The notes beneath the pieces are model-generated. The model searched no databases. It was given only the letters and a program-made list of their open reading frames with translations, and had not been told where the DNA came from. From NCBI GenBank assembly GCA_049644265.1, contig JBARRO010000048.1:2886-66885 (forward strand): a stretch of DNA of 64,000 bases, in the 5' to 3' direction. Both the position numbers and the translations under genes were made by a program. Position 1 is the first letter of the stretch. The number at the start of each line of letters is the position of its first letter. Shown piece after piece: positions 1-64,000 of this stretch. The stretch comes from Bacteroidota bacterium. Lineage in GTDB: Bacteria > Bacteroidota > Ignavibacteria > UBA10030.

Positions 1-1012
1 CTGGAGCTTCAAATCCCGGTACGAGTCTCTTGTAGGAGTTTGTCGTCGGGTTCGTGATGGCGCAAAGCGCCGGCGCATGCTTCAGCAGACCGCCAATGTA
101 GTACATGGCCATTTCACTGAGTCCGGCGTATCCGTTCCCTGCGAAGAGCGGCTTTCCGCCTTTCCAGAGGCTTTGATGGACATGCATGCCGGATCCGTTG
201 TCGCCAAAGATCGGTTTCGGCATGAAGGTCACGGTCTTTCCGTGCTTCTTGGCAACGTTCTTCGTGATATACTTATACACAAGGTAGTTATCCGCCATGC
301 GGGTCAGCGTGTCACGGCGCATGTCGATCTCCGTCTGTCCTGCAGTGGCCACTTCATGGTGGTGGACTTCCACGTGGATCCCGACGTCCTCAAGGGTCAG
401 CACCATGTCGGAGCGAATGTCCTGCATGCTGTCGATCGGAGCGGCCGGAAAGTAACCTTCTTTGAACCGGGGCTTGTGACCGAGGTTCTGTTTGCCGTTC
501 GAACCGCTGTTCCAGAAGCCTTCTTCAGAATCCAGATAGTAGTAGCCAAATTCGTGGGATTGGTCAAACCGCACGTTGTCAAGGATGAAGAACTCCGGTT
601 CCGGGCCGAAATAGGAAGTGTCCGCGATTCCGCTGTTCTTCAGATAGGCCTCCGCTTTCTTTGCCACATAGCGTGGATCGCGGGAATAGCTTTCGTGCGT
701 CATCGGATCGACGATGTCACAGGTGAGACTCAGCGTAGGCACCGCAGTGAATGGATCGATAAAAAGAGTAGTGGGGTCCGGGAACAACAACATGTCGCTT
801 TCGTGGATCTTTTGAAAACCGCGGATACTCGAGCCGTCAAAGCCGATTCCTTCATCGAAAGTCGACTGGCTGAATTCATTGGCGGTCACCGAAAAATGCT
901 GCCACTGACCGATCATATCCGTAAACTTCAGGTCAATGACTCTGATACCCCGGTCTTTGATGGTCTTGAAAACCTTCTCAACACCGGACGCTGCTGCGGT
1001 CTTTGTCGCCAT
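1..1012 (-). CDS. glnA: Glutamine synthetase type I (N-terminal ~337 aa; gene runs off the window's 5' edge)
   Basis: Reverse-complement translation from ATG at 1012 gives [40 protein letters not shown]... with the [18 protein letters not shown] motif typical of GS-I. The + ORF 77..1039 is its antisense shadow. Confidence 0.85.
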
Positions 1013-1043
1013 ACGGCTTCTCCTTCGTGCAAGAGGTGAATGG

Positions 1044-1508
1044 TTATTTATGATTTGAAATTCGGATGCGAGTTGTCTCTTTCTGCGTGGAGAGCACCAC
1101 ACAAGTTGTCGTTTTTGCCACGCCGACCCAGGATTGAATCTTGGCGAGGAGTTTCTCAAGGCTCGCTGTGTTCTCCGTCCGCACCTTCAGCATGTGCGTC
1201 CCGTCCCCTGTAATCGCGTGACATTCGAGCACTTCATCGGCATTGCTGGCATGTTCGACAAACGTGTTGAAATGCTTGGAAGAATCAATGGTAACGATGA
1301 CAAAGGCCGTAACGTCCTTGCCCACAAGTTTATGGTCCACTTTTGCATAGTACCCCGTGATGTAACCGTTCTCTTCAAGCTTTCGCAATCGCTCGCTCGC
1401 CGCCGGAAGAGACAAGCCGACTTTCTCAGCCAACTCATTCCTGCGCTTTCGCCCCTCTTTTTGCAGGATCTCAAGGATCACAATATCGGTTTCGTCGAGT
1501 TGGGACAT
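1044..1508 (-). CDS. Lrp/AsnC family transcriptional regulator
   Basis: 154 aa with an N-terminal HTH ([43 protein letters not shown]) and a C-terminal RAM/AsnC_trans-like region. Lies upstream of and co-directional with glnA. Confidence 0.8.
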
Positions 1509-1585
1509 GGGAATAGAAAGGATGGTGAAACGATACTTAATTTATTAAGGCCATAGAGCCATCTGTCTTTACTAATGTAAGGTGC

Positions 1586-1650
1586 AAACCTTGCTTTGTC
1601 AAGGTTTTTTTTCACAAAAAAAAGCCGGCCGCCCAAACGGACGGCCGGCT
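1586..1650. terminator. Back-to-back intrinsic terminator hairpins (bidirectional)
   Basis: AACCTTG-ctttgt-CAAGGTT followed by T8 (plus sense, 1587-1612). Then A8 followed by GCCGGCCG-N10-CGGCCGGC (1624-1649), which on the minus strand reads hairpin + T8 directly downstream of nagA. Confidence 0.6.
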
Positions 1651-1672
1651 CAAACCCGATTCCTATGCAGCA

Positions 1673-2848
1673 TTATCCCGCCGCTTCCATCATCGAAAAC
1701 TTCACCGACCCTTCGGAGACGGTCATCTGAACTTCGAATTCCTTGTCAAGCACCACGAGATCCGCATCCTTCCCCACCGCGATGATGCCCTTGTGATGGG
1801 ATAAACCCAGGACCTTCGCACCGTTGAGTGACGCCATGCGAACTGCGTCGGTCAACGGGACGCCAACGAGCTGAACCATGTTCTTCACCGCCTTCTCCAT
1901 CGTCAACGTGCTACCCGCAAGTGTCTTGTTCCCCAGATATGCCTTCTTTCCCTTCACGTAGATCTTCTGGTCCATGAACGTGTATTCGCCATCCGGCATT
2001 CCTGAAGCACGGATGGCGTCCGTGATCAGCAAAATTCCCCCCTCACCCTTAATCTTGTAGATCAACTTCATGACGGCGGGGTGGACATGAATACCGTCTG
2101 CGATAAGCTCCACCTTCAGTTCGTTGTGCAGAAGCGCCGCAAGGACGACTCCCGGTTCCCTGTGATGGAACGGCCGCATCGCGTTGAACATGTGCGTCAC
2201 ATGAGCAGCGCCGTTATCGATCGCGGAAAGGACTTCCTGATAATTCGCAGAGGAGTGCCCGATGGACAGAACCACGTCGTTCTTTGCAGCCGCACGCATG
2301 ACTTCTTCCACTCCGGGAAGTTCGGGTGCAATGGTCATTAAACGAATATATCCCTGACTAGCTTCGAACAGCTTCTGCCATCCTTTTGTCGAGGGCTGCC
2401 AGAGATAGTCGACCTTCATGGCACCGTGAAGGTCGCGATTGATGAATGGACCTTCAAGGTGGATGCCCCAAACATTCTTCGAGCCCTTTGAAATACGGCA
2501 AAATTCGGCAATCCGCGAGACATCCGCGATCATGTCCTTTTCCGGCTTACTGTAGAGAGCTGCAAGAAGGCCCGTTGTTCCATGAGAGAAAAAGAATTGC
2601 GAAATCTTCTCGACCGCTTCGACACTCATATCCGCAAAGCCGTAACCACCGCCCCCGTGAACAAGCAGATCGATAAATCCCGGGGTGAGCATCATCCCTT
2701 CGCCATCGTACACCTTCATGGTCTTGGGAATTTCTATTTCTTTTGGTCCGCCGATAGAGGAAATCTTTTTCCCGTCGATCACGACGGTTCCCTTCTCCAA
2801 GATCCGGAACGGAGTAATGATGTCGATATTCTTGATGGCAAAGCTCAT
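1673..2848 (-). CDS. nagA: N-acetylglucosamine-6-phosphate deacetylase
   Basis: 391 aa. Metal-dependent amidohydrolase fold with HGGGG and GIHLEGPF motifs characteristic of NagA. Confidence 0.8.
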   Translation of the reverse strand: MSFAIKNIDIITPFRILEKGTVVIDGKKISSIGGPKEIEIPKTMKVYDGEGMMLTPGFIDLLVHGGGGYGFADMSVEAVEKISQFFFSHGTTGLLAALYSKPEKDMIADVSRIAEFCRISKGSKNVWGIHLEGPFINRDLHGAMKVDYLWQPSTKGWQKLFEASQGYIRLMTIAPELPGVEEVMRAAAKNDVVLSIGHSSANYQEVLSAIDNGAAHVTHMFNAMRPFHHREPGVVLAALLHNELKVELIADGIHVHPAVMKLIYKIKGEGGILLITDAIRASGMPDGEYTFMDQKIYVKGKKAYLGNKTLAGSTLTMEKAVKNMVQLVGVPLTDAVRMASLNGAKVLGLSHHKGIIAVGKDADLVVLDKEFEVQMTVSEGSVKFSMMEAAG

Positions 2849-2875
2849 AGAAGGGACTCTGGGATGTGCTGCTAG

Positions 2876-3535
2876 TTATGAGGAGCTTTTCCGGAGTGCG
2901 CCAACAGCGCCGCTTACGTCCGACTGATGAAAAATTGATGTGCCAGCCACCAGGACGCTTGCGCCGGCAGCGACGACCTCCCGGGCCGTAGTCAGATCAA
3001 TCCCACCGTCCACCTCAATTTCAATTTGTTTTCCGGACCGTTCAACCATCGCCCGTGTATCCCGAAGTTTCTTGAGAGATCCACGAATGAATTTCTGCCC
3101 TCCGAATCCCGGATTGACGGACATGATCAGGATCAGGTCCACATCCGGAAGCACTTCTTCAAGGGTAGCCACCGGTGTCGAAGGGTTCAACGCAACGCCG
3201 GCTTTCGCGCCAAGCTCCTTGATGCGGGCGACGGTTCTGTTCAGGTGCACGCAAGCCTCCTGGTGTACCGTGATAATATCGGCTCCCGCCGACCGGAATT
3301 CCTCGAGATATCGGTCGGGGTTTTCGATCATCAAGTGAGTGTCGAGCGGTTTGGCTGTAATCTTGCGGATGGACTTGATGACCGGCGGGCCGAAGGTGAT
3401 GTTGGGGACAAAATGGCCATCCATGATATCCAGATGGAGCCAGTCCGCGCCACCGTTTTCGGCGAGCTTGATCTGTTGCTGGAGATTCGAAAAATCAGAA
3501 GCGAGGAGCGATGGGGCAATCTTGAGGTTGGGCAT
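2876..3535 (-). CDS. rpe: Ribulose-phosphate 3-epimerase
   Basis: 219 aa. Shows PSLLASDF...LHLDIMDGHFVPNITFGP...VNPGFGGQKF...EVDGGI motifs. Confidence 0.9.
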   Translation of the reverse strand: MPNLKIAPSLLASDFSNLQQQIKLAENGGADWLHLDIMDGHFVPNITFGPPVIKSIRKITAKPLDTHLMIENPDRYLEEFRSAGADIITVHQEACVHLNRTVARIKELGAKAGVALNPSTPVATLEEVLPDVDLILIMSVNPGFGGQKFIRGSLKKLRDTRAMVERSGKQIEIEVDGGIDLTTAREVVAAGASVLVAGTSIFHQSDVSGAVGALRKSSS

Positions 3536-4359
3536 CAGTTTTCCAGTGTCGGTCGCCTGTCCCCCTTTTGTGCAACGAACAAATCAACAGGCTGCCCGAC
3601 GCTTGCAAGCTCGCCCCCTTTGGGATACTGATCGAGCACGGTGTTGGGAAGCAGGTCGAGACTTACCTGGTAGGTCACGGAGCCGATTTTGAATCCTGCC
3701 TGCGTGAGGACTTTCTCCGCCTCGGCGAGCGTCTTCATAACAACCTTGGGAACGGCTTGTTTGTTCGCGGTCCGGCCCTGACTGACCGTCACGCTCACGA
3801 ACGACCCATTCCTCACCTTCGTGCCCGCCTGGATCGCCTGGCTGATGACCGTGTTCTCAAAAAACTCGTCGGAAGGTTCGTATTGTATGCCCCCCAGCTT
3901 CAGGCCGTATTTCTCCAGGTTGAATGTCGCATCACGAATTGACCTGCCGCGAAGACTCGGGACAACAACCAGGACTTCTCCCCCACTGATCGTGAGATAA
4001 ACACCGCGACCGTATTTGACATCGGCCTCCGCAGAAGGAACCTGTTGAACGACCGTACCAACAGGATACTGCTTGTCCGGCTTGAATTCTGATTCCTTCG
4101 CTTCCAGTCCGCTTTCCTCAAGCACGCGCTTCGCCTCTTCAAGCGGAAGACCAACCACCGACGGAACTCTCGTGGTTTTCCCTTGTTGAACATAACGCGG
4201 CATGACGACGTCATCCACAAAAAAGAACAGGACGACGACTGCTCCGGTGATAACGGCAACGATTTTTGCGTACGATCGAAGCTGGGATTTGAGGATGGGC
4301 ATGGCTGACGGAAGAATATAGAAACAATTCCGTTGAGTATCAAATAAGTCCGCCGACAC
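3535..4359 (-). CDS. Membrane-anchored PASTA-domain protein (three PASTA repeats, no kinase/PBP domain)
   Basis: One TM helix (IVAVITGAVVVLFFF) followed by three ~65-aa repeats of the PASTA type (VPSVVGLPLEEAKRVLEESGL...; VVPSLRGRSIRDATFNLEKYGLK...; VPKVVMKTLAEAEKVLTQAGFK...). The true start is probably the internal Met (MPILKSQ...). Confidence 0.6.
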   Translation of the reverse strand: MSADLFDTQRNCFYILPSAMPILKSQLRSYAKIVAVITGAVVVLFFFVDDVVMPRYVQQGKTTRVPSVVGLPLEEAKRVLEESGLEAKESEFKPDKQYPVGTVVQQVPSAEADVKYGRGVYLTISGGEVLVVVPSLRGRSIRDATFNLEKYGLKLGGIQYEPSDEFFENTVISQAIQAGTKVRNGSFVSVTVSQGRTANKQAVPKVVMKTLAEAEKVLTQAGFKIGSVTYQVSLDLLPNTVLDQYPKGGELASVGQPVDLFVAQKGDRRPTLEN

Positions 4360-4393
4360 GTTCTTCTGTCCCCGATGTACTACGAGTCACACA

Positions 4394-5440
4394 GTGATTT
4401 CTGACCGGCCGGCTTCGTTGCATGGCAGTTCAAAGTTTTGTATCATTTTTCAACATTTCGTCCATCCTATGCTTGATGTCGAATCTTCACCAATCAGTGT
4501 TGCCGCCGAAAGAAGTTCTTCGCTCCAGAAGGATATTCTTCGGACACTGCTGTATTTTGACATCTTCAACCACCCGCTGACCGCCAAAGAGATCTACTCG
4601 TTCCTTCCCTCCAATTCCACAACCGCCTCTGCCGTGGAACAGGCGTGTTCATCCGAGCCGCTCCACGAGGTTATTACCCACGAGGGTCCTTACTTCCGCC
4701 TCCGCAGCGCGGGGGAAGACATTGTGGCGGACCGGCGCACGAAGGAATCCCGCGCCGCACGCTTATGGCGCATCGCCGTGTTCATGAGTCATATCATCCG
4801 CAGGTTCCCGTTCGTTCGGGCGGTGTTTGTTTCTGGTGAGCTATCCAAGGGAGTCGCGAGTCAAGACTCCGATATCGATTTTGTGATCGTCACCGCCGAG
4901 GGTCGACTCTGGATATGCAGGACCCTCCTCATTCTGTTTAAGAAAATGTTCCTGTTGAACAGCAAGAAATTCTTTTGCCTGAATCACTTTGTGTCCGCCG
5001 ACCACCTTGAAGCCGAGGACAGAAACGTATACACGGCAACCGAAATCGCCACACTCCAACCGCTCTACAACCTCGAACTCTTCAGGCAGTACCAACGCGT
5101 CAATGAATGGATTCAGACGTATCTACCGAACGCATCTACTATTTCTCATTCCCCCATCCGGAACGATCACCGCAGGTTGCTCATGCAACGTTTTCTGGAA
5201 TCACTTATCCTGTCGTCCGTTGCAGACAAAGTTGATCCATGGCTCCTGCAACGCTGGAAAATGGTCTGGCGCAAACGCTATCCGGAACTACCGACGGAAC
5301 GGCGCTCTCGTCTCTTTAAGTCTTCGCTCTATCTCTCCACGGCGTATGGACAGGATTTTCTCACACAAATTCTGACGAGATACCGGGACAGGCTCGAGCA
5401 GTCCAATCTCCTTTCGTACGACCACGGCCTTTCGAACTGA
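4394..5440 (+). CDS. Nucleotidyltransferase-fold (Pol-beta superfamily) protein, hypothetical; first gene of the tailoring operon
   Basis: Carries a GS-x10-DxD-like motif (SGELSKGVASQDSDIDFVIVT). Probable true start at MLDVESS (~4469). Abuts the next gene with a 9-bp spacing. Confidence 0.45.
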   Translation: MISDRPASLHGSSKFCIIFQHFVHPMLDVESSPISVAAERSSSLQKDILRTLLYFDIFNHPLTAKEIYSFLPSNSTTASAVEQACSSEPLHEVITHEGPYFRLRSAGEDIVADRRTKESRAARLWRIAVFMSHIIRRFPFVRAVFVSGELSKGVASQDSDIDFVIVTAEGRLWICRTLLILFKKMFLLNSKKFFCLNHFVSADHLEAEDRNVYTATEIATLQPLYNLELFRQYQRVNEWIQTYLPNASTISHSPIRNDHRRLLMQRFLESLILSSVADKVDPWLLQRWKMVWRKRYPELPTERRSRLFKSSLYLSTAYGQDFLTQILTRYRDRLEQSNLLSYDHGLSN

Positions 5441-5448
5441 TCAAGACC

Positions 5449-6942
5449 TTGCCGAATGTTCTTCTGACACACTCGTATTTCCTGAGGTTTGATCCAAAGG
5501 AGTACCGGGCCATGATGCCCTATCCTCCGCTGGGCACCCTCTATGCCGCCTCCTACCTCAGACAGCATGGAATTTCGGTTGCCCTCCACGATGTCATGCT
5601 TGCGGCAACTGAGGAAGAGATTGTGCCCGCAATCGCGGCTGCACAACCGTCCGTCGTGGCAATCTATGACGATGGATTCAACTACCTTTCGAAAATGTGC
5701 CTGACCCGGATGCGGCAGGCCGCATTCTCCATGACACAAATGGCTAAGGAGCGCGGGTGCACCGTGGTCGTCTTCAGCTCTGACGCCACAGACCATCTTG
5801 AGGAGTACTTCCGGCACGGTGCGGATTACGTGATCTGCGGAGAGGCTGAGGTCACCCTCGCCGAGCTGGTTCAATTTCTGACGGGGTCGTCTTCCCAAAC
5901 CCCGGAGATGATCAACGGACTCGCCTTTGTCAGGAAGGGCAACATCATAAAGACTGGACAGCGGAAAGTGCTCCAGGACCTCGATCAGTTGCCTTTCCCG
6001 GCATGGGACCTCGTCGATCTTCATCGTTATCGGTCAGCCTGGAAGAAACATCACGGATATTTTTCACTGAACATGGTGACAACCCGTGGGTGTCCCTTCC
6101 ACTGTAATTGGTGTGCGAAACCTCTGTATGGCCAGGTGTACCACGCGCGAAGCCCTGAGAATGTCGTTGCCGAAATGAAATACCTCAAGGAGTTTGCTCA
6201 GCCCGACCATATCTGGTTTGCGGATGACATTTTTGGACTTAAACCCGGTTGGGTGGAAAAATTCGCTTACCACGTGCAGAATGAGGACGCGAAAATCCCG
6301 TTCAAATGTCTGGCTCGAGTCGACTTGCTCCTTGAGAGGAACACGCTCCAGCAGCTCAGGGAAGCAGGTTGCGAAACAGTTTGGGTTGGTGCAGAATCGG
6401 GGTCCCAGAAAGTCCTCGACGCCATGGAAAAGGGAACCACGGTGGAACAGATTTACAGAGCCACATCCCTCCTTCGCCGAAACGGCATAAGGACCGGTTT
6501 TTTTCTCCAGTTTGGTTATCCAGGAGAAGATCGGGACGACATTCTGAAGACCATTGGAATGGTCAAGGATTGCATGCCGGACGAGATAGGAATTTCTGTT
6601 TCCTATCCCCTCCCGGGAACAAAGTTCTACGAACGCGTAAAGAATCAGCTGGCAGGAAAACAAAATTGGGCCGTGAGCCAGGATCTTGATCTCATGTTCG
6701 CCGGAGAGTTCTCACCCGATTTCTATCGAATGCTGCACCGGGTAGTTCACAAACAGTTCAAAATATGGCGCGGCCTCAGAGCCCTTAAAGCATTGTTTGT
6801 GCACCCCGGAGATCGTGTGAGGAACAAGATCCGATCCATCGCTTCCATGGTCTATTACGGTCTAACATTGCCCATCGATCGTATTCGCCTTCTTGCATTG
6901 GAAAAGGCGCCTCATGCCAGGATCAACGGCTATGCAGACTGA
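5449..6942 (+). CDS. Cobalamin-binding-domain radical SAM protein (class B)
   Basis: 497 aa. N-terminal Rossmann-like B12-binding region followed by a CPFHCNWC radical-SAM cysteine triad (CxxxCxxC). Confidence 0.75.
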   Translation: MPNVLLTHSYFLRFDPKEYRAMMPYPPLGTLYAASYLRQHGISVALHDVMLAATEEEIVPAIAAAQPSVVAIYDDGFNYLSKMCLTRMRQAAFSMTQMAKERGCTVVVFSSDATDHLEEYFRHGADYVICGEAEVTLAELVQFLTGSSSQTPEMINGLAFVRKGNIIKTGQRKVLQDLDQLPFPAWDLVDLHRYRSAWKKHHGYFSLNMVTTRGCPFHCNWCAKPLYGQVYHARSPENVVAEMKYLKEFAQPDHIWFADDIFGLKPGWVEKFAYHVQNEDAKIPFKCLARVDLLLERNTLQQLREAGCETVWVGAESGSQKVLDAMEKGTTVEQIYRATSLLRRNGIRTGFFLQFGYPGEDRDDILKTIGMVKDCMPDEIGISVSYPLPGTKFYERVKNQLAGKQNWAVSQDLDLMFAGEFSPDFYRMLHRVVHKQFKIWRGLRALKALFVHPGDRVRNKIRSIASMVYYGLTLPIDRIRLLALEKAPHARINGYAD

Positions 6943-7753
6943 GATCGTGTCAACAAGCTCTCATCAAGCCTCCGACGTTGCCCGGGCATTCGACGGTGTC
7001 GCCGGTGTCTTCGACCGGGATCTGGAGAACTCCATCACCGCCGAGCTCCGCCGACGGGTCTACAGCATACTGACTTCGTTGGTGCCCAGTGGATCCACCA
7101 TACTCGACATTAACTGTGGCACCGGCATCGACGCTTTGTTCCTTGCGGAAAGCGGTTATCGAGTGACCTGTATGGATGTCTCTTCAGCAATGATCGCAGA
7201 AGCGAAGAAGAAATTCAGCTTGAGAAGCGATCTGCAAACAGAATTCACGACAGGGTCCTTTGACGATCTTGCAGATAAGCATGTCCCACCAGTGGATATG
7301 ATCCTGTCAAATTTCGGTGGAATCAATTGTTCCGGCGACCTTGAAAGGACTGCGCAGGCGATCGCCTCTGCGATCAAACCCGGAGGATTCTTTGTCGGAG
7401 TCATCATGCCTCGGTTTTCGCTTTGGGAGTCTTCGTCCTATCTGCTTCACTTTCAATGGCGAAAGGCGAAACGCCGATTCGGCGGGATTGCCGCTGCGAC
7501 AGGATTCGGTAATCAGTTGTTCCCGGTCTATTACTATTCACCGGACGATGTCCTTGAAGCGTTCGGTGATGGATTCATCAAGAAACGCATCGCGGGTCTC
7601 AGCATAGTCGCCCCAACACCGCAATCGACCGGATTTGCCCAACGTCACCCTGGATTCGTCAGGCTTCTCTTCCGTCTCGACCGTTTCCTCCAATCCGTTC
7701 CAGTGCTTCGCTCCATTGGCGACCACTTTATCATTGTTCTGCAGAAGCAATGA
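6893..7753 (+). CDS. Class I SAM-dependent methyltransferase
   Basis: Motif I ILDINCGTGIDALFLAESG. Start probably at ATG 6914 or 6932, overlapping the 3' end of the preceding radical SAM gene. Confidence 0.7.
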   Translation: MHWKRRLMPGSTAMQTEIVSTSSHQASDVARAFDGVAGVFDRDLENSITAELRRRVYSILTSLVPSGSTILDINCGTGIDALFLAESGYRVTCMDVSSAMIAEAKKKFSLRSDLQTEFTTGSFDDLADKHVPPVDMILSNFGGINCSGDLERTAQAIASAIKPGGFFVGVIMPRFSLWESSSYLLHFQWRKAKRRFGGIAAATGFGNQLFPVYYYSPDDVLEAFGDGFIKKRIAGLSIVAPTPQSTGFAQRHPGFVRLLFRLDRFLQSVPVLRSIGDHFIIVLQKQ

Positions 7754-8907
7754 ACATCGGAACCATGAGATTCGTCGACCGGTTCGTCGGCGTTCCCCTT
7801 TGCTGGATCCTGGGAACGGCCTACAAGCTGGGCTCACCTTCGAAAGCAGCCTTAAGTCCCCGGGTGCGTCGCATTCTCGTCATGAAGTTCTTCGGACTGG
7901 GCAGCATCCTCTTGTCAACTCCTGCACTTCTGCTCATGGAGTCCGCATTCCCCGACGCAACCATCACATTTCTGAGTTTCGACAGGAACCGCGATCTGCT
8001 TCGTCGCTTTCCATCCATCGACTCCGTTCTTACTGTCCGTCGCACTTCCATCACAAATTTCCTTTCGGATTCCTTCAGGCTGATCCTTCACCTCGTGACT
8101 GTTCGATACGACGTGGTGTTTGACCTTGAGTTTTTTTCCAAGTTCTCGACGTTTCTTGCGGGACTCAGCAGGGCACGCATCCGGGCCGCATTTTCCCTGC
8201 CCACGTACTGGCGGTCCTCGCTTGTCACCCATTCCATTCCGCTTGCCAGGGATCGACATGTCACGGAATCATTCAGCTCCCTCGTCTTCGCCGTAACAGG
8301 AAGTCCGATGTCGATTCCTGCGGTCCAACCGCCTGCGGTCTACGAGGCAGACAGCCAGTCTCTCCTGAAAAAAATTCCGCTCGACGATGGCCCGGTCATC
8401 GGAGTCAACGTCAACGCGGGCGATACGTTCCTTGAACGCCGATGGCCTCCGGAACGGTTCGCAGCCCTTGTCTCCGCGCTTTCCCGCGAACATGGTTCGG
8501 TGTTCGTGTTCACAGGGATCTCGGAGGAACGCTCCTATGTGCAACATGTCATCGACATGTCGGGTTGCAGGAACCGGTGCATTAATTCCGCGGGCGATCT
8601 GAGCATGCCGGAGCTGGGAGCTCTCCTGAGGCACTGTTCTCTGGTAATCTCAAATGACAGCGGTACGCTCCATCTGGCCTCCGCGCTCGGAACTCCGACC
8701 ATCGGACTCTACGGCCCCGAGTCTCCGGAATTCTACGGAACAACAGGAAACGGAAGTTCGATCCTTTACAGCGGAATCTCCTGCAGCCCCTGCATGAATA
8801 TCTACTCGGCAAAATCCTTTCGCTGCCCGTACGATTCGCGTTGCATGAAACAAATCCCGTTGGCGGACGTTCTCGAGCTTGCTCAACACGAGGCTTTGGT
8901 GCACTAA
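7750..8907 (+). CDS. Glycosyltransferase family 9 (heptosyltransferase-like)
   Basis: N-terminus RILVMKFFGLGSILLSTPAL matches the GT9 consensus. C-terminal SNDSGTLHLASALGTPTIGLYGP nucleotide-sugar motif. ATGA start/stop overlap with the upstream gene. Confidence 0.7.
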   Translation: MNIGTMRFVDRFVGVPLCWILGTAYKLGSPSKAALSPRVRRILVMKFFGLGSILLSTPALLLMESAFPDATITFLSFDRNRDLLRRFPSIDSVLTVRRTSITNFLSDSFRLILHLVTVRYDVVFDLEFFSKFSTFLAGLSRARIRAAFSLPTYWRSSLVTHSIPLARDRHVTESFSSLVFAVTGSPMSIPAVQPPAVYEADSQSLLKKIPLDDGPVIGVNVNAGDTFLERRWPPERFAALVSALSREHGSVFVFTGISEERSYVQHVIDMSGCRNRCINSAGDLSMPELGALLRHCSLVISNDSGTLHLASALGTPTIGLYGPESPEFYGTTGNGSSILYSGISCSPCMNIYSAKSFRCPYDSRCMKQIPLADVLELAQHEALVH

Positions 8908-10130
8908 TGCGCTTCCTCCAAAACACAGCCCTTCTCGCATTGACTGCATTCCTCTTATATCGCGGGATTATTCCTGCGTTGACAACTGTTGACACAGACT
9001 TCCCGAATTACTACACGGCATCGCGGTTGTTCATCGAGGGGAGGAACATGCAGAAGATCTACGATGACCGGTGGTTTCAGCAAGAAATCGTGCGATACGG
9101 AATGAACCAGGAGGGAAAATTCTCTCCCTTCCCTCCGGCGACAACGTTCATCATGATTCCGTTCGCATTCCTCACGCCCCTGAACGCCTTGCGTGTCTGG
9201 ACGGTGCTCAATTGCGGAATTCTGGCAGCCCTGATTGCCCTCCTTGCGCACGTCACCGGCAAGTCGTGGAAGTGGAGCGCGTTGCTGACGCTTGCAAGCG
9301 GCCACGCACTCGCCAACAATTTTCGATTCGGCCAGGTGTATCTGTTTCTCGCGTTCTTTATCCTTGCCGCTTATGCTCATTGGGTCAAGGAACGGGCAGT
9401 TCAGAGCGGTGCCCTGTTGGGCATCTCTGCCGCGTTCAAGTATTTTCCACTTGTTTTCATTCCGTATTTTCTGTTCCGAAGAGAGTGGAAGCTTGTAGCC
9501 GCTGAAATTGGGTCACTCATCGCTGTGATCATTCTGGGGTTGTGGACATTCGGTCTGGAGGTCCACAAGGAGTTCATCTCCACAATTCCTGCAAATCATC
9601 TGTACGGAAACATCCAGAATCCGTTCAGTGCTACATTCCAGTCCTGGAATAGTCTTTTCCGCAGGCTGTTTGTGCACGATCCGGCCCTCAATCCGAATCC
9701 TGTATTGGACCTCCCCTCGGCATTCCCGATTGCTCTGGCGCTCGTATATGGGGCTGTCTTAATTCTGCTTGTTCGGGGATTCAGGAAATCCCTTCGTTTG
9801 TCGGACGACCAATCTTCGCGTGTTCAGTTTTCCCTGATCATGCTTGCGGGCTTGTTGCTTCTTCCGGTCTCGGCAACGTACCACTTTCTCCTCCTCGTGG
9901 TTCCTGTCGGAATTCTTCTCAGCCAGGCCGGCCAACATTGGACCCGAACAGAGCAGGCATTTGCTGTCGTCTTTGTACTCATCGGATTCATTCCGTACAA
10001 CCTGCTGACCAGATTCGATTCCCACGGGCTGCTTTCAGTGTTTGCGTATCCGCGCCTCCTCCTGATGACCGGCCTATTTGCTCTTGCGGTGAACGAACCG
10101 AGAGAACGAATAGGGGACAACGCACGATGA
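8841..10130 (+). CDS. Polytopic membrane glycosyltransferase of the DUF2029/GT87-like type
   Basis: About 11 predicted TM helices with conserved aromatic/basic loops (FKYFPLVFIPYFLFRREWK). Likely start at MRFLQNT (~8907), overlapping the upstream stop. Confidence 0.5.
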   Translation: MHETNPVGGRSRACSTRGFGALMRFLQNTALLALTAFLLYRGIIPALTTVDTDFPNYYTASRLFIEGRNMQKIYDDRWFQQEIVRYGMNQEGKFSPFPPATTFIMIPFAFLTPLNALRVWTVLNCGILAALIALLAHVTGKSWKWSALLTLASGHALANNFRFGQVYLFLAFFILAAYAHWVKERAVQSGALLGISAAFKYFPLVFIPYFLFRREWKLVAAEIGSLIAVIILGLWTFGLEVHKEFISTIPANHLYGNIQNPFSATFQSWNSLFRRLFVHDPALNPNPVLDLPSAFPIALALVYGAVLILLVRGFRKSLRLSDDQSSRVQFSLIMLAGLLLLPVSATYHFLLLVVPVGILLSQAGQHWTRTEQAFAVVFVLIGFIPYNLLTRFDSHGLLSVFAYPRLLLMTGLFALAVNEPRERIGDNAR

Positions 10131-11623
10131 TCATCCTCCTCAACCCTAAAAGCGCACGGCACAATCGCAGGATTCCGCTCTCCATCCTTACGGTTGGAGC
10201 AGGTCTTGAAGGGCAGCACAAGTACGAGATCGTTGACGAAAACTTTGAAGACCATGTCGAAGAACTGTTGGAACAGACGATTCGCGCAAAGGACGTCAAA
10301 TACCTTGGGCTGACTGTTATGCCGGGACCGCAGCTGTCGCGCGCGATCACGATTTCAAAACGTATGAAGCGCCAATTCCCCCACCTCTGCATCCTCTGGG
10401 GCGGCACATTCCCGAGCATCCATACCGACACGGTCCTTTCATCGGGCTATGTCGATGTCGTTGTCCTCGGTCAGGGCGAGGTCGTGTTGCCCAACTTCCT
10501 TCACACGGTTGAAAACGGAGGATCCCTGGATTCTGTCAAGGGTCTCGCCTATCGCCAGGATGGAACGACCCGATACACTCCTCGACAGGAATGGCAGCAT
10601 CCCGACCTTGAGCCTCCTCTTCCCTACCACAACATCGACGTCTTCCGTTACCTCCAGCGGACATATCTTGGGCGGCGGACCACAGCGTATCATTCAAGCC
10701 TTGGTTGTCCGTTTCAATGCGGATTCTGCAGCGTCGTTTCCATATTCGGCGGAAGATGGTTTGCCCAAAGCGCCGAACGAGTCGCCAGAGAGTTGGTCTC
10801 TCTGAAAAATCGTTTCGGCGTTGACTCGGTCGAATTTTTCGACGACAATTTTTTTACTTCGGAACGACGCGTGGAAGAATTTAGTGACCGGATGATGACT
10901 CACGGAATGAAATGGTGGGGAGAAGGGCGGAGCGATACCATTTTTCAGTACTCCGACACAACGTTGGGAAAAATGCGGGATGCGGGATGTAGGATGATTT
11001 TTACAGGCGCGGAAACGAGTTCATCGGACACCCTGCGCCTCATGAACAAGGGAGGGACGCAGGACGCCGGACTTCTGCTTGAATTTGCAGCACGGATTCG
11101 GGAGTTCAACATCATTCCGGAGTTCTCGTTTGTGTTCGGGAGTCCGTCGGAAGATGTCGACGGAGACATTGAGAGGGATATTCAGTTTATCAAGAAAATC
11201 AAGGACGTGAATCCCCGGAGTGAGATCATTTTCTATGTGTACGCCCCCGTCCTGCTCCCGGGCGCTGCGATCTTTGAGGAAGCGAAGAAATATGGATTTG
11301 ACTATCCAAAAACCCTTGACGAATGGCTCGAGCCAAAGTGGCAAAATCTTGACCTGCGAAAGAAGCCCATGACGCCATGGATCCGGCCCCGCCACGTCCG
11401 CCGCATCATGAATTTCGAGCGCGTCATCAGCGCCCAGTACCCGTCCATCTCCGATTTGCGGCTTACCGAACCGAGAAGACAATTTCTCAAAGCGTTAAGC
11501 TCCTGGCGTTATAATTACGACATCTACAATGCCCCGTATGAAATCCGTTTCTTTCTGAGCAAGGTTTTTAAGTATCGTCAACCGGAGCTCGAAGGGGCTG
11601 CACAGTATCCGACGAATGCCTGA
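9938..11623 (+). CDS. Cobalamin-binding-domain radical SAM protein (second copy, class B)
   Basis: Likely start at MIILLNP (ATG 10127, overlapping the upstream stop). N-terminal B12-binding-like region and a CPFQCGFC triad. Confidence 0.75.
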   Translation: MDPNRAGICCRLCTHRIHSVQPADQIRFPRAAFSVCVSAPPPDDRPICSCGERTERTNRGQRTMIILLNPKSARHNRRIPLSILTVGAGLEGQHKYEIVDENFEDHVEELLEQTIRAKDVKYLGLTVMPGPQLSRAITISKRMKRQFPHLCILWGGTFPSIHTDTVLSSGYVDVVVLGQGEVVLPNFLHTVENGGSLDSVKGLAYRQDGTTRYTPRQEWQHPDLEPPLPYHNIDVFRYLQRTYLGRRTTAYHSSLGCPFQCGFCSVVSIFGGRWFAQSAERVARELVSLKNRFGVDSVEFFDDNFFTSERRVEEFSDRMMTHGMKWWGEGRSDTIFQYSDTTLGKMRDAGCRMIFTGAETSSSDTLRLMNKGGTQDAGLLLEFAARIREFNIIPEFSFVFGSPSEDVDGDIERDIQFIKKIKDVNPRSEIIFYVYAPVLLPGAAIFEEAKKYGFDYPKTLDEWLEPKWQNLDLRKKPMTPWIRPRHVRRIMNFERVISAQYPSISDLRLTEPRRQFLKALSSWRYNYDIYNAPYEIRFFLSKVFKYRQPELEGAAQYPTNA

Positions 11624-11634
11624 GGTCGCAGCCC

Positions 11635-12657
11635 ATGAACGTGAACGCATTCCTCAATACTGTCACGAACGCTCATCGCACGCTGCCTCTCGTCATCCTG
11701 TATGTTACGGAAGGATGTAACATGCAGTGCACGATGTGCTCCTATCGGGATCCCCTGCCAAATGAACTTGCTCTGGCCGAAATTGAAACACTCGCAACGG
11801 ATCTGGTCTCTCACGGGCTGAGGCATATCGTCTACTCCGGCGGTGAACCACTTCTGCGAAGGGATTTTGACCGAATCTGCGCTGCGTTCCACGCACTTGG
11901 CGTTCGGCAGTCGTTGTTGACCAATGGTCTGCTGCTTGAAAAGCGTGCAGACCTTGCAGGATGTTTTGAGGAAATCATTGTTTCTCTCGACGGCCCTACC
12001 GCCAAGGTTCACGATACAATCCGAAGGACAAACGCCTTTGGACAAATACTCCGGGGAATCTCCAGGGTTCGACAAACTGCACATCCGCCAACGATGTCGA
12101 TCCGAACAGTGGTCCAAAAGGCCAACTACCGGCACCTCCCGGAGATGGTGCACTTTGCCCGGAGTCTCGGCGTCGGGAGAATTTCCTTCCTCGCAGCCGA
12201 CGTTCTTTCGTCGGCGTTCGGACGCGGAACGGTCAGCTCACCAGATCCTGCACTCATGCTCAGCGAAGAGGAGGCCACGGATTTCAGAGCTATCGTTGAG
12301 CGCATGACAAACATGTTCAGGGAGGATTTTGACAGCCATTTTATCGCTGAATCACCATCAAAAATGTTCCATTTGGTCCAATATTTTGAGGCATTGCTTG
12401 GGAAATCCTCATTCCCGCTGAATCGCTGCAATGCTCCGATGGTATCGGCTGTAATCACTTCGACCGGCGACGTGCACCCGTGCTTCTTCCTGCCTTCCCT
12501 TGGAAATCTGCGTCATGAAAATGCGTCCGGGATCCTCGAATCTCCCCAAGCCGGCATGGTTCGGAAGGATGTTCGTCAGTATCGCCTCGACCGCTGCAAG
12601 ACCTGCGTGTGCACACTGCATGTCAGCCCTGGTCGTGCATTGTTTGATAGATTCTGA
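11635..12657 (+). CDS. Radical SAM protein with C-terminal SPASM/twitch-like Cys-rich domain
   Basis: CNMQCTMC (CxxxCxxC) near the N-terminus. C-terminal cysteines CNAPMV...CFFLPS...RCKTCVC. Confidence 0.7.
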   Translation: MNVNAFLNTVTNAHRTLPLVILYVTEGCNMQCTMCSYRDPLPNELALAEIETLATDLVSHGLRHIVYSGGEPLLRRDFDRICAAFHALGVRQSLLTNGLLLEKRADLAGCFEEIIVSLDGPTAKVHDTIRRTNAFGQILRGISRVRQTAHPPTMSIRTVVQKANYRHLPEMVHFARSLGVGRISFLAADVLSSAFGRGTVSSPDPALMLSEEEATDFRAIVERMTNMFREDFDSHFIAESPSKMFHLVQYFEALLGKSSFPLNRCNAPMVSAVITSTGDVHPCFFLPSLGNLRHENASGILESPQAGMVRKDVRQYRLDRCKTCVCTLHVSPGRALFDRF

Positions 12658-12848
12658 CCATTTGATAAGATGACACCGAGGTCACAGAGGAAGAGGAGAA
12701 CACAGAGGTTTATGACTTTGAAATTGGAGGGATAATCTTAAATCCCGTTTCTTTTTTCCGAAGACTTCTGAATCCATTACACACCCTTCCTCCTCGGGAG
12801 GCGTACGATCGTTGGGCTGCGACCTATGATGACCATGCCGGCAATGCC

Positions 12849-13472
12849 GTGCTCTTTGCTGAAGAAAACGCACTCCTCCCGCTTCTTGATGCTCTTCCAC
12901 TGAATTCCTCCACCGTTGCAGATTTTGGATGCGGCACCGGTCGTCATTTCCGTGATCTTCTTGATAGGGGAGCCCGCAACGTCGTCGGCGTCGACTATTC
13001 CCTCCCCATGCTTCTGCATGCGCGGGATAAGTCTCTGAACACCAACGTCACTCTTTTCCAATCCGGCCTCGAGCACCTCCCCTTCTGCAATGAATCCTTT
13101 CACTTTGGACTTTCCGCTCTCGTGCTTGGCCACCTGGGCGATATCGACGCCTCCATCAAAGAATTTCACCGGGTCCTGAAGCCCGGTGGGAGGTTGATTC
13201 TAACGGACCTTCATGAGAGTTTTGAAGAACGGGGATGGAAGCGAACATTCACTGAAGGCGGAAAGAAATTTGCTGTCCGAAATTATCCTCATTCGATGGG
13301 TGAGTATCAGAATGCTTTTCGTTCCCACAATTTTGTGGTGGAGAAAGCATCCCAGCCAACCATTGACGACACGCTCCGTCCGTTGTTTGAAAGGACCGGG
13401 CACATCGAAACGTTCGAACGGTTCCGGGATCGACCTCTCCTCATTGTCTTCCAGGTGAGAAAGAAAGGATGA
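12849..13472 (+). CDS. Class I SAM-dependent methyltransferase (N-terminus probably extends upstream of the listed start)
   Basis: Motif I VADFGCGTGRHF. The in-frame upstream sequence encodes a conserved-looking MTase N-terminus (...REAYDRWAATYDDHAGNAVLF...) with no canonical start codon back to the stop at 12666. A GGAGGG Shine-Dalgarno sits at 12726-12731. Confidence 0.65.
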   Translation: MLFAEENALLPLLDALPLNSSTVADFGCGTGRHFRDLLDRGARNVVGVDYSLPMLLHARDKSLNTNVTLFQSGLEHLPFCNESFHFGLSALVLGHLGDIDASIKEFHRVLKPGGRLILTDLHESFEERGWKRTFTEGGKKFAVRNYPHSMGEYQNAFRSHNFVVEKASQPTIDDTLRPLFERTGHIETFERFRDRPLLIVFQVRKKG

Positions 13473-14659
13473 AACGAGGGACGGTACTCCTCGATGGGAA
13501 TGTCTTCACCGGGGAACGGTTTGAGCTCTTATCGCTAAGGGTCGTTCAAGGCGTCGTTTCGGACATCGAAGCGCGACTGGAGCCGGACACTGCAGACATC
13601 GTGGTGCCGCTTAACGGCCTAGCCGTTGTCCCCGGGCTTATCAACAGTCATGACCACCTTGAGTTCAACCTTTTTTCGCATCTGGGACATCCGCCGTACC
13701 AAAACTATGTGCAATGGGCCGATGATATCCAGAACTCATTTCGCACCCCGATAAATCAGGTCTTGGCCGTCCCCCTTCGTGACCGATTCTTATGGGGTGC
13801 GTATAAGAACATTTTCAGCGGGGTTACGACCGTCATTCATCACAACGATTTCAACTGGAGGTTTCGATTCGGGTTCCCCCTTGAAGTGCATAAGAACTAC
13901 CGCTGGATTCATTCTCTTCGGCTTGAAAAACGGCCACTTCATGAACTTGTTCGGCAAAGTGGTCGTCCGGTCTTTATCCATCTTGCGGAAGGAATTGACG
14001 AAATGGCCCGATCCGAGATCAGGGAATTGGACGGCTTGGGAGGACTCAATAAGGAAACAATCATTGTCCACGGCGTCGGCATAGGCGACGCAGATATTCC
14101 GCTGATGGATAAATCCTGTGGACTTGTCTGGTGTCCGGGATCGAACAGGTATCTGTTTGGAGCGACGGCGCCCGTCGAACAACTGGTTGGAAGAATTCCT
14201 GTCGCTCTGGGAACGGACTCGACACTGACCGGACCGAATGGCCTGTTCGAAGAAATCCGTATTGCCCTGCAGATGAAGAATCTCTCTCCCGACATTCTCT
14301 TTCACATGGTTACATCGATGCCCGCCCGCATGATCGGCTCAGACAAGGGGTCAATTGCACGGGGATCGCCCGCCGACCTTCTGATTTTCGATGCCCGGGG
14401 CAAGGATCCCATGGATGCATTCGTGCATCTCAACCCGACGGACGTGAAATTCCTGCTCAAGAACGGTTCGCCGATATTCGGCGATAGAGAGTTCCTTCCA
14501 CAGTCCGGGAAGAGATGGAAAAAGCGCTCTTTGGTGAGAGTCTGCGGTAAACCCAAATTCGTTCTCGGCGATTTCAATAGCTTGCTTGCGAGGACGAAAA
14601 AGCAACTCCCAGCATCTGTTTTGCCGGAATATGTGACGGCGATTGAGGCGGATGGATGA
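13469..14659 (+). CDS. Amidohydrolase-family (metal-dependent hydrolase) protein
   Basis: 396 aa. INSHDHLEF metal-binding motif plus downstream HG/D residues typical of the amidohydrolase superfamily. ATGA overlap with the upstream MTase. Confidence 0.65.
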   Translation: MKRGTVLLDGNVFTGERFELLSLRVVQGVVSDIEARLEPDTADIVVPLNGLAVVPGLINSHDHLEFNLFSHLGHPPYQNYVQWADDIQNSFRTPINQVLAVPLRDRFLWGAYKNIFSGVTTVIHHNDFNWRFRFGFPLEVHKNYRWIHSLRLEKRPLHELVRQSGRPVFIHLAEGIDEMARSEIRELDGLGGLNKETIIVHGVGIGDADIPLMDKSCGLVWCPGSNRYLFGATAPVEQLVGRIPVALGTDSTLTGPNGLFEEIRIALQMKNLSPDILFHMVTSMPARMIGSDKGSIARGSPADLLIFDARGKDPMDAFVHLNPTDVKFLLKNGSPIFGDREFLPQSGKRWKKRSLVRVCGKPKFVLGDFNSLLARTKKQLPASVLPEYVTAIEADG

Positions 14660-15168
14660 CGAAACATTGCATCTCTCTGCAATGTTCTCTATCTTTTTCG
14701 CGTGAAATCAAACCCCGACTCCTGCCACTACAGCGTGAAGCCCTGATGTCAACCCTCTACAGAGAGCTCGCGACAATTGCTCAAAGAGCAAAAGTCCGCG
14801 CCCATGCTCCCTATTCCAAGTTTCGGGTGGGAGCAGCAATCCTCACGAAGAACGGTGAAGTCTTCACCGGCTGCAACATTGAAAACAGTTCCTACAGCCT
14901 GACCATCTGCGCAGAACGGACTGCAATCTTCAAAGCGATCTCCGAGGGTAAAGGCAAAGAAGGATTCAAAGCCATCGCCATCGCTTCTGACGATCCGGGA
15001 CACACTCCTCCCTGCGGCGCCTGTCGCCAGGTGCTCATAGACCTCGCTGGAAACATCGATGTCATCCTTGTAAACCCCAAGATGAAACTTAAGACAATGA
15101 AGCTTAAGTTCCTTGTCCCAATGGCATTTACAGACAAGAATCTCAAGCGCACACGAAGGAAAAAATAA
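14656..15168 (+). CDS. cdd: Cytidine deaminase
   Basis: CAERTAI ... PCGACRQ zinc-binding motifs. Likely true start at MSTLYRE (~14746). Confidence 0.8.
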   Translation: MTKHCISLQCSLSFSREIKPRLLPLQREALMSTLYRELATIAQRAKVRAHAPYSKFRVGAAILTKNGEVFTGCNIENSSYSLTICAERTAIFKAISEGKGKEGFKAIAIASDDPGHTPPCGACRQVLIDLAGNIDVILVNPKMKLKTMKLKFLVPMAFTDKNLKRTRRKK

Positions 15169-15171
15169 TAC

Positions 15172-15747
15172 ATGGATACTTCTGAGTTGCACAACATACC
15201 AAGAAATACCGGTTGGATCGAAGTCGTTTGCGGATGCATGTTCAGCGGAAAGACCGAGGAGCTCATTCGAAGATTGCGAAGAGCACAGATCGCCAGGCAG
15301 AAGGTGGCAGTCTTCAAACCTCGAATCGACAAACGTTACAGTGCGGAGCACATTGTTTCCCATAGCGAACAATCGCTCGTCTCAACGGTCGTAGATGACG
15401 CCTCGGATATTCTTAAGCAGGCGGGAGATGCCCAGGTTATTGGGGTTGACGAGGGTCAGTTCTTTAAGGCTAATCTTGTCGAAGTGTGTGAAGCGTTAGC
15501 CAACAACGGAAAACGGGTTATTGTGGCCGGTCTGGATCAGGATTATCGTGGAAAACCATTTGAACCGATGCCCCAACTCCTTTCAATAGCGGAGTATATC
15601 ACCAAAACCCTCGCGATCTGTGTCGTCTGCGGAAATCCCGCAGACCGCACCCAAAGGACCTCGGCATCGAGTGAGAGAGTTGTGGTTGGGGCCAAAGAGA
15701 TGTACGAGGCTCGATGCAGGCGGTGTCACCAACCTCCAAAGGAATAG
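15172..15747 (+). CDS. tdk: Thymidine kinase
   Basis: P-loop [11 protein letters not shown] and C-terminal zinc ribbon CxxC...CRRC, typical of type II TK. Confidence 0.9.
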
Positions 15748-16039
15748 TAGAACTTTATTAGTGCATTACCTTGAAATATAAAGAGTTATCAATTGTTAAG
15801 AAACCAACAGTTGAATATAAAATCAACTTTTGGGCACTTGCGTGGAACTGAGTTTGGGATTCAATCATTTTCGGTTTTCCTACTTCCAAGGGTTCGCCAA
15901 GTGACTCTACCGCAAACAGCTGCAACCCAGAGAACATCCAGAGATATCGTTGATTGTCCACGCGTGCTCCCGTTATTGAGCCCTTTTCAAAAAAATAGCA
16001 TTTCGATTTTGTTCCAAGGTCATCTCCGATTGAACTTCC

Positions 16040-16930
16040 TTGCAACCAGCATGGTTCTGGCTTGTGGAGTCGAATTTGCCATCTAAGCAGCTCACAGAGC
16101 TTGAAAAGACGCATCTTGATGAGGCATTTCGGTTCGTGAGGTCCAAAACAAGACTCCGCCCCAAGATTGCGCTGATTCTTGGCTCTGGACTGGGAAATTT
16201 TGCGAAAGTCCTAAAAGTCGAGTCTTCCCTTTCATCCGGCCAAATTCCCTACTACCCTCAATCCTCCGTCCAAGGTCACGCGGGAAAGCTCATTTTTGGG
16301 TTTGTTAAAGCAGGGAACGAGTCCTCTCCCCCGGTTCTCGTGCTCAAAGGCAGAGTTCACTTCTACGAATCCGGATCTCTTGACCGCGTCGTTTTCCCCA
16401 TTCTCCTCTTGCATCGGCTGGGAATTAACTCTCTCATTGTCACAAATGCTGCGGGGGGAGCCAACAGACAGTTCAGTCCCGGAGATCTGATGTTGATTAA
16501 GGACTTCATCCAGATTTCCATGCCCCCTGCTTCAATTCCCGGGAGGAAATCCCCCGGTCGCTTTCTTCGTGCAGAACGCCGTCCGTCGTTTGACGATGGA
16601 CTGCAGGAAATCATCAGAGGAGCAGCTGCAGAGTGTGAGATTCCCCTTCAAGAAGGCACGTACTGCTGGTTCAAGGGCCCGTCCTACGAGACCCGTTCAG
16701 AGGTGCAAATGGCAAAGAGGCTGGGGGCGGATGCGGTGGGAATGTCGACAGTTCCGGAAGTCGTAGCTGCCTGTCAGCTCGGTATGCGCGTCGCGGGGAT
16801 TTCGTTGATTTCAAACCTTGCTACCGGCATCTCCCTGGAGAAGCTTTCTCATCAGGAGGTTACGGACACAGCCAATCGTGTGCAGGCGCGGTTCACAAAC
16901 CTCCTGCGTACCACACTTCTTAACCTGTAA
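16040..16930 (+). CDS. punA: Purine nucleoside phosphorylase (PNP-I/PunA family)
   Basis: IALILGSGLG...GHAGKLIFG...MSTVPEV motifs. The true start is probably an internal alternative start. Confidence 0.8.
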   Translation: MQPAWFWLVESNLPSKQLTELEKTHLDEAFRFVRSKTRLRPKIALILGSGLGNFAKVLKVESSLSSGQIPYYPQSSVQGHAGKLIFGFVKAGNESSPPVLVLKGRVHFYESGSLDRVVFPILLLHRLGINSLIVTNAAGGANRQFSPGDLMLIKDFIQISMPPASIPGRKSPGRFLRAERRPSFDDGLQEIIRGAAAECEIPLQEGTYCWFKGPSYETRSEVQMAKRLGADAVGMSTVPEVVAACQLGMRVAGISLISNLATGISLEKLSHQEVTDTANRVQARFTNLLRTTLLNL

Positions 16931-16938
16931 TCCTTCCC

Positions 16939-17370
16939 TTACGGTCTGAATACCTGATAGAGCATCAGGTAAATAACCACGCCTGTCACAGAAACGTAAA
17001 GCCACACGGGATACGTCCACCGGGCGATCGTCCGATGGCGCGCATCCTGCCGTTTCAATCCCCTCCACAACGTCACCAGGGCCATCGGCACAATCGCGGC
17101 CGCGAGGATCGTATGGGAAATCAGGATCGTGAAATAGACAGGCCGGCTCCATCCTTCTCCGTGAAACAGTTGTGACCCATGGAAAGCGTGGTAAACAAGA
17201 TAGGAACACAGGAAGAGCGACGAGGTAACAAACACACCAATCATTGTTGACCGATGGGCCCTGATGTTTCCTTGCTTCATGAAACGATGGCCCATCAACA
17301 GAAGAATGGCGCTCGTTGAATTCAGGATGGCGTTGAGGGCCGGAAGATCTGAAATTGAGAGAATTGACAC
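16939..17370 (-). CDS. DUF420-family membrane protein (cytochrome-oxidase-associated)
   Basis: 143 aa, four TM helices. N-terminus LPALNAILNSTSAILLLMG is typical of DUF420. Confidence 0.65.
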   Translation of the reverse strand: MSILSISDLPALNAILNSTSAILLLMGHRFMKQGNIRAHRSTMIGVFVTSSLFLCSYLVYHAFHGSQLFHGEGWSRPVYFTILISHTILAAAIVPMALVTLWRGLKRQDARHRTIARWTYPVWLYVSVTGVVIYLMLYQVFRP

Positions 17371-17393
17371 GAGGATTGATTCAGGGGCGGGGA

Positions 17394-18317
17394 CTAGATC
17401 CGATCCGCCAGCATCAGGATCATCAGTGCCGGAAGATAAGCTAGTGACGCGAAAAACACCAGACGGGAAGTGGCATTCACGACGACAGGGTTGTCCTGCC
17501 TTGACGCTCTTGAAAGCAAAAAGGAGTACCAGGCAAAGCCGCCACTCACCAGGATCGCCCCGACGAAGTAGGTCATACCAGTGAGACCGGCCACTGTAAA
17601 GCCAACACTCAGTGGAATCAGAATTGCGCAGGAAACCAAAATGTGAAGACTCGTTCTTGAGGCCCGATCGGTATCAATCACCGTGAGCATTTTGTATCCT
17701 GCACGAGCGTAATCCTTCCGATACATCCATGCAAGCGATAAGAAATGCGGAATCTGCCAGGCGAACAGAAGTCCGAAGAAAATCCAACCTCCCAAGGTGA
17801 TCCTGTTGCTCGCTGCGGCGCACCCGATCAGCGTTGGCAACGCACCGGGGACAGCTCCCACGATTGTATTGAGCCAGGTGAGTCGCTTGAGCGGTGTGTA
17901 CACAAACAAGTAGAGGAGCAGGGTTGATTCTGCGATAATTGCCGCGAGCGGATTTGCAAACACCCAAAGTATTACAAACCCCGCTGTTGAAACAAGCCAG
18001 CCAAACACGAACACCTCCGGGGCACGAAGTCGCCCTGCAGGAAGCGGTCTTCGCTCTGTCCGTTTCATTTTCGCATCGTGGAAACGCTCGATATGCTGGT
18101 TCAGCGCTCCAGCCCCTCCCCCGACGAAGAGGGTTCCCAGAGCAGTCCAAAGCATGACAATTCCATCAACCGTCGGCCCGGAAGCCAGATAGAACGAGAA
18201 CACCGTGGTGAGAACCGAAAGTCCCGTAAGCTCCGGTTTCATCAGTTCTATGTAGTCCATGAGCCGTACGCCTTGCCGACGGACCGACATTTCGACCATC
18301 TCGAACTGAGGGATCAA
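17394..18317 (-). CDS. ctaB: Protohaem IX farnesyltransferase (haem O synthase)
   Basis: UbiA-superfamily polytopic protein with KRTERRPLPAGR and NxxxDxxxD-like motifs. Confidence 0.85.
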   Translation of the reverse strand: MIPQFEMVEMSVRRQGVRLMDYIELMKPELTGLSVLTTVFSFYLASGPTVDGIVMLWTALGTLFVGGGAGALNQHIERFHDAKMKRTERRPLPAGRLRAPEVFVFGWLVSTAGFVILWVFANPLAAIIAESTLLLYLFVYTPLKRLTWLNTIVGAVPGALPTLIGCAAASNRITLGGWIFFGLLFAWQIPHFLSLAWMYRKDYARAGYKMLTVIDTDRASRTSLHILVSCAILIPLSVGFTVAGLTGMTYFVGAILVSGGFAWYSFLLSRASRQDNPVVVNATSRLVFFASLAYLPALMILMLADRI

Positions 18318-19339
18318 GCAACGGCCTCCTTTCCATTCACCACAAGCTTCTCCGAAATCAATCGAACGGGCGCAATGCGATACAGATGCAGAGCAGACAG
18401 CACAACGGTAACCAGGAGTAACGCTCCCACGGTCTGGTGCGCCGTTGCAATTTCAACGGATGTATGAGTCAGTACCGTCAAAGCCCCGAGAGAGAACTGA
18501 AGAACAACCACCCCGATGAGCGCAAGACTGAGCGACCCGAACCTCCGTGAAATCCCCGATAATTTCCGAAGCTTGAAGGCACTGGCGATAACAAAGATCG
18601 ACGTCACAACTGCCCAGAAACGATGGAGCATATGAATGACGATTTGGCCCCTTTCAATTGCGCCATCCGCGGCGAGACGAAGATCTGAACGGATGAGCTG
18701 TTCGTTGTACTTCGCAAGAGACTCGGAGGATAAGGATGGAACCAGCTGTCCGTACGCGAGTGGAAAGTCCGGAACGGCAAGGCCGGAATCCGTGTGCCGC
18801 ATGACTGAACCGAGAATCAACTGGATATAGACAGCAACAACAGACATCGCCACAATCACCATCGTATTCCGGGGAATGGAGATCGATGCCGGAGAACGAG
18901 TTAGCCACCAACGGGAAGAGAACAGTGCAAGCGAAGCAACGAGGCAGAAGAAGGTTTGGGCAAGCGTTGCGTGACTTGCGGAGACTGCGGGTGGAAGAAG
19001 GAGGTAGACTGTTAATCCGCCCAGGAGGCCCTGCAGGATCACCGCGGCAAGCGATGCCACGGAAATCCATCGAACCCAGCGTCGCTTCTCAACCTTCATG
19101 ATCCAGAATGTCAGGATGACCGTAAGAAATCCAACAAACGATGCGATCATGCGGTGTCCGTGTTCGAAGAAGATACCTCCGACCATCGGGGGCATCACTT
19201 GTCCATACGACAACGGCCAATCCGGCACAGCGAGCCCGGATCCCGTGCTTGTGACCAATCCTCCGGCAACAAGCAAAAGGACGGTACAGAACGAGACAAA
19301 AACTGTATACCAGTGGAGCGCGCGCTTATATTCGTTCAT
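18314..19339 (-). CDS. ctaA: Haem A synthase (CtaA/COX15 family)
   Basis: Eight TM helices with paired His-containing motifs (FFEHGHRMIA ... HTDSGLAVPDFPL). Four-base overlap with ctaB. Confidence 0.7.
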   Translation of the reverse strand: MNEYKRALHWYTVFVSFCTVLLLVAGGLVTSTGSGLAVPDWPLSYGQVMPPMVGGIFFEHGHRMIASFVGFLTVILTFWIMKVEKRRWVRWISVASLAAVILQGLLGGLTVYLLLPPAVSASHATLAQTFFCLVASLALFSSRWWLTRSPASISIPRNTMVIVAMSVVAVYIQLILGSVMRHTDSGLAVPDFPLAYGQLVPSLSSESLAKYNEQLIRSDLRLAADGAIERGQIVIHMLHRFWAVVTSIFVIASAFKLRKLSGISRRFGSLSLALIGVVVLQFSLGALTVLTHTSVEIATAHQTVGALLLVTVVLSALHLYRIAPVRLISEKLVVNGKEAVA

Positions 19340-19343
19340 GAAG

Positions 19344-20309
19344 TCAATTCGATGGTGCAGGTTCGGGTGCCAGCATAGTTGCCTGTTGCTGCAGCCAGGC
19401 TTGATATTCTTCAGGAGTCTGGATCGTTACGAATCCCCGCATCCTGAAATGTCCCAGTCCGCAGAGCTGCGCGCAGGCGATTTCCGTCGGCGTGTCCGGC
19501 GCAACTACTACGGACGTGATGCCCGCCTGAAGAAGTTGTGGGACGATCTCCTCAGATATGCTTCCTCCCTTTGAAACGATGGGTGTTCCATCTTTTGCAT
19601 TGTAGTCCTCAACCGCACTTGTCGATGCAAGCACCGCTGGATAATTCCCCTGTTTAAGGGCCACGTGTTGAATCGACTGTATGCGGATCTGATCCGTCGT
19701 CATAGTGGGGATAAACCAGACTCGGATGACTTCACCCGGAATAGCATCCTGCTTCACGCGGAATAACGGAAGGTTGAAACTGTGGATAACATCCTTGCTC
19801 GACAGATGTATAACGACCGGTTTCTCCACAGGGAGGTTGAGCTGATTAATCGTTGTGATATCGTCCTTGGCATACGGGTCCGAGCGATCCAGGCCCAGAG
19901 GGTTGTCCGAGCTAACCAGGTTGATATCGGTCCGGCCGAACACGCCGTCTGCGCCGGGGTAATGGACATTCCATGCGAACTGTTCCGCCACAACGCGCAC
20001 GACGGTTGCGGTCTTCTCGTCGGGTATCTGATTCACACGCTTGGCCCAGAGAGGAAAGGCAAATCCGATGAGCAGGATGGCCTCGAAGATCGCCACTCCG
20101 ACTTCAAGATACGAAGAAAAATGACTTTGAAGGCCGTCATGATTTGCCGTCTGGTTCTTCGACCGTCGGAAACGGATGAGCACAAAGGCAAAGAAACTCC
20201 CCCATCCCACAAACAGAACGAGCATCAGCCAGTGAATGACAACAATCATGTTGTCAATTTCGGGCCCGTGGGCAGAAGCATCAATCGGTAAGCGCAAGAG
20301 ATCGTGCAT
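19344..20309 (-). CDS. coxB: Cytochrome c oxidase subunit II (no fused cytochrome c domain)
   Basis: Two N-terminal TM helices and a CuA site HSFNLPLFRVKQDAIPG...CAQLCGLGHFRM. No CxxCH motif. Confidence 0.85.
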   Translation of the reverse strand: MHDLLRLPIDASAHGPEIDNMIVVIHWLMLVLFVGWGSFFAFVLIRFRRSKNQTANHDGLQSHFSSYLEVGVAIFEAILLIGFAFPLWAKRVNQIPDEKTATVVRVVAEQFAWNVHYPGADGVFGRTDINLVSSDNPLGLDRSDPYAKDDITTINQLNLPVEKPVVIHLSSKDVIHSFNLPLFRVKQDAIPGEVIRVWFIPTMTTDQIRIQSIQHVALKQGNYPAVLASTSAVEDYNAKDGTPIVSKGGSISEEIVPQLLQAGITSVVVAPDTPTEIACAQLCGLGHFRMRGFVTIQTPEEYQAWLQQQATMLAPEPAPSN

Positions 20310-20328
20310 TGTGAAACTTTCTCCTTCG

Positions 20329-20580
20329 TTAATTCATGCTTGGATAATCGACAGAACCGTTCATGGTCAGCTTCATCCGCTTCCGGATCCTCAGAAACAC
20401 TGCGCTCAGAAGGCCCAGAACGCTTCCCGTGATCCCCAGAAGAACCAGAATTGCCGCGTTTACTCCCTCCGCCATCGCTGAATTCGTGTCGCCGTAACAA
20501 ACCGGGCACGCAGCAGTTCTCGACGGTAGCATGCTGAGTGCAACCAAGAATACTATTCCGATGATCATCGATCGCTTCAT
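20329..20580 (-). CDS. Small membrane protein with CPVC motif (hypothetical, oxidase-operon-embedded)
   Basis: Likely start MKRSMIIG. Signal/TM helix, CPVCYGD motif and a second TM helix. The ORF-track N-terminal extension is probably not translated. Confidence 0.35.
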   Translation of the reverse strand: MKRSMIIGIVFLVALSMLPSRTAACPVCYGDTNSAMAEGVNAAILVLLGITGSVLGLLSAVFLRIRKRMKLTMNGSVDYPSMN

Positions 20581-20596
20581 GGAGTTTTCCTCCTTC

Positions 20597-20797
20597 TCAC
20601 ATGGAACTGATATGCCGGAACTTCCTGAGAAATCGCCGGCCGTAGAGGACGAGCAGCAGACTGCACAAGAACGCGCCAACGGCGCCAGAGATCTCCACGG
20701 GACCACGGCCATCGTAGGTCAGGAGCCAGATGCCGAACCCGAATGTGCAGAGTGTCGCAATTCCGATAAAAAAGATGTGAAATCCTTTAAGAGACAT
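20597..20797 (-). CDS. Small two-TM membrane protein (hypothetical)
   Basis: 66 aa, two hydrophobic helices. Lies between the subunit IV and subunit II genes. Confidence 0.3.
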   Translation of the reverse strand: MSLKGFHIFFIGIATLCTFGFGIWLLTYDGRGPVEISGAVGAFLCSLLLVLYGRRFLRKFRHISSM

Positions 20798-21104
20798 GGC
20801 GGCCTATATTAATGTTGTCGTGCATGTGTCCCACGGGAAGCAGCATCAGCGCAAAGAAGAACACCACGGTCAGGATCAGGACGAAATAGATGAGCTTCTT
20901 TTCTGAAATGAGATGCATAAAATAACCGGCGACCAGCGATCCTTTGATGAGCGCGATCGTCAGGGCAACCAGCACAGCAGGAAGCGTTGAAAGGTGCAGG
21001 TATGACACGGAAACCGTCACCATCGTCAGTGCCATGAGCGACACAAAGACGATGATGTAGGTCCGGACGTGCTTTTTGATATCGACGGAATGTGCGTCAG
21101 ACAT
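20787..21104 (-). CDS. coxD: Cytochrome c oxidase subunit IV (prokaryotic CoxD type)
   Basis: 105 aa, three TM helices. N-terminus HVRTYIIVFVSLMALTMVTV matches the bacterial subunit IV family. Confidence 0.6.
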   Translation of the reverse strand: MSDAHSVDIKKHVRTYIIVFVSLMALTMVTVSVSYLHLSTLPAVLVALTIALIKGSLVAGYFMHLISEKKLIYFVLILTVVFFFALMLLPVGHMHDNINIGRHVS

Positions 21105-21113
21105 GATCGCTCC

Positions 21114-21704
21114 TTAGAGAAGATACAGGACGGGAAAAAGGAATATCCATACGAGGTCGACGAAATGCCAATAGAGACCGGCGATTTCCACTCGATTCGT
21201 AAATCGCTGGGGGTCCGTCTGCCACATCTTGCTTCCCACACCCCACAGATACGTGTTGACCACGATTCCCCCGATCACATGCAGACCATGGAGCCCGGTC
21301 AACGTAAAATAGATTGCATAGAAGTTGTCCGTGCTGGGAAAATGACCGAGTTCAAACTTGTGTCCGTACTCGAATCCCTTGATGACAAGAAACACGAACG
21401 CAAGAAGAATCGTAGCTCCCATGTACATCTTGAACTTCTTGAACTCCTTCATCATGAGCGAGGCCCAGGACATCACCATCGTTACGCTGGAGGTAATCAA
21501 CACCGCCGTGTTGATGGTTGCAAGGGGCACGTTCAGGAGTTCCCAGCCATGCGGCCAGGTTTCGGCGCCCGTTCGTAGCAACACAAGCGACGAGAAGAGC
21601 GCACCGAACAGCATGACTTCGGACGCGAGGAACAGCCAGATGCCCAGCTTTCCGTTAAAGAGCCCGGTATCCGACCGGGCGTCGACCGTATAGGGGATTT
21701 GCAT
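21114..21704 (-). CDS. coxC: Cytochrome c oxidase subunit III
   Basis: 196 aa. Conserved WFLASEVMLFG ... GLHGLHVIGG motifs. Confidence 0.85.
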   Translation of the reverse strand: MQIPYTVDARSDTGLFNGKLGIWLFLASEVMLFGALFSSLVLLRTGAETWPHGWELLNVPLATINTAVLITSSVTMVMSWASLMMKEFKKFKMYMGATILLAFVFLVIKGFEYGHKFELGHFPSTDNFYAIYFTLTGLHGLHVIGGIVVNTYLWGVGSKMWQTDPQRFTNRVEIAGLYWHFVDLVWIFLFPVLYLL

Positions 21705-21709
21705 GGCGC

Positions 21710-23473
21710 TTAAACCTTTGCGGATTCGTTTTGGGGAAGGTAATCTTTATGGTTCCCAGGCACACTGTATTCGTACGGGCCCCTGTATACTTCCGGAGGC
21801 GTAAGAAAATTCCCGTGCGGAGGAGGTGTCGGAGTAGCCCAGTCGAGCGTTGTTGCTTCCCACGGATTCTCAGAAACTTTTTTGCCTTTCTTGATGCTCC
21901 AGAAGAAATTGAAGATGAAAAACAGCTGGAACAATCCGAGCGTCCAGGCCGCGACCGACATGACCTCGTTCAGATACAGAACGCCCTGAGCGTGTGCATA
22001 CTGCTGACCGCCGTCGTAGAGCCGTCGCGAAACTCCCGCCAGACCCTGGATGAACATCGGCATGAAGATAAAGTTGATCGCCACAAGCGATCCCCAGAAG
22101 TGGATCTTCCCGAGCGTTTCGCTCATCCGCCGACCGGTGACCTTTGGATACCAGAAATACACGCCGGCGAACAGGGCGAAAATTGTACCCGGGGCGACCA
22201 CATAGTGGAAATGGCCGATGACGTAGTATGTGTCATGAAGATGAATATCGGTAGGAGCCAGGCCCAGGGGCAGGCCCGTCAGTCCTCCGATGCCGAACAT
22301 GGGAAGAAAAGCCAGGGCGAAGAGCATCGGCGTGTTGTAGCGGATCGACCCGCCCCACAAGGAAAGAATCAGAGCTGTCAGAATAATAACGGACGGGATG
22401 GAAATGATCATCGTTGTCGTCTGGAAGAACGTGCTGATCGTCGTTCCCATGCCCGTCAGGAACATGTGATGTGCCCAGACGATAAACGACATGAATCCGA
22501 GGAAGATCGTTGCATACACCAGGGATTTGTATCCCCACAACGGCTTTCGCGTGTTGTTGGCGATGATTTCCCCGACAATACCCATGGCGGGAAGGATAAG
22601 CACATAGACTTCCGGATGCGCCAGGAACCAGAAGAGATGCTGCCAGAGGATTGGGCTCCCTCCTCCACTCACCTGCAACGGCTGCCCGGAAACAACGAGG
22701 CCGCTCGGCAGGAAGAAGCTTGTTCCCGCAAGTCGATCCATAAGCTGCAGAATGCCCGCTGCTTCGAGCGGCGGAAATGCAAGAAGAAGAAGGAACGATG
22801 TGACGAGCTGTGCCCACACGAAGAACGGCAAACGCATGAACGACAGGCCCCGGGCGCGGAGCTGAACAATCGTCGTAATGAAATTCACCGACCCGAGAAG
22901 CGATGATGTGATCAGAAAGATCATACCAATGAGCCAGAACGTCTGGCCTTCGGTCGCGATCGTCGCAAGCGGTGCATACGAAGTCCACCCCGAGTTCGCT
23001 GCTCCACCTGGAACAAAAAAGCTCGCAAGCATGATCACGCCGCCCCAGAAGTAGCAGTGATAGCTGGCCATGTTCAGTTTGGGGAACGCCATGTCCGGCG
23101 CCCCAATCTGCAGGGGAACAACGTAGTTCCCGAATGCTCCCACTGCCAGCGGCACGACACCGAGGAACACCATAATTGTCCCGTGCATCGCACCAAGCTG
23201 GTTGTAGAACTCGGGCAGCATGATTCCACCCGGCGCATTCGCCTCGCCCAACCATTGCCCGATGAACGGAATAGGCTGGCCCGGATATGCGAGCTGCCAG
23301 CGCATGATCATCATCAGCGTGAATCCAAAGAGCAGGAACAGGAGCGCGGTGATGCCGTACTGCACTCCGATGACTTTGTGGTCCTGGGAGAACCAATAGG
23401 TACGCCAGAAGCCCTGATGGGCTTCGTGGACATGTCCGTGAACGCTATGCTCAGCGGTCGTTACGTGTTCCAA
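21710..23473 (-). CDS. coxA: Cytochrome c oxidase subunit I (haem-copper oxidase catalytic subunit)
   Basis: 587 aa with canonical GHPEVY, WAHHMF and HFHYV motifs. The + ORF 21731..22906 is an antisense shadow. Confidence 0.95.
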   Translation of the reverse strand: MEHVTTAEHSVHGHVHEAHQGFWRTYWFSQDHKVIGVQYGITALLFLLFGFTLMMIMRWQLAYPGQPIPFIGQWLGEANAPGGIMLPEFYNQLGAMHGTIMVFLGVVPLAVGAFGNYVVPLQIGAPDMAFPKLNMASYHCYFWGGVIMLASFFVPGGAANSGWTSYAPLATIATEGQTFWLIGMIFLITSSLLGSVNFITTIVQLRARGLSFMRLPFFVWAQLVTSFLLLLAFPPLEAAGILQLMDRLAGTSFFLPSGLVVSGQPLQVSGGGSPILWQHLFWFLAHPEVYVLILPAMGIVGEIIANNTRKPLWGYKSLVYATIFLGFMSFIVWAHHMFLTGMGTTISTFFQTTTMIISIPSVIILTALILSLWGGSIRYNTPMLFALAFLPMFGIGGLTGLPLGLAPTDIHLHDTYYVIGHFHYVVAPGTIFALFAGVYFWYPKVTGRRMSETLGKIHFWGSLVAINFIFMPMFIQGLAGVSRRLYDGGQQYAHAQGVLYLNEVMSVAAWTLGLFQLFFIFNFFWSIKKGKKVSENPWEATTLDWATPTPPPHGNFLTPPEVYRGPYEYSVPGNHKDYLPQNESAKV

Positions 23474-23535
23474 TGTGGGTTCCTTTCCCCGATGAAGACG
23501 CCGCCCCGTTCAGGCCGGCGCCTGGATGGAGGTGA

Positions 23536-24228
23536 TTAGCCTTTGAACTTAAAGTCAAGCGTTGCCTTTCCGCTTGCGTCGACCTTCACTTTACCGGTCT
23601 GCACACCGTATTTTTCGTGCCAGGCCTCGACCGTGTACTCACCGGCAGGGAGTCCTTTCAGTGTGAAGGATCCATCATCGCCGGTTACGCCGTAGAACGG
23701 ATGACTGAAGACGCCGATGTACGCGCCCATCCAGCTGTGGACTTCACACTTGACCTTGAAGGTCTCGGGTTTGTCGAATTTCTTGGTCATCTTCATGTTC
23801 TTTATGGGCTGAGCCTGGTTGAACTGCGTGTTGAGCTTGGACAGGCTATGAACGTTGTGGAGCGTTGGGTCGCTGTTCTTGATTTCCAGCTCCTGGTTGA
23901 CCATAATGCCGAGAACATGGGGCTTGTAGACGCAACCCATCTGATCGAACAGAAGTTTGTCAGAAGGTGTCGCGAACGTTTTTCCACCGAGTCCATCCTT
24001 CACATACACCAGAACGTTCTTCAACGTTCCGTTCTTGTTGACAACAACCTCTTCACCGTACACGTCTGTTGCATGAGCTTTCTTGCAGACGGGGTCTGCA
24101 TTCATGAGAATGCGCGAAGCAGCAGGCGCCTTCCCTTCGAATGTTACTTTACCTGACACATCCCCCGCCACAAGTGAAGCGGTCAGGGCAAGTACCAGGA
24201 CCGCGACAGCCAACATGATCTTACGCAT
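23536..24228 (-). CDS. Secreted cupredoxin-like (type-1 copper) protein, putative electron carrier
   Basis: Signal peptide. Candidate copper ligands His (HNVHS) ... C-x2-H-x2-M (KCEVHSWM) spaced as in amicyanin/plastocyanin. Positioned between the cytochrome c gene and the oxidase genes. Confidence 0.4.
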   Translation of the reverse strand: MRKIMLAVAVLVLALTASLVAGDVSGKVTFEGKAPAASRILMNADPVCKKAHATDVYGEEVVVNKNGTLKNVLVYVKDGLGGKTFATPSDKLLFDQMGCVYKPHVLGIMVNQELEIKNSDPTLHNVHSLSKLNTQFNQAQPIKNMKMTKKFDKPETFKVKCEVHSWMGAYIGVFSHPFYGVTGDDGSFTLKGLPAGEYTVEAWHEKYGVQTGKVKVDASGKATLDFKFKG

Positions 24229-24281
24229 GAAATTACTCCTTCCTTAGATTTGAATCCTTTGAGTTACTGATGGTGAACGTA

Positions 24282-26936
24282 CTACTTTATGTCTGCGACC
24301 GCCGCGCTTCGACGGCCGAGACTCCAAACATAGTTCTGAAGAGCTTTGATCTGCTCATCCGAGCTTCCTCCATACACCGTCTCGTCAGGTCCTTTCCCTT
24401 CAAAGAAGAATGCGGGCATCCGCGTGCCGGGCTGCAGCTTTTGCGGATCGTTCAGCCATTGAATAATCCACTCGGGCTTCAACCGGGAGCTCGCCATGGC
24501 CAGATTCGGTGCGAGATCTGACGCCGTCTGCTCTCCTCCCAGCTTCACCGGGCCGGAGGGATGACATTTTCCGCACTGGTACGTATCAAAAAGCTTCTTG
24601 CCTGTTCCAACGTATTTGGGATCGGCGACCGTCGCTGCGTAATCCCTGATTTCAAGATCCTGTTTTGACATCCCGAGGAAGTATTTCTGGACTTTTGAGA
24701 CTTCTTCATCGGTCAGACTGAACGTCGGCATGCGTATTTGCAGCCACGGGCGAATCGTTGTCGGGTTCTTCAGGAAATTATGGAGCCAAGGCTCCTGCAC
24801 CTTTGCTCCCTGGCTTTCCGGAAGCAACGGCGGACCTATCGCAGGCTCCTCGTACTTTGCAAGAACGTACCCTCCGCGGTCTTCGAGCTGGTGACATTGC
24901 ATGCAATTGTACCGCATCGTTACGCGGCGTCCGGCTTCAATGTCCTGCTTTCGCTTGTCGTAGACTTGCTGATACTTCGGCAACGGAACATCCTTCGTCA
25001 TACTGATGAGGAAAAGCCTCAGTTCCCGGATTTCTTCGTCGTTGAACGTGAAGATCGGCATCTTCTGGGCAATACGTTCCGTCAGATATTGTCGCGGATT
25101 CCTTAATTTACCGTACACCCATCCTCTCCACGTATGTTGAACCCAGACCGCTCCGGTCGAATCTACCCGAAACTCTTCTGTCCCCACATGGCTGAGCTCC
25201 TTGGTGTCCCCAAAATCCATCTGCTCGGCCTTCTTTCGACCGAACTCCGAAAGCTCGACAGAAACTTTTCCCTCCTTCTCCGTCCCTTTGATGTCGTGAC
25301 AGCCGAAACAACCATATTCACGTATCAGCTTGTCCCCGCGCGCGATCAGGTCGGGATTGCCAAGGTCGAGCGTCTTCTTCTCAAACGTCCGGTCATCCTT
25401 CATGGTAAGAAGGTACGCGACGACGTCTCTTGCCTCCGAGTCGGAAAGCCTCAGACTCGGCATTCGAGTTTCCGGATTGTAATGACGCGGATTCTTGAGC
25501 CAATCAAAGAGCCAATCTCCGGTAACTTTGCTTCCCACGCGAGTCAGTTCCGGTGCGATGTCGTACGTTGTTCCACGGGAGTCGCGAACCGTCATGAAAT
25601 TCCCGGCGACATGGCATGCCTGGCATCCGACCGATTCAAAGATTCTTTTCCCCTGGGCCGCACTCCCGCCGACAAATGATCCGCGGGGTCTCGCAAATTC
25701 AAAGTTGGATGACTTGGAGAGATTCACGAGAAATGCCGTGACGGCCTCGGCCTGGTCGTCCGTGAATTTGAAATTCGGCATTCGCGTATGCGGATTGTAC
25801 TCTTTCGGATTCCGAACCCACCGGAAGATCCACTCCGGTTTCGCCTTGGCAGTCACGGAATTCAGCGGCGGGCCGATTTTCGCGAGGTCGGAATATCCTT
25901 TGATTTCATGACAGCCGTAGCAGCCTGAATCGATGATGAGTTGCTTGGCACGCGTGAACGGTTGAGCATACTTGAGGACAGATTCGTTATAATGACACGA
26001 ATTGCAGGTAGCGTAGACGTCGTTTCCTCTGAGAATCGGCGTCTCCCAGTAATGGTCCTCGTCGCCGTGAGCAAACCCAGTCGTGAGCGCAGGACCCTGA
26101 CCACGATGGCAGGGAGTGCAGCCGAATGTTTCCGGATTGTGCTTTGCCAGAAGTTCCGGCATCGGATGTTTGCGATAGGGCTCCGGTGCATCCGCCATAA
26201 CATCGTCCGCCCATCCGGCATGACAGGTCTGGCAGCGATCCACCCGGGCCTTGATTTCCTGAAACGGAGTCAACTCAAAATCATTCAGCACAAGCTGTCG
26301 TACAGCGATCGGCGCCGCTTTTGCCTTCTCGATCTTTGAGGCAAACCCGTTGGCCTTTGCGTACATAGCTTTCAGGTCCGCCTGGGCTTTCATAACTGCA
26401 TCTTTATACTTGTTGACGACGATGTCGAGCGTCGCAACCTTGCTTTCGAGGTCGGTCTTCTCGCCGAAATGCCTGGCGATGGCGGCATCGTGCTTGTCCA
26501 ATTCGACTTTCTCGCTCAACCCAGACTTCCCTTCCGAGAGGGCTTTCTTATACTGGAAATACGCCGCGTCAGATCGGCTTCGCGCAAACCTCCATTCGCG
26601 CGTCGCAATATCGAGGTCTTCCTGCAGTTTCTCCTTCGCCTTTACCGTCTTCATGTACTCGTCAGACTCCAGCCCCTTGTTTGCCTCCGCCAGCGCCTGA
26701 TTCAATTGCGCTGCCTGGGATGAATCGATTTCCTGCAACGCCGCCTGGCGCAGGGAGTCTGTTTTCTGAGCATACAGCTCGTAGTAGCGGGCCTGATATT
26801 CCTTCCACGGCCGTCGCACCTTCACTTCATCCCACACCGCCCATACCGTCCCGAGGAACAGCAATCCACTGAACGCAACGTAGAACAGCTCGTAGTTGCG
26901 GGATTCGACAGGTGTTTGTGATCGCTTATCGAACAT
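24282..26936 (-). CDS. Membrane-anchored octahaem c-type cytochrome with long N-terminal coiled coil
   Basis: 884 aa. One N-terminal TM helix, ~200 aa of heptad-rich Ala/Lys/Glu coiled coil, then eight CxxCH motifs (CQTCH, CTPCH, CNSCH, CYGCH, CQACH, CFGCH, CMQCH, CGKCH). Confidence 0.85.
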   Translation of the reverse strand: MFDKRSQTPVESRNYELFYVAFSGLLFLGTVWAVWDEVKVRRPWKEYQARYYELYAQKTDSLRQAALQEIDSSQAAQLNQALAEANKGLESDEYMKTVKAKEKLQEDLDIATREWRFARSRSDAAYFQYKKALSEGKSGLSEKVELDKHDAAIARHFGEKTDLESKVATLDIVVNKYKDAVMKAQADLKAMYAKANGFASKIEKAKAAPIAVRQLVLNDFELTPFQEIKARVDRCQTCHAGWADDVMADAPEPYRKHPMPELLAKHNPETFGCTPCHRGQGPALTTGFAHGDEDHYWETPILRGNDVYATCNSCHYNESVLKYAQPFTRAKQLIIDSGCYGCHEIKGYSDLAKIGPPLNSVTAKAKPEWIFRWVRNPKEYNPHTRMPNFKFTDDQAEAVTAFLVNLSKSSNFEFARPRGSFVGGSAAQGKRIFESVGCQACHVAGNFMTVRDSRGTTYDIAPELTRVGSKVTGDWLFDWLKNPRHYNPETRMPSLRLSDSEARDVVAYLLTMKDDRTFEKKTLDLGNPDLIARGDKLIREYGCFGCHDIKGTEKEGKVSVELSEFGRKKAEQMDFGDTKELSHVGTEEFRVDSTGAVWVQHTWRGWVYGKLRNPRQYLTERIAQKMPIFTFNDEEIRELRLFLISMTKDVPLPKYQQVYDKRKQDIEAGRRVTMRYNCMQCHQLEDRGGYVLAKYEEPAIGPPLLPESQGAKVQEPWLHNFLKNPTTIRPWLQIRMPTFSLTDEEVSKVQKYFLGMSKQDLEIRDYAATVADPKYVGTGKKLFDTYQCGKCHPSGPVKLGGEQTASDLAPNLAMASSRLKPEWIIQWLNDPQKLQPGTRMPAFFFEGKGPDETVYGGSSDEQIKALQNYVWSLGRRSAAVADIK

Positions 26937-26960
26937 TTATCTGTCCACAAGATTTGAAAG

Positions 26961-27386
26961 ATACCACGAAGGACACCAAGAACACTAAGGGTAAATACGC
27001 AGCCTTCAATGAACGATGTCTCATTCGTGTTATTCGTTGCATTCGAGAAATTCGTGTCTCAGTAAGTGACCTGATCTTCGTGCTCCCCGTGTCCTTCGTG
27101 GTTATACGTTAAACCAGGGGGTAACCCAGATATACTTAACCGGATTCGCACCGAACGTTTTTCAAACATCGAACTGTCCGCTGAGAATTGAAAGTCGTTT
27201 TACCACGAAGGGCACAAAGGACACTAAGTAATATGTGCTCTTGAAATATCTCTTTAGCTCTACTCGTTGCATTCGAGAATTCGTGTTTCAGTAAGTGACC
27301 TGATCTTCGTGCTCTTCGTGTCCTTCGTGGTTATATGTTAAACCAGGGGGTAACCCAGATATACTTAACCGGACTCGCACCGAACG
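26961..27386. repeat. Tandem duplication (~190-bp units, ~90% identical) containing elements bounded by 14-bp inverted repeats
   Basis: Unit 1 26961-27157 and unit 2 27200-27386. Each holds ACCACGAAGGACAC ... GTGTCCTTCGTGGT termini (26963-27102; 27202-27331) and internal ATTCG(T/A)N motifs at exact 9-bp spacing (27023, 27032, 27041, 27050). Unit 1 also duplicates the last ~55 coding bp of the subunit-IV-like cyt b gene. Confidence 0.8.
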
Positions 27387-28233
27387 CAAGCGGAGCCAGC
27401 CGCAAGATAATCTTGATGATCAACCCCACCATGGTGACGAACAAAAACGATACAATTGAATATCTCAGAAACCCGAGTTTTTTCATGAGCTCTGTATTCT
27501 GCTTCTTCAACCAATACAGCGGAATCGTGGAATAATAACCCAGCACCACGACGGCGCCGAAGATGAAAGCTACAGGATTGATTGAGGCATCCGGCATGCG
27601 GGTTGGGATCCCGAACATCTCCGAAAAATCGACGTTCGTCAGGACGGCAACGTAGTGCGGATCCCATCTTTCGCCGGGCAAAAAGAAGTTCCACCCAGGC
27701 CCCCGGAGAAACGTTCCGATGAAGATCAGGAATACCCAGAGGATGAGAAAACCGAACGCAAATGTGGTCACCGCAAACTTGCGTTCCTTAAACGTGTAGT
27801 AGCCGTTCCCTTTCTCGTTGATGTCGATGTACGGGATGGCCATGAGCCCGACAATAATGAGAGAAGGAAGCACTACGCCTGCAATCCACGGATCAAAATA
27901 CACGAGCATTTCCTGAAGTCCGAGAAAATACCAGGGCGCCTTCGACGGATTGGGCGTGAGCGCGCGGTTCGCAGGCTCTTCAAGCGGAGCGTCGAGCGTG
28001 ATGGACCAGATAACCATCACCGCCATCACGGCAATTGTCGCCAGAAACTCCACGCGCACGAGATACGGCCAGACCTGTACCTTGTCATCCTGCTTCGCCT
28101 CATCCGGCAGATCCTGACTGTCATTCTTGCGCGCCTTCTTCCAGGCATGGATGGTGAAGTAGACGACTGAAACCAACAGAAGAACAATCGGGATATTGTC
28201 CGGCTTCGTGATGATTTCGAGGAACTGGCTCAT
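27331..28233 (-). CDS. Cytochrome b C-terminal-domain subunit (subunit-IV/PetD-like, extended)
   Basis: 300 aa with multiple TM helices. PWYFLGLQEML motif corresponding to the conserved PEWY region of cyt b / b6f subunit IV. Confidence 0.7.
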   Translation of the reverse strand: MSQFLEIITKPDNIPIVLLLVSVVYFTIHAWKKARKNDSQDLPDEAKQDDKVQVWPYLVRVEFLATIAVMAVMVIWSITLDAPLEEPANRALTPNPSKAPWYFLGLQEMLVYFDPWIAGVVLPSLIIVGLMAIPYIDINEKGNGYYTFKERKFAVTTFAFGFLILWVFLIFIGTFLRGPGWNFFLPGERWDPHYVAVLTNVDFSEMFGIPTRMPDASINPVAFIFGAVVVLGYYSTIPLYWLKKQNTELMKKLGFLRYSIVSFLFVTMVGLIIKIILRLAPLAFGASPVKYIWVTPWFNI

Positions 28234-28294
28234 AGGGTGCTCTCAAACATGTTTTTGGCAGTGCCGATGACGGGTGTAGAACTGGTGAATTTAG

Positions 28295-28403
28295 CCGCAA
28301 AAGTCGCCAAGGAGTCGCAAAGGGCGCAAAGCAAAAATTAATTCATGACTTTTGTCTTCTCTTTGCGATCTTTGCGTCTACTCTGCGTCCTTTGCGGTTT
28401 GCT
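28295..28403. promoter_or_regulatory. Dyad-symmetric array: 3x CGCAAAG then 3x CTTTGCG (long imperfect hairpin) between the two cyt b genes
   Basis: CGCAAAG at 28297, 28316 and 28325. CTTTGCG at 28361, 28370 and 28390, with mirrored 9/19-20-bp spacings around a centre near 28346. Either a stem-loop in the intercistronic mRNA or a binding array for a dimeric regulator. Confidence 0.4.
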
Positions 28404-28404
28404 T

Positions 28405-29175
28405 CTAAAACGTCTTCTTCCCCGTGTCCGGACCCGAAATACCTCCGTCCTTCCTTACACGCCAAAAATGGACCGCCATAAAGATTGTCGCAATGACCGG
28501 AAGAAAAATACAATGACCGACATAGAATCGAAGCAGCGTCGGAGGGCCGACTTCCGTTCCGCCGAGCAGCACGAACCGCACGTCGTTATCCGGGCGCATA
28601 CCGAGCTGTGCACCAAACGGACCTTCGTGTCCAAGCAGCGGAGTTGCACGCGCCATGTTCGTTCCAACCGTCACCGCCCATATCGACAACTGGTCCCACG
28701 GAAGGAGATATCCGGAAAAACTCAGAAGGAATGTCAACACGAGCAGGAGCACACCGACCACCCAGTTGAACTGGCGGGGTGGTTTGTACGATCCGGTGAG
28801 GAACACGCGGAACATGTGCAGCATAACCGTCAGGACCATCGCGTGCGCAGCCCATCGATGCATGTTGCGAATAAGTGGACCGAACGGGACGTCGTTCATC
28901 AGGTACTTCATGTCCTCATACGCGTACTGAGCAGTCGGCCTGTAGTAGAACATCAGGATGATGCCGGTGATCGTGAGGATAAGAAAGAGAAGAAACGTAA
29001 TACCACCCATTCCCCATGTGTATCCGATGTTCGTTGCATGGCGCGGAACTCTGACAGGATGCAGATGGAGAAAAACGTTGTCGACAATCTGGAGAGCGCG
29101 GTTCCGCTGCGTGTCCTGATAGGAATGCCGGAAGATCGATTTATAGACTTCAGTTTTCTTGAAGGATTCAAGCAT
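28405..29175 (-). CDS. Cytochrome b (b6-like, N-terminal haem-binding subunit)
   Basis: 256 aa, four TM helices with paired His ligands ([12 protein letters not shown]...; HFWRVRK). Confidence 0.85.
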
Positions 29176-29190
29176 CGAATAAATCTCCTC

Positions 29191-29886
29191 TTAACCTGTG
29201 TACGGCAGGAATGCACCCGGCTTGGTCCATTCCCCCTTTTCATACAAGAACTTGACGCTCCGGTCGATTTCAAGCTCACCGTCGTCCGCCAGGCCGATCG
29301 AAGCGCGTTCGAGGGGCCGCGGCGCAGGGCCTTCGAAATTCATTCCGGTCTTGTAAAATCCGCTTCCATGGCAGGGACACTTGAATTTGATATCAGAGGG
29401 AAGCCAGCGGGGTGTACAGCCAAGGTGTGTGCAAATGGAGATGAGGGCGTAGAAACCCTCTTTCTCGCGGATGATCCAGACCCGTTTTTCATCCTTAAAT
29501 TTTTCGCTGACCTCGCCGACCACAAAATCCTGGGGAAATCCTGCCTTGAACTTCGTGGAGGGTTCAAACAGAACGCGGGGAAACATGAAGCGCAGTGCGC
29601 CGACCGTGGAGGTGACAATGAATCCGAGAAAGCCGAGCCATCCGACAACGGAAAGCAGGTTCCGCCGACTCATGCGCCAGATGCCGGGGTCTTTTTCCGG
29701 AGCGCGATCCTGCTTGGCTTTTCGTACGGGGGAAGTTGTCAGCTGGGGAGCCGGTTTCGGCGGAGGTGCAGCCGCAGGCTGGTTGGCTGACGCGATATCG
29801 GGAACTTGATCTGACATTGACATTCCTTCGTGCTTTAAAGAGTGTCGAATTCGATGAGCGGCGCCATTCACGAACGGCGTCCGCAA
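29191..29886 (-). CDS. Rieske [2Fe-2S] iron-sulfur protein
   Basis: CTHLGC ... CPCHGS cluster-binding boxes and one TM anchor. Likely true start at an internal Met (MSMSDQV). Confidence 0.9.
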   Translation of the reverse strand: MRTPFVNGAAHRIRHSLKHEGMSMSDQVPDIASANQPAAAPPPKPAPQLTTSPVRKAKQDRAPEKDPGIWRMSRRNLLSVVGWLGFLGFIVTSTVGALRFMFPRVLFEPSTKFKAGFPQDFVVGEVSEKFKDEKRVWIIREKEGFYALISICTHLGCTPRWLPSDIKFKCPCHGSGFYKTGMNFEGPAPRPLERASIGLADDGELEIDRSVKFLYEKGEWTKPGAFLPYTG

Positions 29887-29893
29887 TCAACCG

Positions 29894-30220
29894 TCAGGCT
29901 GCGGCAGCAACCTCATCTTCCCTCTTCACCATGTCGATGGTTTCCCACGGACAGTACTTCGCGCACAGCTTGCAGCCAATGCAGATCTCTTCGTCAACAA
30001 CAACGATTCCGTTCACACTGACGTAACCATGCTCCTCAGGATTCTCAGGCCCGGGAATCTTGTACAAACAATCCACGGGACAGAATTCAATGCACACTTC
30101 GCAACCGGTGCATCCTTCGGGATGGACAATGGCCACGAGAGGAGATTTTTTTTTCTTTTTTGGCGCGGGAGGAGACGCGGGCTTGATGCTTGGTAAAGAT
30201 GCTATCGGGGTATCACTCAT
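29894..30220 (-). CDS. 2[4Fe-4S] dicluster ferredoxin heading the bc-type operon
   Basis: Two CxxCxxCxxxCP motifs (CTGCEVCIEFCP, CIGCKLCAKYCP). N-terminal Pro/Lys-rich tail encoded across an A6GA9 tract. Confidence 0.8.
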   Translation of the reverse strand: MSDTPIASLPSIKPASPPAPKKKKKSPLVAIVHPEGCTGCEVCIEFCPVDCLYKIPGPENPEEHGYVSVNGIVVVDEEICIGCKLCAKYCPWETIDMVKREDEVAAAA

Positions 30221-30396
30221 TTACCGTTCTTGAGAATTCCGCGAGAGTGGGTGCGATTTTTTCCTCTGATAATGCTCCAATATAGCTATGGGTGTTCCTA
30301 TTGTCAAGAAAAATTCCAGGAATCATTCCTGCGAACGTCGTTCCGACGACTTTCATGTCAATCGTTTACGGTGTCAATTTCATTTCCCCCTTTTGA

Positions 30397-32154
30397 TTGA
30401 ACCTACAGGTCATTGTTGCTACTGTCATTAATGGGTGCCTTGCACACGGCTCGTCAAAATGCTATATTGACACGGTTCGAGGAGCCACGTATCACTTTTC
30501 GGAAACCTTCCCCATGACCTGGATCGACTACAAGGACCTCAACATCACCGATGGAGCATTTAGTCGGTTATTCCTCGACTATATCGGCGATTACCAAAAG
30601 GTTCAGAAATTCTACGGCGGCAACTTCCGGGATGAGAGCGCCTGGCGCTCCGTGCTGGAAAAAGTCTCAAATCGTGCGATGGATCGCGGGCCGATCGTCC
30701 AGATCCTCTCCAACCAGAACCGCAATTTCCAGTGCGGCATCAAGACTTTGGCGAATATCGACCTCCTGTTGAACGACAACACCGTTGCCGTCGTCACGGG
30801 ACAACAGGTCGGCCTCTTTACGGGTCCCCTCTATACCATCTACAAAACCCTGACGGCGATCAAACTCGCGGAGCAGATCAATGCAAAGTACCAGGACTAT
30901 CACGCTGTGCCGGTGTTCTGGCTGGAGGGCGAGGATCACGACTACGAAGAAGTGACCAGGATTAATTTGATTAATGGATCGAACGATCTGGTTCATATCG
31001 AATATCCTCTTGAAGCGAAGAGAGAAAAGAAGAACGTCGGGGCGGTCGGGAAAATTGAATTTACGGACTCGATCAACGACCTTTTCGGAGCGATCGATCA
31101 GACGCTCATCCAGACGGAGTTCAAGCCGAAGGTTTTGGACCTCTTCAAAACAGCGTATCAGAAGGGAATGACCTTCAACAAAGCCTTTGTGCATTTGATG
31201 AATGTTCTGGTTGAAGACTCGGGATTAATCTTTTTCGACCCGAACGATCCCGATGCCAAGAAACTCGTAGCTCCCATTTTCCAACGGGAGATCACGGATA
31301 CGCCGAAGATCGGACAGCTCGTGATCGACCAAAGTGTAGAGCTCGAAAACATTTACCATGCACAGGTGAAGCCCCGCTCGATCAACCTTTTCCTTTTTCA
31401 TGGAGGCGGACGGTATCCCATCGAGCCCCACCCAGACGGCTACTCACTAAAAGGAACCCGCCAGCATATCACGAAGGAAGAGATGAGCGGATTTCTTAAG
31501 AATTCGCCCGAGCTGTTCAGTCCGAATGTTGTGCTCAGACCGATATGTCAGGACTGGCTCCTCCCCACCGCCGCCTACGTAGCAGGACCCTCGGAAGTCG
31601 CTTATTTTGCGCAATTCCGGCCGTTGTACGAAGAATTCAACATACCCGAGCCAATCATTTATCCGCGGGCAAGTGTGACAATACTTGAAGAAAAGGTGGA
31701 GAAAGTGTTGACCCGGTTTGCATTGCAGGTCACACAGTTTTTTGAGGATGTGGAGTTTCTGAAGCAGAAGATCGCGGTGCAGATTTCGGATTTCAAAGTC
31801 GATGAACTCTTCGCCAGCACCAACGGCGCCATCGAAGAATCTTTGAACAGTTTGCGAAGCGGGATGCAGACCATCGATCCAACCCTTATGGGAGCGCTCG
31901 ACAACACACTCGGAAAGATCAAATCCCAGATCGATGTGTTGAAAGAGAAGACCCTTGCTGCGCAGAAGCGTCAGCACGAAGTCTACCTGCGTCAAATCGA
32001 CAAGGCAGCAATTTTCCTGTTTCCGAACTCAAACTTCCAGGAGCGCGAGCTGAACGTGCTGTATTTCTTGAATAAGTATGGATTGGAATTTGTGCGATGG
32101 CTGAATAATGAGATAGAGATTGATAAGTTTAAGCATCAGGTGGTGAAATTGTAG
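30397..32154 (+). CDS. bshC: Bacillithiol biosynthesis cysteine-adding enzyme BshC
   Basis: VVTGQQVGLFTGPLYTIYKTLTAIKLAEQ...VPVFWLEGEDHDYEEV closely matches the B. subtilis BshC/YllA signature as recalled. True start probably MTWIDYKDL (~30514), preceded by a TTGACA-N17-TATCAC promoter-like element. Confidence 0.85.
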   Translation: MNLQVIVATVINGCLAHGSSKCYIDTVRGATYHFSETFPMTWIDYKDLNITDGAFSRLFLDYIGDYQKVQKFYGGNFRDESAWRSVLEKVSNRAMDRGPIVQILSNQNRNFQCGIKTLANIDLLLNDNTVAVVTGQQVGLFTGPLYTIYKTLTAIKLAEQINAKYQDYHAVPVFWLEGEDHDYEEVTRINLINGSNDLVHIEYPLEAKREKKNVGAVGKIEFTDSINDLFGAIDQTLIQTEFKPKVLDLFKTAYQKGMTFNKAFVHLMNVLVEDSGLIFFDPNDPDAKKLVAPIFQREITDTPKIGQLVIDQSVELENIYHAQVKPRSINLFLFHGGGRYPIEPHPDGYSLKGTRQHITKEEMSGFLKNSPELFSPNVVLRPICQDWLLPTAAYVAGPSEVAYFAQFRPLYEEFNIPEPIIYPRASVTILEEKVEKVLTRFALQVTQFFEDVEFLKQKIAVQISDFKVDELFASTNGAIEESLNSLRSGMQTIDPTLMGALDNTLGKIKSQIDVLKEKTLAAQKRQHEVYLRQIDKAAIFLFPNSNFQERELNVLYFLNKYGLEFVRWLNNEIEIDKFKHQVVKL

Positions 32155-32367
32155 GTTGTCGATTGTAGATTGTCGATTGTAGATTGTAGATCGAGATGGA
32201 ACAGTTGAAAGTTGTAAGTTGAAAGTTAAGAGTTCCGAGTTGTGAGTTTAGAGTTTCCAGTTTTGCATGTTTCACTATTCACGATTTACGATTCACTATC
32301 TACGGTTTACTTTTCACCTTTCACTTTTCGCTTCTCTAGCTCCTTCACCTGCCCTAAGATCTCGCAT
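32155..32367 (+). repeat. Array of 30 in-phase degenerate heptanucleotide repeats (intercistronic bshC to ICMT)
   Basis: From 32155, unbroken 7-nt phasing: gttgtcg attgtag x4 ... gttgaaa gttgtaa gttgaaa gttaaga gttccga gttgtga gtttaga gtttcca gttttgc ... actattc acgattt acgattc actatct acggttt acttttc acctttc acttttc ... ending 1 nt before the ATG at 32366. First half lacks C, second half is G-poor. Confidence 0.85.
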
Positions 32368-32803
32368 GGACTCCATCGTTGCATCAAGAATCGGTCTGGT
32401 CGTTGCCGTTGCAAGCATGGTGACTCTTGTTTTCCGGCAATCGATCTTCGGTGTCGGGGCGGTAGCGATAGGCGTACAAATTGCAGCGGCGATTCTCATG
32501 CTTTGGGCCCGTCTTACGTTTGGCGGACGGAGTTTTCATGCATCGGCAGATCCCACAGAAGGTGGTTTGGTTACGTCGGGACCGTATCGATACCTACGCC
32601 ATCCGATTTATGCGTCCATAATGTATTTCCTGTGGGCCGCTGCATTGTCTCACTTCTCCGTTTTGAACACTCTCCTTGCAGTCGCCGCAACATCCGGCCT
32701 CCTTTTGCGCATGTATGCTGAAGAGCGGTTGGTCGTGGAACGATATCCCGAGTACAGTTCTTACGCTGCCCGCACCAAACGCATTGTTCCGTTTGTTTTC
32801 TGA
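32267..32803 (+). CDS. Isoprenylcysteine carboxyl methyltransferase (ICMT/PEMT) family membrane methyltransferase
   Basis: Likely start MDSIVAS (ATG 32366). C-terminal GPYRYLRHPIY...RMYAEERLV motif diagnostic of the ICMT family. The upstream part of the listed ORF is the repeat array, not coding. Confidence 0.7.
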   Translation: MFHYSRFTIHYLRFTFHLSLFASLAPSPALRSRMDSIVASRIGLVVAVASMVTLVFRQSIFGVGAVAIGVQIAAAILMLWARLTFGGRSFHASADPTEGGLVTSGPYRYLRHPIYASIMYFLWAAALSHFSVLNTLLAVAATSGLLLRMYAEERLVVERYPEYSSYAARTKRIVPFVF

Positions 32804-32818
32804 CTCCATGACTCTCCC

Positions 32819-34099
32819 TTAGTGCGTCAAACCCTGCAGGATCCTCCAGAATCCGGGGAAAGAAATATCCACGCATTCGGCGCCCTTGATCGTGATTCCC
32901 GGAATGCTCAATCCCGCAACGCCAAACGCCATCGCAATACGGTGATCGAGAAAGCTGTCGATCACCCCCCCCCTTAACTCATTCCCCGCTTCAAAAGCAA
33001 ACCCATCCGGATATTCTTCAACATCGCAACCAAGAATCTGCAAATTTCTTACGATGGACGCGATCCGGTCCGACTCCTTATGACGAAGCTCCGTTGCATC
33101 ACGAACTTCAAAATATCCTTCTCCAAACAAAGCGGTTGTGGCGAGGATAGGGATTTCGTCGACCAAGGCGGCTACCTTTGAACCCCGAATTGAGATGTCG
33201 GATGTGAGATTTGAGCTTCGGGCAACGATGTCTCCAAACGGCTCCCCTCCCGCTAACCTCTCGTTCTCGATTTCGATCTTTCCCCCCATTTCTTTGAAAA
33301 TATTCAGGACAGCCGTGCGTGTCGGATTGAGACCGGCGTTCGACACCCGCACCTCGGAATTCTTGAGAATCATCGCAGCGGCAATGAGAAATGCGGCGGA
33401 CGAAAGGTCTCCGGGAACCACAAACTTTTTTCCTGGAATCCGTTTCCCTCCTTCTACCTCGACGATGCGAACTCCGACCTTCTCCGTGACTCTAAGATCC
33501 AGCATGCGCTCCGTGTGATCACGGGTTTTCGACGGCTCACGTACTACTGTCGTCCCGTCAGCGTACAATCCCGCAAATAGAATTGCCGATTTCACCTGAG
33601 CGCTCGGAACCAGCAGGGCATAATCAATTGCATGGAGCTTTTCCGTGCCGCGAATCGAAATCGGCGCGGTTCCCAGGGCTGTCCCCGTAATCCGCGCCCC
33701 CATTTGACGCAACGGATCGACGACACGCTTCATCGGTCTACGACTGAGGGATTCGTCGCCAATCAAAACCGAGTCAAATGTCTGTCCGGCGAGAATTCCT
33801 GCCATCAGACGCATCGTCGTGCCCGAATTGCCGGCGTCGAGGTCTCCCACGGGCTTGTTGAGACCACGCAATCCCTTTCCGTGAATGAGCAGCAGGTCGC
33901 TTTTCCGTTCAAACTCGACGCCGAGAGATTTCAGGCAGGCCTGCGTGCTTTTCGGGTCTGCAGCACCGGAAAAGCCGCTGACCTCAGAGAGCCCGTCTGC
34001 CAGCGAACCGATCATCAACGCCCGGTGCGAGATGGATTTGTCGCCCGGGACGGTAACCGTGCCGCGGAGAGAGGATGCGGGGGTGATTTCGAGGTTCAT
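32819..34099 (-). CDS. aroA: 3-phosphoshikimate 1-carboxyvinyltransferase (EPSP synthase)
   Basis: 426 aa. GDKSISHR, LDAGNSGTTMRL and later conserved EPSPS motifs. Confidence 0.9.
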   Translation of the reverse strand: MNLEITPASSLRGTVTVPGDKSISHRALMIGSLADGLSEVSGFSGAADPKSTQACLKSLGVEFERKSDLLLIHGKGLRGLNKPVGDLDAGNSGTTMRLMAGILAGQTFDSVLIGDESLSRRPMKRVVDPLRQMGARITGTALGTAPISIRGTEKLHAIDYALLVPSAQVKSAILFAGLYADGTTVVREPSKTRDHTERMLDLRVTEKVGVRIVEVEGGKRIPGKKFVVPGDLSSAAFLIAAAMILKNSEVRVSNAGLNPTRTAVLNIFKEMGGKIEIENERLAGGEPFGDIVARSSNLTSDISIRGSKVAALVDEIPILATTALFGEGYFEVRDATELRHKESDRIASIVRNLQILGCDVEEYPDGFAFEAGNELRGGVIDSFLDHRIAMAFGVAGLSIPGITIKGAECVDISFPGFWRILQGLTH

Positions 34100-34251
34100 C
34101 CTGGGATTCGGGGGTTTAAAGCCATTTCACAGAGGACACAGAAGTTCAAAACCGAAAATGAAAATGATATGAGATGGATTCCAAACCATTCAATCACAAT
34201 CTCTTCTCTGTGACCTCTGCTTCTCTTTGTGATCTCTGTGAAATGTTTCTA

Positions 34252-34299
34252 TTAAAGAAAAATCCTCACACCGATGGAAAGTCTTTCAGCGTGAGGATT
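34252..34299 (-). terminator. Intrinsic terminator downstream of pnp
   Basis: Minus strand: AATCCTCAC-(21-nt loop with internal GAAAG/CTTTC)-GTGAGGATT followed by TTTTTCTTT. Confidence 0.6.
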
Positions 34300-34317
34300 A
34301 ACGAACAAGAAAAAGGA

Positions 34318-36501
34318 CTAGCGGTGAGGCCTGCGGTCTCTGTCCCCACGGGGCTTTCCGCGGTCGCCTGAGCTACGACGCTCGGCTGCTTTTGCCATTT
34401 CCTCCGCTGCGTTCTCGCCACCCGGCAGAAGCGCTTTGCGACTCAGACTAAGCCGTCCTTCTCTGTCGATCGCCATCAGCTTGACTTCGATAACATCGCC
34501 AAGTTTGACGAAATCGTCGACCTTCTCCACACGCTTCACATCGAGCTGCGAGACATGAACGAGACCCTCTTTCCCCGGAAGAATCTCCACGAACGCGCCG
34601 AAGTCCATGATCTTCTTGACGGTGGCCTTGTAGGCCTTTCCAACCTCTGGCATTTCGATAATGCTGCGAATGTACTTAAGGGCAATTTCGGCGGATTCCT
34701 TCTCCACTGCAGCGACCGTGACCGTCCCGTCATCGTCAATGTTGATCTCCGCGCCGCTGTCCTTCACCAGTTGGCGGATATTCTTGCCGCCCGGACCAAT
34801 CAGCGTGCCGATCATATCGACCGGAATCATGACTGTCTGCAACCTCGGAGCAAACCGCGAAAGTTCGGCTCTCGGTGCGGAGATGGTCTGGGACATGACC
34901 TGCAGAATATGCATCCGACCTTCCCGGGCCTGAGCAAGCGCCTGCTCAAGAACGTCGAATGAAATCCCCTTAATCTTGATGTCCATCTGGAACGCGGTAA
35001 TTCCTTCCGTCGTGCCAGCAACCTTGAAGTCCATGTCGCCAAGGTGGTCTTCATTCCCGAGAATATCGCTCAGGATAGCGACCTTGGAACCTTCCTTCAC
35101 AAGTCCCATGGCAATGCCGGCGACCGGACGTCGCATCGGGACGCCCGCGTCAAACAACGCGAGGCTGCCTGCGCAAACCGTTGCCATCGACGAGGAACCG
35201 TTCGACTCCAGGATGTCCGAAACGATCCGAAGGGTGTAGGGGAAATCCTTCTCTCCCGGCATGAGTTTCTTCAACGAACGCTCCGCCAGGTTTCCATGAC
35301 CGATTTCACGCCGTCCCACTGCTCCTACGCGACCGACTTCACCGACGCTGAACGGCGGGAAGTTGTAATGCAGCATGAAGCGTTTCGTGGTTTCCGGCAA
35401 GAGTCCGTCGATCATCTGCTCGTCCATCTTGGTACCGAGGGTCGCCGACGTCAAGCTCTGAGTCTCGCCTCTGGTAAACAATGCCGACCCGTGCGTTCTG
35501 GGCAGCAACCCAACCTCGCAGGTGATCGGGCGGATGTCTTTTAGACTGCGCCCATCGAGGCGCTTTTTTTCATTGAGAATCGTGGACCGCATCGCATCTT
35601 TTTCAATATCATGAATCAACTCGTCAATCAGGCCTTCCTTCTCGGGGAATTGTTCCGCGAGCGCGGTCTGGATATCCGTATAGACCTTGTTCGTCTGCTC
35701 CGAGCGATCTTCCTTCGTCAGGACCGTTTTGCTGAGTTCCTGGAGACGTTTCGCCGCAAGCGTTTTGACCTCTTCCAGCAATCCTGCGGGGATTTCCGGT
35801 TCGGCGATTGCACGCACGGGTTTCTTGATTTCCCGGGCGAGTTCTTTCTGAAGAGCACACAGTGTCTTGATCGCATCATGACCGACCCGCAATGCTTCCA
35901 GCATGTCGGCTTCGGAAATCTCGGAGGATTCGCCCTCCACCATCACGATGGAATCGTCCGTCCCTGCGACTGTGACATCCAGGTCGCTTCGTTCCAGCTC
36001 TCCAAACGTCGGGTTGATAATGAATTTCCCGTCCACACGCCCGACACGTACTTCGGCAATCGGTCCGTCAAACGGAACGTCGGAAATGAGCAGGGCAGCG
36101 GACGCTGCACATGCGCCAAGAATGTCGCCGTCATGTTGCATATCCGAGGAATACACTGTCACCAACAGCTGAGTTTCGTTCCGGTAATTCTTTGGAAACA
36201 TGGGCCGGATCGGCCGGTCAATCAGCCGTGAGGAAAGGATTTCCTTCTCGGTCGGTCGTCCTTCCCGCTTGAAGAATCCACCAGGAATCTTGCCGGCTGC
36301 CGCCGTCTTCTCACGGTATTCCACCTGCAGAGGGAAGAAATCCTTACCCTCTTTCGGTTCACGTGCACTCACCACCGTGGCGAGCACCATCGTGTCGGCA
36401 TATCGAACCATCACAGCACCGTCCGCCTGTTTGGCGAATCTGCCTGTTTCGAGTGAAAAAGTCTTTCCGCTCAGCTGTACTTCTTTTTGAACCATCGTCA
36501 T
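34318..36501 (-). CDS. pnp: Polyribonucleotide nucleotidyltransferase (PNPase)
   Basis: 727 aa. Two RNase PH domains, KH and C-terminal S1 domain. Canonical position after rpsO. Confidence 0.95.
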   Translation of the reverse strand: MTMVQKEVQLSGKTFSLETGRFAKQADGAVMVRYADTMVLATVVSAREPKEGKDFFPLQVEYREKTAAAGKIPGGFFKREGRPTEKEILSSRLIDRPIRPMFPKNYRNETQLLVTVYSSDMQHDGDILGACAASAALLISDVPFDGPIAEVRVGRVDGKFIINPTFGELERSDLDVTVAGTDDSIVMVEGESSEISEADMLEALRVGHDAIKTLCALQKELAREIKKPVRAIAEPEIPAGLLEEVKTLAAKRLQELSKTVLTKEDRSEQTNKVYTDIQTALAEQFPEKEGLIDELIHDIEKDAMRSTILNEKKRLDGRSLKDIRPITCEVGLLPRTHGSALFTRGETQSLTSATLGTKMDEQMIDGLLPETTKRFMLHYNFPPFSVGEVGRVGAVGRREIGHGNLAERSLKKLMPGEKDFPYTLRIVSDILESNGSSSMATVCAGSLALFDAGVPMRRPVAGIAMGLVKEGSKVAILSDILGNEDHLGDMDFKVAGTTEGITAFQMDIKIKGISFDVLEQALAQAREGRMHILQVMSQTISAPRAELSRFAPRLQTVMIPVDMIGTLIGPGGKNIRQLVKDSGAEINIDDDGTVTVAAVEKESAEIALKYIRSIIEMPEVGKAYKATVKKIMDFGAFVEILPGKEGLVHVSQLDVKRVEKVDDFVKLGDVIEVKLMAIDREGRLSLSRKALLPGGENAAEEMAKAAERRSSGDRGKPRGDRDRRPHR

Positions 36502-36554
36502 TGTAATTTTTCTTTCAATCGGGCAGGGCGAATTCCCTGCGCGTCATTATGCGT

Positions 36555-36824
36555 TTACTTGCGGATATCCAACTCTTGAGTAATTTTGCGATACCGATTG
36601 ATATCCTTCTTCATCAGGTACGCAAGAAGTCTCCGGCGCTTGCCGACAAGCTTGAGAAGACCCAACCGTGAGTGGTGGTCCTTGACATTCTTGTCAAAAT
36701 GCGGAGAGAGACCGTTGATATGGGCCGTAATAATGGCAATCTGCACCTCGGGGGTGCCGGAGTCGTTGGCTCCCTTGCCGTATTTCTTCACAAATTCCTG
36801 CTTCTGTTCCTTGGATACTGGCAT
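36555..36824 (-). CDS. rpsO: 30S ribosomal protein S15
   Basis: 89 aa, characteristic GS-x-EVQ...HLKxHxKDxHSRRGL pattern. Followed on the minus strand by a GCAGGG-cgaatt-CCCTGC hairpin (36524-36541) before pnp. Confidence 0.95.
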
Positions 36825-36948
36825 TGCTGCTCCTTATGATAAATGAAATATTTTTCTAGCGTCGTATTCTAAATTGCCACGAGAAGTCACAAAAAACACA
36901 GACTCAAACCTTTGTGCATTGGGTGTGTTTTTGTGGCTCACAACATGG

Positions 36949-37905
36949 TCAATGGTTGTGCGAGCCGGACTCGTAGCCAGCCTTCAGTTTCAGGCTCAGC
37001 TCCCTGTCTTTGTCCATCTGACGCACCAACTCTTCCGCAGAACCAAATTTGAGTTCGTCCCTGAGTCTTTTCAGCATCTGAATCTCCACTTCCTGGCCGT
37101 AGATGCTCGCGTCAAAGTCGAGGATGTTCACTTCCACCGTGCGATCCCCATCATCGTGGAATGTCGGTCGCACGCCTATGCTCGCCATTCCGTATTTCTT
37201 CCTTCCGCCAACAGAGACCGCCACAAAATAGATCCCGTCTTTCGGAAGAAGCTTCTTCGTCGACACCGGCCGGATGTTCGCTGTGGGATACCCCAGCTCC
37301 CGACCCCGCTTGTCCCCTTCGACCACTGTCCCCCGTAGAGCGTAGGGACGACCCAGAAAAAGGGCCGCCTTCTCAACATCTCCGCTCTCAAGCAGATTCC
37401 GAATTTCAGAGCTGCTGACGGTTGTTCCTTCCACCACCACCGGTTTCAGTGCAACAATAGAAAAATTAAATTCCTTCCCCATGTGCAGCATCTCTTCCAC
37501 ACTTCCCTCTCTGTCGCGGCCGAAGTGATGGTCGTACCCTTCGATCACTTCGCTGACGCCGATGCCGTTGACGAGATACTTCATGTAAAAGTCCCTCGAG
37601 CTTTGGCGGGAAAACGCAAAATCGAATGCGATGACAAAGAACAGGTCAACTCCCAACTCTTCACAAATCGCCCGCCGTTCTTCCAGGGTGGTCAGGAGTT
37701 TGAACGGGCCGCGTTTGCTGCCGAGAACTTCGCGCGGATGAGGGTCGAAGGTCAGCACAACACTCCGTCCCTTCAACGTCCTGGCGCGCTCAACGACTTC
37801 AGCGATAATTTCCCGGTGCGCCCGATGAACGCCGTCGAAGGAACCGACCGTGACGACAGAGTTCTTCTCGTACAAAATTTCGCTAAGTTGTCTTACTACT
37901 CTCAT
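36949..37905 (-). CDS. ribF: Bifunctional riboflavin kinase / FMN adenylyltransferase
   Basis: N-terminal FAD synthetase (VVTVGSFDGVHRAH) and C-terminal riboflavin kinase (GRPYALRGTVVEGDKRGRELGYPTANI). Confidence 0.9.
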   Translation of the reverse strand: MRVVRQLSEILYEKNSVVTVGSFDGVHRAHREIIAEVVERARTLKGRSVVLTFDPHPREVLGSKRGPFKLLTTLEERRAICEELGVDLFFVIAFDFAFSRQSSRDFYMKYLVNGIGVSEVIEGYDHHFGRDREGSVEEMLHMGKEFNFSIVALKPVVVEGTTVSSSEIRNLLESGDVEKAALFLGRPYALRGTVVEGDKRGRELGYPTANIRPVSTKKLLPKDGIYFVAVSVGGRKKYGMASIGVRPTFHDDGDRTVEVNILDFDASIYGQEVEIQMLKRLRDELKFGSAEELVRQMDKDRELSLKLKAGYESGSHNH

Positions 37906-38617
37906 ACACGGAATCTGAACTGATCTGCAGGCGATCTCTCAACGCGATCAGCTGTTCAACCGTCAATGCCTGGTCGACGTGATATTCCCCGATTCGCAAA
38001 CGCCGCAACGACTTCATCACGGCACCGCACCCAAGCTGCTGGCCGAGCTCATCGATGAGACTCCGCACATACGTTCCTTTGGAGCAGACGACGTTGAACT
38101 CCGCAAGGGGCGGCGCGAACCGGGTTATGTGAAAACTTTTCACCTCGATTTCGCGTTCAGAGCGCTCCACCGTTCTCCCCTGCCGCGCGTACCGATAGAG
38201 TGCTCGTCCGCCATATTTCGCTGCAGAATACATCGGCGGAGCCTGCTTACGCACACCGACAAAGCTGCTGACAGCGTCTGCAAGACCATCCGGCGTGACT
38301 GCCGAGGAATCTTTCCGTTCCGTCACTTCGGTCTCCGCATCAAAACTCGGAGTGCGCAAACCCAGCTCCATCGTCCCCTCATATTCCTTCTCCGCACCGA
38401 CGAACCGGTCGATCGATTTCGTTTGCTTCCCTGTGCAGACAATCAGCAAACCGGTTGCGTTGGGATCCAAAGTACCGGCATGACCAACCTTTCTCACCTT
38501 GAAGAGAGATCGGATCTTCTTGACAATATCAAACGACGTCCAATCCGACGGCTTGTCGACCAGCAAAACTTCTCCCTCGCCCCTAAAATCCCAATGCTGT
38601 TTGAGGGTTTCCGTCAT
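37883..38617 (-). CDS. truB: tRNA pseudouridine(55) synthase
   Basis: LLVDKPSDWTSFDIVKKIR...GHAGTLDPNATGLLIV catalytic Asp motif. Confidence 0.9.
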   Translation of the reverse strand: MTETLKQHWDFRGEGEVLLVDKPSDWTSFDIVKKIRSLFKVRKVGHAGTLDPNATGLLIVCTGKQTKSIDRFVGAEKEYEGTMELGLRTPSFDAETEVTERKDSSAVTPDGLADAVSSFVGVRKQAPPMYSAAKYGGRALYRYARQGRTVERSEREIEVKSFHITRFAPPLAEFNVVCSKGTYVRSLIDELGQQLGCGAVMKSLRRLRIGEYHVDQALTVEQLIALRDRLQISSDSVYESSKTT

Positions 38618-38985
38618 TCACCACCCTGCGGCTCCTTGTGTGAAGCGTCGTCGCGAATCTTCTTGAAAATTCCTTCGAGCTTCATCGCATGGTCTATCGT
38701 CTCGTCCAGGTAGAACGAAATCTCGGGGGTAAATTTCAAGCGAATATTGTGTCCCAATGTGGAGCGAACAAACGACTTCTGCGCTTCAATCATCGCAAGA
38801 CTCTTCCTTTTTCTCTCCGCGTCGCCGAAAATGCTGACATAGATCTTGGCGATTTTGAGGTCAGGAGTAACGCGGACCTCCGTCACAGTGATCAGCCCGT
38901 ATTCCGCCATGGTGAAATTGCGTTGAAAAATAACTCCCACTTCCTCTTTGATGATCGAGGCGACTTTCTCCACCCGAACCGACAC
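38614..38985 (-). CDS. rbfA: Ribosome-binding factor A
   Basis: 123 aa with KH-like RbfA signature (RVEKVASIIKEEVGVIF...VTEVRVTPDLKIAKIYVS). Confidence 0.9.
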   Translation of the reverse strand: MSVRVEKVASIIKEEVGVIFQRNFTMAEYGLITVTEVRVTPDLKIAKIYVSIFGDAERKRKSLAMIEAQKSFVRSTLGHNIRLKFTPEISFYLDETIDHAMKLEGIFKKIRDDASHKEPQGGE

Positions 38986-38996
38986 GTTCCTGCTCC

Positions 38997-41594
38997 TTAT
39001 TCAAGCTTGCGTTTTGTCTCAACCGTATGATAGGCCTCGATAACGTCGCCCACCTTCAAGTCGTTGTAGTTTTCGAGCCCAAGGCCGCATTCGAAGCCCT
39101 GCTCCACTTCGCGGACATCGTCCTTGAACCGTTTGAGCGAAGCCAGCGTACCGTCGAACACGACAACGCCGTCTCGAACCAGTCGGACGCGATTGTTCCT
39201 CGTGATTTTGCCATCCCTGACGTAACAACCCGCGATGGTACCAACCTTTGAAATTTTGAATATGTCCCGCACGTCCACCGTCGCCAGCACCTCCTCGGAC
39301 ACGGTCGGCGCAAGCATACCTTCCAGGGCGTTCTTCACTTCGTTGATTGCGTCGTAGATGATGCTGTACAACCGGATGTCGATGTCCTCGAGCTGAGCAA
39401 GTTGCCGCGCCTTGAGGTTCGGTCGCACATGGAATCCAATGATGACTGCCTGCGACGCGACAGCAAGGAGAACGTCGGACTCTGAAATTCCTCCGACGCC
39501 CTTGTGAATAACCTGCACCTTCACTTCATTCGTCGACAGCTTCATGAGTGAATCGGAAAGTGCTTCGGCGGACCCGTCGACGTCTGCTTTGACGATGACC
39601 GGGAGGTCGCGTACCTGGCCTTCTTTGATCTGCTTTGAGATGTCGTCGAGCGTGACACGCCGGCTCTGGCGGAAATCCTGCTCACGTTTGAGTTGCTGCC
39701 GTCGGAAGGATATATCCCGCGCCTCGCGCTCGTCTTTGAGGACGACGAATGCATCGCCGGCCTGAGGGATTCCGTCAAACCCAATCACCTGCACCGGCTG
39801 GGACGGGTGGGCGACTTCAATACGCTGGCCCCGTTCGTCGAACATGGCTCGTACTCTTCCGCTCCAGACTCCCGTGACAAACGAATCGCCGATTCTCAGG
39901 GTTCCTTTCTGCACAAGAACTGTTGCCGTAATACCCTTGCCTTTATCCAGTTCTGCTTCGACCACCACGCCACGAGCTTCCCTGTTCGGATTGGCTTTCA
40001 GGTCCAACACTTCCGCTTCAAGGAGGATCTTCTCAAGCAACTGGTCCACATTCTTTCCGGTTTTTGCCGAGAGCGACACGACCTGAGATTTGCCGCCGTA
40101 CTCTTCGACGAGAAGTCCTTTTTCGGCCAGCTGCTGCTTAATGCGGTCCGGGTTTGCTTCGGGCTTGTCAATCTTGTTGATTGCCACGACAATTGGAACG
40201 CCGGCGGCCTGTGCGTGACTGATCGCCTCGACCGTTTGCGGCATGACACTGTCATCTGCAGCAACAACCAGGACGACGATGTCCGTCACCTGTGCGCCGC
40301 GGGCACGCATGGCAGTAAACGCCTCGTGGCCGGGAGTATCGAGAAACGTGATGTGCTTGCTGCCGTCCAGCGTGACCTCGTACGCGCCGATGTGCTGCGT
40401 GATGCCGCCGGATTCGCCGGCAACCACGTTGGCACTGCGAATATAGTCGAGGAGAGAGGTTTTCCCGTGGTCGACATGTCCCATGATGGTGACAACCGGG
40501 GGACGCGTGACCAGCGAGGTTTCGTCGTCGGGAATGTCCTGGAGGACATCAGCCGTGAACTCGTGTTCAAAATCGACCTGGAATCCGAATTCGTCGGCGA
40601 CGAGCGTAATCGTGTCTTTGTCAAGGCGCTGGTTGATGGAAACCATGACGCCGAGGCCCATGATCTTCTGGATGACTTCCGCCACAGAAACACGCATGAG
40701 GTTGGCGAGCTCGCCGACCGTGACAAACTCCGTGACTTTGACTCTCGTCCGATCGCGCTCGATCTGATCGAGGATCTTCTGCTGCTCCTCTTCGCGTTTC
40801 TCTTTCTTCCGCTTGCGAATTGCCGCGCGAGAGGTGACTGCTTCGTCACTGGATTCCGCCAGCGTTTCGCGGATCGCCTTTGCGACCTCCACCTCATTCA
40901 CCTCAGCCCGACGGACCTTTTTCCGCTTGCGCCCCTTCGCCTCTTCCTCATCCTCTGTCTTCGCGGGAGCAACTTTGACCTTTTTGGTGTCTTCCCGAAG
41001 CTTCTTTTTCTTCTTTTTCTTCTTCTTCTCTTCTTCCGATTCCGTTGCTGCGGCCGTCGGGGAGGTCAGCTCCATCTTCCCCTTGATCGTCAATCCCCTC
41101 TGCGCGCGCGCGACTGCGGCCTCCAACGGCGATTGCGGCCCACGACGTGCCGCCGGTTTTTCTTCCTTTTTGATTTCGACCGGTTTCGGCTCGGAAGCCG
41201 GAACCGCGGGCGCTTCCGTCGGCGGAGCCACAGGTAGCTGTGCCGCCTCAACGGGAGCAGCCTCTACCGTAGGCGCGGCAACCGGAATTTCTTCGACCGG
41301 TTCGGCCTCTTCGACCTTTACGGGTTCCTCTTCTTTGACCGCTTTCTTTTCGACCTTTTCGGGAGTTTCCTTCTTGCGGGTCGAACGGAATTCCTGAAGC
41401 TTCTTGTGGTGACGTTCCGCGACGTCCTTTTCCTTTTTGAAGTGACTGTTGATGGCGTGGACCATATCATCGGTCACCGCGCTCATGTGGTTCTTCACTT
41501 CAAACCCCTTTTTCTTCAGGAACTCGAGAATCGTTTCGCTCGAGAGGTTGAGTTCCTTCGCAAGGTTATAGATTTTGACTTTCTTTTCGGTCAT
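38997..41594 (-). CDS. infB: Translation initiation factor IF-2
   Basis: 865 aa. Charged low-complexity N-terminus with a poly-Lys tract, GTPase domain ([12 protein letters not shown] ... DTPGHEAF ... NKID) and C-terminal beta-barrels. The + ORF 39693..41237 is an antisense shadow. Confidence 0.95.
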
Positions 41595-41635
41595 TCAAAC
41601 CTTCTATCAATCACTGGTGAACGAACAACGTGCGA

Positions 41636-43030
41636 TTATTCAGCCTTTGGTTCCGTCTGTTCTTTTTCTTCCGGGGTGCTCTCCTTTTCAGGTTTGGCCG
41701 CTTCCGTGACGGGAGGGACTTCCGCTGCCGGGGAGGCAGCAGCTTCCTCCGCAGCTTCCTCTTCTTCGTTCTCCACTTCTGCTTCTTCAAGCCCCTTTTT
41801 GAGCATCGCAACAATTTCATCCACTTTTGCCGGTTCGAGACCGAGCGTGCTCACGAGATCCTCTTTCGACTCTTCGATCACGTCCCGTACTGTTTCATAA
41901 TTCTCATCGAAGAACTTGTGGAACAGGACATCGCCAAGCTCTTCGCGGAATTCCGAAAGGTCCATGTCGTACTCTTCCTCGTCGCCGCCCTCCTTCAGCA
42001 CCTGGATGTCGAATCCGGTTAACTTGGACGCAAGCCGGACGTTCTGTCCGCCCTTGCCGATGGCGAGAGAAACCTGGTCGTTTGCAACCAGCACCGACGC
42101 CTTCTTGTTCTCCTTGTCGATTTGAATTTCCTTCAGCTTTGCCGGAGCGAGAGAACGCTGGATGAAAACGAGCGGGTCTTCGGAGTAGTTGATGACATCG
42201 ATATTCTCGTTGTTGAGCTCGCGGACGATGGCATGAATGCGGACACCTTTCATTCCCACGCATGCACCGACGGCATCGATGCGGTCGTCGTGGGAAAGGA
42301 CCGCGACCTTGGCGCGGTCGCCCGGTTCACGTGCGATACGCTTGATCTCGATGATTCCGTCGTAAATCTCGGGGATTTCGATTTCAAATAGGCGGATGAG
42401 GAACTGCGGATCGGTGCGCGAAATGATCACCAAAGGGTTCCCGGCTCCCTTTCGCACTTCCTTCACCACGGCGCGGATCGTATCCCCCTTCTTGTACCGC
42501 TCCTTATAAATCTGCTCGCTCCGAGGGATGATCAACTCGCTCTTGTTGTGGATGACGAGGATCTCACCCTTTCCCTTCCGGATCTGGTAAATCTCGCCGA
42601 CGATAATCTCGCCGATGGAGTTCGAATACTCGTTGTAGATCGCTTCCCGCTCAATTTCCTTGATCCGCTGGTTCAGGTTCTGCTTCGCACTGATCACGAG
42701 GCGGCGGCCGAATTCGGCAAGCGGAATAATCTCCACAAACTCTTCACCGACATCCATCGCCTCTCCGGTCTTCCTCTTCGTTTCTGCAGGCGTAATCTGG
42801 CTCGAGGGATCGATCACTTCCTCCACCACTTCTTTTTCCAGGTAGATTTCAATATCCCCCTTGTCCATATTCACCACAACGTCGTACTTCGCGTTGAGTC
42901 CATATTTCTTCTTGACCATCATCCCGAAAATGTCCTCGATAATACCGATCAGGATGTCTTTATCCATCCCTTTCTCCCGGACCATTTGCGCAAACGACTC
43001 GACGATCTCGTGATTCATTTCATCCTCCAA
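41636..43030 (-). CDS. nusA: Transcription termination/antitermination factor NusA (with acidic C-terminal tail)
   Basis: N-terminal domain, S1 and two KH domains. About 50-aa Glu/Ala-rich C-terminal extension. Confidence 0.95.
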   Translation of the reverse strand: MEDEMNHEIVESFAQMVREKGMDKDILIGIIEDIFGMMVKKKYGLNAKYDVVVNMDKGDIEIYLEKEVVEEVIDPSSQITPAETKRKTGEAMDVGEEFVEIIPLAEFGRRLVISAKQNLNQRIKEIEREAIYNEYSNSIGEIIVGEIYQIRKGKGEILVIHNKSELIIPRSEQIYKERYKKGDTIRAVVKEVRKGAGNPLVIISRTDPQFLIRLFEIEIPEIYDGIIEIKRIAREPGDRAKVAVLSHDDRIDAVGACVGMKGVRIHAIVRELNNENIDVINYSEDPLVFIQRSLAPAKLKEIQIDKENKKASVLVANDQVSLAIGKGGQNVRLASKLTGFDIQVLKEGGDEEEYDMDLSEFREELGDVLFHKFFDENYETVRDVIEESKEDLVSTLGLEPAKVDEIVAMLKKGLEEAEVENEEEEAAEEAAASPAAEVPPVTEAAKPEKESTPEEKEQTEPKAE

Positions 43031-43051
43031 ACATATCCGAACGGCACCGCA

Positions 43052-43507
43052 TCACCACGGCAGCTGTTCTTCTGATTCAATAATATTTTCAAACACAATT
43101 GTCACCGCATCTCCCGTCTTCGGGGTCACCGTCAGACGGTTGCCGTCAACAGCGCTCAGGGTGCCGACAATTTCGGCGGGTGCATTATTCCTGACGAAGC
43201 GGACCTTCAGGGTCCTCCCGATATTCTTCGGGTATTGACGCAGCAACCGGAGCGGTTTATCGAGGCCGGGCGACGAAACTTCCAGATGGTAAGGACCTTC
43301 AAGGACCCCTTTTATTTCAAGCTCTTTGCCGAGGGCTCGGCTGATTTCGGCACATTCCTGGATCGTGATCCCCTTGTCGGTCTCGACAAGAACCTGCAGA
43401 AGCTTGCCCTGCGGGTCGTTTCGGATGACCATGTCGACCAAGAAGGCCTGCTTGTCATCCAGGAACGGCTGCAAAATCTCCTGAATTTGCCGCTTTATGT
43501 CGCCCAT
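43052..43507 (-). CDS. rimP: Ribosome maturation factor RimP
   Basis: 151 aa. Heads the conserved rimP-nusA-infB operon. Confidence 0.85.
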   Translation of the reverse strand: MGDIKRQIQEILQPFLDDKQAFLVDMVIRNDPQGKLLQVLVETDKGITIQECAEISRALGKELEIKGVLEGPYHLEVSSPGLDKPLRLLRQYPKNIGRTLKVRFVRNNAPAEIVGTLSAVDGNRLTVTPKTGDAVTIVFENIIESEEQLPW

Positions 43508-43519
43508 CAGAATCCATCC

Positions 43520-43546
43520 AAAAAAAATAGCCCGTTACAGCGGGCT
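43520..43546 (-). terminator. Intrinsic terminator downstream of the LOG gene
   Basis: Minus strand: AGCCCGCTGTAACGGGCT hairpin followed by T8. Confidence 0.7.
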
Positions 43547-43667
43547 ATATGAAACGATTATAATATAGGAATCTCCGTTGAAAGAAGCAAGCCCAACGGG
43601 ATCCTTCTCCATGCCGCATCAGGCACAGCAGCAACTATTTATTCGTTATTACGTGGAAAATGCCGGT

Positions 43668-44384
43668 TCAGAAGTTCATCACCACCGTTTGCTTCTTGTA
43701 GAAGTCGGCCACAAATTGGGCCGCTTCGACCGGATCGTCCGTGAGATGGAACAGATTGACGTCTTCCGGGGAAATCATTTTTGTTTTCAGAACCGTGGTC
43801 TTGATCCAGTCCACGAGCCCTTGCCAATATTCCACACCCATCAGGATGACGGGGAACGGTTTGGTTTTGTTTGTTTGGATCAACGTAATGGCTTCGAAGA
43901 ATTCGTCAAGAGTACCGAAACCGCCAGGGAGTACGACAAACCCGTGGGCATATTTCACGAACATCACCTTCCGGACAAAGAAGTGATTGAAGTAGAGGCT
44001 CCGGTCCTTATCGACAAACGCGTTCGAGCCCTGCTCGTGCGGGAGGACGATGTTTGCCCCCACGGACGCTCCTCCCTGCTTCTTCGCGCCCTTATTGCCC
44101 GCCTCCATGATTCCCGGCCCCCCACCCGTGAGAACATTGAATCCATGCTTCACGAGTTCCGTCGCAACCTGAACAGCCATTTCATAGTATTTTGACCCCG
44201 GCCGTACTCGCGCCGATCCAAAAATGGTTACCAGGCTTTTCTGCTTGGACATCATCGTGAACCCATCTACAAACTCCGCCATAATCCGGAAGACTCTCCA
44301 GATATCCTGTTGAGTGCTCAGCAGATCGTTAAGGAGCATGTCCTGTTTTTGATCATGCATCGAACGCTGGATCGGTTTTTTCAT
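43668..44384 (-). CDS. LOG-family cytokinin riboside 5'-monophosphate phosphoribohydrolase / Rossmann-fold nucleotide-binding protein
   Basis: GGGPGIMEA and [12 protein letters not shown] motifs of the TIGR00730/LOG family. Confidence 0.8.
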
Positions 44385-44971
44385 AGTAATCCCCTGGTTG
44401 GTATAATCATGAGAAAGTTTTTTAAGATCTTCTTTCCATGTTCGGTTGCTATGGATTCGGGATGAAACTGCACCCCGAATGTGGGAAACTCCCGATGTCG
44501 CACCGCCATAATCGTGCCGTCCTCAGTCCACGCAGTGACTTCAAGCTCTTTCGGCAACGACTCTTTTTCGACAATCAACGAATGGTACCGCGCGGCGGTA
44601 AAGGGAGAGGGAATGTCCCGAAAGAGGCCGGATTCACCATGGAAGATCGGCGATGTTTTTCCGTGATAGATCTTCGAGGCCCGCACAATTTTACCGCCGA
44701 ACGCCTCTCCGACCGATTGATGGCCAAGACATACTCCGAGAATCGGGACTCCCTTGTGGAGCCTCTTCACAACTTCCACAGAAACTCCTGCCTCGTTCGG
44801 AGTGCACGGCCCCGGCGAAATCACGATTCCATCCGGCTTCATCTCGATGATCTCATCGACTGTCATGGCGTCATTGCGGGCGACGGTCTGCTCCACTCCC
44901 AGCTCACCCAGATACTGGACGAGGTTGTACGTGAAGGAATCATAGTTGTCGATGACGAGGAGCATGGTCAA
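44381..44971 (-). CDS. trpG: Glutamine amidotransferase component of anthranilate / aminodeoxychorismate synthase
   Basis: Class I GATase triad (GVCLGHQ ... HPES). Real start probably the ATG at 44965 ([15 protein letters not shown]), not the listed TTG. Confidence 0.8.
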
Positions 44972-45099
44972 TTGGTCAATTCAACAAATGAACAATGAGC
45001 AATGTGAGAAGAACAGTAAGCAGTTGTCAGTAGACAGTACCAGGAAAAACACGAGGAGCGAGGAATCTGTAACTGACAACTGGAAACTCGAAACTTCTC
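44966..45099 (-). repeat. Array of ~17 in-phase degenerate heptanucleotide repeats (intercistronic trpE to trpG)
   Basis: Plus-strand phasing atgaaca atgagca atgtgag aagaaca gtaagca gttgtca gtagaca gtaccag ... atctgta actgaca actggaa actcgaa acttctc. The transcribed (minus) strand is G-depleted upstream of the trpG start. Confidence 0.8.
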
Positions 45100-46590
45100 T
45101 TAATGTATTAACCGCTCAAGGGCGTTCAGATTCGCTCCCAGTTTTTCCAGCGTTTCCTCGTACTCCCGTTCCGGCCTGGAGTCGAACACGATTCCGGCGC
45201 CTGCCTGGAAGTAGAGGGTATCGCCTTTTGCGACGATGGTGCGGATGGCGATGCAGGAGTCGAGGTTTCCTGAAAAATCGATGTAGCCTACGGCGCCGCC
45301 GTAGATTCCCCGTTTGACGGGCTCGAGTTCTGCGATGATTTGCATTGCCCGGATCTTCGGAGCTCCGCTCAAGGTTCCGGCCGGAAAGCAGGCGTACAGT
45401 GCATCGATCGCGCACATCTCTTTCCGAAGCTTTCCCTGGATATTGGAAACAATGTGCATGACGTGGGAGTAGCGCTCTATGGTCATAAACTGCGTTACCG
45501 AGACGCTGCCGAACTCGCTGATTCTTCCAAGGTCGTTCCGCCCCAGGTCCACGAGCATGAGGTGTTCAGCACGTTCCTTTTCGTCCGCCAGAAGTTCCTG
45601 TTCGAGTTTAAGGTCCTCCGTTGGACTTTCACCACGGCGTCTCGTTCCTGCGATCGGACGCGTCTCCACTGTCCCCTGCTCCACACGCACGAGCATCTCG
45701 GGCGAGGATCCGATGACCGAGAAGTCGTTTAAACCAAGGTAATACATGTAGGGCGATGGGTTGATCAGCCGAAGGGATCGGTACAGATCGAACGGAGTCA
45801 CACGCGCTTTTCGTTTCAGCCGCTGCGAAACGACGATCTGGAATGCATCCCCGGCAGCGATATACTCCTTCGACCGTTCGACACTCCTGCAATACTGCTG
45901 CTTTGACATCACATGCTCGAGCGCTCCGTCGGGTTTTGCGGCATGGAGCTCCAGCGAGACCTGCTTCGCGAGGATATTCTTGAGTCGCGCAATTTCTTTC
46001 GCGGCTTTGTCGTATTCGCGGCGCAGCGTTTCCACAGAAGGATTGGCGTCGGGAAGATATGCATTCGAAACCAGGAAGAGCTCGTGTCTCACGTTGTCAA
46101 AAATGACAACCGTGTCACAGAACATGAGGAGGCCGTCGGGAACATTCAGCTCATCCTTTCCTGTTGTGGGAATGTCTTCGATGAGCTGCACCGTCTCGTA
46201 TCCGAAGTATCCGATTGCTCCACCTGTGAGTCTCGGCAGGCCCTGCTCCTGGACTGTCTTGAAGTGTGCAAAGATCTTCCTGAGCGCATCCAGCGGATGA
46301 TCTTCCTTCTGTACAAGCCGTGGAAGGATTTCGACATCCTCGTGAAAGGATTCAAGAGAGAACTTTTTTCCCTCGATGCGAAAGATCATGAAGGGGTCGA
46401 AACCGAGGAAGGAATACCGTCCGAGCTTCTCTCCCCCTTCGACGCTTTCCAGAAGGAAGGAATAGGGGGATTCCGGCTGGAGCTTCAGGTAAACCGAAAC
46501 GGGAGTCTCGGTATCTGCGAGCAGTGTGTCGTACACAGGAATGACGTTGCCGAGCGCCGAGAGCCTCGTGAATTCTTCAAAGGATGTCAT
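45100..46590 (-). CDS. trpE: Anthranilate synthase component I (or aminodeoxychorismate synthase PabB)
   Basis: 496 aa chorismate-binding enzyme (LLESVEGGEKLGRYSF; C-terminal GAGIVFDS). No trpDCBA downstream, so PabB cannot be excluded. Confidence 0.75.
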   Translation of the reverse strand: MTSFEEFTRLSALGNVIPVYDTLLADTETPVSVYLKLQPESPYSFLLESVEGGEKLGRYSFLGFDPFMIFRIEGKKFSLESFHEDVEILPRLVQKEDHPLDALRKIFAHFKTVQEQGLPRLTGGAIGYFGYETVQLIEDIPTTGKDELNVPDGLLMFCDTVVIFDNVRHELFLVSNAYLPDANPSVETLRREYDKAAKEIARLKNILAKQVSLELHAAKPDGALEHVMSKQQYCRSVERSKEYIAAGDAFQIVVSQRLKRKARVTPFDLYRSLRLINPSPYMYYLGLNDFSVIGSSPEMLVRVEQGTVETRPIAGTRRRGESPTEDLKLEQELLADEKERAEHLMLVDLGRNDLGRISEFGSVSVTQFMTIERYSHVMHIVSNIQGKLRKEMCAIDALYACFPAGTLSGAPKIRAMQIIAELEPVKRGIYGGAVGYIDFSGNLDSCIAIRTIVAKGDTLYFQAGAGIVFDSRPEREYEETLEKLGANLNALERLIH

Positions 46591-47048
46591 GTTTCAACGG
46601 AGGGCCAGAAGATGTCGCAGTGCTCCCCTTCATATGCCTGAATCAGTTTTCTGAAGTCGTCGGGCACCGGCCGGGGACGATGTGTGGCGGGATCGAGCCA
46701 AACGTGGTAGGCAACATTCTCTGCGACACGCTCGCCGGTTTCTTTTTTCTCCAGAATTCCTTCCATCCCAAAACTTGAATTCTTGATAAACGAGATCCGT
46801 GTGTGAACTGTCAGGAGCTCGTCGAACCGGGCCGGGCTGTTGTAGTCAATTTCATTCCTCACCAGCACGACCCTGGAACTGCTGTTGATCGTGCTGAGGT
46901 CCACCTTCGCGCCGAGATGCTTCAAATACTCAATCCTTCCCACCTCACAATAGAGCAGGTAATTACCGTTGTGGACAATCCCCTGCCAGTCGACTTCGTA
47001 GTTCCTGACCCGGATTTCTGTTTTGTGACGAAACAGAGACTTGTCCAT
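46587..47048 (-). CDS. Acyl-CoA thioesterase (hotdog fold, YbgC/4HBT-like)
   Basis: 153 aa. VDWQGIVHNGNYLLYCEVGRIEYL pattern typical of 4HBT thioesterases. Confidence 0.55.
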   Translation of the reverse strand: MDKSLFRHKTEIRVRNYEVDWQGIVHNGNYLLYCEVGRIEYLKHLGAKVDLSTINSSSRVVLVRNEIDYNSPARFDELLTVHTRISFIKNSSFGMEGILEKKETGERVAENVAYHVWLDPATHRPRPVPDDFRKLIQAYEGEHCDIFWPSVET

Positions 47049-48091
47049 TAACCTCCGAGACTGGATTTCATGATTCGCCCGGCTTCGTGAACCTGGTCGG
47101 ATGTTACGTCCAGGTGCGTCACAGCGCGAATTGCCGTGCCGCTCATTTCCGTGAGAAGCACGCCCTGGGCCCTCAGAAAGGTGAGAATCTCACTCGGTTG
47201 TTTGCCGGTTTTGGAAATATCCATAATAACGATGTTGGTTTGGACGGTTTCAAGATCAACCGAGAATCCTGGAATGGAAGCAACTTCAGCCGCAAACGCT
47301 TTTGCTTTTTCGTGATCCTCGCAAAGGCGCCCGACGTTGTGGTCGAGTGCGTAGATCGCTGCAGCTGCAAGAATTCCGACCTGTCTCATGCCTCCACCAA
47401 AAATCTTCCTGAACTTCCGCGCACGCCGAATCAGGTCCCGCGATCCCGCGATTGCCGAGCCGATGGGAGCGCCCAGGCCTTTGGAGAAACAAACCGAGAC
47501 TGAGTCAAAAGGTTCCGCATAGTCTTTCACGCTGATGCCGGTCGCAACCGATGCATTCCACAAGCGGGCCCCGTCGAGATGCATGCGCAATCCGCGGTCG
47601 TGAGCAAACTTGCTGATCTTCTTGATTTCATCCAACGGGTAAATCGTCCCTCCCGCCTTGTTGTGTGTGTTTTCCAGGCAGATCAGCGAAGTTCGCGGAA
47701 GGTGATAATCCTGGGACCGCACGGCAGGCGGCAATTGCTCTACCCGCAGGATACCCCTCACGCCGGTGACCGTGTGGAGCTGGACATTGGAGAGAATTGC
47801 CGGCGCGGCCGTTTCATAGTTGAAGATGTGTGAAGAACTCTCGACGATGACCTCGTCACCGGGCTGAGTTTGCGATTTGATCGCAAGCTGGTTGGCCATG
47901 ACTCCCGTGGGAGTAAACAAGGCAGCCTCTTTGCCGAGAAGCGCCGCGACCTTTTCCTGGAGCCGGTTGACGGTCGGGTCTTCACCGAACACGTCGTCTC
48001 CGACTTCGGCGGAAGCCATGACCGCACGCATGGCCTCACTGGGCCGGGTTATCGTGTCACTCCGAAGATCGATCAACGTCTGATTTCCCAT
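47048..48091 (-). CDS. ltaE: Low-specificity L-threonine aldolase
   Basis: IDLRSDTITRPS, LENTHN and GGGMRQVGILAAA motifs closely parallel E. coli LtaE as recalled. Confidence 0.85.
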   Translation of the reverse strand: MGNQTLIDLRSDTITRPSEAMRAVMASAEVGDDVFGEDPTVNRLQEKVAALLGKEAALFTPTGVMANQLAIKSQTQPGDEVIVESSSHIFNYETAAPAILSNVQLHTVTGVRGILRVEQLPPAVRSQDYHLPRTSLICLENTHNKAGGTIYPLDEIKKISKFAHDRGLRMHLDGARLWNASVATGISVKDYAEPFDSVSVCFSKGLGAPIGSAIAGSRDLIRRARKFRKIFGGGMRQVGILAAAAIYALDHNVGRLCEDHEKAKAFAAEVASIPGFSVDLETVQTNIVIMDISKTGKQPSEILTFLRAQGVLLTEMSGTAIRAVTHLDVTSDQVHEAGRIMKSSLGG

Positions 48092-49934
48092 TGACTCTCA
48101 TCCTGTATAAACCCAAAATAAGGAATACGCCAGAGCAAAACAAACACGCCTGAGCAAAGACATCGCCATGGCGCGTGTAGAATGTCATCGTATCGTTTGT
48201 TTCAATCGTACTGATCCATCGTGCCGTGGAATTCATCTTTGTCGAAACGTGAACGATTCCCATGGGGTCCACATATTCAGAGATTCCGCCGTTTGCGCAC
48301 TGCACGACCCACCGCCTGTTTTCAATCGCCCGGAACGAAGCATACGCGGCGTGCTGGTAGGCGCCCGATGTGTTCCCCCACCAGCTGTCGTTTGTTAGCA
48401 CAACGAGGAATTGCGCCCCCTTGCGAACAAACTCTCTGACGAAATTCGGATACACCGATTCATAGCAAATCATTCCCGAATATTGCACGTCTTTCCCCGA
48501 TTTTGTCCTCATATGGTACACCAGTGTGTCCGTTCCTTTTCCCCAACTGCTGATCCCCACCTGCCACTTGAGCGGCTCTATGAGAAACTTCAGAGCACTC
48601 GCGTACGGAATTCGTTCCGCAAAGGGCACGAGGACGATCTTCTTATACACCGGACTGAGATTCCCCCCCGGCTTCACAAGAAGGGCCGCATTGTAGGTTT
48701 CGACAAACGTGCCCGACTGTCCGATGCGTTGCGCCGTCACGGAAGCATGAGCTGAATCGACGACCGTCAGATGAGTAAAGCCCGAGAACACAGGAACACC
48801 CGTGGAATCGACAATCCTCAGGAGTTCGTCCCGGTAGCCCACGTACCTGGGCAGGAGTATCGGAAACGGAATGGCCGTCTCAGGCCAGAGGACGAGGTCC
48901 GGGTCGGACGTGTCGAGCTTGCGAGTCTCGTCGAGCAACGTATTGAACTGGATCAGATACGAATCCCACTTCATTGCAAACCCCTCTCCCCACTTTTCCC
49001 ATGGGTCGAAATCCGGCTGAACAATGCCAAGGGCAAGCTCGGTGCCCGCCCTGGGAGGCGATGCCATGATTCTTCGGCCGTAGAGCCACGGGCCGATGTA
49101 CAGGAGGAGCAGGAGGAGAACAGAGACGATCGATTGCCACGACCGTTGCGTCCATCGATTTGAGGCAAAATTCTCGAGAAGAAGATAGGCGACGCCGTTA
49201 AATGCGAACAGGAGAAACGAAACGCCATAGGCAGAGGTATATTCTGCAATCTGAATCCTCACGAGATCGTATGCCTGGCTGTTTCCGACCGTCATCCAGG
49301 GAAATGAAAATTCGCCGAGGGAGTGCGCGTACTCGTACGAAATCCAGAAGAACGCAAGCGAAAAGAGTCCCGCAACAGTTCCCGCTTTTCTCCAGACAAA
49401 GAACGCAAGCAGTACGGAAGGAAAATAGAAGAATGGATGAAGCGTCACGAGTGCGACATTCGACGTGATCAGCCAAACATCGTTCGCATGGGTGTATCCC
49501 CCCGTCCAGTATACTGTCACGATATGAAACACAAGGAGAAACAGGTATGCATACCGGGCACACTGCCCGTAGGTGTGCATTCGCTGAAGGAGGAACATAA
49601 ACGGAACAAACGCGATGTAGGCAAGAGAATAGAATGGGGAAGGAGGAAACGCCAGGCCGAGAAAAAGTCCGGAGCTCACAGCGAGGATGATATTGATCCT
49701 TGATTCGCCCGCTGCCTGTGCACCGTTGATCGGACCGCCTGCCATCAGCCGCCCTTCGCAGGTTTCTTCCTGATGCGCATCCAGCTGTATTCCACAACGT
49801 GGAACAGCGCAATCATCAGCGCGCCCAGGAAGGCACCGATGACGGCCCCCCCAAGGACATCGGATGGATAGTGCACACCGACATAGACGCGTGAGAAGGC
49901 GACGAGGGCGGCAAACGAGAAGAACGCCCACCAA
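48057..49934 (-). CDS. lnt: Apolipoprotein N-acyltransferase
   Basis: N-terminal polytopic membrane domain plus C-terminal CN-hydrolase domain (E...K...C triad region ICYESVYP). Likely true start at the internal Met (MAGGPING, ~49745). The listed TTG start overlaps the PAP2 gene. Confidence 0.75.
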   Translation of the reverse strand: MVGVLLVCRPRRLLTRLCRCALSIRCPWGGRHRCLPGRADDCAVPRCGIQLDAHQEETCEGRLMAGGPINGAQAAGESRINIILAVSSGLFLGLAFPPSPFYSLAYIAFVPFMFLLQRMHTYGQCARYAYLFLLVFHIVTVYWTGGYTHANDVWLITSNVALVTLHPFFYFPSVLLAFFVWRKAGTVAGLFSLAFFWISYEYAHSLGEFSFPWMTVGNSQAYDLVRIQIAEYTSAYGVSFLLFAFNGVAYLLLENFASNRWTQRSWQSIVSVLLLLLLYIGPWLYGRRIMASPPRAGTELALGIVQPDFDPWEKWGEGFAMKWDSYLIQFNTLLDETRKLDTSDPDLVLWPETAIPFPILLPRYVGYRDELLRIVDSTGVPVFSGFTHLTVVDSAHASVTAQRIGQSGTFVETYNAALLVKPGGNLSPVYKKIVLVPFAERIPYASALKFLIEPLKWQVGISSWGKGTDTLVYHMRTKSGKDVQYSGMICYESVYPNFVREFVRKGAQFLVVLTNDSWWGNTSGAYQHAAYASFRAIENRRWVVQCANGGISEYVDPMGIVHVSTKMNSTARWISTIETNDTMTFYTRHGDVFAQACLFCSGVFLILGLYRMRVNGKSDVDRSSE

Positions 49935-50410
49935 CCTCGGGGAATGAAATAACTCAGAACGACAGCAGCCGCAAAGTTATTGACTGCGTGGGAAGAGGGA
50001 AACGCGTATCCACTTCCACAGTCGACCAGCAGATGGATTCCGGAAAGCACATGGCACGGCCTGGGCCGCTCGAGGATGAACTTGATCACCGAGCTGTTCA
50101 ACTGGTCGCTCGCGATAATCGTTAAGATCAACATGATCGCTGGGAGGCGGACGTTCTTCCCTCCCCTGACGATCATCCACACCAGAAGCAAACCGATAAG
50201 CACAAGGACGGGGCGATTCTTGTTGAGATCCGTCAAAAACGGCATGATGACGTCAAACACCCTGTTCTGCAGAGTAGTGTTGATGAAGTAGAAGATCGAT
50301 ATGTCGAGGGAATAGAGATTCATGGGGGCTGGATTACTCATCCGACGATGTTGGCGGTGAACCGGCGCCGGGCGCTCTCTTGTAGAGCCGGTATCCGACG
50401 TAGACCGCAA
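49745..50410 (-). CDS. PAP2-family membrane phosphatase (undecaprenyl-diphosphatase-like)
   Basis: KxxxxxxRP ... PSSH ... SRxxxxxHxxxD acid-phosphatase motifs (ILERPRP; PSSHAVNNF; SRVYVGVHYPSD). Likely start MNLYSLD. Confidence 0.7.
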   Translation of the reverse strand: MRSTSDTGSTRERPAPVHRQHRRMSNPAPMNLYSLDISIFYFINTTLQNRVFDVIMPFLTDLNKNRPVLVLIGLLLVWMIVRGGKNVRLPAIMLILTIIASDQLNSSVIKFILERPRPCHVLSGIHLLVDCGSGYAFPSSHAVNNFAAAVVLSYFIPRGWWAFFSFAALVAFSRVYVGVHYPSDVLGGAVIGAFLGALMIALFHVVEYSWMRIRKKPAKGG

Positions 50411-50966
50411 CGACGATGATCAGAAGGATTGTGACGATTTTACCGTAGCCCTCGAGGTACTCCACAATTTGTCTCCAGTTCTCTCCGAGCTTCCTACCCG
50501 CAAACACAAGGATTGTATTCCAGACAAGCGCACTGATCAGGGAAAGAAACGTGGTAAACCAAAACGGAAGCTCCGAGAGACCTGCGAAGAACGATACCAC
50601 AGCCCTGGTTCCGGCCAGGAACCTGTTTGCGACAATGAGCCAGTAGCCATGCAACTTGAACCACGATTCAACTTTATGGACCTGGTCGACTGGAATAAAG
50701 CGGATTTTTCCCTTTTCGAGGATTCGATCGCCGAACCAGTCGCCAATCTTATACATCGTCATGAACCCCCCCGTGCTGCCGACGGTTGCAGCCGCAAGAA
50801 TGATGGCGAACTCGACTTTTCCCAGACCGACGAGAGATCCGGCAGCCACGATGACGACATCGCTGGGGAAGGGGGGAAAAATGTTTTCCAGGTAGGCGAT
50901 ACCCGCAACAACGACATAGACCCAAAAAGGATCGAGGGAGGAGAACGTCTGAACGAATGCTTCCAC
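50334..50966 (-). CDS. DedA/SNARE-associated family membrane protein
   Basis: 210 aa. Characteristic YLENIFPPFPSDVVIVAAG re-entrant region. Confidence 0.75.
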   Translation of the reverse strand: MEAFVQTFSSLDPFWVYVVVAGIAYLENIFPPFPSDVVIVAAGSLVGLGKVEFAIILAAATVGSTGGFMTMYKIGDWFGDRILEKGKIRFIPVDQVHKVESWFKLHGYWLIVANRFLAGTRAVVSFFAGLSELPFWFTTFLSLISALVWNTILVFAGRKLGENWRQIVEYLEGYGKIVTILLIIVVAVYVGYRLYKRAPGAGSPPTSSDE

Positions 50967-50971
50967 GCAGT

Positions 50972-51511
50972 TCAGTGTTTACGAAGTGATCGGACGGCAG
51001 CAATAGCCAGGGCGGCGCAGCCCTCCCGGTTTCCCAACGCGCCCAGGCCTTCATTCGTTGTTGCCTTGACGGAAACCTGGTGTGGCCGAATCTTCAGTGC
51101 TTTCGCAATGCGTCGCTGCATTTGGGTTTTAAAGGCGGCGATTTTCGGACGCTCAAGGATCACGGTGGCGTCGACGTTTATGGTGGTGAGGTTCTTCGAT
51201 TGCAGCATCTTCCCTACCTGGGCCAGGAGCTTCAGGCTCGATATCCCATCGTATCTTTTGTCGGTGTCGGGAAAATGCCTGCCGATGTCGCCCAGAGCGG
51301 CCGCACCCAGCAGGGCATCGCAAATTGCGTGGAGTAACACGTCGGCGTCGGAGTGGCCAAGGAGCCCGTCGTTTCCGGGTATCGTGACACCGCCGAGAAC
51401 GAGCTTGCGACCTGCAGAAAACCGGTGAATGTCATACCCGAGACCGAGTCGCACGAGGGGTTCCCCGGAATTCTGCGTTTTGCTCTTTCCCGGTTTGGAT
51501 TTGCTCAACAA
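50972..51511 (-). CDS. ispF: 2-C-methyl-D-erythritol 2,4-cyclodiphosphate synthase
   Basis: LGYDIHRF ... GHSDADVLLHAICDALLGA signature. True start likely the GTG giving VRLGLGYD. Confidence 0.85.
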   Translation of the reverse strand: MLSKSKPGKSKTQNSGEPLVRLGLGYDIHRFSAGRKLVLGGVTIPGNDGLLGHSDADVLLHAICDALLGAAALGDIGRHFPDTDKRYDGISSLKLLAQVGKMLQSKNLTTINVDATVILERPKIAAFKTQMQRRIAKALKIRPHQVSVKATTNEGLGALGNREGCAALAIAAVRSLRKH

Positions 51512-51539
51512 TTCCTCAATAGTTTACCGGTTTACCAGT

Positions 51540-51863
51540 TTACCGGACGTCAAAATTCTTGAATGAGCCTTCAAATTCTTTCCATTCAATCTTCAGGTCC
51601 GAAACGTGTGCTGCACGCGGTCCGATTTTCACATCCTTCACCAATTCTTCCACCAGCGAACGGGGTCCTTCCACTTCAATCTCCACATCACCGTTGTACA
51701 TGTTACGAACAAATCCGTTCAATCCGAGCGCCTTGGCTTTCATCAGCACAAAATACCGGTAGCCGACCCCCTGGACCATTCCTTTCACCTCGATGTGTGC
51801 TCCAACATCCATAAACGAAGACGAAAATAGCACTTCTGACCTTGAAATGCAATGAACCGTCAA
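51540..51863 (-). CDS. acyP: Acylphosphatase
   Basis: VKGMVQGVGYRYFV ... GFVRN motif. Likely start MDVGAH. Confidence 0.8.
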   Translation of the reverse strand: MTVHCISRSEVLFSSSFMDVGAHIEVKGMVQGVGYRYFVLMKAKALGLNGFVRNMYNGDVEIEVEGPRSLVEELVKDVKIGPRAAHVSDLKIEWKEFEGSFKNFDVR

Positions 51864-52501
51864 GCGACAGTCAAGGAGGATTCTTCTATTTGCGAGAGAA
51901 GGAGCATTCCCCGTTTCGTACTAATTCCGGTCGACGATGACGCAAGTCGAAGCGATTTGCGCAGAGTGTCAGGACTCATTCCTGTTCTTAACGCTCCCCT
52001 CAGGTGAGAATACAGTTGTTTCTCGAATCCCTGAAGTGCAAGCACAACGACATTCACAAGCTCCCGCTCTGCGAGAGAAAGTCCGGTTCTCGTAAAAACC
52101 CTTCCGTAGGTATCACGGAGAATCCAGCGTGGAAGATTCGGGTGAAGCTTCTTCATGTTTGTCAGCACGCGGTCCGCATGCCCTCCGTAGATCTTTTTGA
52201 ACACGCGAACTCCATCCGCTCTGGATTTCGTTCCGCTCTTCGATCGTGGAACCTTCCGATGATTCAGCGCTGCGTACTGTTCCAAGCCATGAAGCATCGC
52301 GGGAAATCCGAGGAGGAGTGAAAGATGAATGAACAGTTCGGGAAGGAAACTCTCCGGGAGTTGGTCGACTTCCTTCCTTAAGAGCTGTTGTACGCGATCG
52401 CGCTCACCTACTGTATAGAGTGACGCCACGAGGATACAGATGCGTTGCCGGATGGGAAGGCCGGAATTTCGGGACGAACGCTTTGGAGGGTTTCGAGGCA
52501 T
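51860..52501 (-). CDS. Carboxymuconolactone decarboxylase (AhpD-like) family protein
   Basis: Weak CMD-family resemblance in the C-terminal half. N-terminal extent uncertain. Confidence 0.4.
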   Translation of the reverse strand: MPRNPPKRSSRNSGLPIRQRICILVASLYTVGERDRVQQLLRKEVDQLPESFLPELFIHLSLLLGFPAMLHGLEQYAALNHRKVPRSKSGTKSRADGVRVFKKIYGGHADRVLTNMKKLHPNLPRWILRDTYGRVFTRTGLSLAERELVNVVVLALQGFEKQLYSHLRGALRTGMSPDTLRKSLRLASSSTGISTKRGMLLLSQIEESSLTVA

Positions 52502-52530
52502 AAAAAAGGGACGGTTGAAACGCCGTCCCT
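52501..52530 (-). terminator. Intrinsic terminator downstream of tRNA-Leu
   Basis: Minus strand: GGGACGG-cgtttcaa-CCGTCCC followed by T6. Confidence 0.6.
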
Positions 52531-52541
52531 CAGAGTCTTGC

Positions 52542-52627
52542 TGGTGCGGAAGGCGGGACTTGAACCCGCATGCCTTGTGGGCGCCACCCCCTCAAGATGG
52601 TGTGTCTGCCAGTTCCACCACTTCCGC
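52542..52627 (-). tRNA. tRNA-Leu (anticodon GAG), type II with long variable arm, CCA encoded
   Basis: Reverse complement folds as acceptor GCGGAAG/CTTCCGC, D-stem GTG/CAC, anticodon stem CCATC/GGTGG with loop TTGAGGG, variable arm with GCC/GGC stem, T-arm GCGGG-TTCAAGT-CCCGC, then ACCA. 86 nt. Confidence 0.9.
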
Positions 52628-52896
52628 TTTTACACGGAAAATGAAGACAAACAATTGCAGCATCATTTTCTTAACGCTCAATATACGAAGATGGCTCCCG
52701 CAAGTCAAGGCAGGAAACAGAAGGCCGCCTCCAGAATCGTTTCAAATGGCGGCCCGGAGTTTCATTTTCGAGACGTCATGCAGTGGGAATGCCGCTCAAG
52801 CGAACCGGCCGTCCAGGTGTGCAGAACTCGGACGGTGCAAGTCTGCCAAAAAAGAAGTAAGATTGTTCATCCGATTGCCCTTCTGACGGAGCTATC

Positions 52897-53955
52897 ATGA
52901 TCAATCTTCGATGCGCAACAAACAACATTCTGCTCGCAGCGCTCACGCTCTTCCTCGGGATGTCGCCGGGCACCTCATGCGTCGCCGGTCCGTCAAAAAG
53001 AACAGTCCTGCTGTTTGTCGTCGACGGACTTCAGACAGACGCCGCCATGGTGGCAATCAACAACGGAGCATCGATGATGAAACTGCTCCATGATAACGGG
53101 GTGTGGGTCCGCGAGGCATACTGTTCAAGCCCTTCGGCACGACTCTATTTGCCCGACAACAGCACTCCGTGGGGAACTGCTGCACCTCCCAACGTCGCAA
53201 TGCACACCGGCACGCACGTGTTCGAATCGCGTGAGATGGACGACATTTTTCTTGCCGCCAGAAGAGCCGGGATCAAATCGGTTTTTTCAGGAAGTGCGGA
53301 TAATTACAAGGTCTTCGATACAGCGGATTTTTGTTTCGCGAGCAGCAACATGGATTCCCTCGTCATAGAGTTTGCCATCGAGCACTTGACCAAAGACCAT
53401 ACCCGACTGCTGTCCCTTCACGTTCAGCAGACAAGACGAAACTGGACGGGTCCGGCCGACATGGTGAATCCCCAATCACGCTATCAGCAGTATCTGCTTC
53501 AGGTCGACCAACTACTCGGAAAGCTGGTTCGCGCTCTTCAGTCTGAAGGAGTCTGGGACAGCACCTACGTCATCCTGTTTTCCGATCATGGGATGGGCCA
53601 GACATCTGCTTCGGAACACCCGGCGACGGAGCTCTCGTCGTGGAAGCCCTACATGAATTTCTACGGGCCGGGTATCAAAAAGGGAAAGAGTATCCCCTAC
53701 GCGGAGACGCCGGATGTTGCGATTCTTGCGGATTATTTGTTGCAGCTTTCACCGCTGGCGGGACACAAGGATCTGAAGGTGGGGATTCAGCCGCGCGGCA
53801 CAACGGGAACGTTGTTGACAAATCTTTTTGAAAACAACCCTGACGACATCAAGCATCCCCAGTTTATCCGACGATACCTGGAAAGCAGAAACTGGAGCCC
53901 TCCCGACGATTTCGCCGACTACCGGGCGGGAATGCTCAAGCTCATGGCAAAGTAA
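52897..53955 (+). CDS. Secreted alkaline-phosphatase-superfamily enzyme of the nucleotide pyrophosphatase/phosphodiesterase (NPP) type
   Basis: Signal peptide. FVVDGLQ metal-site motif and ILFSDHGM motif typical of the NPP/type I phosphodiesterase family. Confidence 0.55.
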   Translation: MINLRCATNNILLAALTLFLGMSPGTSCVAGPSKRTVLLFVVDGLQTDAAMVAINNGASMMKLLHDNGVWVREAYCSSPSARLYLPDNSTPWGTAAPPNVAMHTGTHVFESREMDDIFLAARRAGIKSVFSGSADNYKVFDTADFCFASSNMDSLVIEFAIEHLTKDHTRLLSLHVQQTRRNWTGPADMVNPQSRYQQYLLQVDQLLGKLVRALQSEGVWDSTYVILFSDHGMGQTSASEHPATELSSWKPYMNFYGPGIKKGKSIPYAETPDVAILADYLLQLSPLAGHKDLKVGIQPRGTTGTLLTNLFENNPDDIKHPQFIRRYLESRNWSPPDDFADYRAGMLKLMAK

Positions 53956-53992
53956 ATCCCAGTATCCACAGTCGCATCTCAAATCCGCTGAG

Positions 53993-54679
53993 TCACGGAA
54001 CGAGCAGTTTATAGCCCTTCCCATGCTCATTCTTGATTTCAACAGACGAGTCTGCCGCGAGATATTTTCGCAGTTTTGAAATGAAGACGTCAAGACTGCG
54101 ACCATTCGAGTAGCTGTCGTCTCCCCAGACAGAAAGGAGAAGATCCGTCCGTGGCACGGTGGTGTTCTCATTCAGGCACAAGACCTGCAGCACGAGCGAC
54201 TCCTTCGCGGTGAGCCTTCTGGTTCTCCCCCCTCTTTCAAGGATTTGGTGTTTGGAATCGAACCGCATCTTCCCCAGTGTGAAAGTCTTCGCGGCGCGCT
54301 CGTCGTCTCTGAAGCCGCTTCGCCTCAATACTGCCCGTATCCGCAACAGCAACTCTTCCGTGCTGAACGGCTTGGTAACATAGTCGTCTCCGCCTACTTT
54401 AAACCCCTCGATCCTGTCCTCTTTGAGAGATTTGGCCGTCAAGAAAATGATCGGGGTGGATATGTTGCGCTGACGAATTTCACGTGCGAATGTGAATCCA
54501 TCCTTGCGCGGCATCATCACGTCGACAAGATACAGATCATGCGAAGCCTTTGCAGCCGCACTCATTCCTTCTTCCCCGTTTGCCTTCAGGGTCACGACAA
54601 ATCCATTCGCCTCCAGTTGTTCCTGAAGGACAAACCCAAGGTTCGGGTCATCTTCCAATAGTAGAATCTTCTTTTTCAT
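53993..54679 (-). CDS. Two-component response regulator, OmpR/PhoB family
   Basis: Receiver domain (LLLEDDPNLG ... DLYLVDVMMP ... K) plus winged-helix DNA-binding domain. Confidence 0.85.
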   Translation of the reverse strand: MKKKILLLEDDPNLGFVLQEQLEANGFVVTLKANGEEGMSAAAKASHDLYLVDVMMPRKDGFTFAREIRQRNISTPIIFLTAKSLKEDRIEGFKVGGDDYVTKPFSTEELLLRIRAVLRRSGFRDDERAAKTFTLGKMRFDSKHQILERGGRTRRLTAKESLVLQVLCLNENTTVPRTDLLLSVWGDDSYSNGRSLDVFISKLRKYLAADSSVEIKNEHGKGYKLLVP

Positions 54680-56379
54680 TTGCCAACAGGAAACCGAAGT
54701 TCTACGGTTGTTCCTTTCCCCAAGTGACTCTCAATCCTTGCATCGCCGCCCACCGATTTCATGATGAGTTTTACATAGCTGAGACCAAGCCCAAATCCTT
54801 TCACGTCGTGCACATTGCCCGAAGGCACGCGGTAGTACTTGTCGAAAACCTTTCCGAGATTTTCCTCGGAGATACCCATGCCGTCATCCGTTACACGGAC
54901 GATGAACTCCCCTGATTTGTTGGTGCTTTCAACCCGGATCGAGGGGGCAGAAGGCGAATACTTTGCCGCGTTATCGAGCACGTTGCGGATGACGTTCTCC
55001 AAATGAACACGATCCCCTTCGACGACCGTCTGTCGGGCATTCAACTCTGCCGTCACGTCTCCTTCCCTGGCTGCCACCTGCAAAGTGAAGTTCTCAATAG
55101 CGTTGTTGATTACGGAGTGCATTTCCACGGGCTTCCTGTCGAACTCTACATTCCCTTCTTCCAGCAAGGCCATTTGCAGGATACGATCGACCTGATTCTT
55201 CATCCTCGTGTTTTCGTAACTGATGATGTCTTTGTACTGCGTCATCTTTGCCTTCGATCGAAGGACATCGGGGCGAGTCATCGCTTCTCCCGCCAGGCCG
55301 ATAGTCGATATGGGAGTCTTGAATTCGTGCGTCATGTTGTTGATGAACTCAGACATTCTACCCGCAAATTCCTTTTGGCGCAGGATGACCCGTACGGTGT
55401 ACCAGAAGCAGAAGACGATGAGCGCCAACAGCAGAAAGCTGGATCCCAATTCGGGCAGAAGTGCTCCCAACAGGAACGTACGATAGGTGGGGAACCTTAC
55501 CGCAAGCACACCGGGAGGCGACGTGAAATCATTCGCGAAAACAGGCCGTGCATAGTCTCGGGGAAACTCTGCGAATCGCGTGATCGCAGACCTTCCGACG
55601 ACGATCGAGTCGAGCTTGATGTCTCCGACCGCAAATTCGTACGGAAGTGCGACACCGTTGTTCTCGAGGCCTGTCTTGAGAAGTGAATCGAGGAGCTCGC
55701 AGCTGACACGTCGGGAGATTTGCGTGGGCCGCCCTGGCGCAACGGTCTCAAAAATGCGCCGGAAAATTTTCTCTTTCCTGGGGTCTCTTACATCGTACGA
55801 AAAAGCGCTGGTGTTCTTTCCAAGCCAGCGATACGTCGCATTGCCGCTGTCGGTCTTTATCTGAATGAAGAATGGCCCTTCATCGAACCGTTCCTTGGGC
55901 ACAACCAGGTGATGCTCACCTTCCCCTTTCACGACATCGACGAGCGTTGTATCCAGACGGCCCAGTGCGTTCAGAATGCGAATGGAGACCCGTTGTGGCT
56001 GGTGGAGCGTGTAGGAGAGTTGCTCTCCTGTAAGCTTGGTGGTAAGGCTGGGACTCGACGTCGTCATCACTGTCACGGAAAAGGTCGTATCCTTTTTCTT
56101 GAATGTGCGTTCCTCGTTCCCGGCAACCATCAGGGGCTGACGCGAAAGGGCGGCAGTGCTATCGCCGACCGTAAAGATCGTGTTCCTGGCGTCTATTTCC
56201 TCCAGCTTGTCCGTGGCGGAATTGAGGGCGGCATACACATTCCGCTTGAATGTCTGCTCCTTCAGCTCGGCTGCGCTCTGAAGCAGCCTGTACTGCAAAA
56301 CCACCAATCCCACAAGACCAAACACCATGAGGGTGATGAGGGCCCGAACCGTATTTCTCGACAATCGCATGGGACGCAA
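54676..56379 (-). CDS. Sensor histidine kinase
   Basis: Two TM segments flanking a periplasmic domain, HisKA H-box HEFKTPISTI and HATPase_c G-boxes (GLGLSYVKLIM). Four-base overlap with the regulator gene. Confidence 0.85.
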   Translation of the reverse strand: MRPMRLSRNTVRALITLMVFGLVGLVVLQYRLLQSAAELKEQTFKRNVYAALNSATDKLEEIDARNTIFTVGDSTAALSRQPLMVAGNEERTFKKKDTTFSVTVMTTSSPSLTTKLTGEQLSYTLHQPQRVSIRILNALGRLDTTLVDVVKGEGEHHLVVPKERFDEGPFFIQIKTDSGNATYRWLGKNTSAFSYDVRDPRKEKIFRRIFETVAPGRPTQISRRVSCELLDSLLKTGLENNGVALPYEFAVGDIKLDSIVVGRSAITRFAEFPRDYARPVFANDFTSPPGVLAVRFPTYRTFLLGALLPELGSSFLLLALIVFCFWYTVRVILRQKEFAGRMSEFINNMTHEFKTPISTIGLAGEAMTRPDVLRSKAKMTQYKDIISYENTRMKNQVDRILQMALLEEGNVEFDRKPVEMHSVINNAIENFTLQVAAREGDVTAELNARQTVVEGDRVHLENVIRNVLDNAAKYSPSAPSIRVESTNKSGEFIVRVTDDGMGISEENLGKVFDKYYRVPSGNVHDVKGFGLGLSYVKLIMKSVGGDARIESHLGKGTTVELRFPVGK

Positions 56380-56532
56380 TATACAAGAACTTGAAATTCC
56401 GATCCACCGTCTTCACAATTCTTAACAATTCCTCACACAACTTAACTTTGTTCTGCGAATCCTTTTGATGAAGTTGTTCGTCCGTAAGGGTAGTTCAGAT
56501 ATTCATTTTCATTTCTTTCAAGAAAGGATCCT

Positions 56533-57249
56533 ATGAAGTCAGGTGTATTGTCCATCGTTGCGGCTCTTGGATTCATCGGCTGTTCCTCCCTTGTCGCGCA
56601 GGAAAGCTCCCCTCCTGGCAAACGACAGACCTTCCAGACAGGGGGCGACAATGCCGTCGTCATCGGGGAGCTGGGAGTGATCATTTCCCTTGACGGCGAG
56701 AAGCTTACCGTCAAGGCGCTCTTGCCCAGTCCGAAGGACCCGAAGGAAGTCCCCGTCGATATCGCCATCGGCGATGAGATTGCCATGACAAACGGCAAGC
56801 GCGTCCGATCGATCGGGGAGTTGAAGGAATTGTACGAGTCCACGCCCGTCGGAAACGAATGCAAACTCGGCGTTCGCCGAGAAGGCCAGCCACACATCGT
56901 TACATTCCTGAAGAAGGAAGCCAAGGATTTTCCACAGAAAATGATCGTCCGCAGGCAGGGGAATGATGACCATGGGGATTTCTTCCCTGCACTCGGGATT
57001 GGCATTGCAGAACGGGGATCCGACGTCATCGTTTCCAATGTCTTGCCCAATGCACCGAAGGAGATCAGCAAGGGCGACGTTCTTAAGACATTGAACAACA
57101 AGCGAATCAGCAAGGCATCAGACTTCTCAAAGGAATTCGATGCGACGAACGTTGGCGGCAAACTCGTGCTCGGGCTCGAGAGAGACGGAAAGGCGTTTAC
57201 CATCTCTACCACCCGACCCAAACCAAAAATGCAGGTCATTACGAAATGA
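56533..57249 (+). CDS. Lipoprotein with PDZ-like domains
   Basis: Lipoprotein signal (LGFIGCSS) and two PDZ-like segments (GDEIAMTNGKRVRSIGEL ... GDVLKTLNNKRISKASDF). Confidence 0.5.
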   Translation: MKSGVLSIVAALGFIGCSSLVAQESSPPGKRQTFQTGGDNAVVIGELGVIISLDGEKLTVKALLPSPKDPKEVPVDIAIGDEIAMTNGKRVRSIGELKELYESTPVGNECKLGVRREGQPHIVTFLKKEAKDFPQKMIVRRQGNDDHGDFFPALGIGIAERGSDVIVSNVLPNAPKEISKGDVLKTLNNKRISKASDFSKEFDATNVGGKLVLGLERDGKAFTISTTRPKPKMQVITK

Positions 57250-58748
57250 CACTACGGACATTCACGACGACTGCATTTCTGGCGTTCCTGCTTGTTGTTG
57301 ACACGCCGCCAAGTTCCGCGCAATACAACAGCTTCAACCAGCGCGACGACAAGTATCGCCTGCTCGGGCTCAAGCGCGCAAAGGAATACTATGAGCTGGC
57401 GAAGAAAGAGTTCGACCGTCAAAAAAATCTCTTCGACAAGGGCCTTGTTTCGCAAGTTGAGATTGACCGTTCCAAGAACGCACTCGCCGACGCCGAAGTG
57501 AACTACCAACAATCCCTGCTCGCCGTGCTCTTCGAACAACAGTATGTATCCATTGACAATGCCGTGAAATACCAGGCATCCAACGGTTCCAAGCGTGTCA
57601 GACTTACGCTGAAAAATGCATCGGGAGGCGGCGAGGAATTTCAAAAACTCCTCGGCATCGAGGACAAACTGTTTCGTTCTCTTCAGCCGGACCTGATTCA
57701 GAATGTCTACGTTTCCCTCTACAACAGCGAGGGCGCAATCATCTCCCAGCCGTATGAGGCAAAGATCGAACAACTGAAGTCCGGCGAGCCACGAAAGATC
57801 GACTTTACGCTCCTGCAGGACCTGGACGCCGTGACGGTCAATATTATTTATGGGAATGGAACAAGCCGGACTCTGAAAATCCTCCTGCAGAAAGACAATA
57901 CCGTCAACAGGGTGCTGCTGCAGTCGCAACAGTTCTCCCAGGAGGCCGAGCTGGGCACGTCTGCAACGTTTGACCTCACGCTTGAGCTCTTCAGCGGCGT
58001 GGACAACACTTTTAGTCTCGAAGTGGTCAACCTCCCCCGCCAGATCAATCGATTCTTCAAGGACATTACAACGGGAGCCCGTCTTTCGCAGATCAAATTC
58101 ACGGAGAGTTCCAGTTCGAAGAAAGCGGGGTTGGAAGTTTCGTTGCCGGATCGGCCGACAGATCAGGTGGCCATGGACAAACCCATCGCGTTTTTTGCGC
58201 TGGTGGTCCCCACCGACCGGGGCGACGAGTTCCGTTCAATCCAGGAAAAGAGCTGGACCGAGGATGAGATCAAAAAATTGCATGTGGGATATGTCCGTCT
58301 CGAGCTCATGCCCCGTGGCCAGGGAAGGCTCCTTGTTCGGGCACCCCAACTTTACTACGCTATCAAGCCTGACGGCAGTGTCGAGATGACGGTGGACGCC
58401 GTGAACGAGGGAACGCGGAGGCTGGATAACGTCAGAATGGATGTGGACGTGCCCCTCAATTGGACCAAACGCATCAGTCCCGACGTGATTCCGGCACTCG
58501 ACATCAATCAGGAGAAACGCATCACGGTGACCGCTGTTCCTCCTCCGGGAATCGCCGTGGGCCGGTATGAGCTGCGTCTCCGCACAAGCGGCCTTTCGGA
58601 CAACAAGCCCGTCAACGCGGAAGACAAAACGGTGACTGTCGAGATCCAGGCAGAAGCAAGCGTGATTGGGACGATCCTTCTTGTGTTGACGATCCTTGGG
58701 CTTGTTTCGGGCCTGGTCGTGTTCGGGGTAAAGCTCTCAAAGCGGTAA
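57246..58748 (+). CDS. Secreted beta-rich protein with N-terminal coiled coil and C-terminal TM anchor (ABC-module accessory, hypothetical)
   Basis: Signal peptide. Adaptor-like coiled coil (LVSQVEIDRSKNALADAEVNYQQS). About 380 aa of beta-rich sequence with Ig-like/NEW3-like character. Hydrophobic C-terminal helix. Confidence 0.3.
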   Translation: MTLRTFTTTAFLAFLLVVDTPPSSAQYNSFNQRDDKYRLLGLKRAKEYYELAKKEFDRQKNLFDKGLVSQVEIDRSKNALADAEVNYQQSLLAVLFEQQYVSIDNAVKYQASNGSKRVRLTLKNASGGGEEFQKLLGIEDKLFRSLQPDLIQNVYVSLYNSEGAIISQPYEAKIEQLKSGEPRKIDFTLLQDLDAVTVNIIYGNGTSRTLKILLQKDNTVNRVLLQSQQFSQEAELGTSATFDLTLELFSGVDNTFSLEVVNLPRQINRFFKDITTGARLSQIKFTESSSSKKAGLEVSLPDRPTDQVAMDKPIAFFALVVPTDRGDEFRSIQEKSWTEDEIKKLHVGYVRLELMPRGQGRLLVRAPQLYYAIKPDGSVEMTVDAVNEGTRRLDNVRMDVDVPLNWTKRISPDVIPALDINQEKRITVTAVPPPGIAVGRYELRLRTSGLSDNKPVNAEDKTVTVEIQAEASVIGTILLVLTILGLVSGLVVFGVKLSKR

Positions 58749-58880
58749 TAACACTTGGTTCTTGGATACAGGACGTTGGGTGTTGGAAATTGGAAAGATG
58801 AACCATTCAAAGTCCAATGACCAATATTCAATAGTCAATATCCAATTCCCAATAATCAACGTGACCTAAAGGAGCCATTT
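58749..58880 (+). repeat. Array of 18 in-phase degenerate heptanucleotide repeats (intercistronic, upstream of the ABC ATPase)
   Basis: cacttgg ttcttgg atacagg acgttgg gtgttgg aaattgg aaagatg aaccatt caaagtc caatgac caatatt caatagt caatatc caattcc caataat caacgtg acctaaa ggagcca then ttt ATG. The distal half is NNNNTGG, the proximal half CAATNNN, G-poor. Confidence 0.85.
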
Positions 58881-59615
58881 ATGCAGCCAACTCCCATGTT
58901 TGAAGCCGTGAATCTCACCAAGAGGTATGAGGACGGCGTGCTTGCACTCGATCGTGTTTCGTTCCGTGTCGATCGCGGAGAGATCTACGCGATGCTTGGC
59001 GCGAACGGAGCCGGAAAGACGACCGCCATCAACATCTTCCTGAACCTGATCGAGCCGACCGAAGGAGAAGCACGTATCGATGGTGTCGCGACACATAAAG
59101 AGCCGCTGGTGGCAAAAAAGAATGTCGCATACGTTTCAGAAAACGTCATGCTGTATCCGAGCTTTACCGCGATTCAGAACCTCGATTATTTCGCAAGACT
59201 CGGTGGAAAAACCCAGTATACCCGGGAGGATTACCGAAAGGTCCTGCGGCGCGTCGGTTTGCAGGAGGAGGCGCACACGAAGAGACTCAAGGGATTCTCC
59301 AAGGGAATGAGGCAAAAATGCGGAATTGCCATAGCGATCCTTAAAGATGCTCCGGCCATTCTCCTCGATGAACCCACATCGGGGCTTGACCCTCAGGCGG
59401 CTTACGAATTCCAACGCCTCCTTGAGTCCCTCCGCGACGAAGGCAAATCGATTATCATGTCCACCCATGACATCTTTCGCGCCAAAGAAGTCGCGGATAC
59501 TGTCGGTATCATGAGCAAAGGAAGACTCGTCATGCAGAAATCTTCGGCCGAGCTGCAAGGAAAGGACCTTGAACAGGTATATATGAAACATATGGCGGGA
59601 CATGGAGAGGAGTAG
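58881..59615 (+). CDS. ABC transporter ATP-binding protein
   Basis: Walker A GANGAGKTT, signature FSKGMRQK, Walker B ILLDEPTSGLD, H-loop. Confidence 0.9.
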   Translation: MQPTPMFEAVNLTKRYEDGVLALDRVSFRVDRGEIYAMLGANGAGKTTAINIFLNLIEPTEGEARIDGVATHKEPLVAKKNVAYVSENVMLYPSFTAIQNLDYFARLGGKTQYTREDYRKVLRRVGLQEEAHTKRLKGFSKGMRQKCGIAIAILKDAPAILLDEPTSGLDPQAAYEFQRLLESLRDEGKSIIMSTHDIFRAKEVADTVGIMSKGRLVMQKSSAELQGKDLEQVYMKHMAGHGEE

Positions 59616-59744
59616 AGGAGTAATGGAGTAGATGAGTAGTGGAGTAGGTGCGTTTATGAGTCGATGAGTCTGTGAGTCTATAAGTCAATGAGTAACAGGG
59701 CAAACTGCTAACTGGAAACTGAAAACTGACAACTGGCAACTCCT
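59616..59744 (+). repeat. Array of 18 in-phase degenerate heptanucleotide repeats (intercistronic ATPase to permease)
   Basis: ggagtaa tggagta gatgagt agtggag taggtgc gtttatg agtcgat gagtctg tgagtct ataagtc aatgagt aacaggg caaactg ctaactg gaaactg aaaactg acaactg gcaactc then ct ATG. Shares the aactgacaactgg(a/c)aact motif with the trpE-trpG array. Confidence 0.85.
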
Positions 59745-61157
59745 ATGATCAAACTCATCATTGAAAAAGAGCTCCGGGAGATTATCGGATCGACGAAGTT
59801 TGCGGTGACGTTTGGGGTTTCGTCTATTCTCATTATTCTCTCGTTTTATGTCGGTGGCAGGAATTATCAGATCGGGACGGAACAGTACGAATCGTCGAAA
59901 CGCGAGGATTTCAGGAAGATGGAAGGAATCACTGACTGGAATGAAGTCCGCGACCACCGGGTCTTCCTTCCCCCTCAGCCTGTCGCGTCTCTCGTGATGG
60001 GGGTCTCAAACGACATCGGCCGGACCATGGAAATACACGGACGAGGCGAGCTGACTGCCGAAGACAGCAGGTATGGCGATGACCCGATTTATGCGGTCTT
60101 CCGGTTTCTGGATCTCGATTTCATCTTTCAAATTGTCCTTTCCCTCTTTGCCATTCTGTTTGCGTACGACGCCATAAATGGGGAAAAGGAGCGCGGGACG
60201 CTTCGACTCACATTTGCCAATCCGGTTCCGCGCGGCTCGTACATCCTTGGCAAAATGCTCGGATCGCTCTTCGGCCTTGCCCTTCCCCTTCTCATTCCCA
60301 TTCTGATCGGGTCGACGGTCCTGCTTCTCATGAAGATACCCCTTCAGACGCCGGATTGGGTGCGTCTGGCTCTCGTCGTGGCCTGTGGATTTCTGTACTT
60401 TGGCGCGTTTTTGGCGCTCTCCCTGTTCATTTCTTCCCTAACGGAGAGATCCTCACATTCCTTTCTCCTCCTGCTCATTATCTGGATTCTCTCAGTCATG
60501 GTTGTCCCCAGAATCGCTGTGTTACTCGCAGGAAGGGCCATCGACGTCCCGAGTGTCGATGAGCTCGGTTCGAAGAAATCCCGATACGCCGCTTCGCTCT
60601 GGCAGGAGGATCGGAAGAAAATGGCGGATTTCAAGTCGACTCCCGGCGTCCCTGCCAATGAAGTGCTCAAGGGTTTCCAAAAGTTCATGTCGCAGATGGG
60701 CGATGAAAGGGAAAAGAAGATTCAGGAATTCGGCAGACAACTGAACGAGAACAGGACGAACAAGCAACGTCTTCAGGAGGACCTGGCGTTTGGACTCTCC
60801 ATGGTCTCCCCTTCCGCAGTCTTTTCCCTGGCATCAACCACGATTTCGGGTACCGGCCTGCGGCTCGCGAACAACTTTCAGCACGAGGCCGAAACGTACC
60901 AAACGTCGTACGGAGAGTTCATGAAGGAGAAAACCGGAATGAATCCCGGCGGCGGCATGGTGTTCCGCATTTCCACGGACAACGATACAAAGAAAGACCC
61001 TGTGAACCTGAATGAGCTTCCTGTATTCGAGTTCCGCAGGGAACCCCTTCGGGCTGTCCTGGGGTCCATCGCGTTGGACTTTGGAATCCTGGCTCTCTTC
61101 AATATTCTGTTCTTCGCCGGGGCGTTTATCTCGTTCCTTCGCTACGATGTCCGTTGA
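59745..61157 (+). CDS. ABC-2 family transporter permease (paralog 1)
   Basis: 470 aa. N-terminal TM, large extracytoplasmic/charged insert, ABC-2 core (DDPIYAVFRFLDLDF ... C-terminal FLRYDVR). Confidence 0.65.
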   Translation: MIKLIIEKELREIIGSTKFAVTFGVSSILIILSFYVGGRNYQIGTEQYESSKREDFRKMEGITDWNEVRDHRVFLPPQPVASLVMGVSNDIGRTMEIHGRGELTAEDSRYGDDPIYAVFRFLDLDFIFQIVLSLFAILFAYDAINGEKERGTLRLTFANPVPRGSYILGKMLGSLFGLALPLLIPILIGSTVLLLMKIPLQTPDWVRLALVVACGFLYFGAFLALSLFISSLTERSSHSFLLLLIIWILSVMVVPRIAVLLAGRAIDVPSVDELGSKKSRYAASLWQEDRKKMADFKSTPGVPANEVLKGFQKFMSQMGDEREKKIQEFGRQLNENRTNKQRLQEDLAFGLSMVSPSAVFSLASTTISGTGLRLANNFQHEAETYQTSYGEFMKEKTGMNPGGGMVFRISTDNDTKKDPVNLNELPVFEFRREPLRAVLGSIALDFGILALFNILFFAGAFISFLRYDVR

Positions 61158-62649
61158 CCAATCACCAGAGATCGGGAGAATAACGATGTTTCGAACCATG
61201 GTTGTCAAAGAACTTAAATCCATCCTGCTCAGCCCGAAATTCACCGGAACGTTTGCTGTCTGCTCGCTCCTGATGCTTCTGACGGTGTACGTGGGTATCC
61301 GTGAGTACCAGTCAACCCTCAGAGAATACGCAGCCGCGAACAACCTTGTGCAGCAGGAAATGCGGGAGGCTCGCCAGTGGATGCAGGTCAACAATCGCAT
61401 TTATCGCGAACCGAACCCGATGCAGATTTTCGTCGCGGGCGTCCAGAACGACGTCGGACGGTTCTCCAGCATTAGCGCCTGGCAGCCCGTGAAGCTTGTG
61501 CACAGCTCCTACACCGACGACCCGATCTTTGCGGTCTTCCGGTTTGTCGATTTCTCCTTTATTGTTCAGGTTGTATTGACGTTGTTTGCCGTCCTCTTCA
61601 CGTTCGATGCCATCAACGGCGAGCGCGAGAATGGAACGCTTCAGTTGATCTTCTCCCACGCCGTTCCGCGGGCGCAGTTTGTGCTGGCAAAACTCGTGGG
61701 CTCCTGGCTGGGTCTGGTGATTCCTCTGACCATCCCGGTTTTGTTGAGTCTCCTGATGCTTCCGTTATTTGGCATCCCCATGACGACGGATGTTTGGATG
61801 AGGATGGGCGCGGTGATGGCCGCATCTGTACTGCTCTTCACATTCTTTGTGGCGTTCGGCGTCCTGGTATCCGCCCTGACACGTCATTCAAACGTCTCGT
61901 TCCTCATCTGCCTGGTCAGCTGGGTGGCGCTTGTTCTGATCGTTCCACGGCTTGGCGTCATGGCTGCAGGGCAGATCATCAAAACCCCGACCGTTGCGGA
62001 GATTGAAAGTCAACAGGATGGATTCGCAAAAAACAGGTGGAATGAAGAGATGAAGTTGATGGGGGAACGGTGGAGAACCCGTAACGAGAGCATGAATGGA
62101 TTAAACGAGCAGGAGCGGAAGGCAAAGCGGGATGAAATGGAATGGACCTGGGCGGAGGAGGACGACAACGCAAGGAAGAAAGTCCAACAGGATGTCGATG
62201 AAAATTCCCGGAAGCTGAGAGAGGAATTCCGAAACCGAACGATGGAGCAACAACACCTCGCGTTCCTCCTCTCGCGCTTTTCTCCGGTCTCGGCGTTTCA
62301 GCTCGCGATCATGAACCTCGGCGGTACCGACACGGGATTGAAGTCACGCTACGAGGATGCGCTCAATGCGTACAGAACGGCGTTCAATCAGTACAAGGAC
62401 CAGAAGCGGAAGGAATCCGGGAGCATCGGAGGGTTGCGCATCAGTGTTGACTCACAGAGCGGTGTCAAAATCGATGTGGGGAGAGAAATCGCCCTGGACT
62501 TGAGCGGGATTCCGCAATTTCAACTGAACAGAGGGACATTTGTCGAAGCGTTTGCACCAACGATCGTCGATTTCGGTCTGCTCGGATTCTTTTCCATTGC
62601 AGCGCTTGTTGGCACGTTCCTGGCCTTTCTCCGCTATGACGTCCGATAG
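61012..62649 (+). CDS. ABC-2 family transporter permease (paralog 2)
   Basis: Likely start MFRTMVVKEL (ATG 61196). Same architecture and motifs as paralog 1 (DDPIFAVFRFVDFSF ... FLRYDVR). Tandem duplicate. Confidence 0.65.
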   Translation: MSFLYSSSAGNPFGLSWGPSRWTLESWLSSIFCSSPGRLSRSFATMSVDQSPEIGRITMFRTMVVKELKSILLSPKFTGTFAVCSLLMLLTVYVGIREYQSTLREYAAANNLVQQEMREARQWMQVNNRIYREPNPMQIFVAGVQNDVGRFSSISAWQPVKLVHSSYTDDPIFAVFRFVDFSFIVQVVLTLFAVLFTFDAINGERENGTLQLIFSHAVPRAQFVLAKLVGSWLGLVIPLTIPVLLSLLMLPLFGIPMTTDVWMRMGAVMAASVLLFTFFVAFGVLVSALTRHSNVSFLICLVSWVALVLIVPRLGVMAAGQIIKTPTVAEIESQQDGFAKNRWNEEMKLMGERWRTRNESMNGLNEQERKAKRDEMEWTWAEEDDNARKKVQQDVDENSRKLREEFRNRTMEQQHLAFLLSRFSPVSAFQLAIMNLGGTDTGLKSRYEDALNAYRTAFNQYKDQKRKESGSIGGLRISVDSQSGVKIDVGREIALDLSGIPQFQLNRGTFVEAFAPTIVDFGLLGFFSIAALVGTFLAFLRYDVR

Positions 62650-62661
62650 GAAAGATGAGGC

Positions 62662-63978
62662 TCAGGGCAGACCCTGAACCTTCCACCACAGTCCGTTGCC
62701 GGCTCTGATTCCGAGTGCAACCTTTTTTGCGTCGGGACTTAGCACGTATGTCCTCACGTCATCGTATCGTGTGGACTCCATGCCGTTTACACCAAGACAT
62801 TTGTCCTCGTCTCCGACGAGAATATAGACAAGGTTCCTGCCGTCGGGACTGAACTCCATGCTGATGGGCATATCCGTCGTCTCCTGCACCGTTTTGCCGT
62901 TGAGGACAATAACATACTTTCCGTTGAAGCTTACGTAGGCAAGGCGGCTCCCGTTCGAACTCAGCGCTATCCTCGTTACGGACCTGAAAGGACCGGCTCG
63001 TGTTGTGCCGGCGACGACATACGCCGAATCTTCCTTCTTCACATCCCATACCATCGCGGAACCGTCATCACTGAAGCGAAAATCCAGCACATCGTCGAAA
63101 GCCTCGTGTTCTTCTGTACCCACGACAACGAACGCCTTGTCCTTCCTGTTTGCCACAAATCCGAGAGTCCCGTCGTTTCTGTACCAGAACGACCGGAGCC
63201 GATCGAACGGACCAATGCGACCGGTGTCGACGATTGCATACCACTGATTCCCCGACTGCGCGGGATAGGTTAGCTTCTTCCCGTCCGGACTCCAGTAAGG
63301 ATCTCCTACCTCATCAAATGACGGACCCGCTGCTGTATCCACAACCATGAAAGCGAGCTTTCCGGAACGCGCAGAGTAGGCGATGTGTCCGTCTGAACTG
63401 AACAAAGGCATGGTGACCCATTCATAGGTTGCGCCAGTTTTTTCTCCGTTGACGACAAACCACTGCTTTCCCTTCATAGCGGCGAACGCGACATGACTGC
63501 CGTCCGGAGAATACGAGACAAGCCACGCATAGTCGTAGGGACCAGTCGATTTCCCGTTATTAATCACCCACCATTTTCCGCCGCGTTCAAAATTCGGAAC
63601 GCTCGGATCCAGCCAACGCTTCCAGTCAACGTCGGTCACGGCAACATAGGCGACTTTCTTGCCGTCTGGACTGAATACCGGCTTGTCGGTCCAGTCATAC
63701 TCGGATTGCCGGGCGTTATTCACAACGACGACATGCTTGCGATCTCGTTCAGCGGTGTAGGCAACGCTTCTTCCATCCGGACTGAACACCACATCATCGT
63801 TGCTAACTATATTGAGATCGGCCGGAATGGTCGCAAGGAGCCTTTCGTCAAAGCTGACCGAGCTCTTCTGAGTTTCCCCCCGACATGAGACAAGAGTGAT
63901 TGTGAAGGAAAGACTAACGAGAACTGCAATCAGTGGCTTCATGCGGGGGATCCATGATAGGTGATACGTATCGGACAA
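62662..63978 (-). CDS. Lipoprotein with PD40/WD40-like beta-propeller repeats (TolB-like)
   Basis: Lipoprotein signal (LVSC) and more than six repeats of the (F/Y)SPDG(K/R)xxAY type. Confidence 0.55.
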   Translation of the reverse strand: MSDTYHLSWIPRMKPLIAVLVSLSFTITLVSCRGETQKSSVSFDERLLATIPADLNIVSNDDVVFSPDGRSVAYTAERDRKHVVVVNNARQSEYDWTDKPVFSPDGKKVAYVAVTDVDWKRWLDPSVPNFERGGKWWVINNGKSTGPYDYAWLVSYSPDGSHVAFAAMKGKQWFVVNGEKTGATYEWVTMPLFSSDGHIAYSARSGKLAFMVVDTAAGPSFDEVGDPYWSPDGKKLTYPAQSGNQWYAIVDTGRIGPFDRLRSFWYRNDGTLGFVANRKDKAFVVVGTEEHEAFDDVLDFRFSDDGSAMVWDVKKEDSAYVVAGTTRAGPFRSVTRIALSSNGSRLAYVSFNGKYVIVLNGKTVQETTDMPISMEFSPDGRNLVYILVGDEDKCLGVNGMESTRYDDVRTYVLSPDAKKVALGIRAGNGLWWKVQGLP

Positions 63979-64000
63979 TGGGACGAAAGTATGAAAACCA

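Follow-up and report, generated by a model that had tools for sequence, protein, structure and literature searches.

An ORF and domain scan of the window, the whole 64,000-nucleotide stretch of DNA that was analyzed, found nine tightly packed ORFs (g1 to g9) on the plus strand at 4469-14659, in agreement with the nine co-directional genes originally predicted. The ORF of g1 (4469-5440) is open from a GTG at 4394 to the stop at 5440, and the ATG at 4469 is the likely start, giving 323 amino acids. We read a TTG start for g2 (5449-6942) at 5449, directly after the g1 stop. Since relatives of g2 align over 98-99% of this long ORF, the NCBI call of 476 amino acids is probably too short. The next gene, g3 (MTa, 6932-7753), overlaps g2 by 11 nt; it runs from ATG 6932, encodes 273 amino acids and is called the same way on the identical contig L001.

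Short overlaps had been proposed at 7750, 8904, 10127 and 13469. We found ATGA overlaps at three of these positions, joining g3 to g4 (7750-8907) at 7750, g5 (8907-10130) to g6 (10127-11623) at 10127, and g8 to g9 (13469-14659) at 13469. However, g4 and g5 meet in a TAATG, with the ATG of g5 at 8907 and not at 8904. An 11-nt gap separates g6 from g7 (11635-12657). Intergenic space is 11 nt or less throughout, except between g7 and g8 (MTb, 12744-13472, start approximate), where the gap is the N-terminus of g8: the listed ORF begins at GTG 12849 and the conserved N-terminus reaches upstream to about 12744. The segment 12744-12848 holds no ATG, GTG or TTG, and its frame-2 translation matches the N-termini of g8 orthologs in L002 and L088.

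Divergent from g1 lies a gene for a membrane protein with three Pfam PASTA domains (3535-4359, minus strand). It occupies the same position in L002, L005, L086, L087 and L088 and is a synteny anchor that we do not assign to the pathway. Downstream on the plus strand are cdd (14746-15168; NCBIfam cytidine deaminase, 139 bits, cut-off 113.65), tdk (15172-15747; Pfam TK) and a PNP-family phosphorylase gene, punA (16040-16930; Pfam PNP_UDP_1). The cdd start is most likely at 14746, judging from relatives of 133-150 amino acids, and with this correction cdd and g9 do not overlap. The cdd-tdk-punA genes follow loci of any content and are absent at L092 and L093, where the cluster lies elsewhere. By its conservation pattern this flank is a housekeeping synteny anchor outside the pathway, and it gives no hint of a nucleoside-derived product, a possibility that had been raised. 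G+C content shows no shift, and housekeeping genes stand on either side of the locus, indicating a core-chromosome setting.

Domain content of the nine proteins

None of the nine proteins reached a curated NCBIfam equivalog cut-off, including those for hopanoid, bacteriochlorophyll, waa and RiPP enzymes, which bears out the view that the locus is unlike LPS-core, hopanoid, bacteriochlorophyll and RiPP clusters. Every specific activity given below is for this reason a prediction. Profile scores and motifs agree with two radical SAM (rSAM) enzymes with an N-terminal cobalamin-binding-like domain and one of SPASM type. The B12-binding domain (PF02310, cut-off 32.1) scored 40.0 bits in g2 and 43.8 bits in g6, and Radical_SAM (PF04055, cut-off 29.5) scored 77.9 and 40 bits; the CxxxCxxC cluster motif reads CPFHCNWC in g2 and CPFQCGFC in g6 and is intact in all three rSAM genes. 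The best NCBIfam matches of g2, which is better conserved than any other gene here and has relatives 57-69% identical, are HpnJ (143.2 bits, cut-off 577.6) and BchE (139.7 bits, cut-off 481), and it is a member of neither family. The ladderane rSAM (114 bits, cut-off 360) and PhpK (113.8 bits, cut-off 600) models were also below cut-off, and together with the MCR Gln methylase these are the top profile matches of g2, all equally weak. Similarly, g6 reaches no NCBIfam cut-off (BchE, 105.6 bits, cut-off 481).

In the PDB the best matches of g2 are AprD4 (6fd2), QCMT (9ccb) and OxsB, and g6 matches AprD4, CysS, TokK and QCMT. The solved relatives of both proteins include CysS and TokK, at weak similarity (E 1e-5 to 1e-18). 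AprD4 is cobalamin-free and OxsB is non-methylating, while QCMT, CysS and TokK are methylases (PMC12931638). We assign g2 and g6 to the B12-domain class; they may bind cobalamin and may be methylases, and their nearest solved relatives include the non-methylating AprD4 and OxsB. For g7, Radical_SAM scored 77 bits and SPASM (PF13186) 35.6 bits (cut-off 21.5), and the motifs CNMQCTMC and CKTCVC are present. All of 13 orthologs keep C28, C32, C35, C265, C283, C321, C324 and C326, including the cysteines of CX12GX4C and CxxCxC; because g7 has only five C-terminal cysteines its SPASM domain is partial. Its best PDB match is BlsE (7vob, 5e-17).

The remaining domain calls, two class I SAM methyltransferases, a GT9 enzyme, a polytopic GT87 protein and a Pol-beta-fold nucleotidyltransferase-like protein, were reproduced by profile search. 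The g4 protein has a GT9 domain (PF01075, 105.2 bits, cut-off 22) and falls below the WaaC (64.8 versus 185.3), WaaF (98.9 versus 134.6) and WaaQ (102.7 versus 170.2) equivalogs; 3tov and WaaF (1psw) are its best PDB matches, with WaaC also matched. It carries a conserved N-terminal extension and a C-terminal Cys4 motif, of which C345, C348, C359 and C365 are kept in 90-93% of 29 orthologs. The polytopic g5 is a GT-C-type GT87 protein (PF09594, 100.4 bits, cut-off 25) that does not reach the PimE equivalog (38.7 versus 413); in its first extracytoplasmic loop, conservation across 24 orthologs is 95% or higher at D53, F54, Y57 and Y58. The methyltransferases match Pfam Methyltransf_25/11/12 (g3) and Methyltransf_11 (g8, 75 bits). 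The g1 protein joins a winged-helix domain to a Pol-beta-type nucleotidyltransferase, a family for which there is no Pfam model. It matches NTP_transf_2 weakly (17.7 bits, cut-off 21), and the G[SE]-x(9-13)-DxD motif and the fold, which is that of aminoglycoside nucleotidyltransferases, place it in the Pol-beta superfamily.

The family call for g9, an amidohydrolase with the motif INSHDHLE (Amidohydro_1, 74 bits), stands, and its motifs refine it to a COG0402-type aromatic-amine deaminase. Conservation is 95% or higher at H61, H63, H171-x-x-E174, H201 and D250, and alignment to 3hpa, 7ww2, 2imr and 4v1x gave the COG0402 set HxH/HxxE/His/Asp. Members of this deaminase group share the motifs with g9, and the alignment extends over its C-terminal 180 residues. 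Counterparts of its HxH, HLAE, VHG and GTDS are found in 8-oxoguanine deaminase, in aminofutalosine deaminase (2imr) and in AtzA; the SAH-MTA-5'-deoxyadenosine deaminase TM0936/MtaD was matched too. All NCBIfam scores of g9 were 61 bits or less against cut-offs of 294-617. In contrast to the known deaminases, for which such a context is not described, g9 is in every case joined by translational coupling to genes for a methyltransferase and a B12-domain rSAM.

A scan against PADLOC anti-phage proteins gave only generic matches, to the rSAM core (pVip, 68 bits) and to a methyltransferase domain (mad2), and g1, g2, g4, g5, g6 and g9 matched nothing there. Our literature search found no paper on this cluster.

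Distribution and modularity of the locus

We scanned for g1 relatives in 185,579 species genomes and found them in 228; the evidence is all genomic and comes from MAGs. The best 80 of the 228 are Ignavibacteria/Kryptonia-type MAGs by closest relatives, some carrying the labels Chitinophagales or Chlorobiaceae, and the nearest relatives of the contig itself are likewise Ignavibacteria-type MAGs. The genes thus do co-localize in other genomes, so the condition that had been set for refuting the proposal did not hold. In 72 loci g1 and g2 occur together, the nine-gene order is identical in L017, and dozens of genomes repeat the arrangement with proteins 40-70% identical in amino-acid sequence, which is far beyond chance.

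The same comparison shows a modular locus, where a single operon had been proposed; the nine genes are not an invariable set that makes one product. Its near-universal head consists of the nucleotidyltransferase-like gene, one or two B12-domain rSAM genes and then a methyltransferase; strictly, only g2 (with or without a paralog) and g3 are this constant, since g1 is missing in L088 and stands alone in other genomes. The optional or exchangeable cassettes are GT9 with GT87, the triad of B12-domain rSAM, methyltransferase and amidohydrolase (g6-g8-g9), and the SPASM rSAM g7. The GT9-GT87 pair is present in 24 loci, GT9 in 29 and GT87 in 24 plus variants, and g5 lies downstream of a g4-type GT9 gene in every case but L073. 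The triad is kept at 37-42% identity in L089, L090, L092 and L093. The g7 gene is missing in L002-L004 and L088 and has a different position or orientation in other loci.

These cassettes swap with a WaaF-like GT9b (11 loci; 120.6 bits, close to the cut-off of 134.6), GT4 (16 plus 5 loci), GT2 (5 loci), an MsbA-like ABC exporter (5 loci; MsbA_rel, 283 bits), a Wzx flippase (3 loci), a Wzy_C-like protein and a Bac_transf phosphoglycosyltransferase, so that one conserved head precedes either GT9 and GT87 or GT9b and GT4 (with or without GT2). Single or rarer items of the pan-locus inventory, besides the last two, are a YaeI/LpxG-like phosphoesterase, a BepA-like M48 protease and a polysaccharide deacetylase, and a GT29-like protein also occurs. 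Pairing of B12-domain rSAM and methyltransferase genes is frequent throughout: among 120 B12-domain rSAM genes with a neighbor in the available sequence, the direct downstream neighbor is a class I methyltransferase in 63 and a further B12-domain rSAM in 26. A g3-type gene comes after a B12-domain rSAM gene 45 times, overlapping it by a median of 4 nt, and a methyltransferase comes next after the g6-type gene in most loci.

In L092 and L093 the rSAM, methyltransferase, amidohydrolase and glycosyltransferase genes stay together between different flanks. L092 holds the head, GT4 genes, an ABC exporter and a g6-methyltransferase-amidohydrolase-SPASM set at its own site, and a fatty-acid desaturase gene adjoins that cluster. 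At the other extreme, L078 and L064 have the head without any glycosyltransferase, and in L078 it stands directly before cdd.

A candidate role in the cell envelope

We consider it about an even chance that this is a modular cell-envelope glycoconjugate locus common to Ignavibacteria-type bacteria, with a lipid-anchored glycan of the LPS-core or O-antigen kind as its likely product. Conservation, cohesion outside the usual synteny (L092, L093), a pan-locus gene set of the kind usual for envelope glycan loci, alternative glycosyltransferase cassettes behind one head, rSAM-methyltransferase pairing and the core-chromosome setting all point this way. So do the intact catalytic motifs (three CxxxCxxC, the GT-C loop Asp and the deaminase HxH/HxxE/H/D) and the nearest solved relatives that act on sugars or nucleosides, AprD4 and OxsB for g2 and BlsE for g7. 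The earlier preference for a glycan or glycolipid over a RiPP substrate is the better reading: beyond the g8 N-terminal region there is no more than 11 nt between genes to hold a precursor ORF, none is present in the locus, and no small ORF family recurs across the 72 loci.

Against this, genes for a flippase, a ligase, a Kdo transferase, a phosphoglycosyltransferase and sugar-nucleotide synthesis are all absent from the window, and because the head can occur without any glycosyltransferase (L078, L064) it may act on something other than a glycan. B12-domain rSAM enzymes also serve lipid-tail, tetrapyrrole, phosphonate and peptide chemistry, and the top profile matches of g2 are equally weak. 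Loci of the waa/rfb type and Und-P-linked glycan loci share with the relatives GT9, GT4, GT2, GT-C, MsbA-like or Wzx, Wzy_C-like, phosphoglycosyltransferase and methyltransferase genes, and also the layout of variable glycosyltransferase cassettes at a fixed chromosomal site. The window locus itself has GT9 and neither WaaA nor WaaL; the MsbA-like, weakly Wzy_C-like, GT4 and GT2 genes are in some relatives only. It further differs in the extra Cys4 motif of g4, which stays below the heptosyltransferase cut-offs. The family as a whole differs by its one to four B12-domain rSAM genes per locus, SPASM rSAM and deaminase-type amidohydrolase, none of which is, to our knowledge, part of any characterized waa or rfb locus; our literature searches found no such case.

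From the gene content, conservation, modularity and intact domains and motifs observed here we infer an acceptor, donors, an order of steps and a chemistry. On the cytoplasmic face g4 would transfer a sugar from a nucleotide sugar onto a lipid-anchored acceptor. The intermediate would then be flipped, in relatives perhaps by the MsbA-like exporter or Wzx flippase of their loci, and on the periplasmic side g5 would add a further sugar from a polyprenyl-phosphate donor. The g2-g3 and g6-g8 units would tailor sugars or their substituents through radical chemistry at C-H bonds, either C-methylation or a rearrangement, with O- or N-methylation following or accompanying it, and g7 could modify a nucleotide-sugar-like substrate. 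The predicted deaminase g9 may hydrolyze an aromatic amine. This could belong to an intermediate of the pathway, or to the adenine-containing by-products that its two partners upstream would give off, 5'-deoxyadenosine and SAH. The g1 protein, with its winged-helix domain, looks like an active nucleotidyltransferase, and it is only loosely attached to the locus.

A membrane-lipid pathway would use the same enzymes differently: the B12-domain enzymes would act on hydrocarbon chains or turn a glycosyl head group into a carbocycle (compare Tes/Grs, HpnP/R, HpnJ and calditol synthase), the glycosyltransferases would provide the head group, and the product would be an unusual glycolipid and not an LPS-type glycan. 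HpnJ (143 bits) and the ladderane lipid rSAM (114 bits) among the best matches of g2 fit this idea, as does the desaturase beside the L092 cluster. So does the logic of HpnI, HpnK and HpnJ, a glycosyltransferase, a deacetylase and a ring-contracting B12-domain rSAM (reviewed in PMC13459092). There, and with archaeal calditol synthase, a comparable set acts on a lipid-bound sugar, with GT2 in the Hpn system versus GT9 and GT87 here, and a deacetylase versus a deaminase-type hydrolase; neither the locus nor the other scanned window ORFs include squalene-hopene cyclase or other hpn genes. However, we regard a lipid pathway as improbable, given that the scores lie far under the cut-offs (143 versus 577.6, 114 versus 360), that genes of lipid synthesis, for example for a cyclase, a prenyltransferase or an acyltransferase, are not a recurrent part of the locus, and that a lipid-linked glycan is what the Wzx, Wzy_C-like, Bac_transf and MsbA-like genes suggest. 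The locus might also lack a single product, being a conserved housekeeping unit (g1-g2-g3) with a separate function next to a hot spot for glycan cassettes and a by-product-scavenging deaminase. The head alone before cdd in L078, the behavior of g1 (alone elsewhere, missing in L088), the highly variable cassette content at one chromosomal site and the SAH, MTA and 5'-deoxyadenosine deaminases in the g9 family are what such a juxtaposition would produce. It is nonetheless a doubtful account of L092, where the head, the GT4 and exporter genes and the g6-methyltransferase-amidohydrolase-SPASM set sit together at another site, and of rSAM-methyltransferase units that recur within the variable part too; the ATGA overlaps at g3/g4, g5/g6 and g8/g9 also argue for co-expression.

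Modification of protein, by a Bacteroidota-style general O-glycosylation locus or by post-translational methylation, seems distinctly improbable. The GT-C and Wzy_C-like proteins would then be transferase or ligase, and methylation of the glycan or of side chains would fall to the rSAM-methyltransferase pairs. Neither a metG-wzx organization nor a gene for a substrate or precursor is seen in the locus, there is no evidence of the D(S/T)(A/I/L/V/M/T) type, TibC-type enzymes are not among the PDB matches of g4, and all characterized GT9 enzymes that we know of act on LPS cores, autotransporter heptosyltransferases excepted. Some features do favor it: QCMT, the second-best solved relative of g2, is a protein glutamine C-methyltransferase (PMC12931638), the MT_MTS cassette scores 85.4 bits for HemK2/MTQ2 protein methyltransferases (cut-off 87), and Bacteroidota O-glycosylation loci likewise have conserved ends, variable glycosyltransferases and methylated glycans, their transferase and ligase being undiscovered (PMC12871550). 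A diffusible natural product, whether a RiPP or an aminoglycoside-like or nucleoside-derived compound, would suit the origin of AprD4 and BlsE in aminoglycoside and nucleoside antibiotic pathways, the fold that g1 shares with aminoglycoside nucleotidyltransferases and the nucleobase-type deaminase g9. We think this very improbable for a syntenic core-genome site held throughout a class-level lineage, with no compositional sign of horizontal transfer, no recurrent precursor ORF, cyclitol synthase, aminotransferase, NRPS/PKS or resistance/export set, and a nucleoside-salvage flank that accompanies loci of any content but not those of L092 and L093.

Within the envelope-glycan reading a more specific proposal is conceivable, although we hold it to be unlikely: Ignavibacteria would bring cobalamin-dependent radical chemistry to a Gram-negative envelope glycan, the units of one or more B12-domain rSAMs with a methyltransferase installing C-methyl or extended alkoxy groups or ring-contracting a sugar on an LPS-core-like glycolipid, and the coupled deaminase processing an adenine-bearing intermediate or by-product. 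If true, this would be a class of envelope-glycan tailoring without characterized precedent. Pairs of cobalamin-dependent rSAM and O-methyltransferase are known from CysS/CysF in cystobactamid and GenK/GenD1 with GenN/GenL in gentamicin, where the B12-domain gene lies directly beside a class I methyltransferase gene, as here. Those pairs belong to secondary-metabolite clusters, whereas the pairs described here belong to a core-genome, putative envelope locus.

Gene calls and protein families of the locus

The window ORF listing contains the nine co-directional ORFs of the original prediction, on the forward strand at 4394-14659. All of the domains that had been named were confirmed with Pfam, and the motifs CPFHCNWC, CPFQCGFC, CNMQCTMC, CKTCVC and INSHDHLE were all found in the translations. 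The first gene product, g1, matches NTP_transf_2 weakly (17.7 bits vs a cut-off of 21). Both g2 and g6 carry B12-binding and Radical_SAM domains (B12-rSAM). The products of g3 and g8 belong to the class I methyltransferases, that of g4 to GT9 (105 bits), that of g5 to GT87 (100 bits) and that of g9 to Amidohydro_1, and g7 combines Radical_SAM with SPASM. None of the nine proteins reached a curated equivalog threshold of NCBIfam and exact-sequence look-ups of g7 and g1 found neither on record. Full-text literature searches on combinations of these gene families, and on Ignavibacteria, found no published description of the cluster.

The genes had also been described as joined almost throughout by ATGA-type or short overlaps. 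From reading the sequence, ATGA is present at g3/g4, g5/g6 and g8/g9, whereas the g4/g5 junction is a TAATG at 8907 rather than 8904. The start of g2 is TTG 5449, 8 nt past g1, and this long form is 98-99% covered by relatives. The start of g3 is ATG 6932, which gives an 11-nt overlap with g2, and the same call is made on an identical contig (L001). The conserved N-terminus of g8 reaches to about 12744, upstream of the listed GTG 12849, through a stretch without ATG, GTG or TTG. Within 12657-12849 this N-terminus (...NPVSFFRRLLNPLHTLPPREAYDRWAATYDDHAGNA...) lies upstream of the first such codon, and at about 12735-12750 the sequence reads GGAGGG and then ATA ATC. Together these observations suggest that g8 either uses a rare start codon or is affected by a sequence error.

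As predicted, the downstream neighbours are cytidine deaminase (cdd), thymidine kinase (tdk) and a PNP-family phosphorylase (NCBIfam and Pfam). The cdd start is most likely 14746, thus cdd does not overlap g9. Directly after the g9 stop and ahead of this start, 14663-14686 holds a hairpin with a 9-bp stem and a T-rich run, a candidate terminator for the locus. Promoter and terminator scans gave counts not above those of shuffled sequence, the hairpin and T-run being the only notable feature. No cobalamin riboswitch or other Rfam element was found in window 1-20000.

The radical SAM proteins g2 and g6 did not approach any NCBIfam cut-off. We rejected hopanoid, bacteriochlorophyll, phosphonate, ladderane and MCR-type identities for both since all of these scores were about 4- to 10-fold under the cut-offs. 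Their nearest solved structures in the PDB are AprD4, which dehydrates sugar diols without cobalamin, the protein glutamine C-methyltransferase QCMT (9ccb; PMC12931638), OxsB, CysS and TokK. Judged from this set, methyl transfer by g2 and g6 is a possibility. In g7 we found the radical SAM cysteines and, at the C-terminus, five invariant cysteines that make up a partial SPASM domain; among solved structures it is closest to BlsE, a nucleoside-sugar decarboxylase.

In the GT9 protein g4 the N-terminus is extended by a conserved segment (M1-C18), and residues 345-365 (window 8782-8844) form a C-terminal Cys4 motif, CxxC...CxxxxxC, which is kept in 90-93% of 29 orthologs. This motif is unexpected in WaaC or WaaF and may form a metal-binding knuckle, unusual among LPS heptosyltransferases. 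GT-C enzymes typically have an Asp in the first loop, and g5 retains it. Since g9 has the signature HxH, HLAE, VHG and GTDS and can be aligned to 8-oxoguanine deaminase, aminofutalosine deaminase and atrazine chlorohydrolase (TM0936 was matched too), we class it with the amidohydrolases of the deaminase type and not with the deacetylases. It may deaminate 5'-deoxyadenosine or SAH.

The g1 protein (4469-5440) represents a winged-helix and KNTase-like nucleotidyltransferase family that has no Pfam model. Some MAGs hold two copies of the family. Stand-alone paralogs beside unrelated genes were seen in locus L071 of Ca. Kryptonium thompsonii (10004-10921, where uvrC precedes it) and in locus L085 (9839-10897). 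We abandoned the assignment of a g1 function from these neighbourhoods since the neighbours (uvrC, DUF4159 and a two-component system) are unrelated.

Conservation and modular build in relatives

Proteins of an NCBI MAG labelled Bacteroidota bacterium match g1, g2 and g9 at 100% identity. The closest relatives of the window proteins are labelled Ignavibacteriales, Ignavibacteria or Ignavibacteriae. In a g1 profile scan with one genome per species, 228 genomes had a g1 relative. Of these 228 loci, the best 80 are all from MAGs of the Ignavibacteria/Kryptonia type by closest relatives, some being labelled Chitinophagales, Chlorobiaceae or similar. When the window proteins were mapped on these best 80, g1 was followed by g2 in 72 loci, and one (L017) had the exact nine-gene order together with cdd-tdk, with identities of 50% (g1), 67% (g2), 48% (g3), 53% (g4), 52% (g5), 72% (g6), 59% (g7), 39% (g8) and 52% (g9). 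Four further loci keep the same order minus g7, namely L002-L004 (g2 67% identical) and L088 (g2 homolog 66% identical, g1 absent), and their flanks match those of the window, with PASTA and rpe genes upstream and cdd, tdk and the phosphorylase gene downstream. Homologs of these genes therefore co-localise in other genomes, as the original prediction required.

We then clustered every ORF of these 72 loci that lies between g1 and cdd/tdk. There were 134 B12-rSAM genes in 71 of the 72 loci, one to four per locus, along with 51 methyltransferases of the g3 type (MTa), 29 g4-type GT9 genes and 24 GT87 genes plus two divergent GT87 groups. Less frequent were YaeI/LpxG-like metallophosphoesterases (18), GT4 (16 + 5), SPASM radical SAM proteins (13), a second GT9 type, GT9b, near heptosyltransferase II (11; 120.6 bits vs 134.6), g8-type methyltransferases (6), GT2 (5), MsbA-like ABC exporters (5; MsbA_rel 283 bits), Wzx-type flippases (3), BepA-like M48 proteases (3) and GT29-like proteins (2 alone and 3 fused to MTa). 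The g9-type amidohydrolase was found at least 6 times, an underestimate because the compared DNA ends 10 kb after g1.

These genes are arranged as cassettes. Behind one head, consisting of g1, g2, often a second g2-like radical SAM gene, and MTa, GT9+GT87 and GT9b+GT4(+GT2) are alternatives. Of 120 B12-rSAM genes with a downstream neighbour in the compared DNA, 63 have a class I methyltransferase gene directly behind them and 26 a further B12-rSAM gene. The median spacing is a 4-nt overlap. A triad of overlapping B12-rSAM, methyltransferase and amidohydrolase genes is present in L089, L090, L092 and L093, with amidohydrolase homologs 37-42% identical, and is usually adjoined by the SPASM radical SAM gene. 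In these four loci the triad lies away from cdd, so we rejected g9 as a member of the cdd-tdk-punA salvage block.

An MTS-domain methyltransferase replaces g8-g9 after the g6-type radical SAM gene at 16408-17118 of L025 and in 9 other loci. At 85.4 bits it falls just short of the 87-bit cut-off for protein glutamine methyltransferases of the HemK2/MTQ2 family, a hint that an amide or amine is N-methylated. In some long-read-derived loci (L005 11550-13807, L093 5530-7796) radical SAM, B12-binding and methyltransferase ORFs are fragmented into pieces of 87-272 aa, either pseudogenes or indel errors.

An envelope glycan reading and its alternatives

Taken across relatives, the locus encodes five glycosyltransferase families, flippases of two kinds for lipid-linked glycans, a phosphoglycosyltransferase, a protein resembling ligases or polymerases, a WaaF-like GT9, and proteins similar to LpxG/YaeI and to BepA. 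Its glycosyltransferase cassettes are exchanged at one fixed core-genome site. Since this is the usual look of envelope glycoconjugate loci, we give an even chance to the nine genes being a version of a pathway by which Ignavibacteria make an envelope glycan or glycolipid, the LPS-core/O-antigen kind being the most likely. The radical SAM-methyltransferase units would tailor sugars of this glycan; we infer its acceptor, donors, step order and chemistry.

As another reading of the same gene content we weighed a glycolipid whose lipid or head group would be remodelled in the style of HpnJ, Cds or Tes, which we regard as unlikely. It is similarly doubtful that a conserved head and an unrelated glycan hot spot are merely juxtaposed. 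One locus (L078) does consist of the head alone, directly before cdd, and g1 relatives stand alone in L071 and L085. In L092 and L093 the flanks are quite unlike those of the window: one locus has ApbE, RuvB and QueG, the other ClpB and a sulfotransferase. They nevertheless keep the radical SAM and methyltransferase genes and the amidohydrolase gene together with GT9/GT87 or GT4 and with genes for an ABC exporter, a Wzy_C-like protein and a Bac_transf phosphoglycosyltransferase, so the linkage is more than inherited synteny. Were the units unrelated after all, the locus would be an ordinary variable glycan site next to an unknown housekeeping pair.

A system glycosylating or methylating proteins seems improbable to us. 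We consider a diffusible natural product very improbable. The suggestion that the cdd-tdk-punA flank hints at a nucleoside product did not hold up, as this flank is syntenic whatever the locus contains (72 loci). The argument against a RiPP did, since there is neither a precursor ORF nor a recurrent small ORF family across relatives. Anti-phage defence was also rejected, as PADLOC matches were limited to generic domains.

Sites where an envelope glycan is assembled by variable glycosyltransferases are familiar. What appears unfamiliar is that one to four B12-domain radical SAM genes, each paired with a methyltransferase, are constantly present, and so does the radical SAM-methyltransferase-deaminase triad. 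The locus is conserved across a whole lineage and is so far known from MAG genomes. If the envelope glycan reading is true, a class-level lineage of widespread environmental bacteria would devote up to four cobalamin-type radical SAM enzymes to its cell surface, envelope sugars or lipids would have C-alkyl or rearranged structures new to LPS chemistry, and building the envelope would require B12. Three uncharacterised subfamilies (two B12-domain radical SAM clades, the Cys4-bearing GT9 and the winged-helix nucleotidyltransferase without a Pfam model) and the conserved triad are further objects for study.

Surroundings in the window

We found no G+C or skew break between the locus and its flanks, thus a horizontal-transfer island was rejected. 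The remaining window genes are housekeeping genes (cox genes, bshC, pnp, ribF, infB, nusA, trpE and lnt). ORFs of 320, 481 and 319 aa at 77-1039, 28345-29790 and 50469-51428 on the forward strand matched nothing in Pfam at the thresholds applied; the one of 481 aa overlaps ORFs on the minus strand and is perhaps not a gene. Upstream past rpe, the minus strand at 1673-2848 encodes a second protein of the Amidohydro_1 family, of 391 aa, and the relatives examined have an AsnC-type regulator and glnA in its place. Finally, an 884-aa multi-haem cytochrome c at 24282-26936 on the minus strand adjoins COX1/COX2, CtaA and UbiA genes and looks like ordinary respiratory context.

Follow-up and report, generated by a model that had tools for sequence, protein, structure and literature searches.

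Among described systems, the Ext operon of Geobacter, with the gene order ExtO (Rieske)-ExtP (cytochrome b)-ExtQ-ExtS (PMC5877670), shows the same succession of Rieske, cytochrome b, ExtQ and multihaem genes as the first of the two modules described here. Cytochromes b carrying an APWY motif at the Qo site form a clade that was uncharacterised as of 2014 and for which reverse running has been proposed (PMC4122944), and a published heuristic links the signature of a Rieske protein to its potential (PMC3509893). On the side of the terminal oxidase, CtaM is needed for aa3 function in Staphylococcus aureus (PMC4958251). The locus examined here lies at positions 16939-30220 of the window, by which we mean the whole 64-kb stretch of DNA that was analysed, and none of the papers searched describes it. 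Pfam and NCBIfam matches, taken with the translations, confirm a real cluster of 15 tightly packed, co-directional genes on the minus strand. They are given below in gene order together with a promoter-like site and a structured spacer.

30279..30307, minus strand: promoter-like site TTGACA-17-TATATT, ahead of the ferredoxin gene within the divergent spacer
29894-30220, minus strand: 2[4Fe-4S] ferredoxin, 108 aa (Pfam Fer4 families)
29191-29886, minus strand: Rieske [2Fe-2S] subunit (Pfam Rieske, NCBIfam PetC/Rieske_proteo)
28405-29175, minus strand: split cytochrome b, short b6-type, 256 aa (Pfam Cytochrome_B, 1e-44)
27331-28233, minus strand: subunit-IV-like membrane protein, 300 aa (Pfam Cytochrom_B_C, NCBIfam ExtQ)
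26937..27386, no strand: structured spacer from subunit IV to octahaem, with a 229-bp tandem duplication
24282-26936, minus strand: membrane-anchored octahaem cytochrome c, 884 aa (eight CxxCH, Pfam/NCBIfam matches)
23536-24228, minus strand: periplasmic cupredoxin, 230 aa (model, fold matches, invariant ligands)
21710-23473, minus strand: CoxI, A-family haem-copper oxidase subunit I (Pfam COX1, 447 bits)
21114-21704, minus strand: CoxIII, short form, 196 aa (Pfam COX3; NCBIfam CyoC, CtaE, QoxC-like)
20787-21104, minus strand: CoxIV, 105 aa, 3 TM (Pfam COX4_pro; TIGR02229 above cut-off)
20597-20797, minus strand: small membrane protein A, 66 aa, 2 TM (conserved in 42 loci and the Acidobacteriota contigs)
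20329-20580, minus strand: small membrane protein B, 83 aa from MKRSM (conserved in 41 loci and Acidobacteriota)
19344-20309, minus strand: CoxII, 321 aa, 2 TM (CuA ligands DVIHSF and CAQLCGLGHFRM)
18314-19339, minus strand: haem A synthase CtaA/Cox15 (Pfam COX15-CtaA)
17394-18317, minus strand: haem O synthase CtaB, UbiA family (Pfam UbiA; overlaps the end of ctaA)
16939-17370, minus strand: DUF420/CtaM-type oxidase maturation factor (Pfam DUF420, 1e-44)

An earlier, sequence-only reading had named these genes, and all were found where it had placed them on the minus strand. It was right that they are co-directional but not that they number sixteen, its own list containing 15, and each in-silico test capable of refuting it came out in its favour. 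Overlaps occur between CoxIV and ORF A as well as between ctaA and ctaB, and housekeeping genes flank the cluster. The sole long plus-strand ORF inside it (28345-29790) was treated as spurious because it is antisense to the conserved cytochrome b and Rieske genes. The promoter-like site matches at 11 of 12 positions and is the best within 16000-31000, but it is only suggestive since such sites are in total no commoner than in shuffled sequence; promoter and terminator scans of the window were uninformative.

A chance juxtaposition of these genes is ruled out, as their order recurs in 44 of the 59 informative loci, which come from different species, and on five Acidobacteriota-type contigs. The latter match the arrangement over 15-16 genes, both small ORFs among them, with identities to the window of 75% for CoxI, 60% for cytochrome b and 47% for the cupredoxin; their octahaem protein likewise has an N-terminal TM helix, together with a coiled coil. 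Throughout the 59 related loci the cupredoxin gene and the oxidase block are never split: 44 loci have both and 15 have neither, the absences falling in three independent clades. Where they are absent, the Rieske/b/octahaem module has nothing respiratory adjoining it. What had been proposed as a single unit encoding a bc-octahaem-cupredoxin-aa3 wire is a conserved tandem of two separable modules. In relatives, median gaps are 45 nt from octahaem to cupredoxin and 52 nt from cupredoxin to CoxI. A different arrangement is seen in Kryptonia, where the Rieske/b/octahaem module immediately follows a conventional oxidase-assembly cluster and atpDC, an independent association with oxidase genes.

Module 1 begins with the ferredoxin, which has a Lys-rich N-terminus and neither signal peptide nor TM helix. 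Of the 63 informative loci, 35 carry its gene, and Kryptonia has a 56% identical orthologue at the same position. The true start of the Rieske protein is likely the ATG at about 29823; the protein has a twin-arginine motif (SRRNLL), one TM helix and the boxes CTHLGC and CPCHGSGF, which are kept in 66-68 loci. Its S-F and S-Y signature predicts a mid- to high-potential cluster of roughly +200 to +350 mV. The cytochrome b scores 283 bits against NCBIfam ExtP, below the cut-off of 290, and has the His spacings H-x13-H and H-x14-H. It carries GMGG in place of the CxGG of b6 and so lacks the haem ci cysteine; the motif [YF]TWGMGG is found in 70/70 loci. The subunit-IV-like protein has 6 predicted TM segments and the Qo motif APWY, invariant in 73/73 loci. 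Spacers of 171 and 394 nt occur within this module in the window, the longer one, between subunit IV and octahaem, being unusual in view of a median of 34 nt in relatives. The duplication it contains extends over the final 55 nt of the subunit IV gene, and its inverted repeats have 27-nt arms. All 4 copies of the repeat motif in the window are located here (0.02 expected), and the RNA fold has a free energy of -122 kcal/mol (z = -4.2). This structured spacer could uncouple module 1 expression in this particular genome.

The octahaem protein bears its CxxCH motifs at residues 235, 273, 311, 339, 438, 543, 678 and 788. It is the only ORF with CxxCH in the 64-kb window, in agreement with its earlier description as the sole c-type cytochrome. 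A TM helix (residues 17-35) is followed by about 170 aa of long helices, and helices at 16-207 are predicted confidently in a model whose overall quality (pLDDT 57) rules out structural comparison. Three haems lie close together and are probably bis-His coordinated, with His257, His266 and His290 invariant; the other five are in class-I His/Met domains, each having an invariant Met within (R/K)MP (Met386, Met492, Met626, Met736 and Met840). Weak similarity links haem domains 4 and 5 to ActA of ACIII, to the c domain of Thermus caa3 CoxII and to mitochondrial cytochrome c, and the tetrahaem cytochrome ExtS of Geobacter aligns over nearly its whole length to residues 265-508. The family counts at least 1409 matches, all those listed coming from Ignavibacteria or 'Bacteroidota' MAGs.

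Between the octahaem and oxidase genes the sequence-only reading had placed a blue-copper-like protein, and a confident predicted structure (pLDDT 84), fold matches to plastocyanin, amicyanin and pseudoazurin, and an invariant His-Cys-His-Met set support its identity as a cupredoxin. The protein has a Sec signal peptide, and a transthyretin-like CarboxypepD_reg sandwich encloses its cupredoxin domain. The putative type-1 copper ligands are His124, Cys161, His164 and Met167, and the motif is kept in 56-57 loci. Further invariant residues are Cys48/His52 and Cys99, His104 being nearly so.

CoxI scores 590 bits against TIGR02891, below the cut-off of 671. Alignment to 1ar1_A and motif counts show that the HPEV glutamate, the D-channel residues and the six His ligands are all in place. 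The position of the K-channel lysine is occupied by Ile in the window and by Ile or Val in the whole clade (53/53), so ordinary aa3 behaviour should not be assumed. CoxII has a complete CuA site, with ligands conserved among the related loci and an insert of about 68 aa directly before the CuA loop; it had been described as devoid of a cytochrome c domain, and indeed no CxxCH occurs in it or in 40 orthologues. The unusual oxidase order CoxI-III-IV-x-x-II pointed out earlier is conserved across about 50 species in two phyla. Its two small ORFs are real genes: they are conserved in 42 (A) and 41 (B) related loci, and, judging by its NCBI accession numbers, the source MAG has exactly two genes between CoxIV and CoxII. 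ORF A overlaps the CoxIV stop codon by 11 nt, and ORF B has AGGAGG 7 nt upstream. Neither product belongs to a Pfam family; besides a signal or TM segment, protein B has one more TM helix and the conserved motif AC(P/G)xC(Y/F)G.

Gene identities, cofactor-binding motifs, the cupredoxin fold, conserved synteny and co-occurrence are established by these observations, and from them we infer a direction of electron flow, an order of carriers and a type of quinone. With a probability of about 65%, the cluster encodes a self-contained aerobic chain from menaquinol through Rieske/b, octahaem, cupredoxin and CuA to O2. Module 1, from the ferredoxin to the octahaem protein, would be an atypical complex III in which quinol, presumably menaquinol, is oxidised at the APWY-type Qo site. 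One electron would pass via the Rieske cluster to the octahaem protein, standing in for cytochrome c1, and the other through two b haems. The five class-I domains would then act as a high-potential periplasmic output wire. Module 2 (cupredoxin, CoxI-III-IV, the two small membrane proteins, CoxII, CtaA, CtaB and DUF420) would combine an A-family haem-copper oxidase with a carrier of electrons and a supply of cofactors of its own; the cupredoxin, encoded just upstream of the oxidase, would most likely carry electrons from octahaem to CuA. The genes may be co-transcribed and their products might assemble into a supercomplex.

The step most exposed to another interpretation is that of the cupredoxin. 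It might be an AcoP-type partner of the oxidase, bound as stabiliser or modulator of activity, or a copper-delivery factor for CuA, which the class-I domains of the octahaem protein could reduce directly, making the cupredoxin dispensable as a shuttle. We hold this to be unlikely, though worth serious attention: the cupredoxin co-occurs strictly with the oxidase and not with the Rieske/b module, its additional Cys and His residues could form a second metal site, and octahaem domains 4 and 5 are those resembling known CuA donors. SCO1 is missing from the cluster in the window and present in those of Kryptonia and Acidobacteriota; however, the Acidobacteriota clusters carry both proteins, so that the cupredoxin is not simply an SCO1 replacement. 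Moreover, its ligand set and C-x2-H-x2-M loop are those of electron-transfer cupredoxins such as amicyanin, and no PCuAC-type motif was seen by eye in its sequence. That the two modules are independent, merely adjoining operons, the one feeding other reductases and the other fed by other donors, is improbable. Their separability in evolution, the uninformative promoter and terminator scans and the long spacers, although these lie inside module 1, are compatible with it. On the other hand, 44 species of a single lineage and the five Acidobacteriota-type contigs retain the tandem with octahaem-cupredoxin gaps of about 10-70 nt, Kryptonia shows an independent proximity to oxidase genes, and the oxidase, which has no fused c domain, stands beside the cluster's only cytochrome c.

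The proposed reverse running of the APWY clade (PMC4122944) counts against a forward chain. It would suit a branch point like that of rus and petI in Acidithiobacillus, where periplasmic electrons of lithotrophic type enter at octahaem or cupredoxin, most going downhill to the oxidase and some uphill through a reversed Rieske/b complex to quinone and perhaps ferredoxin. The invariant Qo motif, the high Rieske potential predicted from the signature (PMC3509893), the ferredoxin gene heading the operon in the Ignavibacteria-like, Kryptonia and Acidobacteriota versions, and a large periplasmic multihaem protein that could take electrons from outer-membrane or soluble donors would all fit. We nevertheless consider it quite doubtful, because the 64-kb window contains no outer-membrane cytochrome, porin-cytochrome gene or further c-type cytochrome and no hint of autotrophy, the flanking genes are housekeeping, and the stand-alone module of 15 species fits a generic quinol-oxidising complex III. 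Least credible, and rejected here, is the view that the octahaem protein is a catalytic enzyme like hydroxylamine oxidoreductase, octahaem nitrite reductase or tetrathionate reductase, outside the respiratory wire; a nitrite or hydroxylamine-type enzyme was what the sequence-only reading had named as fatal to its proposal. Only the haem count and weak matches to Cytochrome_C7 and Cytochrom_c3_2 (c3/c7-type) and to MtrC-like families speak for it. The strongest matches are to the class-I families Cytochrom_C, Cytochrome_CBB3 and SoxX, no HAO-, NrfA- or Otr-type family is among the Pfam/NCBIfam matches listed, and class-I domains with an invariant Met ligand hold five of the eight haems. Every haem-binding site is an ordinary CxxCH, with no CxxxCH or CxxxxCH variant in the sequence; a single-sequence search of solved structures gave no match and a profile search small cytochromes c only. 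The protein is also membrane anchored, and its gene always follows those for Rieske, cytochrome b and subunit IV in the related loci and Acidobacteriota-type contigs.

Under the preferred reading of a quinol-oxidising chain, the octahaem protein must also serve other acceptors, as 15 species have module 1 but not module 2. Taken together, the genes appear to specify an entire respiratory chain from quinol to oxygen. Its unusual components are a cytochrome with eight haems, a blue-copper protein and an oxidase without the proton-channel lysine that is normally conserved, and the cluster is shared by uncultured Ignavibacteria-like bacteria and Acidobacteriota.

Open reading frame listing combined with Pfam and NCBIfam profile searches resolves an uninterrupted minus-strand array of 15 genes running from 30220 down to 16939. 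The sequence-only reading had counted sixteen genes while itself listing 15, and it is the list that holds.

Features of the respiratory gene array in the window
30220-16939, minus strand: whole array, in the order ferredoxin, Rieske protein, cytochrome b, subunit-IV-like protein, octahaem cytochrome c, cupredoxin, CoxI, CoxIII, CoxIV, ORF A, ORF B, CoxII, CtaA, CtaB, DUF420 (ORF listing and Pfam/NCBIfam profile searches)
Head of the array, minus strand: 2[4Fe-4S] ferredoxin, 108 aa (profile search)
Within the array, minus strand: cytochrome b, b6-like, 256 aa (profile search)
Within the array, minus strand: subunit-IV-like protein, 300 aa (profile search)
Within the array, minus strand: octahaem cytochrome, 884 aa, eight CxxCH motifs (sequence and profile search)
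23536-24228, minus strand: exported protein of 230 aa, the cupredoxin (Pfam sees 'CarboxypepD_reg' only)
21710-23473, minus strand: CoxI, oxidase subunit I (profile search)
20597-20797, minus strand: ORF A, 66 aa, two transmembrane (TM) helices
20329-20580, minus strand: ORF B, 83 aa, with AGGAGG in front
19344-20309, minus strand: CoxII, oxidase subunit II (profile search)

The array is flanked by plus-strand genes, bshC on one side and a purine-nucleoside-phosphorylase-family gene (PNP) on the other. Most of its gene junctions overlap or measure 4-60 nt, and the best sigma-70-like match of the region lies just upstream of the ferredoxin gene. This is the only site that stands out in a promoter and terminator scan whose counts did not otherwise exceed those of shuffled sequence; an Rfam scan of 16-31 kb found no family. 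Base composition across the cluster is unremarkable. Since there is no compositional anomaly and the bshC and PNP flanks are conserved across relatives, a recent horizontal acquisition into this genome was rejected. A plus-strand ORF of 481 aa (28345-29790) is antisense to the conserved cytochrome b and Rieske genes and is almost certainly a non-coding shadow ORF. A mechanical ORF list places a single 127-aa ORF between CoxIV and CoxII. This was discarded, as the DNA reads as two genes in different frames, and the accession numbering of the source MAG likewise leaves exactly two genes there. ORF A is kept in 42 related loci and ORF B, which carries a conserved periplasmic AC(P/G)xC(Y/F)G motif, in 41; a Pfam search found no family for either.

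The first part of the array encodes a Rieske/cytochrome b complex. The Rieske subunit has the boxes CTHLGC and CPCHGSGF, a twin-arginine motif (SRRNLL) and one TM helix, as do members of the bc1/b6f group, and the boxes are kept in 66-68 loci. In relatives the second box divides about evenly between CPCHGSGF and CPCHGSGY, for which a Ser/Tyr-Phe heuristic predicts about 200-230 mV and 300-350 mV, respectively (PMC3509893). Cytochrome b is of the short split type, with the histidine pairs H-x13-H and H-x14-H expected of bc1/b6f complexes (Pfam Cytochrome_B, 1e-44), and is followed by a subunit IV with six predicted TM segments. It would carry no haem ci, because it has GMGG where b6 has CxGG, the cysteine being replaced in all of 70 loci ([YF]TWGMGG). 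All of 73 loci have APWY as their Qo motif. APWY is among the six major Qo patterns listed by Kao and Hunte (PMC4122944), whose 'APWY clade' is scattered over Deltaproteobacteria, Chloroflexi, Nitrospirales, Planctomycetes and others. At the time of that 2014 survey, in vitro or in vivo characterisation of an APWY-type homologue was still lacking, and reverse operation was proposed (PMC4122944). Dibrova et al. assigned the Kryptonia cytochrome b to the heterogeneous subfamily G (PMC5600118).

Cytochrome c1 is missing, and the 884-aa octahaem cytochrome is the sole CxxCH-bearing protein encoded in the 64-kb window. It starts with a single TM helix (residues 17-35) followed by about 170 residues of long helices, the only part of its AlphaFold model that is confident (pLDDT 80-90, against a mean of 57). 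Three closely spaced haem sites follow (Cys235, Cys273, Cys311), with the invariant His257, His266 and His290 as candidate distal ligands, and then five class-I-type domains with haems at 339, 438, 543, 678 and 788, each succeeded by an invariant Met in (R/K)MP. Pfam matches are to Cytochrom_C (four stretches) and Cytochrome_CBB3, with weaker ones to c3/c7-type multihaem families, and NCBIfam matches are to SoxX, ExtS, QcrC and CcoP; residues 265-508 span almost the whole ExtS model. A single-sequence search of the PDB gave no match, and the family profile hits small cytochromes c only among solved structures, all weakly, such as ActA of alternative complex III (ACIII), the c domain of Thermus caa3 subunit II and mitochondrial cytochrome c. 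At least 1409 database entries belong to the family. All of them come from Ignavibacteria or 'Bacteroidota' MAGs, and some already bear the name 'putative octahem cytochrome c'. We also considered an HAO/ONR/Otr-type enzyme, since homology to a nitrite- or hydroxylamine-type enzyme had been named as the outcome that would overturn a respiratory role. No HAO, NrfA or Otr family appears among the listed Pfam and NCBIfam matches, nor did the PDB sequence search supply such a match, and the five class-I domains are present. The protein is read as an electron-transfer wire that would replace cytochrome c1 and end in a high-potential His/Met output, and not as an enzyme.

The protein encoded next has a signal peptide and the Greek-key fold of type-1 copper cupredoxins. 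Its predicted copper ligands are His124 (in LHNVH) together with Cys161, His164 and Met167 (in C-E-V-H-x-W-M). None of the four varies across an alignment of 19 homologues, and the loop C-x2-H-x2-M is that of amicyanin-type type-1 copper sites. LHN[VI]H and C[ED]VHxWM are kept in 56-57 loci and in both Acidobacteriota loci read. Sequence searches place the protein elsewhere: Pfam gave no Copper-bind or Cupredoxin_1 match, CarboxypepD_reg-type matches being the only ones at E ≤ 0.01, and the best PDB sequence match to a blue-copper protein has E = 0.9. It is because the known copper-protein profiles fail to detect it that NCBI labels the protein 'carboxypeptidase regulatory-like'; the JGI label is 'plastocyanin'. 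Cys48/His52 and Cys99 are likewise invariant and His104 nearly so, these motifs also being found in the two Acidobacteriota loci read; the four residues could form a disulphide staple or a second metal site. The family comprises 13,139 representative clusters (50% identity) at E ≤ 1e-3 and 1,555 at E ≤ 1e-30. Among its members P0245-P0394, the nested cupredoxin/CarboxypepD_reg architecture also occurs as tandem duplicates of about 450-600 aa and within giant proteins of 1287-3178 aa, one of them with seven matched stretches.

CoxI is an A-family subunit with all six histidine ligands, the cross-linked tyrosine of HPEVY and the D-channel Asp, Asn and Glu (motifs GAMHGT, AHPEVY, WAHHMF, GHFHY, GAPDMAFPKLN and FGNY); the Glu/Tyr signature of HPEVY is of the A1 type. 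It scores 447 bits against Pfam COX1 and 590 bits against TIGR02891, below the cut-off of 671. Across 53-57 orthologues the histidine-ligand motifs do not vary, and those of the D channel are kept apart from minor variants. The K-channel lysine is absent. A gap-free alignment of the stretch from WAHHMF to LWGGSI with Paracoccus CoxI sets an Ile (about residue 365, in SIPSVIILT) opposite Lys354, the equivalent of Lys362 in Rhodobacter, and in 53 of 53 orthologues, those of Acidobacteriota included, an Ile or a Val occupies this site. PMC11214002 ascribes two conserved proton channels to the A family, and the title of a reference in PMC7196763 describes the K-channel lysine as conserved. Helix VIII of CoxI is rich in Ser and Thr, which by analogy recalls the hydroxyl-based K path of B-family enzymes.

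CoxII has two TM helices, an aromatic FAWNVHY stretch and a complete CuA site (DVIHSF and CAQLCGLGHFRM) that aligns to the CuA loop of R. sphaeroides, with the ligands kept in 35-41 loci. The oxidase therefore receives its electrons from the periplasmic side and does not belong to the quinol oxidases. That CoxII lacks a cytochrome c domain had been claimed from the sequence alone, and neither the window protein nor 40 orthologues contain CxxCH, which separates them from caa3-type subunits. Directly ahead of the CuA loop, CoxII carries an insert of about 68 residues (~200-278), which was considered as a docking adaptor for the cupredoxin. The spacing from His to Cys is 104-107 residues in most loci and 153-217 in four others (L002, L010, L047 and L061), and it is the canonical 38 in L021 and L022, two loci with the full cluster. 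Because its length varies and these two loci lack it, the insert is not an essential docking device. The haem A supply genes ctaA and ctaB and the DUF420/CtaM gene are encoded in the cluster; SCO1 is missing from it and present in the Kryptonia and Acidobacteriota versions. In cox clusters the subunit II gene is normally first, and the cox gene order of Acidithiobacillus ferrooxidans also differs from that of the window, where subunit II comes last. The order I-III-IV-x-x-II-ctaA-ctaB, flagged as atypical in the sequence-only reading, is conserved throughout. A maturation function is described for DUF420/CtaM (PMC4958251). One conserved organisation accounts for 106 of 109 cox cassettes of cultured bacteria in a survey whose text gives no order (PMC5317091).

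Scanning one genome per species, we found the octahaem gene in 163 species and kept 80 loci, onto which the window proteins were mapped. The prevailing order is bshC on the opposite strand, the ferredoxin through DUF420 genes as in the window, and then PNP on the opposite strand. In 59 loci the sequence extends for at least 3 kb on the downstream side of the octahaem gene. The cupredoxin and CoxI occur together in 44 of these and are jointly missing from 15; in no locus is one found without the other. The cupredoxin thus belongs to the oxidase module. The 15 loci without the pair form three separate clades on the octahaem tree, one of them Kryptonia. Since several loci without the oxidase block have PNP or other non-respiratory genes directly after the octahaem gene, Rieske, cytochrome b, subunit IV and octahaem together make up an autonomous complex III. 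The array had been proposed to be encoded as one unit; the tandem arrangement is real, and it consists of two modules, the Rieske/b/octahaem module standing alone in 15 of the 59 loci.

The Kryptonia locus examined in detail (Candidatus Kryptonium thompsonii, L077, 1-12577) is co-directional and reads CtaA-CtaB-CoxIII-CoxIII-CoxIV-SCO1-DUF420-AtpD-AtpC-ferredoxin-Rrf2-Rieske-cytochrome b-subunit IV-octahaem, a second and different adjacency of the Rieske/b/octahaem module to an oxidase cluster. An Rrf2-family regulator is encoded between its ferredoxin and Rieske genes.

An outward walk through the cupredoxin family reached five further contigs, from Thermoanaerobaculia and Acidobacteriota MAGs. 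The order is the same in 5 of 5, one of them being cut upstream: Fer4 protein (157 aa) and HEAT-repeat protein, Rieske, cytochrome b, subunit IV (407 aa), cytochrome c (1084-1139 aa), cupredoxin, CoxI, CoxIII, CoxIV, a protein of ~66 aa, a protein of ~83-106 aa, CoxII, CtaA, CtaB, in some cases SCO1, and DUF420. Upstream of the Rieske gene, where the window has its 108-aa ferredoxin, four of the contigs (L081, L084, L085 and L086) have the 157-aa poly-ferredoxin and the HEAT-repeat protein. In the two loci read, L081 and L082, the large cytochrome again combines eight CxxCH motifs with a coiled coil and a TM helix at the N-terminus. APWY recurs as the Qo motif, the motifs of both small ORFs are retained, and CoxII lacks the insert. 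The cupredoxin has all its ligands, together with a lipobox-like N-terminus (ACGGG) and a long linker. Identity to the window proteins is 75% for CoxI, 65% for CoxIII, 62% for Rieske, 60% for cytochrome b, 47% for the cupredoxin and 27% for the octahaem protein. The one Acidobacteriota cytochrome b read (L081, 2574-3359) has the CxGG cysteine (CMGG) expected for haem ci; the 70 orthologues with GMGG are all from Ignavibacteria-like bacteria and Kryptonia. Within this one cluster type, conserved in other respects, haem ci may therefore have disappeared or may never have been acquired.

Two spacers of the window array are unusually long. The one between cytochrome b and subunit IV (28234-28404) has 171 nt against a median of 26 nt in relatives. 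Complementary runs of the type CGCAAAGG / CCTTTGCG can be made out in it by eye; they are not among the hits of the repeat finder at a minimum length of 20. Between subunit IV and octahaem the spacer (26937-27386) measures 394 nt, compared with a median of 34 nt. It consists of a 229-bp tandem duplication that takes in the final 55 nt of the subunit IV gene as well. A palindromic arm of 23-27 nt is present in it in four copies and occurs at no other place in the window. As RNA it is predicted to fold very stably (-122 kcal/mol, z = -4.2), with no Rfam family matched. This genome-specific spacer could be a MITE-like insertion, or else an element for regulation or processing inside the operon, and it may influence how well the downstream part is expressed or how stable it is.

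With the gene identities, cofactor motifs, fold and co-inheritance in hand, the mechanism best supported is a two-module aerobic chain. The carrier order, the direction of flow, co-transcription and any supercomplex are what we infer: electrons would pass from quinol through the APWY-type Rieske/b complex to the octahaem protein, on to the cupredoxin and CuA, and by way of haem a to a3-CuB and O2. The main rival keeps the two modules and takes the cupredoxin out of the wire, making it an AcoP-like oxidase partner or a copper-handling factor while the octahaem protein feeds CuA directly. AcoP of A. ferrooxidans is a precedent for an oxidase partner; it is TM-anchored with a green copper site, unlike the cupredoxin of the window (PMC4059628), and we consider this rival reading rather unlikely. 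A reverse-running branch point like rus plus petI appears very improbable. In A. ferrooxidans the rus chain leads from extracellular Fe(II) through an outer-membrane cytochrome and rusticyanin, with the bc1 complex that runs in reverse encoded in the separate petI operon (PMC4059628), whereas the window has no second CxxCH ORF that might act as the periplasmic or outer-membrane electron input. It is also improbable, in our estimate, that the cluster encodes a distinct multi-phylum machine. In such a machine the Rieske/cytochrome b complex would trade low-potential b-haem electrons with the head-of-operon ferredoxin, by quinol-driven bifurcation or as ferredoxin-to-quinone input, and a high-potential branch would lead over the octahaem stalk and the dedicated cupredoxin to the oxidase without the K-channel lysine, possibly in an obligate III-IV supercomplex. 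Of 63 informative loci, 35 have the ferredoxin gene, and one large clade is without it; the Kryptonia ferredoxin is 56% identical to that of the window, and the Acidobacteriota poly-ferredoxin has generic similarity only.

The two-module chain has partial counterparts in several known systems. The second Rieske/cytochrome b cluster of haloarchaea, with its halocyanin, is alike in its split cytochrome b, which lacks the cysteine for haem ci (Baymann et al. 2012, PMC3509893), and in its high-potential Rieske signature in an organism expected to use menaquinone. It has no multihaem cytochrome c, and halocyanin was proposed to accept electrons directly from the Rieske/b complex (PMC3509893). Here, in contrast, the octahaem protein is placed in between, the cupredoxin goes with the oxidase genes and not with Rieske/b, and it is nested in a transthyretin-like domain, quite apart from the different domain of life. 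SoxM of Sulfolobus acidocaldarius combines the SoxF Rieske protein, SoxG cytochrome b, the sulfocyanin SoxE and the SoxM/SoxH oxidase in one cluster and one supercomplex without c1. It is devoid of c-type cytochromes, its oxidase has subunits I and III as a fusion, and its proteins are not close homologues of those in the window. Common to both is a Rieske/b complex with a blue-copper carrier and a CuA haem-copper oxidase in the absence of c1; the supercomplex, cited in PMC3509893, belongs to SoxM, whereas here there are the genes only.

The closest named sequence relative of the Rieske/b/octahaem module is Geobacter ExtOPQS, with the same order of ExtO (Rieske), ExtP, ExtQ and ExtS (PMC5877670). 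The window proteins are relatives and not equivalogs of ExtPQS, because their NCBIfam scores all fall below the equivalog cut-offs (NF040969-71; ExtP 283/290, ExtQ 62/150 and ExtS 78/100 bits). ExtS is a 4-haem lipoprotein, whereas the octahaem protein is TM-anchored with eight haems and a coiled coil. The ext cluster lies beside porin and multihaem genes in an anaerobe, without an oxidase, and ExtOPQS is biochemically uncharacterised (PMC5877670). The actinobacterial bcc-aa3 system likewise has no c1, its membrane-bound dihaem QcrC feeding a CuA oxidase without soluble cytochrome c, as outlined in PMC4505504. It differs in having two haems instead of eight, no cupredoxin, and cta and qcr genes arranged differently, and its cytochrome b is unsplit and long with a PDWY-type Qo motif (PMC4122944). 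The ACIII-aa3/caa3 clusters of Bacteroidota, Ignavibacterium album and Rhodothermus also set a multihaem quinol oxidoreductase beside an A-family oxidase, and functional coupling of the two was demonstrated in Rhodothermus (PMC3362086). The match of the octahaem protein to ActA is a weak one in its haem-4 domain; ACIII itself is unrelated to Rieske/cytochrome b, and its clusters contain no cupredoxin. In the type strain of I. album, ACIII occurs together with a caa3 oxidase, and a Rieske/b complex is reported to be missing.

Each ingredient of the chain thus has a precedent. Blue-copper carriers to oxidases occur in Haloarchaea, Sulfolobus (SoxM), Chloroflexus and Acidithiobacillus, non-c1 cytochromes serve Rieske/b complexes in Actinobacteria, Firmicutes, anammox bacteria and Geobacter, and gene clusters joining complex III to an oxidase have precedents too. 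What would be new is the conserved combination: an APWY-type split cytochrome b, a TM-anchored octahaem protein that has a coiled coil, a cupredoxin of the nested kind, and an A-family oxidase that lacks the lysine and has subunit II last. Our literature search, which did not reach most subscription journals and so may have missed a prior description, returned no account of the cluster, of the nested cupredoxin family or of the lysine-less A-family clade.

The physical linkage of an APWY-type complex to an O2 reductase in about 50 species of two phyla gives this class of Rieske/b complexes a concrete physiological context, forward aerobic respiration. A CoxI that lacks the K-channel lysine and keeps the D channel would, if the enzyme is active, bear on how protons are delivered in the reductive half-cycle of A-family oxidases. 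Cupredoxins set within a transthyretin-like domain form a candidate family of widespread and so far unrecognised electron carriers, which would feed haem-copper oxidases in Acidobacteriota and Ignavibacteria of soil and groundwater. For these lineages, the cluster could be used in annotation to mark aerobic capacity that is independent of ACIII or soluble cytochrome c.

What the first reader, a model, noticed from the sequence alone, without database searches (positions are those of the whole stretch)
24282..26936. Octahaem cytochrome c with N-terminal TM anchor and ~200-residue coiled-coil stalk
Domain order is a TM helix (residues ~15-35), then a long Ala/Glu/Lys heptad-rich region (SLRQAALQEIDSSQAAQLNQALAEANKGLESDEYMKTVKAKEKLQEDL...), then eight CxxCH motifs spread over ~600 aa. 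A coiled-coil stalk holding a multihaem module away from the membrane is an uncommon architecture. As the only c-type cytochrome in the locus, it may substitute for cytochrome c1 or a soluble carrier.
Basis: seen in the sequence. Interest (0 to 1): 0.5.

Follow-up and report, generated by a model that had tools for sequence, protein, structure and literature searches.

The report
Octahaem cytochrome subunit of bc complex
This gene encodes the membrane-anchored eight-haem cytochrome c subunit of a b6f-like quinol-oxidising complex; it belongs to a widespread, already noticed but biochemically unstudied family, and its long helical region is a folded-back hairpin arm, not a stalk that lifts the haems off the membrane.

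Summary
ORF 24282-26936 (-) encodes 884 aa with one N-terminal TM helix, a helical region of about 165 residues, and exactly eight CxxCH motifs: three with conserved His distal ligands, then five tandem class-I domains with a conserved Met.

The gene lies directly after Rieske, cytochrome b6 and an extended subunit IV. A cupredoxin gene and an aa3-type oxidase operon follow it.

The architecture is not rare. There are more than 1,400 full-length relatives in Ignavibacteria, Kapaibacteria, Planctomycetota, Omnitrophota, Methylomirabilis, Binatia, Bdellovibrionota and delta-type MAGs. Wherever the flanking DNA is held, the Rieske/cyt b genes sit next to the gene. Lücker et al. 2013 already noted an "atypical octaheme cytochrome c" in such operons. 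A 2025 AlphaFold3 study of the Kuenenia complex describes long helices wrapping round the complex.

The "stalk" reading fails. AlphaFold2 models and fold searches give an antiparallel hairpin. A sister class of octahaem subunits has the same flanking motifs only about 25 residues apart. The helical region is therefore an insertion of about 150 residues whose two ends must lie close together.

The most likely role is the cytochrome c1/f equivalent: an electron wire from the Rieske cluster to the cupredoxin and the oxidase. This rests on gene order and motifs only; nothing has been tested biochemically. It is a new member of a known kind, of moderate interest.

The parts
24282..26936 (-). Octahaem cytochrome c gene (884 aa), class L (with the helical insertion)
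26814..26891 (-). N-terminal signal-anchor TM helix (residues 16-41)
   Evidence: Hydropathy; helix 16-41 in the models. The N-in/C-out orientation is inferred from the need for periplasmic haem attachment.
26793..26831 (-). Conserved juxtamembrane motif DE..RRPWKxYQ (residues 36-48). W44 is invariant in 64 diverse relatives, and the motif is also present in class S.
26316..26792 (-). Helical hairpin insertion (residues 49-207): helices 44-68, 72-88, 92-134, turn 135-139, helices 140-191, 193-207. Each arm is about 9-10 nm long.
   Evidence: pLDDT 95-98; hairpin analogues only; absent in class S
26541..26606 (-). Conserved patch just before the hairpin turn (residues 111-132, ATREWRFARSRSDAAYFQYKKA; family consensus F.KS..DE..Y.Y..A)
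26235..26315 (-). Pre-haem anchor: two beta strands and the motif I.Q214.V ... VDR (residues 208-234). Q214 is invariant.
25977..26234 (-). Trihaem module (CxxCH at 235, 273, 311) with conserved candidate distal histidines H257, H266 (invariant) and H290 (nearly invariant); c7/c3-like
24309..25964 (-). Five tandem paralogous class-I cytochrome c domains (CxxCH at 339, 438, 543, 678, 788), each with a distal Met in an (R/K)MP motif (M386, M492, M626, M736, M840)
   Evidence: SoxX, c1, CcoO, caa3 c-domain analogues
29191..29886 (-). Rieske [2Fe-2S] subunit (CTHLGC...CPCH; twin-arginine motif SRRNLL)
28405..29175 (-). Cytochrome b6-type subunit (four-helix N-terminal half of cyt b)
27331..28233 (-). 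Extended subunit IV-like protein (300 aa; matches cyt b C-terminal/PetD and ExtQ; Qo motif APWY)
23536..24228 (-). Secreted cupredoxin fused to a CarboxypepD_reg beta-sandwich. Type-1 copper ligand set H124, C161, H164, M167 (C-x2-H-x2-M). Conserved partner gene.
17394..23473 (-). Haem-copper oxidase block: COX1 21710-23473, COX3 21114-21704, COX4 20787-21104, COX2 with a CuA-type Cys/His/Met loop 19344-20309, CtaA 18314-19339, CtaB 17394-18317

Best explanation
The protein is the c-type cytochrome subunit of a b6f-like Rieske/cytochrome b quinol oxidoreductase, that is, the functional counterpart of cytochrome c1 or f. An N-terminal signal-anchor helix ties it to the membrane core. Right after the membrane, a conserved juxtamembrane motif and a conserved pre-haem motif place a trihaem module with conserved candidate distal histidines near the Rieske head. 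Five tandem class-I domains with conserved candidate distal methionines then extend the chain into the periplasm as an electron wire. Electrons most likely leave to the cupredoxin encoded immediately downstream and/or to the CuA centre of the aa3-type oxidase encoded in the same gene string. This gives a bc-oxidase chain without a soluble cytochrome c. The helical segment of about 160 residues is an antiparallel hairpin arm inserted between the two membrane-proximal motifs. It most likely acts as a structural clamp or docking strut on the periplasmic face of the complex, not as a spacer. Shown here: the sequence features, the gene order, the family distribution, the predicted hairpin and the insertion relationship. 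Inferred: complex membership, direction of electron flow, haem ligation and potentials, and the role of the hairpin.
Against: No biochemical or structural data exist for any member found here; the PDB sequence search hits only single class-I domains. The trihaem part is modelled with low confidence because the models contain no haems. Bis-His c7-like haems are often low-potential, which sits awkwardly with accepting electrons from a Rieske cluster. The Planctomycetales and Omnitrophica loci lack both the cupredoxin and the oxidase genes, so the exit route is not universal. Homology to Kustd1485 itself could not be tested. The lengths of the two hairpin halves, measured from the conserved mid-motif, do not co-vary (r = -0.32); this gives no independent support for a simple symmetric hairpin.
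Confidence: 0.7

Rival explanations
1. One reading: a coiled-coil stalk holds the multihaem module well away from the membrane, for example to reach distant periplasmic or outer-membrane partners.
For: A long, charged, helical region lies between the TM helix and the first haem. The region matches no known globular domain.
Against: The models fold it back at residues 135-139, and all structural analogues are antiparallel hairpins. Class S relatives keep the same flanking motifs about 25 residues apart and sit in the same operon type, so the ends of the insertion must be adjacent. A haem acceptor 10 nm or more from the membrane could not be reduced by the Rieske head (established bc1/b6f mechanism).
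Confidence: 0.06
2. The protein works as an electron wire as in the best explanation, but the hairpin is a docking or bridging element for another partner and not a clamp on its own complex. Candidates are the oxidase in a supercomplex, the cupredoxin/beta-sandwich protein, the second protomer of the dimer, or the cell wall or outer membrane in the manner of membrane-fusion-protein hairpins.
For: The most conserved patch of the hairpin (residues 111-132) lies on one helix just before the turn, as expected for a distal interaction surface. The distance from W44 to the first haem Cys is held at 181-232 residues across diverse lineages. EmrA, HlyD and LipC hairpins are among the closest analogues, though not significantly. 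The bc and oxidase genes are fused into one string in several phyla.
Against: Class L proteins occur in Planctomycetales and Omnitrophica loci without oxidase or cupredoxin genes. The structural matches are non-significant (all E > 0.01).
Confidence: 0.17
3. The octahaem protein is a catalytic enzyme of the nitrite, hydroxylamine or tetrathionate reductase type that uses the Rieske/cyt b complex as its quinol-oxidising module.
For: It has eight haems, like HAO, ONR and OTR. In Kuenenia, related complexes have been proposed to drive N-oxide chemistry (PMC12954380).
Against: No Pfam or NCBIfam model whose name indicates NrfA, HAO or OTR appears among the hits. There is no CxxCK or other variant motif. 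Every haem has a conserved candidate sixth ligand, three His and five Met. Five of the eight haems sit in ordinary class-I carrier domains. The operon partner here is an oxygen reductase.
Confidence: 0.04

Closest known systems
'Atypical octaheme cytochrome c' of the bc-like operons of Nitrospina gracilis, Ca. Kuenenia stuttgartiensis (Kustd1485) and Ca. Methylomirabilis oxyfera (PMC3578206; PMC12954380)
   Same: Same operon type: Rieske, split cytochrome b, octahaem c. The M. oxyfera protein (P0362, 882 aa) aligns over 98% of the query at 34% identity and has the same five-gene context. Kustd1485 is described as large, TM-anchored and carrying long alpha-helices.
   Different: The Kuenenia complex also carries an NAD(P) oxidoreductase subunit and haem cn. 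This cyt b has no CxGG motif, and no such oxidoreductase gene is present in the operon. Here the operon continues into a cupredoxin and an aa3-type oxidase. Direct homology to Kustd1485 and to the Nitrospina protein was not tested.
Class S octahaem subunits (for example P0179, 715 aa; L013 Acidobacteriaceae)
   Same: Eight CxxCH motifs with the same order of modules. Same juxtamembrane and pre-haem motifs. Same partners: Rieske, cyt b, subunit IV and the cupredoxin/beta-sandwich protein.
   Different: They lack the helical insertion of about 150 residues; the first CxxCH is at residues 65-106, against 217-276 in class L.
Actinobacterial dihaem cytochrome cc (QcrC) of the bcc-aa3 supercomplex
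   Same: A membrane-anchored multi-domain class-I cytochrome c that replaces c1 plus a soluble carrier. Encoded with an aa3 oxidase. Weak NCBIfam similarity (NF050122, 58 bits).
   Different: Two haems, not eight; no trihaem module and no hairpin. The score is far below the family cut-off of 200.
Cytochrome c1 / cytochrome f
   Different: c1 and f are monohaem with a C-terminal anchor (general knowledge). This protein has eight haems and an N-terminal anchor, and neither family appears among the Pfam hits.
Geobacter ExtS / ExtQ (c-type cytochrome lipoprotein and b-type membrane protein of the ext cluster)
   Same: Residues 265-508 match ExtS (E = 8.7e-22), and the subunit IV-like neighbour matches ExtQ (E = 9e-17). 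This is a smaller cytochrome c attached to a related b-type membrane module.
   Different: Both scores are below the family cut-offs. ExtS is a 262-residue lipoprotein without the TM helix, the hairpin or eight haems.
Alpha-helical hairpins of periplasmic adaptor proteins (EmrA, HlyD, LipC), PspA and colicin E3
   Same: A long antiparallel two-helix coiled coil. These are the best structural analogues of residues 44-207.
   Different: No sequence relationship and no significant structural E-value. The flanking domains are unrelated.

Membership tests
Octahaem cytochrome c subunit of b6f-like Rieske/cyt b complexes (Nitrospina / Kuenenia / M. oxyfera type) | Eight CxxCH haem-binding motifs | tested here: met
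   Exactly eight motifs; all are invariant in 64 relatives.
Octahaem cytochrome c subunit of b6f-like Rieske/cyt b complexes (Nitrospina / Kuenenia / M. oxyfera type) | Encoded next to Rieske, cyt b6-type and subunit IV-type genes | tested here: met
   True in the window. Of 19 related loci, 17 hold all three genes; in the other two the contig is cut or only cyt b and subunit IV are on record.
Octahaem cytochrome c subunit of b6f-like Rieske/cyt b complexes (Nitrospina / Kuenenia / M. oxyfera type) | Full-length sequence homology to a named member | tested here: met
   Ca. Methylomirabilis oxygeniifera P0362: 34% identity over 98% of the query, 1075 bits against the family profile.
Octahaem cytochrome c subunit of b6f-like Rieske/cyt b complexes (Nitrospina / Kuenenia / M. 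oxyfera type) | Homology to Kustd1485 and to the Nitrospina gracilis octahaem protein themselves | not testable with these tools
   These sequences could not be retrieved. The link rests on the statement in PMC3578206 that the three are similar.
Octahaem cytochrome c subunit of b6f-like Rieske/cyt b complexes (Nitrospina / Kuenenia / M. oxyfera type) | Physical membership of the Rieske/cyt b complex | not testable with these tools
   Requires purification, complexome profiling or multimer modelling.
Cytochrome c1 / cytochrome f | Monohaem protein with c1 or f fold and a C-terminal TM anchor | tested here: not met
   Eight haems and an N-terminal anchor; no c1 or f family among the Pfam hits.
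Catalytic octahaem enzymes (HAO, ONR, OTR) and NrfA | Family profile match, plus a catalytic haem with unusual ligation (CxxCK, a Lys ligand, or an open sixth site) | tested here: not met
   No model with such a name among the Pfam or NCBIfam hits. No variant motif. Conserved candidate sixth ligands (His or Met) for all eight haems.
Actinobacterial QcrC (dihaem cytochrome cc) | NCBIfam NF050122 at or above its cut-off of 200 bits | tested here: not met
   58 bits.
Extended coiled-coil stalk (single rod or parallel dimer that spaces a domain from the membrane) | The chain does not fold back; the N- and C-ends of the helical region are far apart | tested here: not met
   Turn at residues 135-139 and hairpin analogues only. 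The flanking motifs are about 25 residues apart in class S. Coordinates of the models could not be inspected directly.
Cupredoxin (type-1 copper protein), for the downstream gene 23536-24228 | His ... Cys-x2-His-x2-Met ligand set, and profile similarity to blue-copper proteins | tested here: met
   H124, C161, H164 and M167 are invariant in 5 homologues. The profile hits 5fc9 (E = 2.5e-8) and amicyanin (about 1e-6). Copper binding itself was not tested.

The most novel reading that the evidence does not exclude
The five-gene module (Rieske, cyt b6, extended subunit IV, hairpin-bearing octahaem cytochrome c, and cupredoxin fused to a beta-sandwich) may define a distinct, widespread and structurally unsolved class of respiratory complex III. 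In this reading the 10-nm hairpin is a dedicated docking strut. It would either lock the bc dimer to the aa3 oxidase or the cupredoxin in an obligate supercomplex, or brace the complex against the cell wall. The eight-haem chain would act as an electron reservoir, not only as a simple wire.
Probability: 0.15. Interest if true: 0.65.

Novelty: new member of a known kind. Interest (0 to 1): 0.38.

Why it matters
The cytochrome c subunit is the least conserved part of Rieske/cyt b complexes. This octahaem family is one of the largest versions that has never been purified or solved. It occurs in Ignavibacteria, NC10 methanotrophs, Binatia and Planctomycetota, and is reported in nitrite oxidisers and anammox bacteria.

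Three points from this work make the system a well-defined target for cryo-EM and redox studies:
- The long helices are a discrete insertion, so there is a class with the hairpin and a class without it.
- A cupredoxin gene travels with the cytochrome gene.
- The module is often fused to an aa3 oxidase operon.

For this window the practical result is an annotation: a complete quinol-to-oxygen chain encoded in one gene string.

Tried and rejected
1. A homologue search with the N-terminal 234 residues alone returned only fragments and said nothing about distribution.
2. I tested whether the two halves of the helical region co-vary in length around the conserved mid-motif, which would have supported a hairpin independently. 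They do not (r = -0.32). Extra residues in the Planctomycetes and Omnitrophica proteins lie in the second half, before the I.Q.V motif.
4. Cluster look-ups for 20 distant representatives gave few names: Chlorobiota/Kapaibacterium, Bdellovibrionota and Planctomycetota, but no Brocadiales.
5. Fold searches with both models found no significant PDB match. They therefore support 'hairpin-like' but not membership of any structural family.
6. No standard coiled-coil predictor was available. A home-made heptad score gave only z = 2.2.
7. An Rfam scan of the unusual intergenic repeat found nothing.
8. A structure prediction for the cupredoxin was not attempted, because its homologues were not admissible for the prediction tool.
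Full report
**Observation**

The ORF at 24282-26936 on the minus strand starts with ATG and encodes 884 residues. It has exactly eight CxxCH motifs, at residues 235, 273, 311, 339, 438, 543, 678 and 788. All 16 cysteines of the protein lie in these motifs. About 0.006 motifs would be expected from composition, and there is no CxxCK or longer variant.

The only hydrophobic stretch is at about residues 15-35. Two AlphaFold2 models show it as helix 16-41. After it come helices 44-68, 72-88 and 92-134, a turn at 135-139, and helices 140-191 and 193-207. In the model built from 69 diverse sequences, pLDDT is 95-98 for residues 51-205.

Heptad regularity is moderate overall (z = 2.2 against shuffles) and strong only for residues 162-205. 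The returning helix has hydrophobic residues at 15 of 19 a/d positions, the outgoing helix at 11 of 18. The helical part is about 165 residues, not 200.

**Surroundings**

On the same strand the gene is preceded by three genes:
- a Rieske protein (29191-29886; CTHLGC...CPCH; twin-arginine motif);
- a four-helix cytochrome b6-type protein (28405-29175; no CxGG motif for haem cn);
- a 300-residue subunit IV-like protein (27331-28233; Qo motif APWY).

It is followed by:
- a 230-residue secreted protein (23536-24228);
- COX1, COX3, COX4, two small membrane ORFs, and COX2 with a CuA-type loop (CAQLCGLGHFRM);
- CtaA and CtaB.

It is the only multi-CxxCH ORF in the window. The two other single CxxCH matches are a thymidine kinase and an ORF with no family match. 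The protein is 100% identical to a protein of a 'Bacteroidota bacterium' MAG, and its close relatives are labelled Ignavibacteria.

**Haem modules**

The first three motifs have three conserved candidate distal histidines. H257 and H266 are invariant and H290 is nearly invariant in 64 relatives of 28-47% identity. This part matches the cytochrome c7, c3 and MtrC-domain profiles.

The last five motifs sit in five tandem class-I domains. These are paralogues of one another at 24-32% identity. Each carries a Met in an (R/K)MP motif. M386, M492, M626 and M736 are invariant in the diverse set, and M840 in the closer set.

**Distribution and literature**

More than 1,400 clusters at 90% identity are full-length relatives. 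A search of 50%-identity representatives with residues 1-320 gave 1,042 hits at E ≤ 1e-3 and 395 at E ≤ 1e-10.

Named or located members come from these lineages:
- Ignavibacteria
- Kapaibacterium/Chlorobiota
- Planctomycetota
- Omnitrophica
- Ca. Methylomirabilis oxygeniifera (34% identity over 98% of the query)
- Ca. Binatia
- Bdellovibrionota
- MAGs labelled Delta- and Alphaproteobacteria

Of the 19 loci with a strong homologue, 17 hold Rieske, cyt b and subunit IV directly adjacent. In the other two the contig is cut, or only cyt b and subunit IV are on record.

Lücker et al. 2013 (PMC3578206) described this operon type with 'an atypical octaheme cytochrome c' in Nitrospina gracilis. They stated that the same operon structure with a similar octahaem protein occurs in Kuenenia and M. 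oxyfera. A 2025 study (PMC12954380) modelled the Kuenenia Kustd1480-1485 complex with AlphaFold3. [quoted passage not shown] I could not retrieve Kustd1485 to test homology directly. The link runs through the M. oxyfera protein and the statement of similarity in the literature.

**Stalk or hairpin**

Three lines of evidence argue against a stalk.

1. Both models turn the chain back at residues 135-139.
3. The representatives fall into two classes of eight-haem proteins.
 - Class L, like this one, has the first CxxCH at residues 217-276 and is 830-1130 residues long.
 - Class S has the first CxxCH at residues 65-106 and is 640-820 residues long.
 - Class S sits in the same kind of operon: L034 has cupredoxin protein, octahaem, Rieske, cyt b and subunit IV; the Acidobacteriaceae locus L013 has subunit IV upstream.
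 - Class S keeps both the juxtamembrane motif (DE..TRRPWKxxQ) and the pre-haem motif (IRQVV...DRCxxCH), with a median of 25 residues between the Trp and the Gln, against 176 in class L.

The helical region is therefore an insertion of about 150 residues between two anchors that are neighbours in the shorter proteins. Its ends must lie close together, and the trihaem module stays near the membrane. That is where an acceptor of the Rieske electron has to be.

Each hairpin arm is about 63-68 residues, roughly 9-10 nm. The distance from W44 to the first haem cysteine is held at 181-232 residues in 68 diverse members. The most conserved patch of the insertion (residues 111-132, consensus F.KS..DE..Y.Y..A) lies on the outgoing helix just before the turn. 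This pattern suggests a defined interaction surface.

I also tested whether the two halves co-vary in length around that motif. They do not (r = -0.32), so this gives no independent support.

**The downstream partner**

The 230-residue protein has a signal peptide, a cupredoxin domain and a C-terminal CarboxypepD_reg beta-sandwich. A profile of five homologues hits a blue type-1 copper domain protein (5fc9, E = 2.5e-8), amicyanins (about 1e-6), plastocyanins and pseudoazurins. H124, C161, H164 and M167 are invariant, in the spacing C-x2-H-x2-M, and so is a Cys48/Cys99 pair.

This gene follows the octahaem gene in Ignavibacteria, Kapaibacterium, M. oxyfera, Binatia and a delta-type MAG, and precedes it in class S. 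It is absent from the Planctomycetales and Omnitrophica loci. It is the better candidate for the mobile or terminal carrier.

**Mechanism proposed**

Menaquinol would be oxidised at the Qo site of the b6/subunit IV core. One electron would pass through the Rieske cluster to the membrane-proximal haems of the octahaem subunit. It would then run along the haem chain to the cupredoxin and/or CuA of the aa3-type oxidase.

The hairpin most likely clamps or braces the periplasmic face, or docks a partner. It does not act as a spacer.

Shown here: the motifs, the conservation, the gene order, the predicted hairpin and the insertion relationship. Inferred: complex membership, ligation, redox potentials, the direction and exit of electrons, and the role of the hairpin.

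One weak point is that bis-His c7-like haems are often low-potential. Another is that the exit partners are not universal across the family.

**Verdict**

The feature is real and the description accurate. The 'stalk' and 'uncommon' parts of the interpretation are not supported. The 'c1 substitute' part is supported by gene order.

The protein is a new member of a known, widespread but biochemically uncharacterised family. Three points did not turn up in the papers I read:
- the split into a class with and a class without the hairpin;
- the companion cupredoxin gene;
- the frequent fusion of the module to an aa3 oxidase operon.

They raise the interest from low to moderate.

Noticed in passing
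window 26937-27390 (between the subunit IV gene and the octahaem gene): A tandem duplication of about 229 nt. Positions 27278-27386, which include the last ~55 nt and the stop codon of the subunit IV gene, are 95% identical to 27049-27157. Each unit carries 27-nt inverted-repeat arms (ACCACGAAGGACAC...), four arms in all, found nowhere else in the window or in the related loci. As RNA the region folds with z = -4.2. No Rfam family matches. Relatives have only about 20-50 nt here, against 394 nt in the window. It could be a recent duplication, a processing or attenuation hairpin, or an assembly artefact.
   Followed up: partly
window 23536-24228 (-): A secreted cupredoxin with a complete type-1 copper ligand set (H124, C161, H164, M167), fused to a CarboxypepD_reg beta-sandwich. 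The gene travels with the octahaem gene across several phyla. A second paralogue lies next to SoxYZ/SoxA and CCP/MauG genes in M. oxyfera (L031 13254-13964).
   Followed up: yes
window 19344-20309 (-): COX2 has an insertion of about 65 residues between the conserved HSF histidine region and the CuA loop. The loop reads CAQLCGLGHFRM, with Gln where the usual CxExC has Glu. The Pfam COX2 match covers only residues 150-201. The insertion appears to be kept in close relatives, because COX2 aligns over its full length in L001, L004 and L007.
   Followed up: no
window 27331-28233 (-): The subunit IV-like protein is 300 residues with about six hydrophobic segments by eye, against three helices in canonical b6f subunit IV. 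Its Qo motif is APWY. It also matches Geobacter ExtQ (E = 9e-17, below the cut-off). PMC12954380 reports five-helix subunit IV proteins in the Kuenenia complexes.
   Followed up: no
P0189 (1259 aa, metagenome protein): A relative with the class L N-terminus (TM helix, helical region, first CxxCH at residue 252) but 22 CxxCH motifs. The hairpin-bearing anchor can evidently carry a much larger multihaem chain. P0210, P0256 and P0270 (class S) have ten motifs.
   Followed up: no
window 20329-20797 (-): Two small overlapping membrane ORFs (66 aa, and 127 aa with a possible internal start) lie between COX4 and COX2 and match no Pfam family. The second has a CPVC motif after a signal-like helix, which could be a small copper- or redox-related accessory protein.
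   Followed up: no
window 29191-29886 (-): The Rieske ORF as listed starts at TTG and has an N-terminal extension of about 60 residues rich in Pro, Ala and Lys before the twin-arginine motif (SRRNLL). The true start may be the Met at residue 22 or 24.
   Followed up: no
window 30397-32154 (+): BshC, the bacillithiol cysteine-adding enzyme (TIGR03998, E = 3e-152), lies next to the respiratory operon. By general knowledge this fits a Bacteroidota/Chlorobi-group organism that uses bacillithiol.
   Followed up: no
L010 5681-7608 (Ca. Kapaibacterium): Two tandem copies of the cupredoxin/beta-sandwich gene follow the octahaem gene, before COX2 and COX1.
   Followed up: no
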